Assembly (NCBI GenBank): GCA_040954595.2 | Contig: CM082597.2 | Span: forward strand, 9,889,778-9,953,777 | Length of the DNA stretch: 64,000 bases | From: Balanoglossus misakiensis | Taxonomy: Eukaryota; Animalia; Hemichordata | Direction: 5' to 3' | Shown here: positions 1 to 64,000 of the stretch, piece after piece | Numbering within the stretch: position 1 is the first letter of the stretch | Layout: each line of letters opens with the position of its first letter | Translations under genes and position numbers: made by a program | Notes under the pieces: generated by a model | Told to the model about the DNA's origin: nothing | Seen by the model: the letters and a program-made list of their open reading frames with translations, nothing else | The model's database searches: none

Positions 1-6
1 TCGCGA

Positions 7-197
7 CATGACCCACGATCACAGTATCTATGTAAGGCTAGTCTATTATCTAGACGTATTTTGTCCGATACTAGACTACCCCTACATAGATACTGTGATC
101 GTCGGTCATGCTAGCTCTGCGTACAGGTCTGTGTTCCCGGCGTTACAATGTACACGGAGGCCGTGTAACGCCGGGAACACACAGACCTGTACGCAGG
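7..197. repeat. Two adjacent short palindromic (MITE-like) elements
   Basis: catgacccacgatcacagtatctatgta ... tacatagatactgtgatcgtcggtcatg (~7-110), then ctgcgtacaggtctgtgttcccggcgttaca ... tgtaacgccgggaacacacagacctgtacgcag (~117-196). The second family recurs at ~2160-2402. Confidence 0.7.
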
Positions 198-211
198 GTT
201 AGGGTCATGCC

Positions 212-322
212 TGGACTCTCTCACAGCCCACGGTTCGCTACAGGGTTCTTTACATGTTGTACACTGACATGTGTAGCAATCAGACCATAAGCCTGCATAG
301 GGAGCGGCTGTGAGAGAGTCTA
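212..322. mobile_element. Short MITE, same family as 57042-57203
   Basis: TIR gactctctcacagcc / ggctgtgagagagtcta; TSD degenerate. Confidence 0.7.
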
Positions 323-628
323 TGGTCACGTCGCCATGTATCTTTGTCAAAACTAGTTTTGGAAGCATGGATAATACGGATAGATACTAGACTAAATGCA
401 CAGGTCGCCCCGCAGTATTTATTTTTCTAAGCGGGTCAACTACGGTGCAACCTGTGGACTAATGCAGGGCATAATTTCGAGGATTATAACCTAAAACCCG
501 GTGCTGTTTTATTCATTATTGCATCAATCAACACATTATCCCACTAAGTGCAATTTATTAACAGCTTGTGAAAATGTACCAACCATTATTTTGTCCAAAA
601 TAATTTTATCAATGACAAATTGAATTAA

Positions 629-1334
629 GGTGGCATTGTATGAAACCGTCGAGACGTTTTCAGATGCCTATTTCTCATCAAAGACAACATTAAAACCGCT
701 ATAAACCTATATATTCTGGAAGCTGAGTTTTTGAACTTTTGTTTGAAGTGCATATATTATTGATTCCCAGAAATGGTGGCGTTTTGGGGTTAAAAAAAAA
801 TATTTTTTGATACATGTTTTATGTCATTCAATTTAATTTAGGTAAAAAAGTTGACCATGATGCATCATGCATCTTTATATGTCATTCGAAACTAGAGTAC
901 ATGTGCAATAAAACCAAAATTTTGTTTTGAGTTATCTGCTTCCATTGAGGAGTAATAGCGTTTGAAATTTAGATTTAGATTTGTTTTAGTCGATTAAGTG
1001 TCCCGCCTCAATGGAAGCAGATAACTCAAAACAAATTTTGTTTTGTTAGATGGGTCATACGAAATCCCCTGTTAAAATTTGAGCAAATTCTGCCAACGCA
1101 GAGCAAAGCTAAATTCTGATGAAGTTGTCAAAAGCAGCGAAATTGCAAACTGAGAAAAACGGCCATTTGCATTGTTGACACCTATGGACTCATTCAGAAA
1201 AGTGCTATTTTTGGGTGATTATGCACCATTTCCGCCAAGATGCATTTGTCAGAATGTGGATCAGTATTAGACCTACCGATTTATGTAAAAAAGTAAAATT
1301 TAGCAAAAATCACAACTTTTCATGCAACGCAACC
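629..1334 (+). mobile_element. Non-autonomous TTAA-flanked DNA transposon (Kolobok-like), copy 1
   Basis: TTAA|ggtggcattgtatgaaa ... tttcatgcaacgcaacc|TTAA; RR..YY termini. Homologous copies at ~21183-21828 (partial) and 31172-31917 (inverted). Confidence 0.8.
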
Positions 1335-1622
1335 TTAAAGCTGCCCTTGGGCCCCTAAAAATTTAAAATGTGGTGGGTGGACAACAAATATCCAGACTCA
1401 TGTTTTTTTTTGCTATTCTCCAAATCTGATCTGGCATTTTGGTCTTCATTTTTTGAAATTTTACTACATTTGCTACTTGCATGTCAGAGGACTTTAGCCA
1501 TGGCCAGCCAGTCGTTACAAGTTGTTTTGGCACATACATGTAAGCTTTTCGGCCCCAGTCGTTTCAACCCTCAATTTTCACAACCCCAGTAAGTTGCTTT
1601 GGCACTTTATCAGCACAGCCCC

Positions 1623-2847
1623 CAATCTGATTAAAATCAGATGTAGGGAACGGCGACGTGTTTTTTTTATGCTGTCGCCTCACACTACATCTGACCAACT
1701 CTCAATGGAGGTCCCGCTGAACTCTCGCGTCCCGACCCGGCCAATCAGATTGCGTGTTATGCCGACTAAAGAATTGCACTGGGAGATGGGAGAAATGTTG
1801 TTGTTGACTTCGAGTATCGCACAGAATACGAAAGATTGGCTTTCTCTTGTGAACAATTACATGTAGTCCCATGGTATCTTTCTTTTTTTTGTCGTCATCG
1901 TATGCGAGTGGTTTTCGCAGAGCAGTGGAAACGTCGAGCTGTAGCCATATACAAATGATGAACTGTCATTGATCATTTATAAACTCTCCTATTACAAGTC
2001 ATGTTCGCCCTCGTAGTCATGCTGCCAGTCGGGAAAATGACGTACTTCATGTAAAAGTTTATAAAAAATAAACCAAATTTCACTGCCATGTATCCCAAAA
2101 CAATTTATGTGACAGATTTTTAAAAAGAACGCTAACTTCGGCTAAGGAATGTCAAGTCATAGCTCCGCGTTCAGGTCTGTGTGTTCCCGACGCACCACAG
2201 CCCTGCATAAGGCCCCATAGACAAAACTGGTGCGTCTGCGGTCCGGACCCGGACGCCCGACCGGAGCTTTTTCTGTCGAAATTCGATTTTATCGAAGCAA
2301 AATCCTTTCCCTGTCTACTTCAACCGACCCCAAATATGATGCGATTAACTTCTTCTAACGTCCGTGTAACGCCGGGAACACACAGACCTGCACGCAGAGC
2401 TAGTCAAGTCAGTGCACTCTCGTGTATACAAACGATCGTGGCGACAGAATCTCTCCCTGGGACGGCCTTACACAAATGTAATCGATTCTCTAACAATTTT
2501 ACTGCGACTTGTTGCCACGTCTTATACATTTCGTTGACCAGTGGAATATAGAGGTTCAGTCGTCACGCTGAACTGGCTCGAAACCATTCCCCACGCTGAT
2601 TCGACTCTCGCGCCCGGGATATATGTCTGTGGTACATGTAGCTCCATGGTAACAACCGCAAGGGGCCAGGTCATGTGATTGTGGGTTGCCTATCGTTCGC
2701 CACAAGGCGCCTTCTCATTGGATTAGATTCCCAGTAATTCTCGCAGAGTTCAACGAGATCTCCATTGAGAGTTGGTCAGATGTAGTGTGAGGCGACAGCA
2801 TAAAAAAAACACGTCGCCGTTTCCTACATCTGATTTTAATCAGATTG
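1623..2847. mobile_element. Non-autonomous DNA transposon with ~88-bp TIRs and 9-bp TSD (AcademH- or MULE-type), carrying nested insertions
   Basis: TIR caatctgattaaaatcagatgtagg...ctcaatggag and its inverse at 2760-2847; TSD cacagcccc at 1614-1622 and 2848-2856. Contains a relic of the 51245-52146 family (~1858-2678) and a MITE (~2160-2402). A related terminus starts at 63951. Confidence 0.88.
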
Positions 2848-2875
2848 CACAGCCCCCTAGCCCAACTAAACTTAA

Positions 2876-3670
2876 AGGGGAAATCCGGTCCAGCTTATTT
2901 CTACATATTTTGGAAGATTTGAGGTCACTCTTTCAGAAAAATAACATTTTCGCCATGTATGAGTAGTGCAATTTTTTACAAAAACGAGGGAAAGTTGGCA
3001 GAATTTCCAATACATGTATGGCATTTACTGTAATTTGAATCATGGGAAAAACAACATGAGGACCAACTTTCGCCCAACTTGGTGTGGGTGATACCATTTT
3101 CAGATTGGTGTCACTGGGCAACAAGTAGGCGTAATTGCATAGCTATTGTTTGAACTTTGCGTCATTTGATAAACAATCAGGAGCAAAGTCGAAAATTTGT
3201 CATCTGTTGACAGTTTTCATGAGCTACATGTATAAACCCATGAAAAATATGCAAATATGTACATTAACATAAATGGTGTCTTGTATCAAACATAATTAAT
3301 GAAAAAGGGGCAGCGAGAGAGAAACTTTGTCCCTTTGTGCCTTTTTTGCATTAATTACATGTATGTTTGATACAAGAGACTATTTTATTCTGCATGTGGA
3401 TGTGTAGTGAACCAACGTTCGACCACACGCAACCTCCATCCCACTTGTAGATACATGTACGAGGGTGAAAAACTTGCCAAAATGAATAATCAGTGTTTAC
3501 CATTTATTCATTTTGGCAAGATTTTTACTCTCATATCCTACAAACAGGATGGAAATTTTGTGTGGTTGAACATTGATTCACTTTATATCCACATGTAGAA
3601 TAACATAAACAGTGTCGATTATCAAACATTATTAATGGAAAAAGGGCAGCGAGAGAGAGACTTTGTCCCT
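2876..3670. mobile_element. TTAA-flanked non-autonomous element (Kolobok-like)
   Basis: TTAA|agggg ... gtccct|TTAA; the right ~340 bp is homologous to the palindromic MITE at 28848-29191. Confidence 0.65.
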
Positions 3671-3774
3671 TTAAGAATACAAGTTAACTTGAGGTGAGAA
3701 AATTAAACAGAAACCAGGTAGAATGGGGTATAGTAACAGTCTTCGGACTGAGCGCGATTCTCATTATTAAAACA

Positions 3775-3947
3775 CCGCAAAGCATGTTGGGAAATTTCAG
3801 CACTCATTGACCTCTGTTATGGCGGCCAAGAACCCAGCGTACGTGGAGAGATTTCAATCCAATTTTTTTCCATGTTTTGAGAGTACATGACAGATTTTGT
3901 TGTCTTTGTGAAAATTATTGAAATAAAGCAATAAGAGAATCAAAGAG
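3775..3947 (+). promoter_or_regulatory. Candidate HYOU1 promoter / non-coding first exon
   Basis: One of few non-repeat islands upstream. Contains gcatgttgggaaat (ZNF143/Staf-like), atggcggc (YY1-like), tacgtgg, and a possible donor gag|gtgaat at 3948. Coding exon 1 has an acceptor 12 nt before the ATG, which suggests an upstream UTR exon. Confidence 0.25.
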
Positions 3948-3982
3948 GTGAATTCAGTAGATTTGCGAAAAATAAAAATAAA

Positions 3983-4311
3983 TTAAAGCTGCAAGCAGCA
4001 TTGAAGGGGCCCAAGCATAGAGTTAATAACCATTAGACTCCATTTAGTGTTGTACCATTCAAATGCGTAGGCTGTATTTGCTCTCGATGTTAAGATATGG
4101 GGAAGTAGGCAACCACCCGAAATGCATGTCTTACGAGTACAAACACAACAACCAAAGGTGAACTTCTACGTTGTAAGTACTTCAGGAAGTACTTGAAAGG
4201 TCAGCTGAGGGTACCCAAAAAATCTTATTTGGTTCATATTCAAGACAACGGAAAATCCTCGCCCTTTGGGTTTGTCAAATTAGATATGGCCATAATAATG
4301 AGTTACGCAAG
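3983..4311 (-). mobile_element. 3' end of a Helentron/DINE-like element, displaced by inversion
   Basis: Reverse complement ends gcttgggcccc..aatgctgcttgcagctttaa, the same subTIR plus stem-loop terminus as the units at 44552-50311. Confidence 0.8.
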
Positions 4312-5071
4312 CAGGGTTTTAGCTAAGCGCCGGCCACCGGCCAATTGGCCGGGTACTTGCACTGAACTGGCCGTCTACTTTTCCTTAACCCATTAGGGTT
4401 ATTTTTATTTTTATACTCTTTCACGCTCATAAATAAGGGTTCGTATGCTCCTGGAATTTGAAACCCCTCCTGGAAACTCCTGAAATCTCCTGGAAATTCA
4501 AAATTTCTCCTTGAATCTCCTGGAAAACCGCGAGTCACGATCGCATTTCACCGGATCGTGAAACAGTACGCGTTGCCCATTTCACTCGGCGCACCAGTTA
4601 TCTTTAGACAGGCGTCCTATAAATAGTATCATTGACGTAGTAACGCACAAATTGCAACAACTAACGCAGCTCAGCGTTCCGGTCGCAACAAAATATCTAA
4701 AACTTGACAAAAGATGTAGCAACTTTTGTTAGAGGTCATGCCATGTGTCCGCGCGTCTGCAGAATACTTGTACACACGGCCGCGGCAGACACCCGTGAGA
4801 TCGATGTTCCGGGCAATTAGTGATGTCAAAAAGAAGCAAAAAAGGCAGGCGTTTTTTTTTTTTTTCTGCAGAACAGTAATTTCCATCAGTAATTTGTCGA
4901 TTTTATCAGGACAGAAATCATTGCTTTAGGGACCGTTCTTTTTTTTATGGCCGAGGGGGGGGGGGTGTCAACATGATTGGGGGTCAAAGGTCAACATGTC
5001 CCCGGCCCCGCATAATTGGCCCCCTACTTTGCCAATATGGCCCTCTACTTCAAATTTTAGCGAAACCCCTG
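4312..5071 (-). mobile_element. hAT-like non-autonomous element, copy 1
   Basis: Imperfect TIRs cagggttttagctaa / ttagcgaaacccctg; 4431-5071 is nearly identical (inverted) to 6850-7187 + 10124-10434. Confidence 0.8.
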
Positions 5072-5085
5072 GTCAAAGGTAACTC

Positions 5086-6849
5086 TTTAGGGGACCAAGC
5101 GCCCTCAGGCGCTTGGTCCCCTTCTGTTATTGCTGGAGTTTTTCTTCTTTCTTCTTGAGTCGTTTTTTTGCTCCCGTTTTTCTCAAAAATGCCTAGACCT
5201 AGGACCTTGAAATTTGGCACGGTGGTTGGGGCCTATGAGTACTGGTGCACCTGCCCTTTGAATTTGTAATTAGTCACGTGACTTGGTGGCTATAATCGAG
5301 CGAAATTTTCAAATTGACCTAATTTGCACATTAATGGGGGCATGTACATTCTTTTCGCGATTTTTGTAGACCATGTGGCCAAAATCCCCTGTGCCAAATT
5401 TCAAGGTCCTAGGCCACGTCGATCTTGAGAAGAAGATTTTTGTAATATTTTTCGCATTTTTGGTGGGCTGAGGACGAACACTGGGGCATCGGACTTTGAC
5501 CGTCATTACGTAATGTTGTGGAGATCTCATTAGCAGGCGGGTTGCAGTAGTCCTTGGAAAATCGGCTGAAATATGTAAACAGACCAGTGATTATTTTCCA
5601 CGGAATGAATTTTGGGACAACACATTATCGGAGTTCAGGCTGTGTTAGGGCGTTTTGTTGAATTACGCTGAGTTTGTTAGCTGTTGCCGTTCAAATGTGT
5701 CTACGCAGACCCGGCTACACTGGTTAACATTCAATGTAATGCGGCAGCGGACTTTGACCCTCAGTCGCTAATGTTGTGGGAGGTTTCATCATTAGCATCA
5801 TTGTAGTCACATGTACATTAGTGGATAGTAGTTCGGGAAATTGGCTGAAATACGTAAGCAGACCAGTGATTTTCTTGCACGAAGGGAGTATGGTACCAGC
5901 AATAATCAGAGATCAGGCTTCGGTGCCGTTCAAAAGTTCCTACTTCAGTCGTGACGTTGCAACTGGACGTTCAGTATGGGGGTCGGCCCGCAGGTGGCCG
6001 TGGGGGTTATCAGGTGGCCCGTAATGGCACGCAGCTTCATGCAGCTGTATGGGACAAAAATAATACGCCCGATTCGGGGGTCACCTGTGACACCATACCT
6101 GCGTAACTCTATTATGTGCATGCGTAATTGTGGGGTCAATGAAAGGGATGCTAGCGTGGTATTTGTTGCACATGGATCAATATGAAGTCCGATTTTCCTG
6201 TCAAGTTGTGGGCGACCTTATGTGACATTACACCTACTTTTGCTTAATGAATAACAGCAGATGCATGCAGCTTTGGCGTGGGGGGGGGGGGAATATACGG
6301 ATGGGACCATAATGATATACCAAAGGCGGGGTCACCTGTTGCACCTGCCTAAGTCATTGATTTTGTACATTTAATTGGACACTAACCAACAGGGCGATAT
6401 GTGTGGTTTTTGTTCCACAGGGACGAATGTAAGTGTCAGTTGGTTTTTGCCCAAATGTGTAAGGTGATTTGTATGACCTCTGTTGTACAGTGCCATATCT
6501 CAGCATGTTGTACAGGTGCAGCTTTGGTATATTTGGAGGGATGAAACTATCATGAAATGCCAAATACATGGGGATACCTGTGACACCTGCTTTATTCATG
6601 TATTACGTGCATACCTAATGGTAGGCAAAGTGAAAGGGCTGCAAATGTAGGATTTGTTGCACATGACATAAACAGGAATGAAAATTTTTCGTCAAATATT
6701 TGGGTGACCTCAGGTGTCCATTGACCTGCTTTCCATATGTTAGCATGCACATCATATATAACCAGGTGTTTGGAGGGGTAGGGTAGGACCCTCTGCGTCA
6801 TGAAATGCTAAATTCCTGGGGCCACCTGTAACTTACATGTGTACTTGCG
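5086..6849 (+). mobile_element. 5' part and body of a Helentron/DINE-like element
   Basis: tttaggggaccaagcgcc..ggcgcttggtcccc hairpin followed by a CT-rich tract and internal cacctgt..taactcattat subrepeats shared with the 44552-50311 family. Confidence 0.78.
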
Positions 6850-7187
6850 CAGGGGTTTCGCTAAAATTTGAAGTAGAGGGCCATATTGGCAAAGTAGGGG
6901 GCCAATTATGCGGGGCCGGGGACATGTTGACCTTGTCCCCCCCCCCCCCCCCCCCCCCACTCGGCCGTAAAAACTGAACGGTCCCTAAAGCAATGATTTC
7001 TGTCCTGATAAAATCGACAAATTACTGATGGAAATTACTGTTCTGCTGCTGAAAAAAACACAAAAAACGCCTGCCTTTTTTGCTTCTTTTTGACATCACT
7101 AATTGCCCTGAACATCGATCTCACGGGTGTCTGCAGCGGCCGTCTGTACAAGTATTCTGCAGACGCGCGGATACATGGCATGACCTC

Positions 7188-10109
7188 TTTTTTTTTTTTT
7201 TTTTTAATACTTTTTATTGGGAACACAAACAGTCATTTTGATACATAAGTAGATTTAAAAAAAAAAAAAAAAAATTGACAATTATTTTTTGGAAGCATAA
7301 CTTAATGGAAAGAAGAGAAAAAAACAAAACAATCTGGTATTCTCAGTTTGTTATATACCTCATAAGTGACGACCATTTTTTAAGATGAAAATACATTTTA
7401 TGATTTGCAGTTGCAATCTTAAGTTCCATTTCATGTATGTTTTTGAGCTGAACAATAAACCCAGTGATATTCGGAATTCGATTATTTAATTTACAGTAGT
7501 AAATGTACATTCTAACTTGCATTGCTATAAAATTGACTATAAAAGTCTCGTTTGGGTCACCCATAACCATACATAACACTGATGGTGGTTTTTTCAATTT
7601 AAGAGGGATACCTAACGTAAACAGTAGGTCCCTCCAGAGAGCAGTAGTACAATTGCAACTATGAAATAAATGGTCGATGGACTCTGTTTCCACTTTACAT
7701 AAATCACAAAGAGCAGTTGGAAATTTCTGTGGATTGTACCTGTTTAGCTGTTTGTTTGTATACAAAATATTGTGAAGTAATTTAAATTGAAAAGCTCTAG
7801 CCTTACAATGTATTGATAACTTGTAAGTGAAGTCATACATTTTTTCCCAGTTTAGATTAAATATATTCAACATTTTTTCCAGTGTTGCTTGACTTTTTGG
7901 AGTCTCTATAATACGGTCGTTCAAATTACATTTCAAACTCTTTTTCGTTAAAGTGTCTAAATTACAGATTGTGCCATTCAATGAAATACAAAGCTTATGT
8001 ACACAATGTGCTTTGGTACAATTTTTTAACTTGTTTGGAACAGAAAGTGTCAATCCTAACCACTTCAATTTCTGATTTAAATTCAGGCCTTTCTGCTCAA
8101 ATACAGACCATGATACTCTATTAAAACCTGTAAACATGTCAGAGATGAAATTAAAGCCAGCGTCAGAAAAAGCCTTATAAAATACCGACTTTCCTCCAAC
8201 GAGGACGTTTCTGTTGTTCCAAATCACCTGGTCTGTAGTATTTGGAATTATGTTGATTTCTGACCATGTGACAAGACAATTATTTATAAAACTGGAAACT
8301 TGGACAGGCAAAAGATTGGTGCGGAAGTTACATTTAAAAAGTAATTTTCCACCGACTTTCTCTAAACTGTGTAAGACAATGTGTTTCCAAGGGTGTTTAC
8401 ATTCCTCATTCAACAGGCGTTTAATCAGTAATACTTGCTTTGTTTTTATCATCACATCTAAATTGGGCATTTTTAAGCCTCCTTGGCCCACCTCCCCTAT
8501 CATTACATTCCTGCGAACCCGGTCTTGTCCATTCCAGAGAAAATTATAAATTAACTTATGAACCCGACCTATTACTTCATTAGGAAAAATTACATGTGTA
8601 AGCACATATGTTAATTTGGAAATTGCCAATGACTTAATAACTTGAACTTTCCCAATGATGGTCAAATTCCTAGTTTTCCACATATTGAGGACCTTTTTTA
8701 GATTTTCGACTGGGGTAACAATATTTTTTTCCTGGGCAATTTTTTCATTATAAGAAAAATGAATCCCCACAATCTTGATAGTAGGGGTGGGCCACTTTAC
8801 CCCGAACGCCTCATCTTTTCGAAGTCTCCATTTCCCAAGCCAAACAGCTTCTGTCTTATCTTTGTTGACTTTCAAACCAGAAGCATTATAAAAGGAAGTT
8901 AACATTTCAAAAACAATTCTTACAGAGTTTTCATTTGATAAAAAACAGGTCATATCGTCGGCGAACGCCGACTCCTTAATTTCAACACTGCCAATATTGA
9001 TACCACTAATTTGCCGGTTATTTCTTATTGAATGCAAGAGTGTTTCTAAAACCAGAATAAATAACATAGGTGACAAAGGGTCGCCTTGGCGCACTCCCTT
9101 CTCAAGCTTAAAATAGCCAGTCCCAAACCCATTGTTCATTACAGTGCTTTCAATGTTAAAATATAAGGCTTTAACCCAGTTGATGAAGGACACTCCAAAA
9201 TTAAAGGATGACAACGTATTGTAGAGATAATCCCAACTTACAGTGTCAAAAGCTTTTTCGAAATCTATGGCTAATAAAATTGCTGGAATATCAGCATTAC
9301 AGGTGTGATGAAAAATCTCATCTATCAAACGGATATAATCACCAATGTTTCTCCCCCGGACAAAGGCCGCTTGGGAGTCACCAATTAAGCAGGGCAAAAC
9401 TTTTTCAATACGTTTAACAAGGCATTTTGAAGCAAGCTTCATGTCAACATTCATAAGGGAGATTGGTCTCCAATTTTTCAGATAGAGTTGATCCTTCCCA
9501 GGTTTATCAATCAGAGTTATGACACTCTGTTTCTGTGAATTTGAAAATTCCCCCGTTCTGTAACCATAATTGAGAGAATTCAAAACTAAATTCCCCACCT
9601 GTGGCCAAAACGCCACGTAAAATTCTTTTGTAAGGCCATCATTGCCGGGGCTTTTGTTGTCTGGAAGGGAGAGAAGAACAGAGAAAACTTCCCTAGGGGT
9701 CAAAGGACCCTCACACAAAACTTTATCATTCTCTGACAACATTGGTAAATTTGCATCCATGAAATAATGCACATCGTTGGAGTTTGTGGCGCACCTTGAG
9801 TAAAGCTTGGCATAAAACTGCTTAATTTCACACAAAATATTCATTGGGTTGTCTATAATTGTATACTCATCTTTCTTCAAATTGCTGATACTCGAGTTGC
9901 GTTTATTTACCTTTTCCAAACCTAAAAAGAACTTGTTACATTTTTCACCTTTCTCGTACCAATTAATCCTGGATCTTACGACCGCTCCTTCTGTAATATA
10001 ATCATAAACTTTCTCCAAATCGCTCTTTGCTGACTCGAGCATCTCGTAATTTTGCACTGTAGGATGATTAGAACAGAGACCCTCAAGAAAATTCACCGAC
10101 AGTTCAAGT
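7188..10109 (-). mobile_element. Young 5'-truncated L1/Tx1-clade LINE
   Basis: Poly(A) tail (T-run 7188-7205); perfect TSD catggcatgacctc(tt) at 7174-7187 and 10110-10123; uninterrupted ORF2 fragment. Confidence 0.95.
7343..10096 (-). CDS. LINE ORF2 fragment: reverse transcriptase plus C-terminal CCHC knuckle, no endonuclease
   Basis: 917 aa with KSPGNDG, NWRPISL, DFEKAFD, GVRQGDPLSP, FADD and CDLC..ESIDHLFHSC. The start is a truncation, not a true initiator. Confidence 0.93.
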   Translation of the reverse strand: MNFLEGLCSNHPTVQNYEMLESAKSDLEKVYDYITEGAVVRSRINWYEKGEKCNKFFLGLEKVNKRNSSISNLKKDEYTIIDNPMNILCEIKQFYAKLYSRCATNSNDVHYFMDANLPMLSENDKVLCEGPLTPREVFSVLLSLPDNKSPGNDGLTKEFYVAFWPQVGNLVLNSLNYGYRTGEFSNSQKQSVITLIDKPGKDQLYLKNWRPISLMNVDMKLASKCLVKRIEKVLPCLIGDSQAAFVRGRNIGDYIRLIDEIFHHTCNADIPAILLAIDFEKAFDTVSWDYLYNTLSSFNFGVSFINWVKALYFNIESTVMNNGFGTGYFKLEKGVRQGDPLSPMLFILVLETLLHSIRNNRQISGINIGSVEIKESAFADDMTCFLSNENSVRIVFEMLTSFYNASGLKVNKDKTEAVWLGKWRLRKDEAFGVKWPTPTIKIVGIHFSYNEKIAQEKNIVTPVENLKKVLNMWKTRNLTIIGKVQVIKSLAISKLTYVLTHVIFPNEVIGRVHKLIYNFLWNGQDRVRRNVMIGEVGQGGLKMPNLDVMIKTKQVLLIKRLLNEECKHPWKHIVLHSLEKVGGKLLFKCNFRTNLLPVQVSSFINNCLVTWSEINIIPNTTDQVIWNNRNVLVGGKSVFYKAFSDAGFNFISDMFTGFNRVSWSVFEQKGLNLNQKLKWLGLTLSVPNKLKNCTKAHCVHKLCISLNGTICNLDTLTKKSLKCNLNDRIIETPKSQATLEKMLNIFNLNWEKMYDFTYKLSIHCKARAFQFKLLHNILYTNKQLNRYNPQKFPTALCDLCKVETESIDHLFHSCNCTTALWRDLLFTLGIPLKLKKPPSVLCMVMGDPNETFIVNFIAMQVRMYIYYCKLNNRIPNITGFIVQLKNIHEMELKIATANHKMYFHLKKWSSLMRYITN

Positions 10110-12960
10110 CATGGCATGACCTCTTACAAAAGTTGCTACATCTTTTGTCAAGTTTTAGATATTTTGTTGCGACCGGAACGCTGAGCTGCGTTAGTTGTTG
10201 CAATTTGTGCGTTACTACTTCAATGATACTATTTATAGGACGCCTGTCTAAAGATAACTGGTGCGCCGAGTGAAATGGGCAACGCGTACTGTTTCACGAT
10301 CCGGTGAAATGCGATCGTGACTCGCGGTTTTCCAGGAGTTTCAAGGAGAAATTTTGAATTTCCAGGAGATTTCAGGAGTTTCCAGGAGGGGTTTCAAATT
10401 CCAGGAGTTTCCAGGAGCGTACGAACCCTTATTTTGGTTTCGGCTGCGATGTCTTTGTTTTTTCCGCTTCTTTTTCAATTTTTGTCATCAACTTATTGTT
10501 TAATTATTTTGACAGCTAGTGTGATATTTCCAAACAGTTTTAAGCTTATTCAGGATTATTATGTGCAGAATTTTCATCATTGCATTTTCTATTTGATGTG
10601 ATAATGAGTCAGAATATCAACATATTCTCACGAAATGTGAGAGGTTTGCGTGACCCCGCTAAAAGAAGAAAGACGTTATGAACTGGTTACGTAAGAAAGA
10701 TGCCTGTATTTTTATGTCTAAAAGAGACCCATTGTTCCAGGAATGCCCTCAATTAATGGCGTCTGTGGAGTGGGGAGCACCTGTATTTTCAAGTACAGGT
10801 GGTACAAATAGCAAAGGTGTCACAGCCCTTTTCAAAACTAATTTTGAGTATACTTTACATGCTTCAAGCATGGTGACCCCAATGGTCGTCATTTTGGACC
10901 TTACCATTGAAAATATTCGTTTCACGCTTGCTTACGTGTGTTTATGGCCCAAACGAAAACAACCCACAGTTTTTCATTGATTTGAAAGCGCAGATCAATA
11001 TGTTTGGTAATAATTCAGTTATTGCAGTTGGGGACTGGAATGTAGTGAGGGATTTTGACGCTGACACAGCTGGCCGCTCTACAAACTCTCACTCGGATGC
11101 AAGGCAACAAATTGATCGTCTCTGTGATGAGTATAATTTGATAGATATTTGGCGGATGATTAACGAGTCTTTGCGTACATTTACGTGGCGTAGGCGCAAT
11201 CCCAATATTGTTCAGAGTAGGCTGGATTATTTTCTGATTACGCCTGAATTCGCTAATATGACTGCAACTGCAAATATTAGTGTCGGTTACCGGAGTGACC
11301 ACTCTGCAATACGTCTCTCTTGGATGACAAAGATTATGTGGACATTGTTAAAAATACAATTTGGGATACTGAGGATGAGTACAGACAGGAGGGAAGCTCT
11401 CAAGCTGGTCCCACTTTTACCATTTCGGATCAACTTTTCTTATATACGTTGAAAATAAAAATTCGTGGAGTTACGATTTCGTATGCAAGTAGGAAAAAGG
11501 AAGAATTTATTAGGGCCGAGAAACAGCTTGAAACAGAGATTATTTTACTAGAAACTCGTGTGAATGATCTATAAATGCCTGACATGTTACATGAACTGCA
11601 TGAAAAAAAAAGAACAGTTGATAGCATACTGTCAAAAAAGTAGAAGGAAGTCGCGTACGTGCTCGGACCAGGTGGTCTACAGAGGGGGAAAAACCTACTA
11701 AGTATTTTTGCTCTATGGAAAAGAGAAATTTCACCAATAAAACCACCGTAAGCTGTGCCTGAGTGATGGCTCCACAATAACTGAGGACGAGGACATCCTT
11801 CACGAACAGTCTAAGTTTTACCGGAATCTATATGCGGCTTCCAAAAACGTTGCTTGCAATATTGATCAGTTAGATAATTTTATGCAGCATGGAAATACTT
11901 TGCCTACTTTGAGTACTGAGGAACGGGATTCTTTGGAAGGGGCCCTGTCTAAGCATGAGTGTGGAGTAGTGTAAGTCAATAGCAAATAATAAGTCACCAG
12001 GAACAGATTGTTTTTCTGCCGTAAAATTTTAATTTTTTTGGCCCGACATTGGTGTTTATATAGTCCGTGCAATTAATTCCGCCTACTCCTCGGGCGAAAT
12101 GTCTATTTCTCAAAAGCGGGGAATTATTACTTGTATTCCGAAACCCAACAAGAATAGATTTCACATGAAAAATTGGCGCCATAATGATATTACATAGCTA
12201 AAAACGGATAATAAGATTGCATCTGGTGTTATAGCAAACCGTATGAAACAGTTCTTGCCAAAAATGATTGACTCTGACCAGAAAAGTTTTTTGAGGAAAG
12301 GAAGGTATATTGGTGAAAATACACGTTTGATTTATGATGTATTGTTAACTTCAAAGATAGACAAGGTCCCGGGTTTGCTTGTACTTTTAGACTTTGAAAA
12401 GGCGTTTGACACGCTTTCTTGGGAATTTATCGATAAAGCATTGAGAAAGTGTAATTTTGGTCCCACTTTCAGAAAATGGGTCAAAGTGTTTTATAAAAAC
12501 ACCACTAGTTGTGTTACAAATAACGGAAACTTTTCTGATTTTTTCCCCTCGAGAGAGGTGTTAGACAAGGTGATCCTCTATCACCGTACCCGTTTATCAC
12601 CTGTGTTGAAACACTTGCGCATGAAATCAGAGCTCATAGTAATATAGAAGGGATTACACTTAGAGATAAAAGAATTTTACTGGGGCAATGCGCAGATGAT
12701 ACTTTTGTATTTTTAGATGGTTCTGAAAATTCTCTGAAAAATCTGTTTGCTACCTTGGGTTTCTTTACTTTTCTGTCGGGTTTGCGAATTAACTACCAAA
12801 AAAAACTAAATTGGTCTGGTTTGGCGCTAAATGCCATTCACATGATATTTTGTTGCCAAACAAGAACTTATTATGGGTTGATGAACCGTTCACAGTTCTT
12901 GGTATTAACCTGAACGTTGATCTTGTTCGGCTCGATATGTTAAATTTTACACCAAAAGTA

Positions 12961-14795
12961 CAGTGCAGCTTAGGAATAGCTTTCCAACTGCACCAACACT
13001 GGGTCAACTCTGTTTAAACACTGGGTCAACTCTGGGTTGGCACCCTATTGGCGCTCTAATTAGCACCTATTGGGCTTGTGTTTAACTGGGGTGTGCCAAA
13101 ACAATAGGGTGCACCAAGGTGCTAACACTGAACAATGCCAAGTGCCAGGGCCAACAGATTCACACCTTTGCAGGGCTCGAAATTCGTTTTTTTTCTTGGT
13201 AGCCTCAGTGGGCTACCATTTTCTAAAGTTGGTAGCCCAAGAGCAATAGCTGGTAGTCCACATAATACAATGACAAATCAATGTACATTGTATACTGCTA
13301 CAAGTACGGTAGTAGGTCTATATCTGTTTGAGAACGTTGGTAAATTTTTAATATACATACTGCTATGGTGAACAATTATATTGTTGATTGACACGTGTCA
13401 AAATGCACACGAGTCCGCGGCCGGTTGAACCCAGTGTTTTCTCCAGGATGTTGAGAGAAGGGGGAATGTCCCCCCTTAGTCCAAAATTAAGGGGGATTTG
13501 GTCGAAGTAAATGTCACGAATGACAATTTTGAACGTTAACTTACTAACTGCCTTCATTCCATATTAAAAACAGTATTAGTAAATTACAACATTTTACATG
13601 TGAACTTGACAACAAATTAACAGTTACAGTTTTTTCTTCTTTAAATTAGTAGGTTTTGCAGAGGAAGACACCAACTTGCATAACTTTCAGGGCATGTAAT
13701 TTAAAAAAAGCCTGGAGAGCTGAAAATAACTCTCCTGAAATTAATTACACAAGTGGTAGGCGAGTGACTAACTGCTCCCCTGGCAAGGAGAGTGAAATGA
13801 ATAAAATAAATGCAACTGCAAAAACAATAGTGTCTTTCTTTAATACTACACCTGAGAAAATAAATTCTTGTTTGATTTTAAAAGTTTCAGTTTTTTTAGC
13901 TGCCAAAATAATAGATTTTGAAACCATTATTATAGTGAAATAAATTGAAGTAGTATATATTCCTTCAGATTTCTGCCAACACTTCCCATCTGTGGCTAAG
14001 CACACTACTCAAATGGACAGTCTCTGTACATATTGAATGACTTTCCTTCCAAACAAGGTCATGGAAAACTGAGATGAACGCAGTTCTTTTAATTTGCATA
14101 AAATTGTTACGTTCAGCCATCACTTGAGTGCAGAGTGTTTGCTCTAAATTTAGACGGTGTCCAGATAGGCTGTTCCAACAATTGCACACTATAGCCCTGG
14201 AGCTAAATTACACGTGAATGAATGTGGAAGTCATCTACAACATAGTTTTGGGGGGTGGGAAGTTAAAATGTATAGGCCAGCACGCAGTAATATCGGCCGT
14301 TTTCCCAGTGTTTTGACTGACTGTGCGTGCTATTGAGGCTTGGACGCGCATGTACTGGCCGGGTGGGCTGCTCACGAAGGGGCGATTGTCGCCCCTTGAA
14401 CTTGTTACAAGGGGCGATTCAAGTGTAAAAGAGGGGGAATCGCGCGTCCTGGAGATCGAGAAAACACTGCTGGTTGTCGCACGCATGGTAGCCCAATCGG
14501 GCTACCACTGGTGTCAAATTGGTAGCCCGATCGCAAACATTGGTAGTCTGTGGACGCGGGGCTACCGCGAATTTCGAGCCCTGCTTTGTAACACTTGGAA
14601 CACACAGGCTAACACTGTGTGCCAAAACAATAGGGTGCGCCAAGGTGCTAACACTGAACAATGCCAAGTGCCAGGGCCAGCAGATTCACACCTTTGTAAC
14701 ACTTGGAACACACAGGCTAACACTGAGCTGACCCATTATAAACACCGTGTCAGCAAGTTGTTAGCAAATTGGAAAGCTATTCCTAAGCTGCACTG
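12961..14795. mobile_element. Tc1/mariner-type non-autonomous element (TA TSD) inserted in the LINE
   Basis: TA|cagtgcagcttaggaatagctttccaa ... ttggaaagctattcctaagctgcactg|TA (27-bp perfect TIR). Confidence 0.9.
13171..14583. mobile_element. hAT-like element with 5-bp TSD (hAT5-type)
   Basis: ctttg|cagggctcgaaattcg ... cgaatttcgagccctg|ctttg; the empty site is visible in the sister subrepeat at ~14681-14706. Contains a cagtgttttctc-terminated element (13432-14469) also found inverted at ~56181-56975. Confidence 0.88.
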
Positions 14796-16499
14796 TAAGC
14801 ATGGTAAGGGAAGTGTCCACACTGCTTACTAAATGGTCATGGCGACCTGTGACCTTATGTGGCAAGATTACAATAGCTAAAACACTTGCTTTGTCAAAGT
14901 TTATTCATATTTTCTCATCCTTACCTCCCATGTCAGATAATCAAATCTGTACACTTATTAACCGATTAATAACATAAAAAAGGTGTATATGGTTCAATCC
15001 AGAGCTGAAAGTTAAAAACGCTACAACATTTTATAATAACTGGTATCATAATGTTGTAATGTATATTTCGGATTTATTAGATTTTTCCGGTTCCATTTTA
15101 TCTTTCCAAGATTTTAGTAACAGACATAATTTTTCACCAAACCGTCTCCTTTATATGGGTTTAATCAATGCTATTCCAAGATCATGGTTCAGAAAGATTC
15201 AGCAACAAGGCTCTGTAAATAATGACCACCCAAACATGTATTACACAAATAGATCCTGCAAAAAACCTACTCTATTTTACTTAAGTTATTTTTGAAGAAT
15301 AATCTTAAACCGATGAGATGTACGCAAAAATGGAAAAACCTCTTCGGGATTTGATTCGCAATTACACCATGCCTTAACCCCATTTATTGTAACAAAGGAT
15401 TCCACTTTGCGTAATTTTCAATTCAGAATTACTAGTAGAATCTGAACTACAAATAAATTTTTGAAGATAAGGGGAAAATGCGATTCTGTGAAATGCACCT
15501 TCTGTGAAAATTATGAGGAAAGCCTTATACATTTATTTTTCGAATGCGACTATATTTTGTCTTTTTGGAAGGATGTAGAGTTGCAATTACAGACAAAGTG
15601 TAATATTGCCATTGAGCTTTCCCCTTTTGATATTTTGGTGGGTATAAAATAGAATTTTCAAAGTAACCACACAAAAGATGAGTGGTTAGCCCTGAATTAC
15701 TTTACATGTATATTACTTTCAAAGAATTTTATCTTTAAATGTAAATTCAAGCCAGTATTGCCAAACCTTCGCAAATTTTTATCTTACCTCAATAATATAC
15801 AAAAAATTGATACTTACCAAGCAAAGGCAATGGAGAATCACACACACTACAGGTACTGGAATATTTTCAAAAATTTCTGCACTTGAAAATTTTGTTTTCT
15901 TTTGAGATGTACAATGTAGAGATATTTTGTCTAGTTGATGACAATAAAAAAAATAATCCAAACCTAAAAAGTTGTCAAAAATTTGCTTCACAAAAAGAAA
16001 ATCACAATTGTTGCGTTGTCTTTGGGGTGAATATTTTCAAAATTGCTGAAAAAATTAATTTCAAAATCATATAATTAAATATTAAAAATTAATTTTACTC
16101 CAGTTTGCACTTCCCGTAAAGAGCAGTGTCTAAGCTTTCTAAAAATATAAGCTTTATGTACTATGAATATGAAGCTAGTTTTATTGTTGTAGGAGAGGAT
16201 ATAGTACCCCCTACCCCAAGACCATGCGTAAGTGTAGGATACATGCATTTCAAAGTTGTCTCTAAAGAAGTATTGTATTGTTAAATAACTAGTGTTAACA
16301 TTTGTTTGCTTGTTTAATATATAGAATTAAATATCCAAACCTAAAAAGTTGTCAAAAATTTGCTTCACAAAAAGAAAATCACAATTGTTACATTGTCTTT
16401 TGAGTGAAAACTTTCAAAATTGCCAAAAAAATTAATTTAAAAATCATATAATTAAATATTCATAAATATTTTTTAATAAAGTTTGTGCTTCCCGTAAAG

Positions 16500-18213
16500 C
16501 AGTCGGCCCGATCGCCAAGAAAGGAAATCTCATGAATATTTAAATAAAGTGTCAAAGGTAACTTTTCGCCCAATCAGATTCCTTGTTTTCGACTCATGCA
16601 TATCAGTTCTATAGAAAATATGCATACCCTTAGTTTTAGTTCAATTAAATAAAAGTCGCCTAAATACTCAGGATTTTGTCCGAGGACACATTGATACACG
16701 CTCTAGCGATCTACCGTTGCGTTTTGAAATCGACTGTTGCGTTTTGTAGCGACAGCTGATAATTTCTGCCATGCCCAGGTCCCCACTGTCGACAACGGCG
16801 ATGATGGCTATTCTTGTATGCTTCCTGGTTTTAGTGCAGGGTTTTAGTTCAATTAAATAAAAACTAAGTCGCCTAAATGGTTAGGATTTTGTCCGAGGGC
16901 ACATTGATACACCCTCTAGAGATCTACACATGTACCGCTGCGTTTTGAAATCGACCGTTGCGTTTTGTAGCGACAGCTGATAATTTCTGCCATGCCCAGG
17001 TCCCCACTGTCGACAACGGCGATGATGGCCATTCTTGTATGCTTCCGGGTTTTAGTGCGGGGTTTTACATGTAGTTCAATTAAATAAAATCTAAGTCGCC
17101 TAAATGGTCAGGATTTTGTCCGAGGACACATTGATAGACGCCCTAGCGATCTACTGTTGCGTTTTGAAATCTACCGTTGCGTTTTGAAATCGACCGTTGC
17201 GTTTTGTAGTGACAACTGATAATTTCTGCCATGCCCAGGTCCTCACTATATACATGTACACACGGAGCTCCGTGCTATAGGGATAAACTGTGTTACCGCC
17301 ATCTTGAAAATTTGCAGTGCATTGTGGGTAAAATTAGTTCCGGTTGGGGGGGGGGAGTACATGTAGCGTCTACAATCTATCCAATTTTCCAGCGGTTTTG
17401 TCAGATTTTCTTCAAGTTACGTTAGTTGAAGTAGTTACATGAAGAAAATCTGACTAAACCGCTGGAAAATGGATAGATTTATCCCTATATACACAACGGC
17501 GATGATAACAATCTTGTGCGTGAGCTAGCCCGTGGCTCAGTCACTCTCGATCCGAAAGTTTCATGATTTTTTTATTCACAATTACCAAGTACCGTAAATG
17601 ATAGAAAGAGTCGAATTCACAAAATATGACTATTACCTCACGAATGTGCGGTGTCACCTTGGAAACTGTTAGCAACTTCGCCAAACGCAAATTATATTAC
17701 AACATACGCGCCGCGCAACAGCAACACTGCTCATGCACACTCACAGTCCCATGACTGAGTTTACTACGAGTATCGCTGTTGCCCCTGTATCAGTTCAATC
17801 GTTATACTGCCCTGCTCTTCACTTAAATCAACTTGGGTTTTAAATAGGGCCGCATTGACACTGAAAAGTGAGGCCCAAAGTTTACTGGAAGCATTTACCG
17901 AGTCATCGTCGGCTCGCACGGGTCGTTGGATCAACCAAAGTTTCCCTAACGAACCCATGCGGGAACCGCTATATAAAAAACCACGGTCTAAGGATTTGTT
18001 CTGCCAAGGTCTATTTTTCGGATACCAAGAGCTTTGCGGGCGGAGAGGTTACCTAGTATAAATGTAAGACGGCCTCACTATGTCAGTGGCAGCAAAAGGC
18101 ACCTTGTTGACATTCCTTTGCACATGTTATTTGCGCATATTTCTGATTGGGCGAAACGTTACCTTTGACATAAATATTCATGAGATTTCCTTTTATGGCG
18201 ATCGGGCCGACTG
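16500..18213. mobile_element. TIR element with 5-bp TSD and internal ~210-bp tandem repeats
   Basis: taaag|cagtcggcccgatcgcca ... tggcgatcgggccgactg|taaag; empty site cccgtaaagagcagtg at ~16113; three tandem units at ~16630-17245. Confidence 0.88.
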
Positions 18214-19282
18214 TAAAGAGCAGTGTCCAAGCTTTTAAAAATATAAGGTTTATGTAATTTCATGCTAGTTTTATTTTTTTAGGAGAGAATATAATACCCC
18301 CTACCCCAACCCATTTTTCGCCATTTTGAGCGGCACATACCATTCAAAAACCACCCCGGAGGGGTAGTGCAACCCAAAATATTCAATGTTGACATCTTTT
18401 TTCTTGTTCAGCACGTTCTAAAGAACAAAAAAATACCCAAGTGGTAGGGGGGGGGGGGGTGCACGGTGGGCCCCTCCAGCCCACGGACTATATCATCCTT
18501 TTATTGCATATCATTGTGTGAAAATAAGTGTTATGTAAAAATGAGATGGTACAAACATTTGTGTACCATATGCGTATTGTTGTAATAAAGAAAAAAAATC
18601 CAAAGATTTCATTAGTGTTGTATTTTAATTTATTTTAAGTATAAGTAAACATTTGTGTCAACAAATTTATTTGTCAAGCAGGATAAAATTGCGAAAAAAA
18701 TGGCTAATCAATTTCTAATTTGGCTAATTGAATTTAGGTGTTATTAGCCAAAATGGCTAATGCTTTTGAAATCCTACCACTAACACAGGATTATATCGTA
18801 TCTGCTTGCCAATGTCACCTGTGATTTTAATTCTGGTGTATACCTATTTCTCTGTATTACCCAAATGGAACCACAGTGTACTAGATGCTATTTTTATAGT
18901 TGTGTCGTATCTGCTTGCCAATGTCACGTGTGATTTTAATTCTGGTATATGCCTATTTCTGTGTATTCCCTAAATGGGACCACAGTGTCCTTGACCCTAT
19001 TTTTTTCACTTTTCTCTCTCCAAACAGGGAGGAAAAAAATGCACACAAAAGTCTAGATTCTAGACTTCACTGATGGGTTTTTGCCTGGTCAGTGGCTCAG
19101 GCAAACATGTCATGATGTTGTTACTGTATGTTGAAAAAAAATATTTGTTTGTTTGTTTACAAATATGGTCATGTTGTTTGTTTGTTGATAGGTTATGGTA
19201 TATTCAAGGGTTAGGGTTCATTTCCTCCACAGCATCACCCCCTATATAATACAGACAAGGGTTGAATCTGGGGGCCATAGAG

Positions 19283-19427
19283 TAATATGAGGTTATTACG
19301 AAAATTTCGCAAAGTATTGCACGAGGACATTAGCGGCATTAATCGCCTGATGCGTAGCAGAGGGCAATGCGATGCGCTTATGTTTGAGTGCATACTTTGC
19401 GGTATTAACGTAATAACCTTAATATTA
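19283..19427 (+). repeat. Hairpin cassette (Crypton-like) with G.A mismatches
   Basis: taatatgaggttattacg...cgtaataaccttaatatta arms; CGAG/TGAG mismatch; loop TGA-TGC-GTA-GCA-GAG. Confidence 0.65.
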
Positions 19428-19842
19428 TACATCTTACAATGGCTGGTATGATCGATCATAACCGCTCAGCTAAAAGACAGTTCACAGTGAGCGGCCATCT
19501 TTCTTTGTAGTAATTAAAAATTTCACCTAACCCTGTTGTTGTTTACGTTAGACTCAGAGTGGAGGTGTCTTGAAACCGTCCGCATTAACAGTGCATACAT
19601 GTACCTGTACACATTGAGTTTGGGTGCCTTGAAACTGTAGACGTATTTAACACACGTTCCATACGTACTGTTCTATTTTTCTCGGTGCCAGAAGTATAAT
19701 AATTAATCTTATTTACCCTTTAATTACTGGTACTAGTAAAACATGTTATAAGTTCACATGAGTGTTATTGCATCTGAGTAAATACAAGGCAGTGTAAACA
19801 CTAGTAGTTGCTCTCTGCTGGAGTGAACAATATGTACATGTA

Positions 19843-20153
19843 TTATAACACACCATGCAGCAAACCCTCAATCATGATTCGTCAATACGCTGTCACGTGA
19901 CCTTAGTCATTTCGAACTGTTCCCTAGGGCATCATTTCGATCAGTTTCCGCCCGGTACTGTTGCCTGGATGTGGTGTGTGTCGTGTTTGGTGTGTTATAA
20001 AACACATGATGACTGACATATTCGGGCAACAGTGTATTTTTGATGACCTCGGGACTGCCAGTCACACCAAAACAGTCTGTTTTAGTTGTGACTAGCAGCA
20101 CCCTCGGTCATCAAAATACACTGTTGCCCTCATTGTCAGTCATCATGTGTATA
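19843..20153 (-). mobile_element. Hairpin cassette (Crypton-like), minus orientation
   Basis: Short IR ttataacacacca / tggtgtgttataa around a body, then a long hairpin at 20002-20150 with CTCG/CTCG and TTCG/CTCA mismatches (G.A tandems on the minus strand). Confidence 0.7.
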
Positions 20154-20540
20154 CTGTACATAAGAACCGTATTTTTTTGGTTTTGAATTTAAAGCGGTTC
20201 TATGCCCTGTGAAGTAAAACACTTTATCAAGGGATCGCTAAATCCTCCAGATGTCAAAGCCCTTCTTGAAGGTGTCAACTCAGAGTGGTTATCACAACTT
20301 GTACAATCCTCATGCATGAAATTTAGAACTATTTTGGAACCGTTAAATGTGAAATTTTGAATTTATATACATACCCCGCTATACACTTTTGAGGTGTTAT
20401 TTTACTCTTTTTACCATTAAAATCCAACCAAAATATATGTATTGAGGTCAGGAGAAACATCTTTCAGAAAGAGGCATGTTATGGCTACTCTAACTAATGT
20501 AAGGCTTGTCGGAATCATTCATTTGCAGGTTGATTGGTGT

Positions 20541-20681
20541 ATGATCATCATAATGGTTGGAATGAGACTGATGTACCTGGCTTTGTTGTCTGTTGTGTTA
20601 CTCAACAACTTTATTGATGCACATGTTGCTGTTATGTCTCTTGATCTTGGAAGTGAATGGTACAAAGTAGCATTGGTCAAG
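20541..20681 (+). CDS. HYOU1: HYOU1/GRP170 coding exon 1 (signal peptide and start of Hsp70-type ATPase domain)
   Basis: Acceptor ttgcag ends at 20528. ATG 20541 (in-frame alternatives 20553 and later) gives MIIIMVGMRLMYLALLSVVLLNNFIDAHVAVMSLDLGSEWYKVALVK: a hydrophobic signal-like stretch, then the HYOU1-type VMSxDLGSE motif. Donor gtgagt at 20682, phase 0. Confidence 0.93.
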
Positions 20682-21182
20682 GTGAGTTAAGTTCCACACA
20701 AATTTATCTCCTAAATACATGTATATGTATTTCAAATGTATTGGAACTCGGTAGAGTTGACTTTTCAGAGCCCTCTGACTCAGAGCCCCTCAGAGCCCTC
20801 TGAAGTATCAGAACCTCAGAACCCGGACCTCAGAATTCTTGTTAACCTCAGATATAACCACAAAATGTACCTGTATAATTAAATATAACGATTACAAATA
20901 GGTATAATGTTGCCAAAATTACTCCAGCAGAAAATACGACGTACTGCATTGTATGGCAAGTGCGAGATCGTGACTGCCGATTACCCGCCATATTTGTTTT
21001 CGAAGTTTATGTCGATTTCAGATTCAGATTCAGCCACGGATTTCGATTCACCAGTAACATGTTACTTTTCTTTTTTGCTTGCATTGCATTACAAATATAA
21101 ACGTATTTTGTAGCACACGACAAAATAAATCGCAAGAAGAAACACCAAAAGAAGAGAATTTGGAAATCAATTCAATACTTAA

Positions 21183-21828
21183 CGTGGTAATGCACGAAAC
21201 CGTCAAGACTTTTTCAGAGGCCTATTTCTCTTCAAAGACAACATTAAAACCCCTATAAACCATACATTTTCTGGAAGCTGAGTTTTTGAACTTTTGTTTG
21301 AGTTGCACATTTCATTGACCCCCGGAAATGGTGGCGTTTTTGGGTTAAAAAAAAGCATTTTTTTGATATTATGTCATTCAATTGAAATTAGGTAAAAAGG
21401 TTGACCATGCATCATGCATCTTAGTATGTCATTCGAAACTAGAGTACACGTGCAAAAAAACCCGAAAATTTTGTTTTGTGTTATCTGCTTCCATTGAGGA
21501 GTAACAACGTTTGAAAGTTAGATTTTTAGAAAATTTGATCAAATTCAGGATGAGTTGTATTGAATCAGATTTTATTCCCGCCAGGGACACTTTATCGACT
21601 AAAAAAATTCATTTTGTTAGATGGGTCATACACAATCCCCTGTTTAATAAAATTTGAGCAAATTTGGCCAACACAGAGTGAAGCTAAATTCTTCTGAATA
21701 TGTCAAAAGCAGCAAAAATGCAAACTGAGAAAAACGGACATTTGCATTGTTGACACCTATTCATTAAGCTGTGGACTCATTCAGAAAAGTGCTATTTTTG
21801 GGTGATTATGCACCATTTCCGCCAAGAC
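21183..21828 (+). mobile_element. Kolobok-like element, partial copy 2
   Basis: Colinear with 629-~1240; preceded by TTAA. Confidence 0.8.
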
Positions 21829-22080
21829 AAATGTCAAATAGGTATATATTTCTTGCTAAAAATTTACAAACAAGCAGTTAAATTTCAAAGAGTTTATTCC
21901 AAAACAAGAAAAAACAATAAATACATACATAATATGTAAACATGAATAATATCAAATCACTTTTGATAAAAAATAATCTAGGCAAGGAAAACAAGTTTCT
22001 GAAGAAAGTTTTCTTATTGTAATAGCCACATCATATCTGCATGATCAATATTACCACAATGAGAAATAACCCCTGCACAA

Positions 22081-22277
22081 ATAATGAACACCTATTGCCT
22101 GGCCATGAGGGCCATAGCAGCCGTTTATTACATCCGAGGGGCTGTGAGTTACCAGAATCATATGCTAATATGATTACGGCCTTGGGAAATAGCATATGAT
22201 TCTGGTAACTCACAGCCACGAGGGGGTAAAACGGCTGCTATGGCCCAAATATAGGCCAGGCCATAGGTGTTTTATAA
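22081..22277 (+). repeat. Hairpin cassette (Crypton-like)
   Basis: aacacctattgcctggcc...ggccaggccataggtgtt arms with in-register CGAG (22135-22138) / CGAG (22219-22222). Confidence 0.7.
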
Positions 22278-22459
22278 TAAACCTCATGCTAACAGTTTGG
22301 AAAATCTTGCAATTTTCTCTTGAGGTTGGCAGACGACATCTTCAGGGGTGGCCATTGTGTCAGACGACGCAACGTTGGTCACGTGACCGGTTTATATTTT
22401 TTCTGCTATTCAAGAAGCAAGAGAAGCAATTTCCTAGTACTTCTCCTTGATACTGAAAT

Positions 22460-23180
22460 TCTAGACACCAAAGGTGTAAATGGTAGATTTATCTAAGTTG
22501 TAAATTGTATTTTGTCAGGAACTTTATTTTCACTTTGTAATATTTATGCCCCAAACTCTTTAATTTAAAAGGAGCATTTTTCCTTTTTCCAAAGTACCCT
22601 TGACGTACTTAACAATTTTGAATTGCCAAATCTTATCATTGGTGGCGATATTAACTGTCTTGCCAACAGTAGAATTGATAAGCGAGGGGAGAATCCCACG
22701 TTGGATAAGTCTAGTAAAGTACTGATTACACTTTATAGGATGTTCAATGTCAATGACAGCTGGCGCTTGAAAAATCCATACATCTGCATTTACCTTCCGC
22801 CACAATTCCCCTTTGGTGCTTACATGTCCTGATTATCTGTTCTCATCAAAACACCTTAATGATTACATAGAGATACACTATTATACCAGCCATTCTGATG
22901 GATCTTTTTAACCTTAAGAATTCTGTTTGAGGGGGGAATTTGGAGGCTTAATATATCTGTGTTGAAAGATGAGATTTATTTGGAGAAAGGTTAAAGAAAT
23001 TTTTAATAATGTCACGGCGGAGATTTCTGACCTGTCAGCACAACTGAAACTTGAAATTTTTAAGTTAAAAGTTAAAGATTTCTCTATTAAATTTACGCAA
23101 GGGAAAGCAAAAGCGCGCAGAGAGGAAGTAATTTCTCTGGAAAATAGGCTCGCTAATTTAGACAAGCATATTGATGCAGT
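22460..23180 (+). pseudogene. Highly decayed L1/Tx1 endonuclease-region fragment
   Basis: LCNIYAPN, LIIGGDINC..DK and KLKVKDFSIKF remnants; a further ORF2 fragment (VIWNKARILVNNKSVF) at ~27620-27770. Confidence 0.7.
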
Positions 23181-23312
23181 GTTGCAGCCAGAGCGCACCC
23201 TTGCGACAATGTCCCCAAAACTGAAGCCATGGGCGCAGTTTCTGGCATACTGCGGGTCACCACGGGCGCGCACTCTGAGTGTAAAAAATAGCCGGCGCTA
23301 ACATACAAATGT

Positions 23313-26140
23313 TTAAGCAATAAAACTCCCCCAGCCATGGTATACCACGAGATTTTGACCAGTTCACGACATATACGCACGAGCGATAGCGAGTGCGTAT
23401 ATGGAGTTGAACTGGTCAAAATCGAGTGGTATACCACGGCTGGGGGTGTTTTATTGCTATTTAGAGAATAATGAACGCCCCAAAGACCCATAATGGACGA
23501 AAGCACACATTGTGCGTCATAATATACGAGGCGAAGCCGAGTATATTATGGAGCACAATGTGTGCTTGAGTCCATTATGGGTCTTTGGGGCGTTCATTAT
23601 TCTCATTATTTTATAGTTTTGTCAATGCCAGTGAATTTGCAGACTTCAAAAAGTATAGGTGCGAACAATTCAGACTCGGACACGGAGATCGAGAACAGAG
23701 CAATGGCGTACGCGTAAACAAAAGGTCACCTGATCGCGGTGTATCAGAGTACTGTACGTTTCTTGTATCATATTCAAACATCAGGAAATAAATAATGAAG
23801 GTTTATTAACGCATGTGAAAATTCATTTAAGGGTTCTGCTGAAATATATCTGAAAAAGTTTCGATTTTTGTGTAATCTTGGGGAGGACTCGGGGAATATT
23901 TGAATTCGTTTGCGTTCTCAGGAAAGTTCACGTATACGGGCGCTCGGAAGGTTGCAATACATAAACAAACTCACCCTCGATCGACCCTTCGTACCGCGTA
24001 GACAACATGACAGTGACACTTGCGGCATAAATTTTTTTTACGTATAGCTTCGTTGACATGACTGCTTGGTACATGGTACACGGTGAACGAATGTCAAATC
24101 CAGCATCATCGAGAGGTTTGCTTTACGTGCGTGAGCGAGCCATGTTGACTGCGCGTGATTCAAGAGCAGACGACGTGTACCATGTGTACTGCAGCCGTAG
24201 GAAGACAAAATAAACAAAACGCCAGTCGAGGACAGATTTGGAAATTAATAAATATCGCCGTTTTTATTCTGTGTACGTTTGCATTTCTTTTTTTAGCCCT
24301 CTAAATGTTCGCATTGTCTGAAAACTTCCGTTATTCAGTCGGAAATTGTACACGTCCACTGGTTCTTGGGTGCGTCGCGCGTCCATCGAATAACACGATA
24401 CATTATCAGTAATAATGTATAGCTATGACGTCACAAAATTCAATGGTATTGATAAAGCTATAATATATTATATTATACCAGTATATTGATGGTGTAAATC
24501 ACGCTATTTGATTGGTCGAGACACGACACGTGACCGTGATATATTAGCCATATACCACAGTCATATATCATAGTTAAAGAAAATGCCTTTTTAAAATGTT
24601 TTATGCAAAGTTTCAATATACTGGCATAATATAATAGCAATAAAACACCCCAGCCATGGTATACCACGAGATTTTGACCAGTTCACGACATATACACACT
24701 CGCTATCGCTCGTGCGTATATGTCGTGAACTGGTCAAAATCTCGTGATATACCATGGCTGGGGGTGTTTTATTGCTTAAATATTACATATGTACCGTCGA
24801 TTACTTGCACCGAGCGCGCACGTAACATAGGTATTTGCACTCAGTGCAATACCAAAAACATTATGCCATACCTGTATGCAAATGAGTTTGTTACCGGAAC
24901 TACCTTTTGGTTGTAAACAAATCGTCTACCTCACAGATCAGTCAACCTTTGCGTGGTCTAGCTGCAATCGTTGACTGTTTCAATGGGTTTAGCTAAAATA
25001 CGCAAAGGAAGGTTACACGGACAAAAACTAAATAGCTGTTATTGGCGGGACATAAATTTATCTTTTATTTCAATGTGAACGAGGAAACACCAGCACAACC
25101 GCATCGCATCATCGTCGCATCGGACGCCGTCGTCCAGCGTTGCCTTGTCAAGAGCCGTCCCAGGCCACGCATTGACCGATTTGGACGATGAATAGCTCGT
25201 GAAATATTATTTCGGGACTTCCGTGTGGTGACGTTCTTAATATTTTGAACGTTTTGCTTGTATGTGACATTGGGCATTCCTGAGACGTTCCGATTTCATA
25301 GTCTGACACTCGCAGTTTCGTGTTTGTAGCATACTAATGCCGACATCTCGTCAAAATCGCGATCGTTCAGGTTGTTTTGTTCATGCGAAGGACGGCACCT
25401 ACAGTAGATTTTTTATAATTCGTGTCTTAGGTACCGTACGTGGGATTTAAATTTTCTGATTTTTCACAGTATACATGTATTTATCTTGTATTATCGTTTA
25501 ATTCCACCGCCATAGCGATTTATACATTTCTAGATGCCGCGGTACTTGTTGTATGACCCCGGCCTGTGACCCGTAAATAAGTAAACAACATTGTCCAATC
25601 AAAGATGGGGGTGTGGTGTTACTGGCCAATGAAAATTTTGATGACGTAATCGTACTGTGACCTGTTCACGAAACAAGCAATATCATTACGCGGTCTCATT
25701 TATTTCATTTTCGGTCTTTTTTTCAAAATGGGATGAACATATGTAATAATAACAGAACCCCATGGCTCGATCGTGCAAGCACGGCGTACCGGTATTATTT
25801 GCACTCGTGCTGGCGGTGTATTCTTGGTGCCCCCCGCACTCGCTGTCGCTCGTGCGGGGGACGGGCGCAAGAATACACCGCCAGACACTCGATGCAAATA
25901 ATACCGTTACGCCGTGCTTGCACGATCGAGCCATGGGGTTCTGTCATATTATATTGTACCGGTACATGTATATTGAAACTTTGCATAAAACATTTTGAAA
26001 AGGCATTTTCTTTGACTATGAGTTTGGCGTGATATATGACTGTGGTATATGACGAATATATCACAGTCACAATTACTCACATGTCGTGTCTCGACCAATA
26101 AAATAGCGTGATTTACACCATCAATATACTGGTAATATAA
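23313..26140. mobile_element. Cluster of nested hairpin cassettes (Crypton-like non-autonomous elements)
   Basis: Four long hairpins (23313-23460, 23461-23604, 24636-24779, 25749-25947) and IR-bounded bodies (23612-24462, 24472-24630, 24781-25748, ~25955-26140), abutting at TA-rich junctions without TSDs. Confidence 0.75.
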
Positions 26141-26260
26141 TTCCTGATAACTGATGGGTGTACGCGTACAATGAGATTCACTTGTCACAGTTTATGACCT
26201 TATGACCTGTAATCGATACTGATAACATCTTCATAGCAAAGTTGTAGCAAACTTGGTTTA

Positions 26261-26753
26261 CTGTCGTTCCCATCTGGATTCGAACGATAATGTTGATCTA
26301 AATGTTACTATACTTGCACATTTGGTTTGCCAAGTTGTTCCTTATCTTACTTCAGTTTCGGCGCCCAGTTGCTGATGTTGCGGTAAATTCAAAGAGGTTA
26401 TATCGAGATTGATAACAATACTAACAGTGGGGTATTACGGGTGTCGTAATCGTCTTACACTTCACATTGCTTGCTAAAGCAAGACTTTTATCTACGCGTG
26501 CTTTTACCACACACAGGGCTATTAAATAAAGTCAGGGTAGCGCCAATCAGTTGACTCGTTTTATTGTCTTATTTAAACAAACTGGCGAAGCATCCTACCG
26601 GGTAAGAAACCATTAATCCTGTTTGTGTTTGCCGCAAAGCATATAAACTGTACAACAACTGTAGCAAAGTTGGAATCAACTTCACAAACCAATTACACAA
26701 GTGTGATAACATTTAGATCAACATGAACGTTCGAAGCCAGATGGGAATGACAG
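26261..26753. mobile_element. TA-flanked TIR element
   Basis: TA|ctgtcgttcccatctgg ... ccagatgggaatgacag|TA; absent from the paralogous host repeat (26150-27560 vs ~52865-53855). Confidence 0.8.
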
Positions 26754-26914
26754 TAATGTTGAATTTGATACAGTTTACATACAGGCAGCCACCCTCTTGG
26801 GAATTGTAATAGTAATACATTGCGATATCACGCCTATATATCGGACTCAGCTGTGCAGGCAGTGAACTACCGTGACTCCAATTGCTTCTGAAACCAACTC
26901 TGTCAATGAGTACC

Positions 26915-27325
26915 TAGCCCGGAGACCAAGGCGTCGGGGAAAAGAAACGCCCGGGGACAGTCTCTATTTATGAACAGAATTCTGTGCGTAGAACGACACG
27001 GGTGGTAAATCTTGCATGTAAGCTAATTGGTCACTCAATGTAAACCAAATGACATCATCGCATTCTAAATAAGGAAATAGAGGCGTGAAATTCCCGTGAA
27101 GGGATGTGGGAGTGGTTTTGAAGGTGTATGAATATTCATAACCAAGCTTTGTTAATTATATCATCCAACCACTGGCGCCCGTCAACATTTGATAGATCAC
27201 TCGTTATCCATTCGTTACTAAGCAACCCTGATCGTTGCCAGGGCTACTATCTTTCAGCTCGGCAGGAAATTGCTCGACTGTCCCCGGTCGTTGTATTCTA
27301 GATCGACGTCCTGGTCTCCGGGCTA
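26915..27325 (+). mobile_element. ~415-bp MITE, TAG..CTA termini, 9-bp TSD (AcademH- or MULE-type), copy 1
   Basis: atgagtacc|tagcccggagacc ... ggtctccgggcta|atgagtacc. Confidence 0.92.
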
Positions 27326-28717
27326 ATGAGTACCAGCAGTCTCAGTTTTGTTGAAAATCCCCCCATTGAACTTTTAATATAGATTCAACTGCTAATTTCT
27401 TGGATAAGACTCCAAAAAGACAGAGTTGAGAGTATTCTTATTACATGCTTTAGGACCCCTAGCCAGACAACAGTTGATCTTGGAATGAATTCCCTAGCTT
27501 TTAGAAATACCCTATGGATTTTATATAATGGGGAACAAGTTTTCTCAAATTTACTCCTAAAATAATAAAGGACTTGAAAGAATAAATTAGTCATTTTTCC
27601 TCCACCCCTCCAGCTGAGCAGGTTATTTGGAATAAGGCCAGGATTCTTGTCAATAACAAGTCTGTTTTTCATCCTTATTTGTATAAAAAGGGGGGATTAT
27701 TCATCTTTCTGATATTTTGGTAAAAACTCTAAATTTAGAAATGAAGCAGATTTAAAAGATCTTAAATGTAATCAAAATCAGAAAAGTAAAACAAAGATGC
27801 ATAAACAGTAATCAGCAGTGAATTTAATTATCAGAACAATAGTGATAAGATCTTGACTGTTGTGAACACGTGATTTGTACAATTTGTACAAAATGCAGGT
27901 TAAAGTATATGGTCATTGTGACACAGACCAAGGAGTCTGAGTGTTTTATTAAAAACATCAAATTATTGTGTATGTGTGTGTACGTGTAACGTTTATGCAT
28001 GGACATACATGTATGTCCATGGTTTATGTTGTCCCCATAATATGGAAAATGTCCCCAAAAATAAATAGTGCGGGGACACAGTGTCCCCTGTTATAAAATT
28101 CCTGGCTGCAACACTGTCACAATCTTTCATCTGCATCTTGTCCTAGTGTGTTTCCAAAATATGAACCCCTTAAAAGATGTGTAATGAGGGAAGTGAATCA
28201 GTTGTGTTTTGTTTTAGGGTCACGGTGATACATGTACAGACCACACATGACTTTTAATACATGTATTTATCATTGATAGGAAAAGCAGTTAGTGTTTCTT
28301 TTTTACGCTATGGTCAGTACATTCCTTCTTTTTAGCTCAATGTACACCAAGGACCCCTCCCCCCCAGTAAAATGACAATGGAACCCCTAGTAACATTTAC
28401 CTTGGTACCAACTGAAGCAAAACATTACATATTGCTTCAGATATTGATCTCACATAATGCACAGAGATATGTTCGGCATTGTCTTTTTAAGCTCCAGTAA
28501 CTCAGACTTTAGGCTATCTTTCCAGTATTTTTGTTTTGGCTATCAACTGTGGTTTTTTGTTCTACTCTTTAGCTAAAGACAGAACATTTCTTAAAGCTGT
28601 CCAGAGTAGAATAAAAATTCAGGAGTTGATACGCGAGGATGACAGAAAAATTCTGAAATAATAGCTAAAAGTTAGAGTTACTGGGGCTTTAAATTTCTGT
28701 TTTACTTTGTCTTGCAG

Positions 28718-28749
28718 CCTGGAGTACCCATGGAAATAGTATTGAATAA
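28718..28749 (+). CDS. HYOU1: HYOU1 coding exon 2 (32-nt micro-exon)
   Basis: cttgcag|CCT...AA|gtaagt; encodes PGVPMEIVLN(K), the conserved HYOU1 motif; ends phase 2. Confidence 0.95.
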
Positions 28750-28847
28750 GTAAGTATGCTTTTACGAGATTTGCATAATTTATTATTTTGTTACATGATG
28801 ATTTACACTTTACAGTATTTCTCCATGTCCAAAAAACTTTATATTAA

Positions 28848-29191
28848 AGGGACAAAGTCTCTCTTTCTCTGCCCTTTTTCCATTAATTATGTTTGATACA
28901 AGACACCATTTATGTTATTCTTCATGTGGATATATAGTGAATGATCGTTCGACCACACACAATTTCCATCCTGCTTGTAGGATTTGAGAGTCAAAATCTT
29001 GCAAAAATGAATAAATGGTAAACACCGATTATTCATTTTGGCGAGTTTTTTAATCTTGTGTCTACAAGTGGGATGGAAGGTGTGTGTGGTTGAACGTTTA
29101 TTCACTATATATCCACATGTAGAATAACATAAACGGCGTCTTGTATCAAACATAATTAATGGAAAAAGGCCAGCGAGAGAGAAACGTCCCT
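28848..29191. mobile_element. Palindromic TTAA-flanked MITE (Kolobok-like)
   Basis: TTAA|agggac ... gtccct|TTAA with long internal inverted symmetry. Confidence 0.8.
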
Positions 29192-29576
29192 TTAAGTATA
29201 ACAGTGTTTATTTGTAGGTAAATTGTTCTATGAAATTTTAGAATGCAAATGGTTTTAAAAGTTATTATCACATTGTTGACGAAGCGGAATTCCAAAAATC
29301 ATATTGTACAATGTACATCCTGCAACATATGCATTCTGTATACTATTGTTTCTAACTACCTGGCCCATAAACAAAGACATGTGTACATGTGTGTTACCGG
29401 TATAGCCTTCATTGATTTTGAGGAGACTTTTGATCAAATTCACATTGCACAATGTTTTACATGTATAAATTATTAAAATGTGGCTGGAGATGTAAATTGA
29501 TCTACTTAGTTAATATGTATTGACGTTACTACCTTTTTGTACATTTTAGGTGGTGAAACAAACATGTATTGTTTAA

Positions 29577-30080
29577 AGGCACATAAGCTGTAACTTTTGG
29601 GATAATTTTCATAATTTTTGTTTCAAACTGCACTACCATTAGTCCATGCAGATGATGGCAGTGAACAATACACAAGCATTATAAATCCTAAATATGAGTG
29701 CATATGCAAGTTTTAACCAGATAAATAATAAACCTTTGCCGCAAGCGATTATGGCCGCCACCGTGGGAAAATGCAAGAAACAATGAAAATGTTGCATTTC
29801 CGGTTGTGAAACTTCATAAACAAAACATGATCTCATCCACTTGAGCTCATGGAAGTAAATGTACACCACTGAGACATCAGATTTTCATTTTTCATTGCAA
29901 TATTGCACTTTTTTTAAAATTGCAGGAATTTTCGTTTTTCTTTAATTTTTGGCCATTTTGTCATAAATAAGTGTTGAGCTTGATATATTATCATGAAATA
30001 GCATTTAATAGACATAATTAAAAGCATATATGAGATTATTTAAAACTTTAATTTTTTATCCAGTTGCAGCTTACGTGCCT
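29577..30080. mobile_element. TTAA-flanked MITE (Kolobok-like)
   Basis: TTAA|aggcacataagctg ... cagcttacgtgcct|TTAA. Confidence 0.8.
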
Positions 30081-31014
30081 TTAAACCTTGAGTAACTCTC
30101 AAGTTGGCCTTTTTTCTCAGTACTTTACATGTGTAGGTCCCATTTGGTATATATGCCATTGGGACCTTATGGGATTAGTTGCGTCTGTACATGTATATAT
30201 GTCTGTATGACTGTCCACTTCAAAAACTTGAAAACCGCAGCACACATCACCCTGGTATTTGGTGTGTAGATACAGGCCGGGCTGTAGATGAGATTTTTTC
30301 ATCAAAAATTATTTTCTTTGAAACCGCTTGTCAGATTTCTTTGGACTTTGCTAGGCATGTTCCTCAGGGTGATTGAAGTAAGATATTTAATTGTACAGGT
30401 TTGGTGATACATTGCATATTTGTTTTTGTTTTTGGAAAGTTTTTGCAATTGTTGACCAAATATTGCTTTCTCAGAAACTGCTTGTCAGATTGCTTTGAAT
30501 TGAAATGAAGTCATATCTGGTTGCCCATATTACTTGTGATGTTTTCCCAGTGTACACCTATTTCTGTGTAATCCCCAGATTGGACCACAGTGTCCTTGAT
30601 GCTGTGTTTTTATTGGGTATCTGCTGTGGTTTCTTGTTCTACTCTGTAAAGCATAGTTTGTTCAGTATTCTCTATTGTAGTATTTAATCAGGATTGTTAT
30701 TGTTGACAATAACAATGGCCCTGACTCATGTACAAGCTATATTCGGAAGCTTAAAAGACTGAATTTTTCATAAAGCTACCCAGAGTAGAACAATAGACCG
30801 GTGTTCATGTGTGGGAGAAAAATACTGAAGAAATAACCTAACTTCATTAGGCTTTAAATTTTTTAATTTGCCATATTAACACACCATTGCATCACAACAC
30901 AGAACATCACACATATTTCTTTTTATTAGACCACATTAAACCCACTGAACTACACAACAGTACATAGCATTATGTCACACCTTGTCTGACAATGACACTT
31001 GCCTATTTTTGTAG

Positions 31015-31093
31015 GGAATCCAAGCGTAAAACTCCAGTTACTGTAACCATGAAAGATAATGAAAGATTATTTGGTGAAGATTCAGCTGCTGCA
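31015..31093 (+). CDS. HYOU1: HYOU1 coding exon 3
   Basis: tttgtag|G GAA...GCA|gtaagt; ESKRKTPVTVTMKDNERLFGEDSAAA; 79 nt, phase consistent. Confidence 0.95.
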
Positions 31094-31171
31094 GTAAGTT
31101 CTATTTCTTGACAATTTTTTGCCTGAAATGGAATGGTTACTTTTTTCATAACTTTATCAAGAGTCACTTAC

Positions 31172-31917
31172 GGTGGCATTGCATGAAAGGTTGTGATTTT
31201 TGCCAAATTTTACTTTGTTACATAAATCGGTAGGTCTAATACTGATCCACATTCTGACAAATGCGTCTTGGCAGAAATGGTGCATAAATAGCACTTTTCT
31301 GAATGAGTCCACAGCTTAAGAAATACGTGTCAACAATGCAAATGGCCGTTTTTGTCAGTTTGCATTTTCGCCGCTTTTGACAACTTCAGAAGAATTTAGC
31401 TTCGCTCTGAGTTGGCCGAATTTTCTCAAATTTTAACAAGGGATTGTGTATGACCCATCTAACAAAACTTTTTAGTCGATAAAGTGTCCCTGGCGGGAAT
31501 AAACTTTGATTCAATACAACTCAACGTGAATTTGATCAAATGTTCTAAAAATCTAAATTTCAAACGCTGTTACTCCTCAATGGAAGCAGATAACGCAAAA
31601 CAAATTTTTTCGTTTTTTTTGCACGTGTACTCTAGTTTCGATTGACCTATTAAGATGCATGATGCATGGTCAACTTTTTTACCTAATTTCATTTGAATGA
31701 CATAATATCAAAAACTGGGTTTTTTAACCCAAAAACGCCACCATTTTCAGGGGTCAATAAAATGTGCAACCATTTCCGGGGGTCAATAAAATGTGCAACT
31801 CAAACAAAAGTTCAAAAACTCAGTTTCTAGAATATGTATGGTTTATAGGGGTTTTAATGTTGTCTTTGATGAGAAATATGCCTGTGAAAACTCTTGACAG
31901 TTTCATGCAATGCCACC
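31172..31917 (-). mobile_element. Kolobok-like element, copy 3 (inverted)
   Basis: ggtggcattgcatgaaa ... tttcatgcaatgccacc|TTAA; reverse complement of 629-1334. Confidence 0.85.
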
Positions 31918-32111
31918 TTAAATTTACCTTAATGACAGCATAGCCAGTAGAAAGAGACTATCTATGATCATAGCAAACTATGAAAGGTAGTATACACCTC
32001 AGGGACAAAAGACAAAGAAAAGTGATAGTACTTTTCTAAACCTGTCATATTCTGTGCTGCATTCAAGTGTGTGAGAAATTTTTTGAAAACAAAGAAGAGA
32101 ACAGGATTCAC

Positions 32112-32531
32112 TAGCCCGGAGACCAAGGCGTCGGGGAAAAGAAAGGCCCGGGGACAGTCTCTATTTACGCACAGAATTCTGTTCGTAGAACGACACGGGT
32201 GGTAAATCTTGCGTGTAAGCTAATTGGTCACTCAATGTAAACCAAATGACATCATCGCATTCTAAATAAGGAAATAGAGGTGGAGTCATGTGTGAAATTC
32301 CCGCGACGGGATGTGGGAGTGGTTTTGAAGGTGTATGAATATTCATAACCAAGCTTTGTTAATTATATCATCCAACCACTGGCGCCCGTCAACATTTGAT
32401 AGATCACTCGTTATCCATTCGTTACTAAGCGACCCTGATCGTTGCCAGGGCTACTATCTTTCAGCTCAGCAGGACATTTCTCGACTGTCCCCGGTCGTTG
32501 TATTCTAGATCGACGCCTGGTCTCCGGGCTA
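32112..32531 (+). mobile_element. ~415-bp MITE, copy 2
   Basis: aggattcac|tagcccggagacc ... ggtctccgggcta|aggattcac. Confidence 0.92.
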
Positions 32532-32579
32532 AGGATTCACCCGATTCGCCATCTTGTTTTCATCTGACAATCAAGTGGC

Positions 32580-35500
32580 AGTGTTTTGTAACAAAGCAAG
32601 GGAGGTGGGCAATTACATCACAGAGAAGAAAATCGACTTGCTTGCCATTACTGAAACCTGGCTGAAAGAGAATGCAAATCAGCATGAAATCAACGAGTGT
32701 GTACCAATTGGTTACTCATTCCAACAAAGTCCTCGTCTCAGTGCTACAGGTTGTGGCTTGGCTCTTGTCTACAAGTCATCCGTAAAGCTTTTGTCCTGGA
32801 AACAACTGCATGAATTTAAATCCTTAGAGGCAACTGAAGCTATCCTCACATATCAGAATATTTCTATTAAATTGGTTATTGTCTATCGTCCACCACCGAA
32901 TTCAAAGAACAGGTTAACTGCGTCAACGTTTTTGACAGAGTGTGGATCTATGCTTGTGCAAGTAAATTCATATGATGGACATTTATTCATAGTTGGTGAC
33001 TTTAATTTTCACCACGATAATAAGTTGAATTCCATTACTACAAAGCTGTTTGACGTGATCGATTCTTGTGGACTTACGCAGCTTGTGCAGAAGCCAACTC
33101 GTGTCAAGGGTCATATACAATGTACTTGACCTGATCATGACTAGTTCTGACCATGTTATTGATTCCATCTGTGTGGATGACGTCCCTCTCTCCGACCGTT
33201 ACCCTATTCATGCTACATTATCACTTGGTAAACCAGCGCTGCCGAGACGTCAAGTTGTTTATCGTAAACTTTCATCCATTTCTGTTCAGGCTTTTGCAAA
33301 TGACATTACGACAACCGGTTTCCTAAATCAGACACCAGACGACCTGCAATCTGCAGTTTCAGCTTATAATTCCAACCTTTCTGCTATCCTGGACAAACAT
33401 GCACTCATAAAGAAGCTGGTCAAAACTGTTCGACCAAACACCAAGTGGTATACAAGTGAAATTCATCAAGCTAGAAAGCTAAGAAGATCAAGTGAGCGAA
33501 AATGGTGCAACACAAAACTAGAAATTCATAAACAAATTTACAAGTTTCACTGTCAGCTTGTGTACAATCTGATTCGCTCCACAAAATCGAAGTACATTGT
33601 ATCACGCCGATCTTATCCGGAACAAAAAAGATAATCAGAGGACTCTTGCCAGAGCAGTGTCGTTTTTATGTCACAGTCAAGTTTATCTCCTAACCCATAC
33701 ATCTGTCAATGAACTCACAGAGCGTTTTTCACAATACTTTACCAAGAAAATCACAGATATCAGGAATACTCTGGACACTAGTACAGTCATTGGACAGTTT
33801 GATTCAGTTGAACTCTGCACTGATTCTACTCTGTCTGCATTTCAATCAGTACATGTAAGTGTAGACTTGGCAAAGAAAACCATTCAGAAATCGCCCACCA
33901 AGACGTGTTCTCTTGATCCAATGCCTACATTGCTGTTGAAACAATGTCTTAGTCCACTTCTCCCGTTCATAACACAGTTCATCAACTCATCACTGCAGTT
34001 TGGTGTGGTTCTATCCTTCTTCAAGTCGGCCACCGTTACACCTCTGCTTAAAAAACCCACCCTGGATTACAATATTCTTAAGAATTACCGACTGGTTTCT
34101 AACCTACCATTCCTCTCCAAGGTTCTTGAGAAGATAGTTGTCTCCCAGATCAATAACTATCTTGCCATGAATTCACTTCTGGAGCCGTTGCAGTAAGCAT
34201 ACCGCAAATTCCACAGCACCGAAACAGCTTTTCTGAGAGTCCACAATGACATCTGCACAGCACTCAACTCGATCTACTCATCTTACTTGATCTTTCTGCC
34301 GCACTCGATACCATTGATCACGGGATAGTTCTTCATAGACTATCGAACCATGGCATCTCAGCACAGTATACATGGTTTACGTCCAACCTTCATGATAGAC
34401 ATCAAACTGTAATCATCGAAAACAGAGCAAGTTCACCGTCACCTCTCGTATACAGGGTGCCACAAGGCTCTCCCTGGCCCTCTGCTGTTCACCATTTATA
34501 TAGCCCCACTTGGTAAACTGATGTGTCCCCACATCCTACAATTTCATCAGTACGCTGATGATAACCAGCGATACCTTGCCTTTTCCCATCAAGATTCAAC
34601 CTCTGCCGTTCAATCTCTGGAGATCTGTATCCATGACATAAAGGCATGGATGACGCTGAATAAACCAACTAATTGACAACAAAACCGAAATCTTTATTAT
34701 TAGCTCAAAATTTTAGTCATCTTCCTGATCCTATTCCATAATAGGATCAGGAAGATGACTAAAATTTTGAGCTAATAAGAAAGAATGTGCGACGGCTGGA
34801 GTCAAAGTATTGCTCGACAAAGCTCGAGATTGATCGGCAGATTTTTCTGATAAAGCGAACTGAATATTTTCGCCGCTGTGACGAATCAAAGGCCGACTAC
34901 CATCGCGCTCGCATCCAAGAGGCAGATAACAAGAAGTTGTTTAAGATCGTCTCTGAGCTATCTGATACGAAAGCTATCAACGCTAAAGCTGTACCCAGTG
35001 AAATTCCATTGAAGGAACTACCATCCAGATTCCTGAGCTATTTCAATTCTAAAGTTGCCAATCTTCGTGAGGGCCTTATCAGTTGCAGTACTGACACCGG
35101 CAACACCTTACCACCTCACAATTTACCAACTTTCAGTGAGGTGTCCATGCATCAGGTTAGTACTCTTATTGAACGGGCAGCTCCAAAATCATGCGATCTG
35201 GATATTCTCCCGACAATCTATATCAAGAAATTCGCCTATGTTCTTGCACCGTTCATTACGCAGCTCTTTAATGCATCACTATCATCTGGCGTCGTTCCCA
35301 GTCATTTTAAATCTGCGATCATTCGGCCATTGCTGAAAAACCCGGACCTTGATCCAAACAGTCTGAAGAACTACCGACCTGTGTCAAATCTGCCATTTCT
35401 ATCGAAATTACTTGAACGGGTTGTTGCCTCGCAATTGAACATTCACCTGGCTAATCATTCACTGTTAACCAAGTTCCAAAGTGCGTATCGCGCTCACCAC

Positions 35501-37315
35501 AGCACAGAGACTGCCCTTCTGCGTGTGCATAATGACATCATGCTCACTCTCAACGAAAAGAAAGATGTTCTCCTTGTCATGTTGGACTTGTCTGCTGCCT
35601 TCGATACGGTGGACCATGATATACTCCTTCACAGACTTCAATTCCGTTTTGGCATCACTGGTAAAGCTTTATCATGGTTCAGATCCTATCTCAGCAATCG
35701 TAATCAGCGTGTAAAGATCGGTTCATTTACATCATCCAGTTCAAATATGACATATGGCGTCCCCCAAGGTTCTGTTTTGGGACCGATTCTCTTCACACTG
35801 TATACAGCGCCTCTTGAAGACATCATTGTCAAGCATGACTTCAACTACATGTTGTATGCCGATGACTCGCAGATTTATGTTGTGTGCAAGAGACCTGATG
35901 AAGTTCAAGTTCCTCTTGAGATATGCGTAGACGAAATTCGCAGGTGGATGAGATCCAATATGTTGATTCTTAATGACAATAAGACAGATGTGATTCAGTT
36001 TTCGTCACGTCTGAGATCAGAGCGGTGAAAATTTCCAGCCTTAGGATAGGCGAGTTTGATATAGCCCCGTCGACTTCAGTTCGCAATCTTGGTGTTAAGC
36101 TCAACAACGACGGTTCCGCTTCTGATCATATTAGTCATGTCTGCAGGAAAGGTTTCTATGCACTATCTAGAATTGGCAAGATCCGCCCATTATTGGACAA
36201 ACATACAACGGAAAAGATGGTCCATGCATTCATTACATCTCAGCTTGATTATTGTAATAGTCTCCTGTATGGTATTAATAAGGCTCAGCTGGATCGCCTA
36301 CAATCGCTTCAAAATGCTGCGGCTCGTCTCGTCTCCCGGACTCGGAAGTTCGATCACATCACACCTGTTCTCATTGATCTGCACTGGCTGCCGGTTGATG
36401 CTCGCATCAAATTCAAAATTTTGTTAACTACAACCTATAAAATCATTCATCGCTTTGCACCACTGTATTTAATCGATTTGCTTGAAATTTACACCCCTGT
36501 CAGAGATCTCAGATCAGCTGACTCTTTGCGGTTGGTGCCACCTCGTGGAAAGGCATATGGGCAGAGAGCATTCTCTGTTTGTGCACCTGCTCTGTGGAAT
36601 TCGCTGCCGCCTGTGATTCGCAACGCCAGATCTGTTGACTGTTTTAAACGCCGTTTAAAAACTCATCTTTTCAATCATATTTGTGATCGAATTTTTTAGG
36701 ATAATCTTCTGTATGTTTTTTAGACGGACTTTTAATTGGGAATTTTAACTGAGACTTTTTAATTTTTCTGCTGCTTTTATGATTCTTTTATTACCGTCTT
36801 TTGTAACTCGCACTGAGACGTATGTGTAGTGCGTGTAAGAAATAAATATTATTATTATTATCTATCACTCCAGTTACAACAGCACGAAATCTGGGAGTTG
36901 TCTTTGATAGTATCCATATGTACAATGTATAACCAGCACATTAAGAATACCTACAAGTCCATCTGTTTTCATCTTCGACGCATCGGATCAATACGTCAGT
37001 ACCTGTCTTCTTAGGATTGTTGTACTTTAATTCATGCAGTTCTTTCAACCAAACTTGATTTCTGCAATTCGTTACTGTTTGGTTTTCCTCAATCTGCAAT
37101 TAATCTACTTCAGCGCTCGCAAAATACAGCAGCAAGAATCATCACCCGGTCGAAGAAGTTTGAACATGTCACTCCCGCTCTCATCTCTCTGCATTGGCTA
37201 CCAGTTTGTGCCAGGATTAAGTACAAGATCTTGCTTCTTACATATAAGGCCATTCATGGCCTTACCCCGGAGTACATTGCTGACATGGTTAATCGATATA
37301 CCCTTTCACACAGCT
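32580..37315 (+). pseudogene. Decayed CR1-group (L2-like) LINE ORF2, split by a younger LINE
   Basis: APE motifs LAITETWL, VYRPP, VGDFN, LDLI and SD; RT motifs NYRLVSNLPFLSKVLEK and YADD. After 36861 it resumes SITPVTTARNLGVVFD...LHWLPV. Stops and frameshifts present. Confidence 0.9.
34779..36860 (+). mobile_element. Younger 5'-truncated L2-like LINE (RT and C-terminus, one frameshift near 36025)
   Basis: ORFs 34787-36028 and 36025-36699 with NYRPVSNL, DLSAAFDTV, GVPQGSVLGP, YADD and LHWLPV; 3' UTR ends aataaa(tat)n; no TSD. Confidence 0.93.
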
Positions 37316-37521
37316 TAATTAAGGTCTTGGCGCCATATAAATGTTTTTGATATAAATGTTTTGATTGATTTCAACTGATATTTTTTTTGTAAATAGGAAA
37401 GAATAGAATAATAGTTTAAATATAGATTTCAATTAATTTCTCGATATGATCCAATATGGCCACCGCCATTTTTTGGGGTGAATTTTTATGTCCAGAGCTA
37501 TTTCTCAAGCATGATTCAACT

Positions 37522-37666
37522 TAGTGTTCTCCTCAGGATTTTGGGAAAGCATGGCAGCTAATTTGCCTCTCAATATAATCTATTGTTATGTTAATTAAGT
37601 TCTATTGTCTTCTCAAAATTAAATAGTGGTGGCCATCATGCTTTAATTGCTCTGGGGAGAACACTG
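37522..37666. mobile_element. hAT MITE with 8-bp TSD
   Basis: attcaact|tagtgttctcc ... ggagaacactg|attcaact. Confidence 0.85.
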
Positions 37667-37856
37667 ATTCAACTGACTTCATTCAGTCATTCACTCTCTC
37701 ACTATAATTGCAGCATACTCTGATAATGTACATGTGGACCATCATACCATCGGAAAAGTACTCTGAAAGAAACATTGTCGTAGCTGTGCGGCCATTGGAG
37801 ACCCATTTGGACTGATATCAGATATTCCACTATGACTTCTTTCAGTGTTCTCTTAA

Positions 37857-40310
37857 CCCTTTCACCACCATTGTTCTGTCCAAACCAAGGTGGTGTGTGT
37901 CACGCGCAAAGCACCATGGGAGTTCCAACTCGAGTAAGCGTTCATTTGACTTCCGGCTGGCCTCGAGTACACATGTTAGCAATGTCTGGACGATCACTTT
38001 CTTTGAACTTTTTACGTAGGATAATTTCTATTTTTGTGACACTGGACATTTAGTTGTGCACAGATATTTTCGGCTCGCTTGACGTTTTTAACCGTCTATT
38101 CGGATCGATGTACTGGCCGCGGGGCTATGCGCATACGCCGACAGGGCGTAGCTGCATGATGGCCGCCGAGCGTGAAAAGCTTTACCGTAGGCCAACATAC
38201 CATTGCAGCTTTTATATTCGTTCTATTACAACTCAGTTTTCTTCTCAAATATGTACAGTATTTTTTTTAAATCCCACACCACTGACCAAACCGCAAATAA
38301 ACGAAAACCAGAAGACTTTTTTACTTTACGCACAATGAGTACAAGAAACCTACATGCATGTTTGTAAATATGTGGTTAGTTACGCAAGTCAAACGGCGCG
38401 TGTCCTTAACTACCACATAAAAAATCGTATGTAAGTGCTTGAAAGAAAATTTTACTGCCACTGGAATGGTACCGAAGCGAGCATAATGTCGTTGGTCTTT
38501 TTCAGGAACGTGTTGACTGTAATAGGGTTATTCTTAAATTTAGTATTACAGTAAGTTGCGATCACCACGGCCTTCACATACAGATAGGGATGTGTTAGGT
38601 GCCTATGAGATAGTACAGTTTCTAAATACGGTGAAATCGATAAAATAAAAGGGGCGCTTTGGGGCTCATGCAATTTCACACACATTACATATTAGGGACC
38701 CTTCAGTTTTTACGGCCGGGGGGGGGGGGGGGGGGGGGTCAATTAAATTTTGAAGTCCACAAAGGGGGGGGGGGGGTCATCTGGCTTTTTTAAACGTTTA
38801 GGGGGGGGGGGGTCACATACTTTTGCCACCGAACTTTTGCTTTTGAGTCCACAAAATTGCAGTTTCGCACCCTTTATTTTACAAAATTTTCTAATGTGGG
38901 AGGGGGACACCCACCCCCTTCATTCTCCGCCACATTTCATTTTTTGCTGGTTTGTCTAGTGTACCAGGGCAGAGTGCTTGCCACCCCAACCCCACCGATG
39001 ATAATATTTAACAAAGTGAATACATAAAGGAGAATAATTGTTTAAACCATTTTGCATAACTGATAGTTTTGCACTGCATCTTCTATGTACTAGAAATTTT
39101 ATAAATGATGTCATGACAAGATGACGCCAAATCTTCTAACTGTGAGTGGAGTGGCAAAACGTAAAATTGGTCCTCCCAAACATTGAGATAATTTGCTTTT
39201 GAGTTCATTAAAATGCAACTTTGCGCTACATATTTTACAAAATTTTCTTATGTGGGAGGGGGACACCCCCTCCCACACCCAACCCCTCCATTCTTCGCCA
39301 CATTGCATTTATTCACTGGTTTGTCTACTGTACCAGGGAAGACTTCTTGCCACCCCACCCCCGATGCTTACTTTCAGTGCAGTGGCAAAATTAAAATTTG
39401 TCCTCCCTAACATTGAGTTAATTTGCTTTTGAGTTCATTAAATTGCAACTTTGAGCACCGTATTGTACAACATTTTCTTATGTGGGAGGGGGACACCCCC
39501 TCCCACGCCCATCCCTGCCACTTTTCTTGTTTTACAAATTCTAGCAACTTTTGTATTGACTTGTCATTTTAATTTGTTCATAGATTTCTTTATTGCAATG
39601 ATATACTATTATATACTTCAATAATACTTTAAGAAATATATAATTGAGGTGTGAGGAGCCTCATTCCCTTTATTGCATACAGTGTACATAGGATCAGGAC
39701 GGCGAATGTTTTGGGCGTGGGGGGGGGGGGTCATCATATTTTAGGGTCTGTCAAAGGGGGGGTCATCATTTTTTGGTCCTGGGTGAAGGGGGGGGGGGGT
39801 CGGCCTGATTTTGAGAACCGATGACACAAACTTGCCGCCCCCCCCCCCCTGCCGTAAAAACTGAACAGTCCCTTAGTCTTTCAAAATATACAAATAACAA
39901 AGCTGTGCGACCACTGTTTAGTTTGCCTGCTAACTTCAAACTACGTCGCCCGAGTACGATCGTTGGCAACAGTACGCCATGATGCCAGCTGACATACGGA
40001 GTAAATAAACACCAAAAAATCGCGACTCGGAACAAAATCGATAGTACTTTCCTCACAGAATGATGCTAACATACATGAACTTATAAAAATTCGATTGGTT
40101 TTTCGTTCGAACGGAGTTTCCTTTACATAACCTATGAGAACACAAGTCGATTGCGCACAGAAAGCTACACGCGTGACACAGCTAGGTTGACCATGTTTTG
40201 CTGACTAAGAGCGGGTTAAACCGGAAGTGACGTCATGACACACACCACACACACTACCTGGTTTTCTATGGTAAGGTTGGACCTCTATAGAAGGAAATCG
40301 GGTGAAAGGG
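37857..40310. mobile_element. piggyBac-type non-autonomous element
   Basis: TTAA|ccctttcacc ... ggtgaaaggg|TTAA. Confidence 0.85.
38695..39872. mobile_element. PIF/Harbinger-type non-autonomous element nested in the piggyBac element
   Basis: TTA|gggacccttcagtttttacggc ... gccgtaaaaactgaacagtccc|TTA; poly-G subtermini and internal tandem subrepeats. Confidence 0.85.
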
Positions 40311-40441
40311 TTAATCTATTGGTCCATCTGGAAAAAAAGTCATTGACATTATGACTTGTTTCTACTTGTTTGTCAGACTTGGCAATTAGCTTACTTTAAA
40401 TAGTAATGACCTGATTTCATATCGTATTTCTTTTTTGGTAG

Positions 40442-40571
40442 GGTGTGCGATATCCAAAGAATACATACATTTATTTACAAGATTTAATAGCAAAACGGTT
40501 GAACAATCCAATGGTAGAACTGTATCAGAAACGATTTCCATACTACAACCTTAAAGAAGATCCAGACAGAG
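40442..40571 (+). CDS. HYOU1: HYOU1 coding exon 4
   Basis: ttggtag|GGT...AGA G|gtaaga; [43 protein letters not shown]; 130 nt. Confidence 0.93.
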
Positions 40572-40779
40572 GTAAGAATACTATGCCAAGTGTCATGTTT
40601 TAAAAACAGGTCAACAGTCGGGAGGAATGCATGCATAAACAATTAATAAAATGGCCAACTTATCTACATGTAGTCTTAAAGGGACAAAGTCTTTTTTATG
40701 CAAAAATCCATTAAATATTTACTCAAAATCAATAAGTTACTCATAGGGTTAGCACACTTGGCTTGAAGAATACTGTTAA

Positions 40780-41453
40780 GGTGTTACGCACCTAAATTTT
40801 AAATATTGTTGGATTGCTCCATGATGATAGAACATGATACCAGAATGTCAACCATCAAATTTTCAAGTGGCAGCACCCTATATGTTCCAGAAACTGTGGT
40901 ATTCTTCGATATCAAATGACGTCAGACGCACTCAGGTGGCAGTTACGTTCGCATTCAAATTTCCAGATGACAGGCAACTTCAGCAACGTGGACTGGTCAG
41001 AGTTTAGAAGTCCACAAATTCAGACTCGACATTACATGTAGCAAGTTTGACTGCTTTGGCTTTGATGCACTCATGATCCTCAAACCGACTTTAAATCGTT
41101 GAGTCTGACGCAAAATACGAGTTCTCACCAGCAACAACAATATGTTGAGGTTGATGTCGATGTTGACGATTATATTGGATTTCTGTCAAAAAAAGTCCCT
41201 TTTTGCTCCGAAATTTAGGGTGCATGCTGTATCGCAAAATTTCCTTAAAAAAAATAGTTTACGGTATTTCATGAAGAAATTTTCAGTCCGATAAAAAAGA
41301 CATACAAAACTCTTGTGGACGACAAGTACGTCGTCACGTGAGCGAAAATCATAATTATGTAAACACATTTGTCCACATTTGACCTTTTACACTTTTCAAA
41401 ATGATGCGCTGAATGATGCGCAAAGCTACAAACTAATCGAGGCACGATATACC
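40780..41453. mobile_element. Older TTAA-flanked element (Kolobok-like)
   Basis: TTAA|ggtgttacgcacct ... aggcacgatatacc|TTAA, imperfect TIR. Confidence 0.5.
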
Positions 41454-43275
41454 TTAACTGTGTTTTGCTCTTTTATGCTAAGACTGAGTTTGCGTCTGGC
41501 TGTACAGGCGATTTCAACCAGCAACCATTTTGCACCCAGCTCGTAAAATCAGACTGACTTTAAACATTAGTATGTGTCGATTATTTAAAAATTCCATGGA
41601 GAGGAAGTTTGTGGCCCTGCTGTAATTTCACTTGGACATGTTTTAGACTGGGACATGTAGGCCTACACAAATCATGTCGTACTATGCAAATTGTAATGAC
41701 CAAGGCTTACAAGCTAAAAACTACATGAACACGTAACTTTGCAACATTTACGCACAGAAATGTTGCAATTTTCACTCAGGCAACATAACAGAAAAAAGCT
41801 TAATCTACTAGTCGCTAAAATAAAGGTGTACTGGTGTACATGTCTATCATTATCTTTGCGTAATTATGGTCAGAAAAGCATGAACTCTCAGGGTTTTGCG
41901 TTAACGGAATCACTTACCAGGGCGTCACTAGGATGTGTCCACTCACAGCAGGCTGAGACCAGGGTTGGCCACAGACACCCCTTTTCGACTGTGACACAAA
42001 ATCATCTGGACAATGGCTGGCCAGACCCGTTCACAACTGTGTTTCTGCTCGGCCACGTACCTGGCTAGAACAAGGGCCTAGCCTGTTTGAGCAATGTGAA
42101 CGGCCTAAGTGATTAAAGTGTGTAGATGCTGAGGCTCAATGGGTTGCCGAGAGGTGTTAATCCTTACACCGGCTCAGGTCTGGGCGGCAAAGCCGTCACA
42201 AATCTAAGCCGTTTCAGAACCACTATACACTGTCCACACATTTTTTTTTCTGAGACGCTTCAGAACCATCTTAATGGTGTGTGTGTGACCCCCATAAGTG
42301 ACAAGGATTTAATCTCTTCATTACCATCTTCTGACTATATCCCTCATAGGGGTAGGCAAACATTTGTGTATAGACATCATTACTGTTACATTCCCTCAAC
42401 CTGTTATACTGACTCAATGGTTCAGCAGAATTCTTTGCCACTCAGGAAGGTTATTGCATATTAGCTTATATTATATGCAACTTTTGACAACCAGTCAATC
42501 ACACAGCGCCCTCGACAGTCGCCCTAACTCAAACAACAGGAAACGAAAGAAATCCGTAGTCTGGTGGGGCGAGAATGGATGATTACAGAAACATCTGTAT
42601 TGGTCAACTTACCATACAGTGTAAGCTGGTTGATTGCAGAGTACCCATAGGAACCATACACAATCAGCTAGTTGCTGCAGCAAACGAACAGCACTGCAGA
42701 CTGATTACCGTAATCACTCCATCAGTTCGACCAGAAAAAAATAAATATGATTTGTGAAAAGCCAAACTAATAGAATAAAAATAACATAAAACAAAAATGG
42801 CCACTCAAAGTGCTTGAATAATTTTTCAGGGGGCACGTTTGCATGGCATGAACTGTATGCACTATCAGCATGTAGTTTAGGTGATATTTATGATAGAATT
42901 GAACTGTTTAAGGTCACACAGAATAAAATCAGTGAGTTCTGAATACCTTGGAAGGTTTAAGTTGCAGATATCTTCATGAAAAATACACAATATCAACACA
43001 TGCATTTAATCAGTGGTCAAACAATTGAAGGTTATAAAATAATTCATTTTCCAAAGAATAGTGGGTGGTTGAATTAATGGAGCGGTTGAATTAATAGACT
43101 GATTACGGCCTAGATTTATGTAGCTGCCATCTTTTCATTAGAAAGTGAAAAAAAAGTAGGATTATTATCGACTTGTAAAGATTTAACTGATGTTAAATAT
43201 GTAAGTGATATAAAGCATTGTCAAAGAAATGTGTCAGTGACTCATGTAAATCAATGGTACATTTTGTCTTTAAAG

Positions 43276-43374
43276 GTACAGTGGTTTTTCAACATGATGA
43301 TGCTACATATTCACCAGAGGAGCTTCTTGGAATGATAATGAATAGATCAAGAGAAGACGCACAGGATTTTGCTG
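43276..43374 (+). CDS. HYOU1: HYOU1 coding exon 5
   Basis: ttaaag|GT ACA...GCT G|gtatgt; (G)TVVFQHDDATYSPEELLGMIMNRSREDAQDFA with the Hsp70 SPEE motif; 99 nt. Confidence 0.94.
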
Positions 43375-43519
43375 GTATGTTTATACAGTAATATTTTTGA
43401 CAATGTAATTATGTTTATTCAGTAATGTAGGCTACTGGCCTTTGTTTTACATGACATAGTGATTACATTATCTATGTGGGGCCAATCCATATACTTTTTC
43501 ACTGAGTATGTACATCAAC

Positions 43520-44340
43520 GCTTTCGAGTCGTTTCGGCACCGCGGAGTTTCGGCCCCAGTCACTTCGGCACCCAATTTTCACGACCCCGGTCTGTACGGC
43601 CCCGACACCCCAGTCGTTTCGGTACTTATCGGTAGCCTTAAGTAAAATTGAATAAAACGTATGTATTTTTCCTGAGACTGTTATAAAAGTAATAGTGGTA
43701 ACCCTAGCAAAAGTAAAATTCAAGCAGACGGGACTAGGAAAATGCAAATTCATAGCAGCGATTAACACAATCGATGGCATGTTTTATCGGTCATTATGCA
43801 AATACATCTTTATTGGTCATTATGCAAATACATCTGTATAGCTCCACAAAGCAGGTCGCGCCGACAAAGCACTGAGTCGCGCCACACTATATGCCATTCT
43901 ACCCGGTTGCAATGCTGTTTAGTTTTCTCACTTTAAGTTAAACTTGTATTCGTATGGAAGAAATAAAAATTTCGTATAACATATTGCTTTAAATGTACGT
44001 GCTGTAACCTAGGCCACAAACTTGGCACGCGTCGGGACTATAATTTATGCACGCAGAACCATTAGATGATGTTTACCTATTTCATTAGCTACATTAAAAT
44101 GATACTGTACAGGAAGCGAGAACTAATTCAACTTGTTACTTATCTGAAAGACTGTGGCGCCTGATGATACCCTTTTAATACGGGTATATACCCGGGGGAC
44201 CTACAGCCAAGTTTAGTTGGGCCATTACAGATAAGTACCGAAACGACTGGGGTGTCGGGGCCGAACAGACCGGGGTCGTGAAAATTGGGTGCCGAAGTGA
44301 CTGGGGCCGAAACTCCGCGGTGCCGAAACGACCTGTTACC
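43520..44340. mobile_element. MULE-like element with ~105-bp subrepeated TIRs and 8-bp TSD
   Basis: acatcaac|gctttcgagtcgtttcggcacc ... ggtgccgaaacgacctgttacc|acatcaac. Confidence 0.88.
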
Positions 44341-44421
44341 ACATCAACTGTAGTTTGGACTTTTGAAGCTCAAAACTGTAAAAAAATATGCTTTGAGAGA
44401 TTGATTTGAGTATGTGCGTTT

Positions 44422-47400
44422 TTACATATAATCCCATGATATCTTTACGGGCCCAAGCCAAGCCAGGCTTGGGCCCGTATTGGTTTCGTTGGAATTTTTT
44501 ACGGGCCCAAGCCAAGCCAGGCTTGGGCCCGTATTGGTTTCGTTGGAATTTTTAGGGCCCAAGCGCAAGCAAGCGCTTGGGCCCTATTGGTTTCGTTGGG
44601 GTTTTTCTTTCTTTCTTTCTTTCTTTCTTTTTTCTTGTGTCAATTCTTCGGCCAACTAAATCTCTGAAACTACTGCAGGTACACTGCTCAAACTTGCTAC
44701 AGTGGTCAAGGTCTATGAGTAGATGTGCAGTGACTTGTGAATACTTAATTAGTCATGTGACCTGGCGGCCATATTGGATTTTCTGAAAAAAATCAAATCT
44801 CAGATCTCAGAAACTACAAGTCAGATCGACTTCAAATTTGGCATGCAGGTAGACTACCTTCTACCCATCATTTTTGTAATTGGAAATTTTGCTGTCAATG
44901 TTGCAGTTTTTTTGCTACAATTTTTTTTATGAAATCTGGCTTAAATTTCAAAAATCTTCTACTCCAGAACCGGTGATAACCGAGACACGGGGTTTGGGGT
45001 ATGTGGTCACCTAACTGATGTCTATCAAGTTTGCGAAGATCATTGTGATTGTGATTGCGAAGATTATGGCGGCCATATTGGATTTTCGAAAAACCATAGT
45101 TAAACTCCAAAAATCTTCTTCTCCAGAACGGGCGATAACTGAGTTGCAAGATTCGGGGAGTATGGTCACTACACTAATGTCTATCAAGTTTGCAAAGAGC
45201 ATTGTGATTGGTCGAAGATTATGGCGGCCATATTGGATTTTGTAAAAAGCAGTGAAAATTTGAAATTCCTTTTTCTAGTCTAAAAATTGATAGCATACAA
45301 ATTCTTTTTATGGATATCAATCGTCATGTGACTAAAATAGGTTACAATTTTTTGGCGATTTTTCACATGACCTTTGACCTACTTATCACGCGGTATTATT
45401 TCTGCATATCTAATTCCAGGCTAACCTATAGGTCTAGACGTTTGGTTTTTGATGAATGTGGATTAGTGTGTGATCAAAATATTTTGCTACTTTTCATGAC
45501 CCCTTTGACCTCTGCTGACCTCATTAAATGTGCGCATACCTAATTACAGATGAACCAATAGACCTAGAGGTTTGGTTTTTTTGGACATGGATTAGTATGG
45601 GGTCAAAATATTTTGCCCAAATGTTGGGTGACCTCGGGTGACCTTTGACCTAATTTTTGCATATCTCGACATCCACAGCAGATACAGCCTTGGCGTTTGG
45701 AGATATGGGGCCATAATGAAAAGCCAAAGTTTTGGGTCACCTGTGACACCTGCTTAACTCATTATTTATGTGCATACCTAATTCCGGGCTAACCAAAAGG
45801 GCTAGAGGTCTGGTTTTTGTTGGACATGGACTACTTTGGGTCAAAATTTTCTGCCCAAATTTTGGGTGACCTCAGATGACCTTTGACCTATTTTTGCATA
45901 TCTCGACATCCAAAGCAGGTACAGTCTGGGCATTTGGAGGTATGGGGCCATAATGAAAAGCCAAAGTTTTGGCTCACCTGTGACACCTGCTTTACGCATT
46001 ATTTATGTGCATACCTAATTCCGGGCTAACCAAAAGGGCTAGAGGTCTGGTTTTTGATGGACATGGACCACTATGGGTCAAAATTTTCTGCCCAAATTGT
46101 GGGTGACCTCTGGATGACCTTTGACCTACTTAACACTATATCAGCACCAAACATAGATATAACCTTGATATTTCATTTGCTAAAACACAGCATTATGTTT
46201 CTACTCATTAATTATGTGCATATCTAATAATCAGATCAGATAATAAAGCTTGGGCCCGGACAATGCTGCTTGCAGCTTTAATTAGGGCCCAAGCGCATAC
46301 CAGCGCTTGGGCCCTATTGGTTTCGTTGGGGTTTTTCTTTCTTTCTTTCTTTCTTTCTTTATTCTTGTGTCATTTCTTTGTCGCTCTAGATCTCAGACAC
46401 CGCTGCAGGTACACTTCTCAAACTTGCTACAGTGGTCAAGGTCAATGGGTAGTCGTGCATTGAACTCTTGAATTTTTAATTAGTCACGTGACATGGCGGC
46501 CATATTGGATTTTCTGAAAAAATGCAAATCTCAGATCTCAGAAACTACAAGTCAGATTTACTTCAGATTTGGTGTGCTGGTAGTGTACCTTCTGCCCATC
46601 ATTTTTGTAATTGGATATTTTGCTGTCAATGTTGCAGTTTTTTTGCTACAATTTTTTTTCTGAAATCTGGTCAAAATTTCAAAAATCTTCTTCTCCAGAA
46701 CTGGCGATAACCGAGTCACGCGGTTTGGGGTATGTGGTCACCAAACTGAGGTCTATCAAGTTTGCGAAGATCATTGTGATTGGTCGAAGATTATGGCGGC
46801 CATATTGGATTTTCGAAAAACCCTAGTAAAATTTCAAAAATCTTCTTCTCAAGAACCGGCGATAACTGAGTCACAAGATTTGGTGTGTGTGGTCATTAAA
46901 CAGATGTCTATCAAGTTTGCGAAGATGAATGTGATTGGTCAAAGATTATGGCGGCCATATTGGATTTTGTGAAAAACAATTAAAAAGTAAAAATTCCCTT
47001 TCTAGCCTAAAAATTGATAGCACAGAAATTCTTTTTATGGATATGAATCATCATATGCCAAGAATAAGCTGTAAATATTTTGGTAATTTTGGCAATGACC
47101 TTTGACCTACTTTTGACGCATCATTTTTCTGCATATCTAATTCCTGGCTAACCAATAGGGCTATAAGTTTGGTTTTTGATGTATGTGGATTTGTATGTGA
47201 TCAACAAATTTTGCTACTTTTCATGACCCCTTTGACCCCTGCTGACCTAATTAATTATGTGCATAGCTAATTACAGGCGAACCAATAGACCTAGAGGTTT
47301 TGTTTTTGTTGGACAGGAAAAGTATGGGGTCAAAATTTTTTACCCAAATGTTGGGTGACCTCTGGTGACCTTTGACGTACTTTCGCAAATCTCAGCATCC

Positions 47401-50400
47401 ACAGCAGATACAGCCTTGGCGTTTGGAGGTATGGGGCCATAATGAAAAGCCAAAGTTTTGGGTCACCTGTGACACCTGCTCAACTCATTATTTATGTGCA
47501 TACCTAATTCCGGGCTAACCAAAAGGGGTAGAGGTCTGTTTTTTGTTGGACATGGACCACTATGGGTCAAAATGTTCTGCCCAAATTGTGGGTGACCTCT
47601 GGGTGACCTTCGACCTACTTAACACTATATCAGCACTAAACATAGATATAATCTTGATATTTCATGGGATAAAACACAGCATTATGTTTCTACTCATTAA
47701 TTACGTGCATATCTAATAATCAGATCAGTTAATAGAGCTTGGGCCCGGACAATGCTGCTTGCAGCTTTAATACTTTCTTTCTTTCTTTCTTTATTCTTGT
47801 GTCAATTCTTTGACCCACGAGATCTCAGACACCGCTGCAGGTACACTTCTGAAACTTGCTACAGTGGTCAAGGTCAATGAGTAGTCGTGCATTGAACCCT
47901 TGAATTTTTAATTAGTCACGTGACCTGGCGGCCATCTTGGATTTTCTGAAAAAATGCAAATCTCAGATCTCAGAAACTACAAGTCAGATCGACTTCAAAT
48001 TTGGCATGCTGGTAGACTACCTTCTGCATGTCATTTTTGTAATTGGAAATTATGCTGACAAAGTTGCAGTTTTTTGCTACAATTTTTTTTCTGAAATCTG
48101 GCTTAAATTTCAAAAATCTTCTTCTCCAGAACCGGTGATAACCGAGACACAGGGTTTGGTGTATGTGGTCACCTAACTGATGTCTATCAAGTTTGCGAAG
48201 ATCATTGTGATTGGTCGAAGATTATGGCGGCCATATTGGATTTTCGAAAAACCCTAGTAAAATTTCAAAAATCTTCTTCTCAAGAACCGGCGATAACCGA
48301 GTCACAAGATTTGGTGTGTGTGGTCATTAAAAAGATGTCTATCAAGTTTGCTAAGAAGAATGTGATTGGTCGAAGATTATGGCGGCCATATTGGATTTTG
48401 TGAAAAACCATTAAAAAGTAAAAATTCCCTTTCTGGCCTAAAAATTGATAGCACATAAATTCTTTTTAAGGATATGAATCATCATATGACAAGAATAAGC
48501 TATAAATATTTTGGTAATTTTGACAATGACCTTTGACCTACTTTTGACGCATCCTTTTTCTGCATATCTAATTCCAGGCTAACCAATAGGGCTATAAGTT
48601 TGGTTTTTGATGTATGTGGATTTGTATGTGATCAAAAAATTTTGATACTTTTCATGACCCCTTTGACCTCTGCTGACCTCATTAAATATGCACATACCTA
48701 ATTACAGATGAACCAATAGACCTAGAGATTTTGTTTTTGTTATACATGGACCACTATGGGGTCAAAATATTTTGCCCAAATGTTGGGTGACCTCGGGTGA
48801 CCTTTGACCTACTTTTCCATATCTTGACATCCACAGCAGATACAGCCTTGGCGTTTGGAGGTATGGGGCCATAATGAAAAGCCAAAGTTTTTGGTCACCT
48901 GTGACACCTGCTTAACTCATTATTTATGTGCATACCTAATTACGGGCTAACCAAAAGGGCTAGAGATCTGGTTTTTGTTGAACATGGACCACTATGGGTC
49001 AAAATTTTCTGCCCAAATTGTGGGTGACCTCTGGGTGACCTTTGACCTACTTAACACTATATCAACACCAAACATAGATATAAACTTGATATTTCATGGG
49101 ATAAAACACAGCATTATGTTTCTACTCATTAATTATGTGCATATCTAATAATCAGATCAGATAATAGAGCTTGGGCCCGGACAATGCTGCTTGCAGCTTT
49201 AATCTTTCTTTCTTTCTTTCTTTATTCTTGTGTCAATTCTTTGACCCACGAGATCTCGGACACCGCTGCAGGTACACTTCTGAAACTTGCTACAGTGGTC
49301 AAGATCAATGAGTAGTCGTGCATTGAACCCTTGAATTTTTAATTAGTCACGTGACCTGGTGGCCATCTTGGATTTTCTGAAAAAATGCAAATCTCAGATC
49401 TCAGAAACTACAAGTCAGATCGACTTCAAATTTGGCATGCTGGTAGACTACCTTCTGCCCATCATTTTTGTAATTGGAAATTATGCTGACAAAGTTGCAG
49501 TTTTTTGCTACAATTTTTTTTCTGAAATCTGGCTTAAATTTCAAAAATCTTCTTCTCCAGAACCGGTGATAACCAAGACACAGGGTTTGGTGCATGTGGT
49601 CACCTAACTGATGTCTATCAAGTTTGCGAAGATCATTGTGATTGGTCGAAGATTTTGGCGGCCATATTGGATTTTCGAAAAACCCTAGTAAAATTTCAAA
49701 AATCTTCTTCTCAAGAACCGGCGATAACCGAGTCACAAGATTTGGTGTGTGTGGTCATTAAACAGATGTATATCAAGTTTGCTAAGAAGAATGTGATTGG
49801 TCGAAGATTATGGCGGCCATATTGGATTTTGTGAAAAACGATTAAAAAGTAAAAATTCCCTTTCTGGCCTAAAAATTGATAGCACAGAAATTCTTTTTAC
49901 GGATATGAATCATCATATGCCAAGAATAAGCTATAAATATTTTGGTAATTTTGGCAATGACCTTTGACCTACTTTTGACGCATCATTTTTCTGCATATCT
50001 AATTCCAGGCTAACCTTTAAGGCTATCATTTTGGTTTTTGATGTATGTGGATTTGTATGTGATCAAAAAAATTTGCTACTTTTCATGACCCCTTTGACCT
50101 CTGCTGACCTCATTAAATATGCACATACCTAATTACAGATGAACCAATAGACCTAGAGGTTTTGTTTTTGTTATACATGGACCAGTATGGGGTCAAAATA
50201 TTTTGCCCAAATGTTGGGTGGCCTCGGGTGACCTTTGACCTACTTAACACTATATCAGCATCAGATCAGATAATAGAGCTTGGGCCCGGACAATGCTGCT
50301 TGCAGCTTTAATTCTTTGTTTGACGTCATCGTATACGAGTGGTTTTCGCGAGCAGTGCAACTTCGAGCCGCAGGCGAGAAGTTGTACGCTTCCGCGAAAA

Positions 50401-51163
50401 CCACGAGTATACGATGACGTTAAACAAAGAAAGATATCATGGGATTATATATTTATCACATGAACAGTCTTCTTATTTTTCGTTAGAAGAGGCAGGACTA
50501 AAAAAATTCAGTACCTTGCAACAATTTTGAAGCGGTGTCGTATTTTACTGAGCGGGATTATTTCCCCCAGGAGATATATGTTGGGAGATTTTGCATATAC
50601 GCAAATGATGAACTATCGCTGATCATTCATAAAATCTCCCAACAAGTCGTACCGTTGAGTTCTGTTCGCTCGAAGTTCGGCCTTACACAAATGTAATCGA
50701 TTCTCTAACAATTTTACTGCGACCTGTTGCCACGTCTTATACATTTCGTTGACCGGTGGAATATAGAGGTTCAGTCGTCACGCTGAACTGGCTCGAAACA
50801 ATTGCCCACACTGATTCGACTCGGAACGTACCGGACTTGCGCCTAGCCTAGGCTATGTACACCTGACCCAAAACTTTGACAGCCACGATCGTCCATGATC
50901 GTTGCGTCGACTGTCTTCTTTCCAAATTCCACCTTTCTGTTTTGAGCTTACAAAGCGTTATTGTCATGGAACCGTCATTTTTTTATTTCATTTCTGTATT
51001 GTAAATGCCGCGTGCTACACGTACTGTTTCTGTTTGACAACAAAGCTACGGCGAATCGGTGGAAATAGTTCCGGTTGATGACGTAACACAGGGGTGATCT
51101 GGATTTTTGATCTGTCCTGGTCTACGTCACACAGGTGGTGATCAGGGCCAGTTCATGTGATAA
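44422..51163 (+). mobile_element. Hairpin cassette (Crypton-like) copy 1, split by the Helentron-like stack
   Basis: ttacatataatcccatgatatc at 44422, resumes ctttgtttgacg at 50314 and ends gttcatgtgataa; intact sister copy at 51245-52146. Confidence 0.85.
44447..50311 (+). mobile_element. Four Helentron/DINE-1-like (HINE) elements, nested and tandem
   Basis: 5' subTIR gggcccaagc with inverted partner, (CTTT)n tract, 3' subTIR gcttgggccc plus stem-loop gctgcttgcagc, inserted in a T-run with no TSD. Bodies at ~44552-46281, 46282-47770, 47771-49202 and 49203-50311. Confidence 0.88.
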
Positions 51164-51244
51164 TGAGATGTATATTATCTTGCTAATTTGGACAATGTAG
51201 GAGTTTTATAATATCAATAACATTCTGGTAAAAACTATGTATTA

Positions 51245-52146
51245 TTACATATAATCCCATGATATATTTCTTTGTTTGACGTCATCGTATACGAGTGGTT
51301 TTCGCGGAGCAGTGCAACTTCGAGCCGCAGGCGAGAAGTTGTACGCTTCCGCGAAAACCACGAGTATACGATGACGTTAAACAAAGAAATATATCATGGG
51401 ATTATATATTTATCACATGAACAGTCGTCTTATTTTTCGTTAGAAGAGGCAGGACTAAAAAAATTCAGTATCTTGCAACAATTTCGGAGCGGTGTCGTAT
51501 TTTACTGAGCGGGATTATTTCCCCCAGGAGATATATCTTGGGAGATTTTATGAATGATCAGCGATAGTTCATCATTTGCATATACGCAAATGATGAACTA
51601 TCGGTGATCATTCATAAAATCTCCCAACAAGTCGTCCCGTTGAGTTCCGTTCGCTCGAAGTTCGGCCTTACACAAATGTAATCGATTCTCTAACAATTTT
51701 ACTGCAACCTGTTGCCACGTCTTATACATTTCGTTGACCGGTGGAATAGAGAGGTTCAGTTGTCACGCTGAACTGGGTCGAAACAATTCCTCACACTGAT
51801 TCAACTCGGAACGTACCAGACTTGCGCCTAGCCTAGGCTATGTGTACCTGACCCAAAACTTTGACAGCCACGATTGTCCATGATCGTTGCGTCGACTGTC
51901 TTCTTTCCAAATTCCACCTTTCTGTTTTGAGCTTACAAAGCGATATTGTCATGGAACCATCATTTTTTAAAATTTCATTTCTATATTGTAAATGTCGGTA
52001 CACGTACTTTTTCTGTTTGACAACAAAGCTACGGCGAATCGGTGGAAATAGTTCCGGTTGATGACGTAACACAGGGGTGATCTGGATTTTTGATCTGTCC
52101 TGGTCTACGTCACACAGGTGGTGATCAGGGCCAGTTCATGTGATAA
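51245..52146 (+). mobile_element. Hairpin cassette (Crypton-like) copy 2, intact ~900 bp
   Basis: Long hairpin at 51245-~51408 with loop CGAG-CC-GCA-GG-CGAG, then a body bounded by ttatcacatgaac / gttcatgtgataa; second internal palindrome at ~51540-51625. Confidence 0.85.
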
Positions 52147-53266
52147 ATCACAATACATGGACAAAATGTTGACTGGGTTCAATTAATGTACACAGCTATT
52201 GTATTTGCCCTAGGTATCATTATATTTAGGTCTGAAATTAAATTAAAGCCCCAGTATTCATCGAAAATTGCCCGTTTTTCCCGTACATTCATCATGGAAT
52301 ACTACATAATGAAGATGTAAGAAAGGTTTGGGCAATTGTAGCTACATGCAAGCCGAACACTTGATATGATGCGCGGGTTTGTTTACAACGGAAATGGTGT
52401 ACATGTGACCGAGAACGCTTATAGCCATGACGCATCAATCTCGCGAGATGTTTGGGATTACGCGTGATCAAAACAATACGGACCTTGCAGGGCAACTCAT
52501 TACCGCGGTTGTTCACACCTTGTCTAAAGAGCTCTGTAGTCCAACAGTAACCTTGCGGTAGCAAATGGCCTGAACGGCTCCAATAATGGAGAATGAAAAA
52601 ATCACAAGAATATGGTCTCATTTTTTCTCCTTTTGCGCGACCAAGTAAGAGATCATGTTAGTTATTTATAGCAGCAGGCAATCGCGCACTGAAGTGTCCC
52701 ATACTGACCACAGAAGGTCAGGCCCTCGCTAAAAGCAGGGATGTAGAAAATAGTTGGAAGCCGGAAAAAATAGCCGGCTGTATAGAGAAAAATTTCCGCC
52801 TGTAAAACAGAGGAAAATCGTAGGATTTTTTTGTTTGTATATAAAATCTTTCCATTTTCGCCGGCATGGGTGTACGCGTACAAGAGAATCAATTGTCACA
52901 GTTTATGACCTTACGACCTGTAATCGATTCTGATAACAACTTTATAGCAAACTTGTAGCAAACTTGAGTCCCTCGAGGGACTTTGATTTATCATTGAATT
53001 TGATACAGTTTACATACAAGCAGTCATGCTCTTGGGAATTATAAGTTTTAATTACACTGTGATATGATATCACACCTATATTATCGGACTCGGCTGCGCA
53101 GGCAGTGAACTACCATGACTCCAATTGCTTCTGAAACCAACCCCGTCCATGAATACCTCTGTACAAGTTATCTCAGTTTTGTTGAAAACCCTCCAATTGA
53201 ACTTTTAAATTAATAATAGTTTCAACTGCAAATTTCTTGTATAAGACTAAAAAAACAGAATTGACA

Positions 53267-53680
53267 TAGCCCGGAGACACAGGCGTTGATCTAGAATCTA
53301 GAATACAACGCCCGGGGACAGTGGAGTAACTTCCTGCTGAGCTGAAAGATAGTAGCCCTGGCAACGATCAGGGTCGCTTAGTAACGAATGGATAACGAGT
53401 GATCTATCAAATGTTGACGGGCGCCAGTGGTTGGATGATATAATTAACAAAGCTTGGTAAACCACTCCCACATCCCCGTCGCGGGAATTTCACACATGAC
53501 TCCACCTCTATTTCTTTATTTAGAATGCGATGATGTCATTTGGTTTACATTGAGTGACCAATTAGCTTACACACAAGATTTACCACCCGTGTCGTTCTGC
53601 GCACAGAATTCAGGGGCGTAAATAGAGACTGTCCCCGGGCGTTCCTTTTCCCCTACTACTACGCCTGTGTCTCCGGGCTA
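53267..53680 (-). mobile_element. ~415-bp MITE, copy 3 (inverted)
   Basis: gaattgaca|tagcccggagac ... gtctccgggcta|gaattgaca. Confidence 0.92.
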
Positions 53681-54827
53681 GAATTGACATTATTCTCTGT
53701 ACAACATGCTTTAGGTCAAAGGGTCACTCATGTCATAAGGTGACGTTCAAGATGAGACCCCTAGTCAGACAACAGTTGAACTTAGAATGAACTCCCCAGC
53801 TTTTAGAAATACCCTATAGATTTTATACATGGGGAACAAGTTTTCTCAAATTCACTCGTGGTATGCATGGGGCGGGAAAGGACGCTTACTCAGCTCATGT
53901 TGCAATTTTAATCAGTGAGATTGCTGCTCCACGCAATGAAAGGATTTCGCCTGTGCGACTTCCTGATTGTTCGTGCGAGACTCAGATCTCTCTCTTATTC
54001 AACAGCTCTCAGTCCGAAACGGACATGAAAGTTCAAAATTGACATATTGATAACCATGGACAATTCTCTCTCTTCTTTACCCATACGAGTACATGCAGAA
54101 GACTGTCAGCAAAATCAGAAGTCTTCAAAAAACAGAACAGTACACTAACGAGGTGCTAATCAGCGTGGTATCCCAATGGGATACATTATGCCTGCAAACT
54201 CATTAAACGCTGATAATCGCTTTCCCGCCTATACTGCCAGGGTAGGGCGAGGGGGGTGGGTGGGAGGTAACCTCGCGCGGTACCGTCTATTTGAAAATGA
54301 CCTCTTCCCCTAGTGCGCGTTTCTTCGCTAAGTCGCTAGATTTGGGGCGACCAAAACTTTTCAGCGTAGACTCTATGGACGCTGAAACTTGTGTACATTT
54401 GAGTACGCATGTGCAGTAGTGTTTTTACGTTGCATTCCGTGTGTCAACAGGAGCCTGACTCGCGTCACTTTCTGTCCGGACAGAGAGTCATTCTTCACTC
54501 GTTATATTGTAAATTGCATGTGGTTATGAGCAGAGCTGGGGATGATGACTGTTCGATTCAGTATCAATTTTCATCTACTTTTAGAAATTATAGATGCCGT
54601 TTCAAACAAAATTATGCCCAAACGAGAAATACTGAGGCTTTAATAAGAAATATAATATGTGCTTACATTGTGTCTTCAGCTGCTCAAACAGCAGACACTG
54701 CTGCGAGCTATGTGAAAAGTCACAAATCAATAGTCTGCATCCCATTCTGCTACAAAACCACAAGTTCACTCTCAAAACTGTGGTGAAATTGAACCAAAAG
54801 TGTCTCAATAACCATAATATTGATGAT

Positions 54828-55730
54828 AAGCTAAGATCATTTGTGGTGCGTAGCCGTTGGTATGTACTATGGGATCGGTTGCGTCTGTATGTATGTATGT
54901 ATGGATGGATGTATGTCTGTATGTCCGTCCACATCAAAAACTTGAAAACCGCTACGCGTATGACCTCGATATTTGGTGTGTAGATGCAGGCAGGGCTGTA
55001 GATGGGAGTTTGTTCAAATGAAGTTGTCATTGCCAAAAATATGCAAATTAGCTGGGAAAATGTGAAATTGTCAAAACTCAAAAACTCGACAACCACTGGT
55101 CATATTGATTTGAAAATTGGTATGCATGTACCTTATGTCAACCTCATACAGTCCTGTATGTTTTGAGCTAATATCATCGATATCCTATTTTTTATGTATT
55201 TGTCCATGTTATTGGTAAAAAGTCTTCATTTCTGAAAGTGATGGGCTTACTTCTTTGAAATTTAGTATGAAGCTTCCTAATGGTTGTCTGAGTAACCATA
55301 GTTTTGTTCAAATTGTTGCGAAATTTGCATATTTATAATTTTGAGCAATATTTGCCATTTTTGGTCAAAATTTTTTTTCTTTAAAACCGCATGCTAGATT
55401 GCTTTGCAATTTGGTAGGCATGTTCGTAGGGGTAACCTAAGTAATATGTTGTAAAAAATGTGATATTTGCATAAATGTGTTTTGGGGGAAACTTTTGCAA
55501 TTTTTGTCAAAAATTGTTTTCTCTGAAACCGTTTGTCATATTGCATTGAACTTTGGCAGCATGTTCCTTGTAGTGATTAAAGTAAGATATTGTACAATTT
55601 TGGTGATATTTGCATATTTGTGTTTTTGCCACTTTTGAACAAATATTTTCTGTGAAACTGCTTGTTGGATTGCTTTGAAATGTTTTTTCTCTGATTGCTT
55701 TGAAATTTAGGATATAATTTCATAACACAT
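54828..55730 (+). repeat. Older DINE/HINE-like interspersed repeat with (GTAT)n tract
   Basis: tatgggat..gttgcgtctgtatgtatg..ccacatcaaaaacttgaaaaccgc; homologous partial copy at ~30115-30500; boundaries approximate. Confidence 0.6.
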
Positions 55731-57041
55731 ACATGTATATGTGCAACTTTTATTCAATTCTGATATCAGAAATATTCAATATTTAGCGAGTTTTTTTGTA
55801 AGTTTCTTTGTTTATGGTTAGCAAATCTTCTCCTAAACCAATTGTCCAGTTGTTTTTAAAGTTATTTACAAGGAGTTGTTACCCCGAACTAAGACATGTT
55901 TACATAACTTTAATAGGCCAGCTGTTACAGAGACCACCAGCTATTAAATTTTTAATTACCAGTGGCAGGTCAGTGTGTGTCTGTCTGTCCGTCTGTGTGT
56001 CTGTTCCAGGGCTGACTGAAAGAAGTTGCTTCTCATATGTGTTTGTACAGACAATTTTTGGTCAATTTTTGTTCTAGCACCACTTGTAAGACTGCCATGA
56101 CACATGACAGTTTATTGGGCATGTTCCTTGTTAATTTTTTTACATTCCATATTTCTATATGGTAAGATCATATCTGCTTGCAGTGTTTTCTCCAGGCCGC
56201 GCGATTGCGCGATTCCCCCTCTTTTACACTTGAATCGCCCCTTGTAACAGGTTCAGGAGGGGGGGGGGGGGGGGGGGGGGGGGACAATTGCCCCTTCGTG
56301 AGCAGCCCAACCTGCCAGTACATTCGCGCCCAAGCCTCCGTAGCATGCACCGTCAGTCAAAACACTGGATAACGGCCGATATTACTGCGTGCTGGCCTAT
56401 GCATTTTAACTTCCCACCCCCAAAACTATGTTGTAGATGACTTTCACATTCAATTACGTGTAATTTAGCTCCAGGGCTATAGTGTGCAATTATTGGAACA
56501 GCCAAAGAGTTCTATCTGGACACCGTCTAAATTTAGAGCACACATTCAAGTGAACTTGTTGTTATGGCGACCTTTGAAATTGGGTTGGCAGAATGTAACA
56601 ATTTTATGCAAATTAAAAGAACTGCGTTCATGCCATGGCGATTATCAAGAATGAATGTATCAGTTTTCCAAGACCTCGTTTTCTTACTTCGGAAGGAAAG
56701 TCATTCAATATGTACAGAGACTGTTTATATGAGTAGTGTACTTAGCCACAGATGGGAAAGTGTTAGCAGAAATCTGAAGGAAAATATACCACTTCAATTT
56801 ATTCCACTATTAATGGTTTCACAATCTAATATTTTGGCAGCTAAACTGAAACTTTTAAAATCAAACAAGATAATTTTTCCCAGGTATAGTATTAATGAAA
56901 GACACTATTGTTTTTGCAGTTGCATTTATTTTATTCATTTCACTCTCCTTGCCAGGGGAGCAGTGTCACTAGCACCTACAAAAAATGCCCAATTGACAGT
57001 GTCATGCCAGTTGCAATGACACACACAAACAATACACCGCA

Positions 57042-57203
57042 TAGACTCTCTCACAGCCCCTCTCGCTGTCCGTACAGGCTTATGGTCTGATTGCATGTGT
57101 GCCAGCGACACAACACCAAACGGTGCTTCTCCCTTGCCAAACGGTTGAGGGCGCATTAGTGTAGAGCCTTATTGTAGCAAACCATGGGCTGTGAGAGAGT
57201 CTA
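57042..57203. mobile_element. Short MITE with 9-bp TSD
   Basis: tacaccgca|tagactctctcacagccc ... gggctgtgagagagtcta|tacaccgca. Confidence 0.9.
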
Positions 57204-57571
57204 TACACCGCACAGAACAAAGTCTAAAGACAAGGCTGTGAATGAAAAATTATATTGACTTTAATAAAGCAAAAAGACAAGAAGTGATGTGATTAGTGTT
57301 TCAAAAGTAGTACCGGTACACAGGCTTTCTTTGTTTAGGATCCTAACTCTTAACATTCTAGAAAGCTATCCAGAATAGTACAAAAATGGGAGTTGATATA
57401 TTGGAGAAAATACTGAAAAAGAGCCAAAAGTTAGTCTAAGAGTTAGTGGGGTTTTAATAACTCTACTGTCTATATTCTTTGTCATTGACAATGACTTGTT
57501 TTTGCCATACAACTTTGCACTATTACTTAAGTTTGAAAATAAATAATACAGAGAAAATATTGATATTGCAG

Positions 57572-57700
57572 ATCAAGCCATCAAAGATGCTGTTATTACT
57601 GTGCCTGTATTTTTCAACCAAGCTGAGCGGAGAGCTGTGATTCGTGCAGCAGAACTGGTTGGTATTAATGTACTGCAGCTAATGAATGATGTCTCAGCAG
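57572..57700 (+). CDS. HYOU1: HYOU1 coding exon 6
   Basis: ttgcag|AT CAA...GCA G|gttagt; (D)QAIKDAVITVPVFFNQAERRAVIRAAELVGINVLQLMNDVSA, the Hsp70-family AVITVP..F signature; 129 nt. Confidence 0.96.
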
Positions 57701-58063
57701 GTTAGTACAGTCACCCTTTCATTGCTGCCAGTTTTCAAAAGAACAGTTGAAATTTATATGCGCGGAGAAATGGGACGAGAGATGTATAATAGCTCCACAC
57801 ATTTGATTTGGTGCACAAGTAATTACCGTCATGTGGGCCACATTCAAATGATGGCCACAACACATGAGTGAACATAATTACTGTACCCATGTTTGCTCTT
57901 CAATGCATGGATAGTGAGAATGATCTCAATAAAAACATACTGTATGCTCATCCATTTGTGTCACTTTATGATTTGATATAGCTGGATAGCCATTTATTGT
58001 GTGCAAAACTCAGCTCTAAGAGGATGTAGGATGTATTGAAACTCACTTTCATATGTCAAACTA

Positions 58064-58270
58064 CTGTAAAACGGGTTATTTTCGTGAGCAATAAATTTTT
58101 GCGAAAAACACAAGAACCAAAAAAAGTGACTATAAAAAGTCACGTAAAATGTTTTTTTTTTAGATAACGATGCAGTTGGTGAACAAGAATGCGAAAATAA
58201 ATCATCGCGTAACAGTTGCCTCTTTTGATATCATGAAAATTTCCTGTCATGAAAATAACCCGTTTTACAG
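58064..58270. mobile_element. Tc1/mariner-type MITE
   Basis: TA|ctgtaaaacgggttattttc ... gaaaataacccgttttacag|TA; related copy at 62263-62455. Confidence 0.85.
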
Positions 58271-58949
58271 TATATTGTGTGTTCACATTCCATGCACTCG
58301 GATCTATCTGTAAAACAGCTGGCTGTCCACAGCCGGTTAACAATTAAAGTACTTGTTTACTAAGTACCACTACGTAGAAGTCATCTGATGTTTTCCTTTG
58401 AATGGTGAGAGCTTGTGGCACTCATTTGGTGTTTTGACTTTTAAAACTTTGAATGGCTAATTTGTAAAATGATATTCAGATAAAATAATTTGCTAAAATG
58501 ATGTGTTAAAGGTCACCCCTAATTTAGATACGCCTAATTTAGAAAAGCTGAAATAGCATATTTGAGTGTTCTAAAGAACATATGGTGGCGCTCTTTTTTT
58601 CGCGTGTGCCACCCACTGAAAATCTGTGATTGGCTAGATCTAAATTTGCCTTTGTAACTATAGCTATATTTGCATAGGTGACGGTATACCTTTAAAATGG
58701 TACATGTATTGTAATTCAAACAGAGCAAATACATACTGTGTTTCTTAATATATATTACTGTACAATGGAGGTTATACTTGCTGATTTGTGCATTTTTCAG
58801 TCTCATCAAACCATGTATCCATGACCATGACCTGTTTCTTAAACCTGAGTATTTGCTTATTGTGTGATTAGTGATCCTTGCAATTTTGATAATTTTTATA
58901 TATATTGTTATGCAGTCACTTTGATATTTTGCTTTGTTCATATTTACAG

Positions 58950-59127
58950 TTGCACTCAATTATGGTGTTTTTCGTCGGAACTCATTTAATGCCACTCCAA
59001 CCAATATCATGTTCTATGACATGGGTGCTACTAGTACTACAGCAACTATTGTCAGCTATCAGGTTGTGAAAAGCAAAGAAAAGGGTGTGACAGAAACCAA
59101 CCCACAGTTAACAGTGAAAGGTGTAGG
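58950..59127 (+). CDS. HYOU1: HYOU1 coding exon 7
   Basis: tttacag|TT GCA...GTA GG|gtaggt; (V)ALNYGVFRRNSFNATPTNIMFYDMGATSTTATIVSYQVVKSKEKGVTETNPQLTVKGV(G); 178 nt. Confidence 0.96.
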
Positions 59128-59504
59128 GTAGGTAGTTTCTGCCGTCACTTATCCATTGCAGATTGCTTTGAAATAATATAGACAAATTATGTTTTTGTAT
59201 TCTTTGTCATCCCTACTTGGTGACCATGGTGATAATGAAGATAACAGAAATTGCAGGTATAAAAAGTGTGTTCCTTTGATGAGAAAGTCCACTTGTGCAA
59301 GAAATACTTCATAATATTAAACATTTAATATGAAGCAAACCTTACGGTCCTACTTTCAAGGTGGCACCATTCAGAATGTCAATAAGGTATAATGGGGAAC
59401 CCATTACAGCAAAAAATGGAAGCCAGCCCCAACTTTTCATTTATTTCTGGGTTTGTCAACCCAAACTATTGTTTAATTATCCATGAATATTTAATGTACC
59501 ATAG

Positions 59505-59691
59505 GTTTGACAGAACACTTGGTGGCCTGGAGATTGAGATGCGATTACAAGATTATTTTGCCAAGCTTTTCACCGACCAACATAAGACTAGGAGCAATGT
59601 CAGAGACTCATCCAGGGCAATGGCTAAACTACTGAAAGAAGCAAAACGCGTAAAGAAAGTTTTGAGTGCAAATACTGATCATCATGCACAG
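59505..59691 (+). CDS. HYOU1: HYOU1 coding exon 8
   Basis: ccatag|G TTT...CAG|gtgagt; FDRTLGGLEIEMRLQDYFAKLF...RAMAKLLKEAKRVKKVLSANTDHHAQ; 187 nt. Confidence 0.96.
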
Positions 59692-60050
59692 GTGAGTTCA
59701 GATTTGCGATCTTAAAGTCTTGGCTAGTTGCATTGTTGGGACTCCTTCCTACAACCAGCTGGTGCTGGGATCGTAATTGCATATACTCCTCTCTGTCTTT
59801 TCAAGTCTTGAGTCATGAGTGTTAATAGGGATTTAAGTTTTGTATCCTACATTGAACTTTGACATCGATCCTGTGGAAACAAGTCATTCATTGTGTGACC
59901 CATTCCAATAAACAATGAATCTTGCTCTACAAGTACATGTATGTCGAGAATGTGGCCGTTTTCGCCCCCTAATCCTATAATTTCACGTGTTTTATACAGT
60001 CAAGTTTGGATGGCAGTGTGGTCGCTGGGTTTGCACAATTATTGTTCTTA

Positions 60051-61770
60051 GGGACTGTCCAGAATTTACTTCCGGGGGGCTGGAGGATTTTCAGGGGGGG
60101 GGGGCACCCATTTTCCCCAAGAAAATTTAGGGGGGGGGGCCAGACATAAAAATCGCAATCCTTTAGGGGGTGCCATGTTAAAAAACTCTCACAAACTCAA
60201 TATTTGCCCAGAAGTACTGATTTATTAAATCTTCATAAGCTGGAATTTCCGGTATTTTTTACGGTGGTTTATTTTGTATATCTACTACAGTTTCTTGTTC
60301 TACTACTCTGTGAAGCATAATAAAATGTCAAACTTATTTGGCCTACCAGCACAGACCATATATGTACAGTGAACATATATGTCAGTGTTGTTACTGTTGA
60401 TAACTGAGCTCAATTCAAGTCCAGTCCTATTTACTTTTCTATGACAAAAGATACCAGCAGCTAGTGAATGTGATAAATTAATTCTATATTTTTTTAGAAT
60501 AAAGCATAGTATGATTGGGGTATTTTGTGGAGTGACTGTGAATAAAGTAAGACATAATAAATCACATTCATTTTACTTGCTAAAATATGGTAGTCAGGTA
60601 TTAAGAATCCCGATTTAAAGCCCTACTAGCCATAACTCTTGCAAAGTATTTGTCGATTTCTTTTCTATTTTGTTCAAAATTGCACAATATATAGGCAAGA
60701 ATCTGATTCCTACAAACTAAAATAATACACAATATTTATTTTTAAAATGTCTTTTTGTTTGCAGTCTGAATCATGCTTGTCTACAATTTTTGTGAGGCTC
60801 AACATAGTCGAATTTGCAATTTCTGTCTCATTGAAAAGATATTAATGACACCCTGCTTTCTGGTGATATTAAACTTAAAGAGACATTAGCTTTAACTTCT
60901 GTATGTTTTAGTCCTCTGTGTCAAGTGCACTTTCTTGGTCCAATCCTCAGAGTATGCTCATGTGTAACAGCAGATATTCTGCCTATGATGTACCTATTGT
61001 TTTGATAATAGTACACACACATAAAATTATATTGTTTTGTGCCAGCCAAAAATGTTAGAACAAAGTTTTTAAAAAAACATAAAATTGTGGATGACTACAT
61101 TATTTTTTAATTTACACATTGAAAAACAAGAAACATTTTATTTATGTTTTTGCCAAAATTTGCAGAATATTTTGAAAATACTGTAAAGGACACAATCTCA
61201 TGTTTGATTTGAATTTTCTAAAAAATACTTGATTGTTGATTGTAAAAAGGAGAAAGTAAAATGTGAAATTGTTAAACAATTGATTATTGTCAATTTCCTG
61301 AAACTGTCACACATAACCCATTGAAAAATGCTGTATTGAAAAATATAAAACAAATACTATGTCACTCTGCTTGATAATTAGATACAATGATCATAATTGT
61401 ATATTTTCCTTTGAAAAACCTGATGCAAAAGTGCTGACGCAGCGTTTTTAGACATGGCTTATTTACAACTGAAGTGTTAGTGACAGGAAAACTACAATGT
61501 CAGTTGCCCATTGCTAGGCTTCCCAAAAGTGTGCAACTTGCAGTCCCTGCAAAAACATGATTTTTATGACCACTAATTAACTGTCCCCTGTAAAATTGGT
61601 TATATCAGTAAGTAAATGATCTCTTGATTGTTCTTGCAAAGGGTGATGAACTGTATGTGCCGTAGTCTGTAAGCATGCATGTATATATTGGGGGGGGGGG
61701 GCATGGAAAAAAAAACAGGAAAAAAAGAAATCCTCCAGCCCCACCCTGGAAGTAAATTCTGGACAGTCCC
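60051..61770. mobile_element. PIF/Harbinger-type non-autonomous element
   Basis: TTA|gggactgtccagaatttacttcc ... ggaagtaaattctggacagtccc|TTA. Confidence 0.88.
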
Positions 61771-62464
61771 TTATGCAACATGAATGCACAATAAGAAACA
61801 TTTATTTTATTTTGAGATATGGCAAATACACTTTATGCTGTCCGAAATGACAACACATCAAACTTCTTGAACTATTTGTTCTGTTTTCTCTCAATCATAG
61901 TAATTGCGTACCACATGAACGTGGGTGGAATCCCTGTTTTTGCGGTACATTACGATGCTTCAATGCTTTCACCATTTTACATGGAGTGCAGCAGTGTGTA
62001 GAATGTAACTGCAAAGGAATTCTCTGCAGACTTTATTATACACAACTTAATTATCATTCTCAGTCTTATCTCACTTTATGAATATTTATTGGATTGTCAC
62101 AAGTAATCCTAACAGGAAAAATGCCCCCCCCCCCTTTTTTTTCAAAAATGTCCCAAAATCCATGGGCCAAAATGCCTCTCAACTCTCTGCTCTTAGATGC
62201 AACACTATGTATGTATGTGTGTTCACCCATGTACTGTTACATACTGCTATGCATTTACCGTACTGTAAATCAGGTTATTTTCGCGACGGGAAATTTTCGC
62301 AATATCGAAAGAGGCATTAATTTTCGTGTTTTCATCTATCACTAACTGCATCATTATCTCCGAAAAACATTTTAAGCGACTTTATTTTCAAGTTTGTTTT
62401 GGCTCTTGCGTATTTCGCGGAAATTGTTTGCTCACAAAAATAGCCAGTTTTACCGTATATACAT

Positions 62465-62523
62465 GTATGTTATGTATGTATGTATGTATGTATGTATGTA
62501 TGTATGTATGTATGTATGTATGT
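62465..62523. repeat. (TATG)n microsatellite
   Basis: Direct inspection. Confidence 0.95.
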
Positions 62524-62915
62524 ACATTTTTATGTGTGTGTATGCGTGTGCCAGAATTATGTGGAAAATGTCAATTATGGTTATATATTTTTAAAAATCC
62601 ATTTTAAAGTACAAGTGTACGTGTTCATCTGTTTTTGTTGCAATTTGGTTTGTGTGGCCCAAGGAATGTTACCATAACATGCCAACAAGATGGTGGTTCA
62701 AATATCAATGTTGTATTTCGGGAGATGATATGTACATGTATTATGCATGTCACTTTTTATATATCAATTTTGATCAAATGGGAGCACATTATTGTTATCA
62801 AAGCAAGATAGTGAGCAACCTCAGGCAGTTTAATACTGAAAGGAATTTGTACGGTTTGGAGGATATCATTTGTATGAAAATGTGTCCCTGAAATGCATAC
62901 TTCCTTAATCTACAG

Positions 62916-63050
62916 ATTGAAGGGCTTCTTGATGATCAAGATTTCCGTGCCAAAATAACAAGAGCTGAATTAGAGGAAATGTGTGCAGACATATTTGCTC
63001 GTGTTGGAAATCCAGTAAGAATGGCTTTAGAGATGTCTGAAATGACATTG
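62916..63050 (+). CDS. HYOU1: HYOU1 coding exon 9 (gene continues beyond window)
   Basis: ctacag|ATT...TTG|gtaagt; IEGLLDDQDFRAKITRAELEEMCADIFARVGNPVRMALEMSEMTL; 135 nt. The nine exons total 1110 nt = 370 aa with no stop. Confidence 0.96.
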
Positions 63051-64000
63051 GTAAGTATTCATAGTAACTTATTGTATCATGTGGCAGTTCTAATGCCTTG
63101 TTCTAACTGTAACATTTTCAATGGTGTAGCAACATCCCAGATACGACTCGAGTCCGACTGAAAAAATCTGTGACAGTGGTTTGCGACAGTGCTGAGCAGA
63201 TGTTAATTTTTGACGGGGATGAGGAGTGGTTCAGGGCTGGACCTCTGACGTAAATATACAGTGAGAACACACAGCACCACTATGTTAGTTGTTAGTAGTT
63301 TCACCTTTGACCTCACTACCCTCAATGCTTTGCCTGTGGTGTAGTTTTCTCTCTCTCTCTGCTCGTCCGCCATCTTGTAACTAGCGGTATAGTGCGTTCG
63401 TAATAAAACCGTTCGTGTTATCGACCTTACGTGCCTGGTTGTAGTGGTTGTAGTCTTTGCTGGTGTCTGACAACACAGTGGTTGTGTCCACATTGGCGCA
63501 GATGAACTAAATCCTTTCAAAAGCACCACCTTATGGCGACCTTTGGGCATGTTTATGAGGCAATCTATTACATTTGGTCAGTTTCTATTGTGAAGTCAAC
63601 GATGACAGACGTAAACACAGCATCTGCATGTGTAAACAACTGGTCGGAAGATGAGGTGAGGATTTTGCTCAGACAAAAACAAAGGAAAAAGAAAAGACGA
63701 TGATGCGACCATATGGCCAAGATCCTGTAGTGTATGCCAAATTCAAGGTCCTAGGCCATGTCAATTTTGAGAAGAAGATTTTTATAATATTTTTTCCGTA
63801 TTTTTTATGGCCTTTTGACCAAGAAATTGGCCTATACTTTCCATAGTTAGGCTATGCATGATCACCTTGAATTTTTGAAAATAAACCCAATATCTCAAAA
63901 TCTGCTCAGCCAATCTAAACTTCAAATTTGGTGTGCAGCTAGCCCACCTTCAATCTGAATAAAATCAGAGGTAGGGTAGGGCGACGCCTTTTACTTGCGC

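Follow-up and report, generated by a model that had tools for sequence, protein, structure and literature searches.

GA-polarised end hairpins in gene-less repeat families of Balanoglossus misakiensis and beside CryptonA recombinase genes

The animal Cryptons catalogued by Kojima and Jurka have no terminal repeats, and their termini are entered as 'n.d.' in the available text (PMC3212892); in the fungal Glomhoppers, repeats are variable or lacking (PMC13465315, in excerpt). The mechanism of Crypton transposition is undemonstrated and a double-stranded circle is assumed (2026 review, PMC13565253). Recombination through a folded single strand is familiar from bacteria, where it serves integrons and the CTX phage; for the elements described here it is a prediction. 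According to the excerpted sources, attC and CTX attP sites share with these elements the primacy of structure over sequence, a strand favoured by unpaired features, G-T pairs, a GAA loop (many attC bottom strands end in GAA; PMC5027507), and, on our model, a single strand exchange that is resolved by replication, as completed in integrons (PMC5027507, PMC3458562). An attC site differs in that one hairpin suffices to form it, with extrahelical bases and a conserved AAC, whereas the site predicted here uses both element ends. DIRS elements resemble ours in having an internal stretch that can pair with both joined ends (and is essential in DIRS-1), in single-stranded DNA intermediates and in insertion into their own kind; they differ as retroelements with a reverse transcriptase and long inverted repeats, whose mirror is presumed to rebuild the ends ahead of a double-stranded circle, and a GA/GA code is not described for them in the text available (PMC7192593). 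Strand-biased circularizing integrative elements of Vibrio are again similar in that their tyrosine recombinases copy out a single strand and no empty donor remains, but these elements are bacterial, carry four genes and have sites without a detected attC-like fold (PMC9345347, in excerpt).

The window analysed here is the whole 64,000-nucleotide stretch of the Balanoglossus misakiensis genome. It is animal DNA of 39% GC, with a long-intron gene, LINE remnants and many repeats. An HSP70-family exon with a Pfam HSP70 match is present at 59386-59712 (its end is also given as 59715), and a further exon of an HSP70-family gene at 20530-20683, which by eye resembles the beginning of HYOU1/GRP170, signal peptide included. 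LINE reverse-transcriptase ORFs of 921 aa (7343-10108, minus strand) and 421 aa (34763-36699, plus strand) were also found. Foldback or long-TIR repeats at 28850-29185, 3316-3680, 625-1338 and 21179-21827 served as controls; the first and third of these have TTAA at both ends and are presumably Kolobok- or piggyBac-like. Seven sequence-unrelated, gene-less families sit within the animal intron, each with a long end hairpin.

Read along the strand on which GA stands opposite GA (the GA strand), the elements have a common layout: a hairpin A..A' reaching the very end, then B', a body of 170-950 nt, and B. Stem length is 54-94 pairs, and the distance of B' from the element end is 145-200 nt. Each end pairs with an internal segment and never with the opposite end, so that ordinary terminal inverted repeats are lacking. 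The gap between A' and B' is at most 4 nt in four of five window elements by an automatic measure that is noisy, being disturbed by AT-rich over-extension or degraded stems; as A' and B' lie no more than a few bases apart, the A'B' segment is a mirror of the element's ends when joined. The B'..B pair is 12-25 nt long in five of the seven families. It exceeds shuffled sequence in A (minus-strand copy), B, E and G (0 of 200 shuffles each) and in C (p 0.035), which lends statistical backing to the claim of a first-pass annotation that in five families the hairpin abuts a body bounded by a second short inverted repeat. For families D and F there was no clear excess over shuffles.

Family D is represented by a degraded terminal hairpin with a GTA apex (19283..19427, plus strand), its body and far end being uncertain. 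The family E element, about 310 nt long (19843..20152, minus), has its body within B'..B and a hairpin at 20002-20150 with two GA/GA loops and a deleted apex, and the family F hairpin (22081..22275, plus; far end not found) has one GA/GA and one GA/AA loop and a replaced apex. The motif apex is thus absent from both window copies; contigs of other copies of E and F carry a CGAG..CGAG apex. The family G element (51245..52148, plus) has a hairpin at 51249-51407 with two GA/GA loops and a GCA apex, followed with a gap of 0 by B' at 51408-51422, which forms a 15-nt perfect repeat with B at 52134-52148. Its sister copy, also with two GA/GA loops and a GCA apex (50314..51164, plus), is separated from its first bases (44422..44446, plus) by an insert. 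The annotation's sister copy '44422/50314' is therefore real, but position 44422 marks only the split-off first 25 bases, and no hairpin. Positions 1856-2607 hold a third, decayed copy resembling family G. The family G body also contains a nearly perfect 90-nt palindrome without GA/GA (51538-51627), half of which is missing from the sister copy (50590-50642).

Families A, B and C form a nest at 23313-26140. The outer family A element begins with a hairpin of very high copy (23313..23458, plus; three GA/GA loops, GATA apex), and its body and 3' end follow only at 25954..26140 (plus). At the hairpin/body joint of this outer element lie, end to end, a family B element (23459..24467, plus; hairpin 23464-23604 with two GA/GA loops, a GT/GA loop and a GAA apex, B' at about 23607, B ending at 24467), a second, complete family A element of about 315 nt (24466..24780, minus; hairpin 24633-24780 with only the apical GA/GA kept) and, adjoining it, a family C element (24781..25953, minus; hairpin 25749-25947 with two GA/GA loops and a GACA apex, body bounded by B'..B). 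The second family A copy (24633-24780, minus) was missing from the annotation's list of hairpins.

Contigs from three runs of one sample contain an empty site of the whole 23308-26140 block (joint 23307 to 26141), with only TT at both joints, which fits insertion between T and T without duplication. This is the one true empty site seen, and with no duplication beyond TT it agrees with the proposed lack of target-site duplications; the nested joints have 0-4 AT bases in common. Summed depth over the hairpin bins ranged from thousands to about 190,000, compared with 40 at a single-copy exon bin (run X1), depth not being equal to copy number.

The mismatches were scored with a Watson-Crick-only, strand-neutral stem aligner, applied alike to the named hairpins and to 12 other hairpins of the window, each of at least 60 nt, as controls. 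Among the two-by-two loops, GA/GA made up 12 of 17 in the seven named hairpins and 0 of 23 in the 12 controls (Fisher p 1e-6), and all three in two sister copies. GA/GA and TC/TC never occurred together in one hairpin, which sustains the observation that GA stands opposite GA on one strand. On that strand the hairpin comes first and the body second in all seven cases (in family D by eye). Counted from the apex, the GA/GA loops are found at 2-3, about 13 and 26-32 pairs. Hairpin coordinates and motifs quoted in the first-pass annotation all agree with the sequence, and its five motif apices were recovered as the five intact ones, GATA, GAA, GACA, GCA and GTA. The statement that every hairpin carries GA/GA in register is qualified by degraded family D, which scores 0 of 2 with the aligner and whose GA/GA appears only in a register with G-T neighbours. 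GA/GA is fixed across copies of family A, whose hairpin had 0 positions varying at a share of at least 8% in two runs. Structure is indeed conserved over unrelated sequences, as had been proposed.

Single G-T and A-C mismatches on the GA strand numbered 3 versus 2 in the window, a weak difference. Predicted folding favours the GA strand by 0.4-4.3 kcal/mol; the strand differences of control hairpins are as large, and fold energy was therefore discarded as evidence. In the second family A copy, one of three GA/GA loops is kept and the 3' arm is a perfect complement of the 5' arm. Judged from its sequence, this copy looks like a product of fold-back (quasi-palindrome) correction, which would mean that the hairpin forms in vivo. 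Corrected, fully complementary family A forms occur in the contigs at a depth of 753 versus several hundred thousand, by a counting method that undercounts them.

No recombinase gene or remnant was found in the window, as annotated: Pfam returned 0 matches for 43 body ORFs of at least 45 aa, and tblastn of metagenome-derived recombinase ORFs longer than 200 aa returned 0. Because the element bodies are without recognisable genes, CryptonA genes elsewhere were examined for ends of this kind. A recombinase motif was used to fetch 120 loci from marine metagenomes, and 77 were kept (at least 1 kb, GC at most 55%) after removal of 40 short and three GC-rich ones. DUF3504 was recognised in eight of nine ORFs tested, the ninth being a GC-rich bacterial integrase.

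Within 3 kb of the motif there are 57 hairpins, 30 GA-polarised and 27 unpolarised. GA-polarised hairpins are concentrated about four-fold near the gene (30 in 302 kb versus 7 in 293 kb farther away; p 1e-4, for loci from few hosts that are statistically non-independent), compared with 27 near and 22 far for unpolarised ones. The GA strand runs from the hairpin towards the gene in 28 of the 30 and away from it in two; counted by sequence cluster (n = 17), 15 are inward, one is outward and one is mixed, and the distant GA-polarised hairpins are likewise mostly inward (6 versus 1). A GNA or GNNA apex is present on the GA strand in 18 of 28 hairpins and on the other strand in one of 28. Of 26 testable cases, 13 had B past the gene, which gives elements of 1.4-2.8 kb, and in the other 13 B was not significant; A' and B' lie at most 4 nt apart in 7 of 16 locus hairpins by the same noisy automatic measure. 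Single mismatches on the GA strand were G-T in 36 and A-C in 19 instances (p 0.03, weak, the loci being non-independent). At 16 of 29 loci with ample flank, an inward strict-GA hairpin was absent within 3 kb.

For 13 hairpins, which lie upstream, GA strand and coding strand coincide; for 15, which lie downstream, the GA strand is the non-coding one. In a quick tree of 54 rows, one clade has the hairpin mostly upstream with GA coding, and the other groups have it mostly downstream with GA non-coding; the polarity is thus independent of transcription, which speaks against a role in RNA. The orientation of the recombinase gene relative to the hairpin end accordingly differs among CryptonA clades (L120-L199).

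Five window families have an end architecture like that of the loci. Family A also has a 13-base terminal word in common with locus L185, a 2.2-kb element set by its ends (p 0.007, seven tests), and the family C word is marginal (p 0.037). For five of the seven families no significant terminal word was common with the loci, and blastn of the window elements against the loci gave no link (best E 0.047). As the same end design stands beside DUF3504 genes of other animals, the window families are probably non-autonomous CryptonA derivatives, in keeping with the annotation's description of them as non-autonomous and Crypton-like. Absence of target duplication and abundance of non-autonomous copies are CryptonA traits, and the hairpin, the GA/GA code and the internal mirror are absent from the published descriptions as excerpted (PMC3212892, PMC5753468, PMC13465315); the window elements also differ from CryptonA proper in carrying no gene. 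The length of the GA-ended DUF3504 elements is close to that of CryptonA-1_OL (2073) and CryptonA-2_SK (2289) (PMC3212892, in excerpt). A literature search found no report of hairpin or GA/GA Crypton ends; Repbase/Dfam and subscription journals lay outside it and may record the hairpin.

The recombinase retains the catalytic columns R, H-x-x-R, H and Y. Its model (pLDDT 86) matches Cre with Z 17.2 (rmsd 4.1, 276 aligned) and the integron integrase IntI (2a3v) with Z 12.3, below Cre; in the model, the CryptonA recombinase fold is Cre-like without special closeness to IntI. The resemblance of the hairpins to attC, suggested by the first-pass annotation, stands as no more than an analogy. No common AAC core is evident by eye at the hairpin bases, and the predicted crossover layout is closer to the DIRS internal complementary region or to CTX attP than to attC. 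A homolog search with L185 gave 365 proteins; among the 120 matches listed, all named ones are from corals and anemones, and they are therefore uninformative on the present host.

We lean towards the view that these CryptonA derivatives are moved as a folded single strand by a recombinase acting in trans. Once the GA strand is exposed, A would pair with A' and B with B' on the internal mirror, and the two stems would stack. This pairing would place the two host junctions side by side across from the A'B' joint, at a core of the tyrosine-recombinase type, so that the predicted crossover site lies at the hairpin base and is built from both element ends on the mirror. A first exchange on the folded strand would yield a single-stranded circle, whose joint is a pre-paired site with a bubble of 2-3 nt; a second single exchange would carry the circle into an AT-rich target, where the copy would be fixed by replication. 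Folding of the GA strand may be both favoured and protected by its sheared G.A pairs and GNA loops, and owing to the G.A mismatches the double-stranded form would fall short of a perfect palindrome. NMR shows CGAG blocks containing sheared G.A pairs to be stable (PMC10085684, in excerpt), and GNA mini-hairpins are, in the text available, more stable as DNA than as RNA, nuclease-resistant and poorly bound by SSB (PMC13037366). The nesting seen at A'B' joints and at the ends of elements fits the model since these resemble the predicted site, and is equally compatible with Helentrons. There is about an even chance that animal CryptonA elements in general are eukaryotic single-strand recombination machines, with a structure-only code (a terminal hairpin with spaced sheared G.A pairs, a GNA loop and an internal mirror of the joined ends) and copy-out/copy-in by single exchanges and replication; one enzyme may then serve sequence-unrelated families.

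An unlikely though serious alternative is that the families are CryptonA derivatives moved by ordinary recombination of a double-stranded circle, the hairpin serving another single-strand step (priming of second-strand synthesis, SSB/RPA shedding, nuclease protection) or doing no more than interrupt a dangerous palindrome. The association with CryptonA genes fits this equally well, and it matches the published model (PMC13565253; PMC3212892, in excerpt). Mini-hairpins work at phage and plasmid priming sites (PMC13037366, in excerpt), the DIRS mirror is thought to act ahead of a double-stranded circle (PMC7192593, in excerpt), and the enzyme model is not specially near IntI. A double-stranded reaction would nevertheless have no need of an internal mirror in which the counterparts of the two ends lie a few bases apart, and palindrome breaking alone would not select GA/GA and GNA on one strand.

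The main competitor of another class is the Helentron: some or all families could be non-autonomous Helentron/HLE2 elements (HUH rolling-circle) with a long terminal stem-loop, moved by RepHel as single-stranded DNA, an intermediate established for that class. We consider this improbable. HINE/DINE-1 and HLE2-reverse elements are alike in topology, with paired subterminal repeats, one terminal stem-loop and insertion at TT without duplication, and they differ in a ten-fold shorter stem-loop that stands apart from the repeat and in their HUH enzyme (PMC4067079, PMC11417382, both in excerpt). A subterminal inverted pair of 11-18 nt, as used to recognise HLE2, is provided by B'..B in five of seven families, but the 5-10 bp palindrome and the subTIR 38-60 bp from the end of HINEs (PMC4067079, in excerpt) are not found, given stems of 54-94 pairs and B' at 145-200 nt. 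Long GA hairpins moreover flank recombinase genes, in a survey that covered recombinase loci. The window itself contains a Helentron-type (HINE-like) tandem insert at 44447..50313 (plus), whose subterminal repeats are short and whose 3' stem-loop spans 12 nt with 5 pairs; this insert is an in-window contrast, separate from the hairpin families. It entered a T run in the hairpin arm of the sister family G element and consists of four 1431-bp units with internal subrepeats of 155 and 237 bp; pieces related to it lie at 3969-6780.

DDE-type foldback elements or MITEs whose mismatches reflect decay are a very remote prospect. The window is rich in palindromic repeats, some TTAA-flanked at both ends, but not one of the 23 two-by-two loops in these controls is GA/GA, a motif that is fixed in family A. 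The families also have asymmetric ends, and at the empty site nothing beyond TT is duplicated, in place of terminal inverted repeats with a target duplication of fixed length.

For the preferred reading, movement of CryptonA derivatives as a folded single strand, the defined end architecture supplies a substrate that can be tested with purified enzyme, and a copy-type route would account for the very high copy numbers. The end design also offers an annotation rule for many unclassified palindromic repeats of marine animals. If the reading is true, a folded-single-strand recombinase would be native to eukaryotes and of interest for structure-directed DNA insertion, and the finding would bear on the domesticated DUF3504 proteins ZMYM2-4, QRICH1 and KCTD1.

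Viral sequences were searched as well. The recombinase motif gave 0 loci among them, and DUF3504 was found in 0 of 4 viral records, an uninformative outcome, as the controls were silent too. A gapped end pattern matched 85 viral loci, 0 of them with a long hairpin, and was rejected as chance. The apex 17-mer is present in 34 viral contigs, of which almost none has a long stem, and the mini-hairpin alone is therefore not diagnostic. Small viral contigs and phages that lack long stems repeatedly contain the CGAG-GC-GAA-GC-CGAG mini-hairpin, often in tandem (L002, L013, L029 and others), and this distribution suggests that it is a general motif stabilising single-stranded DNA.
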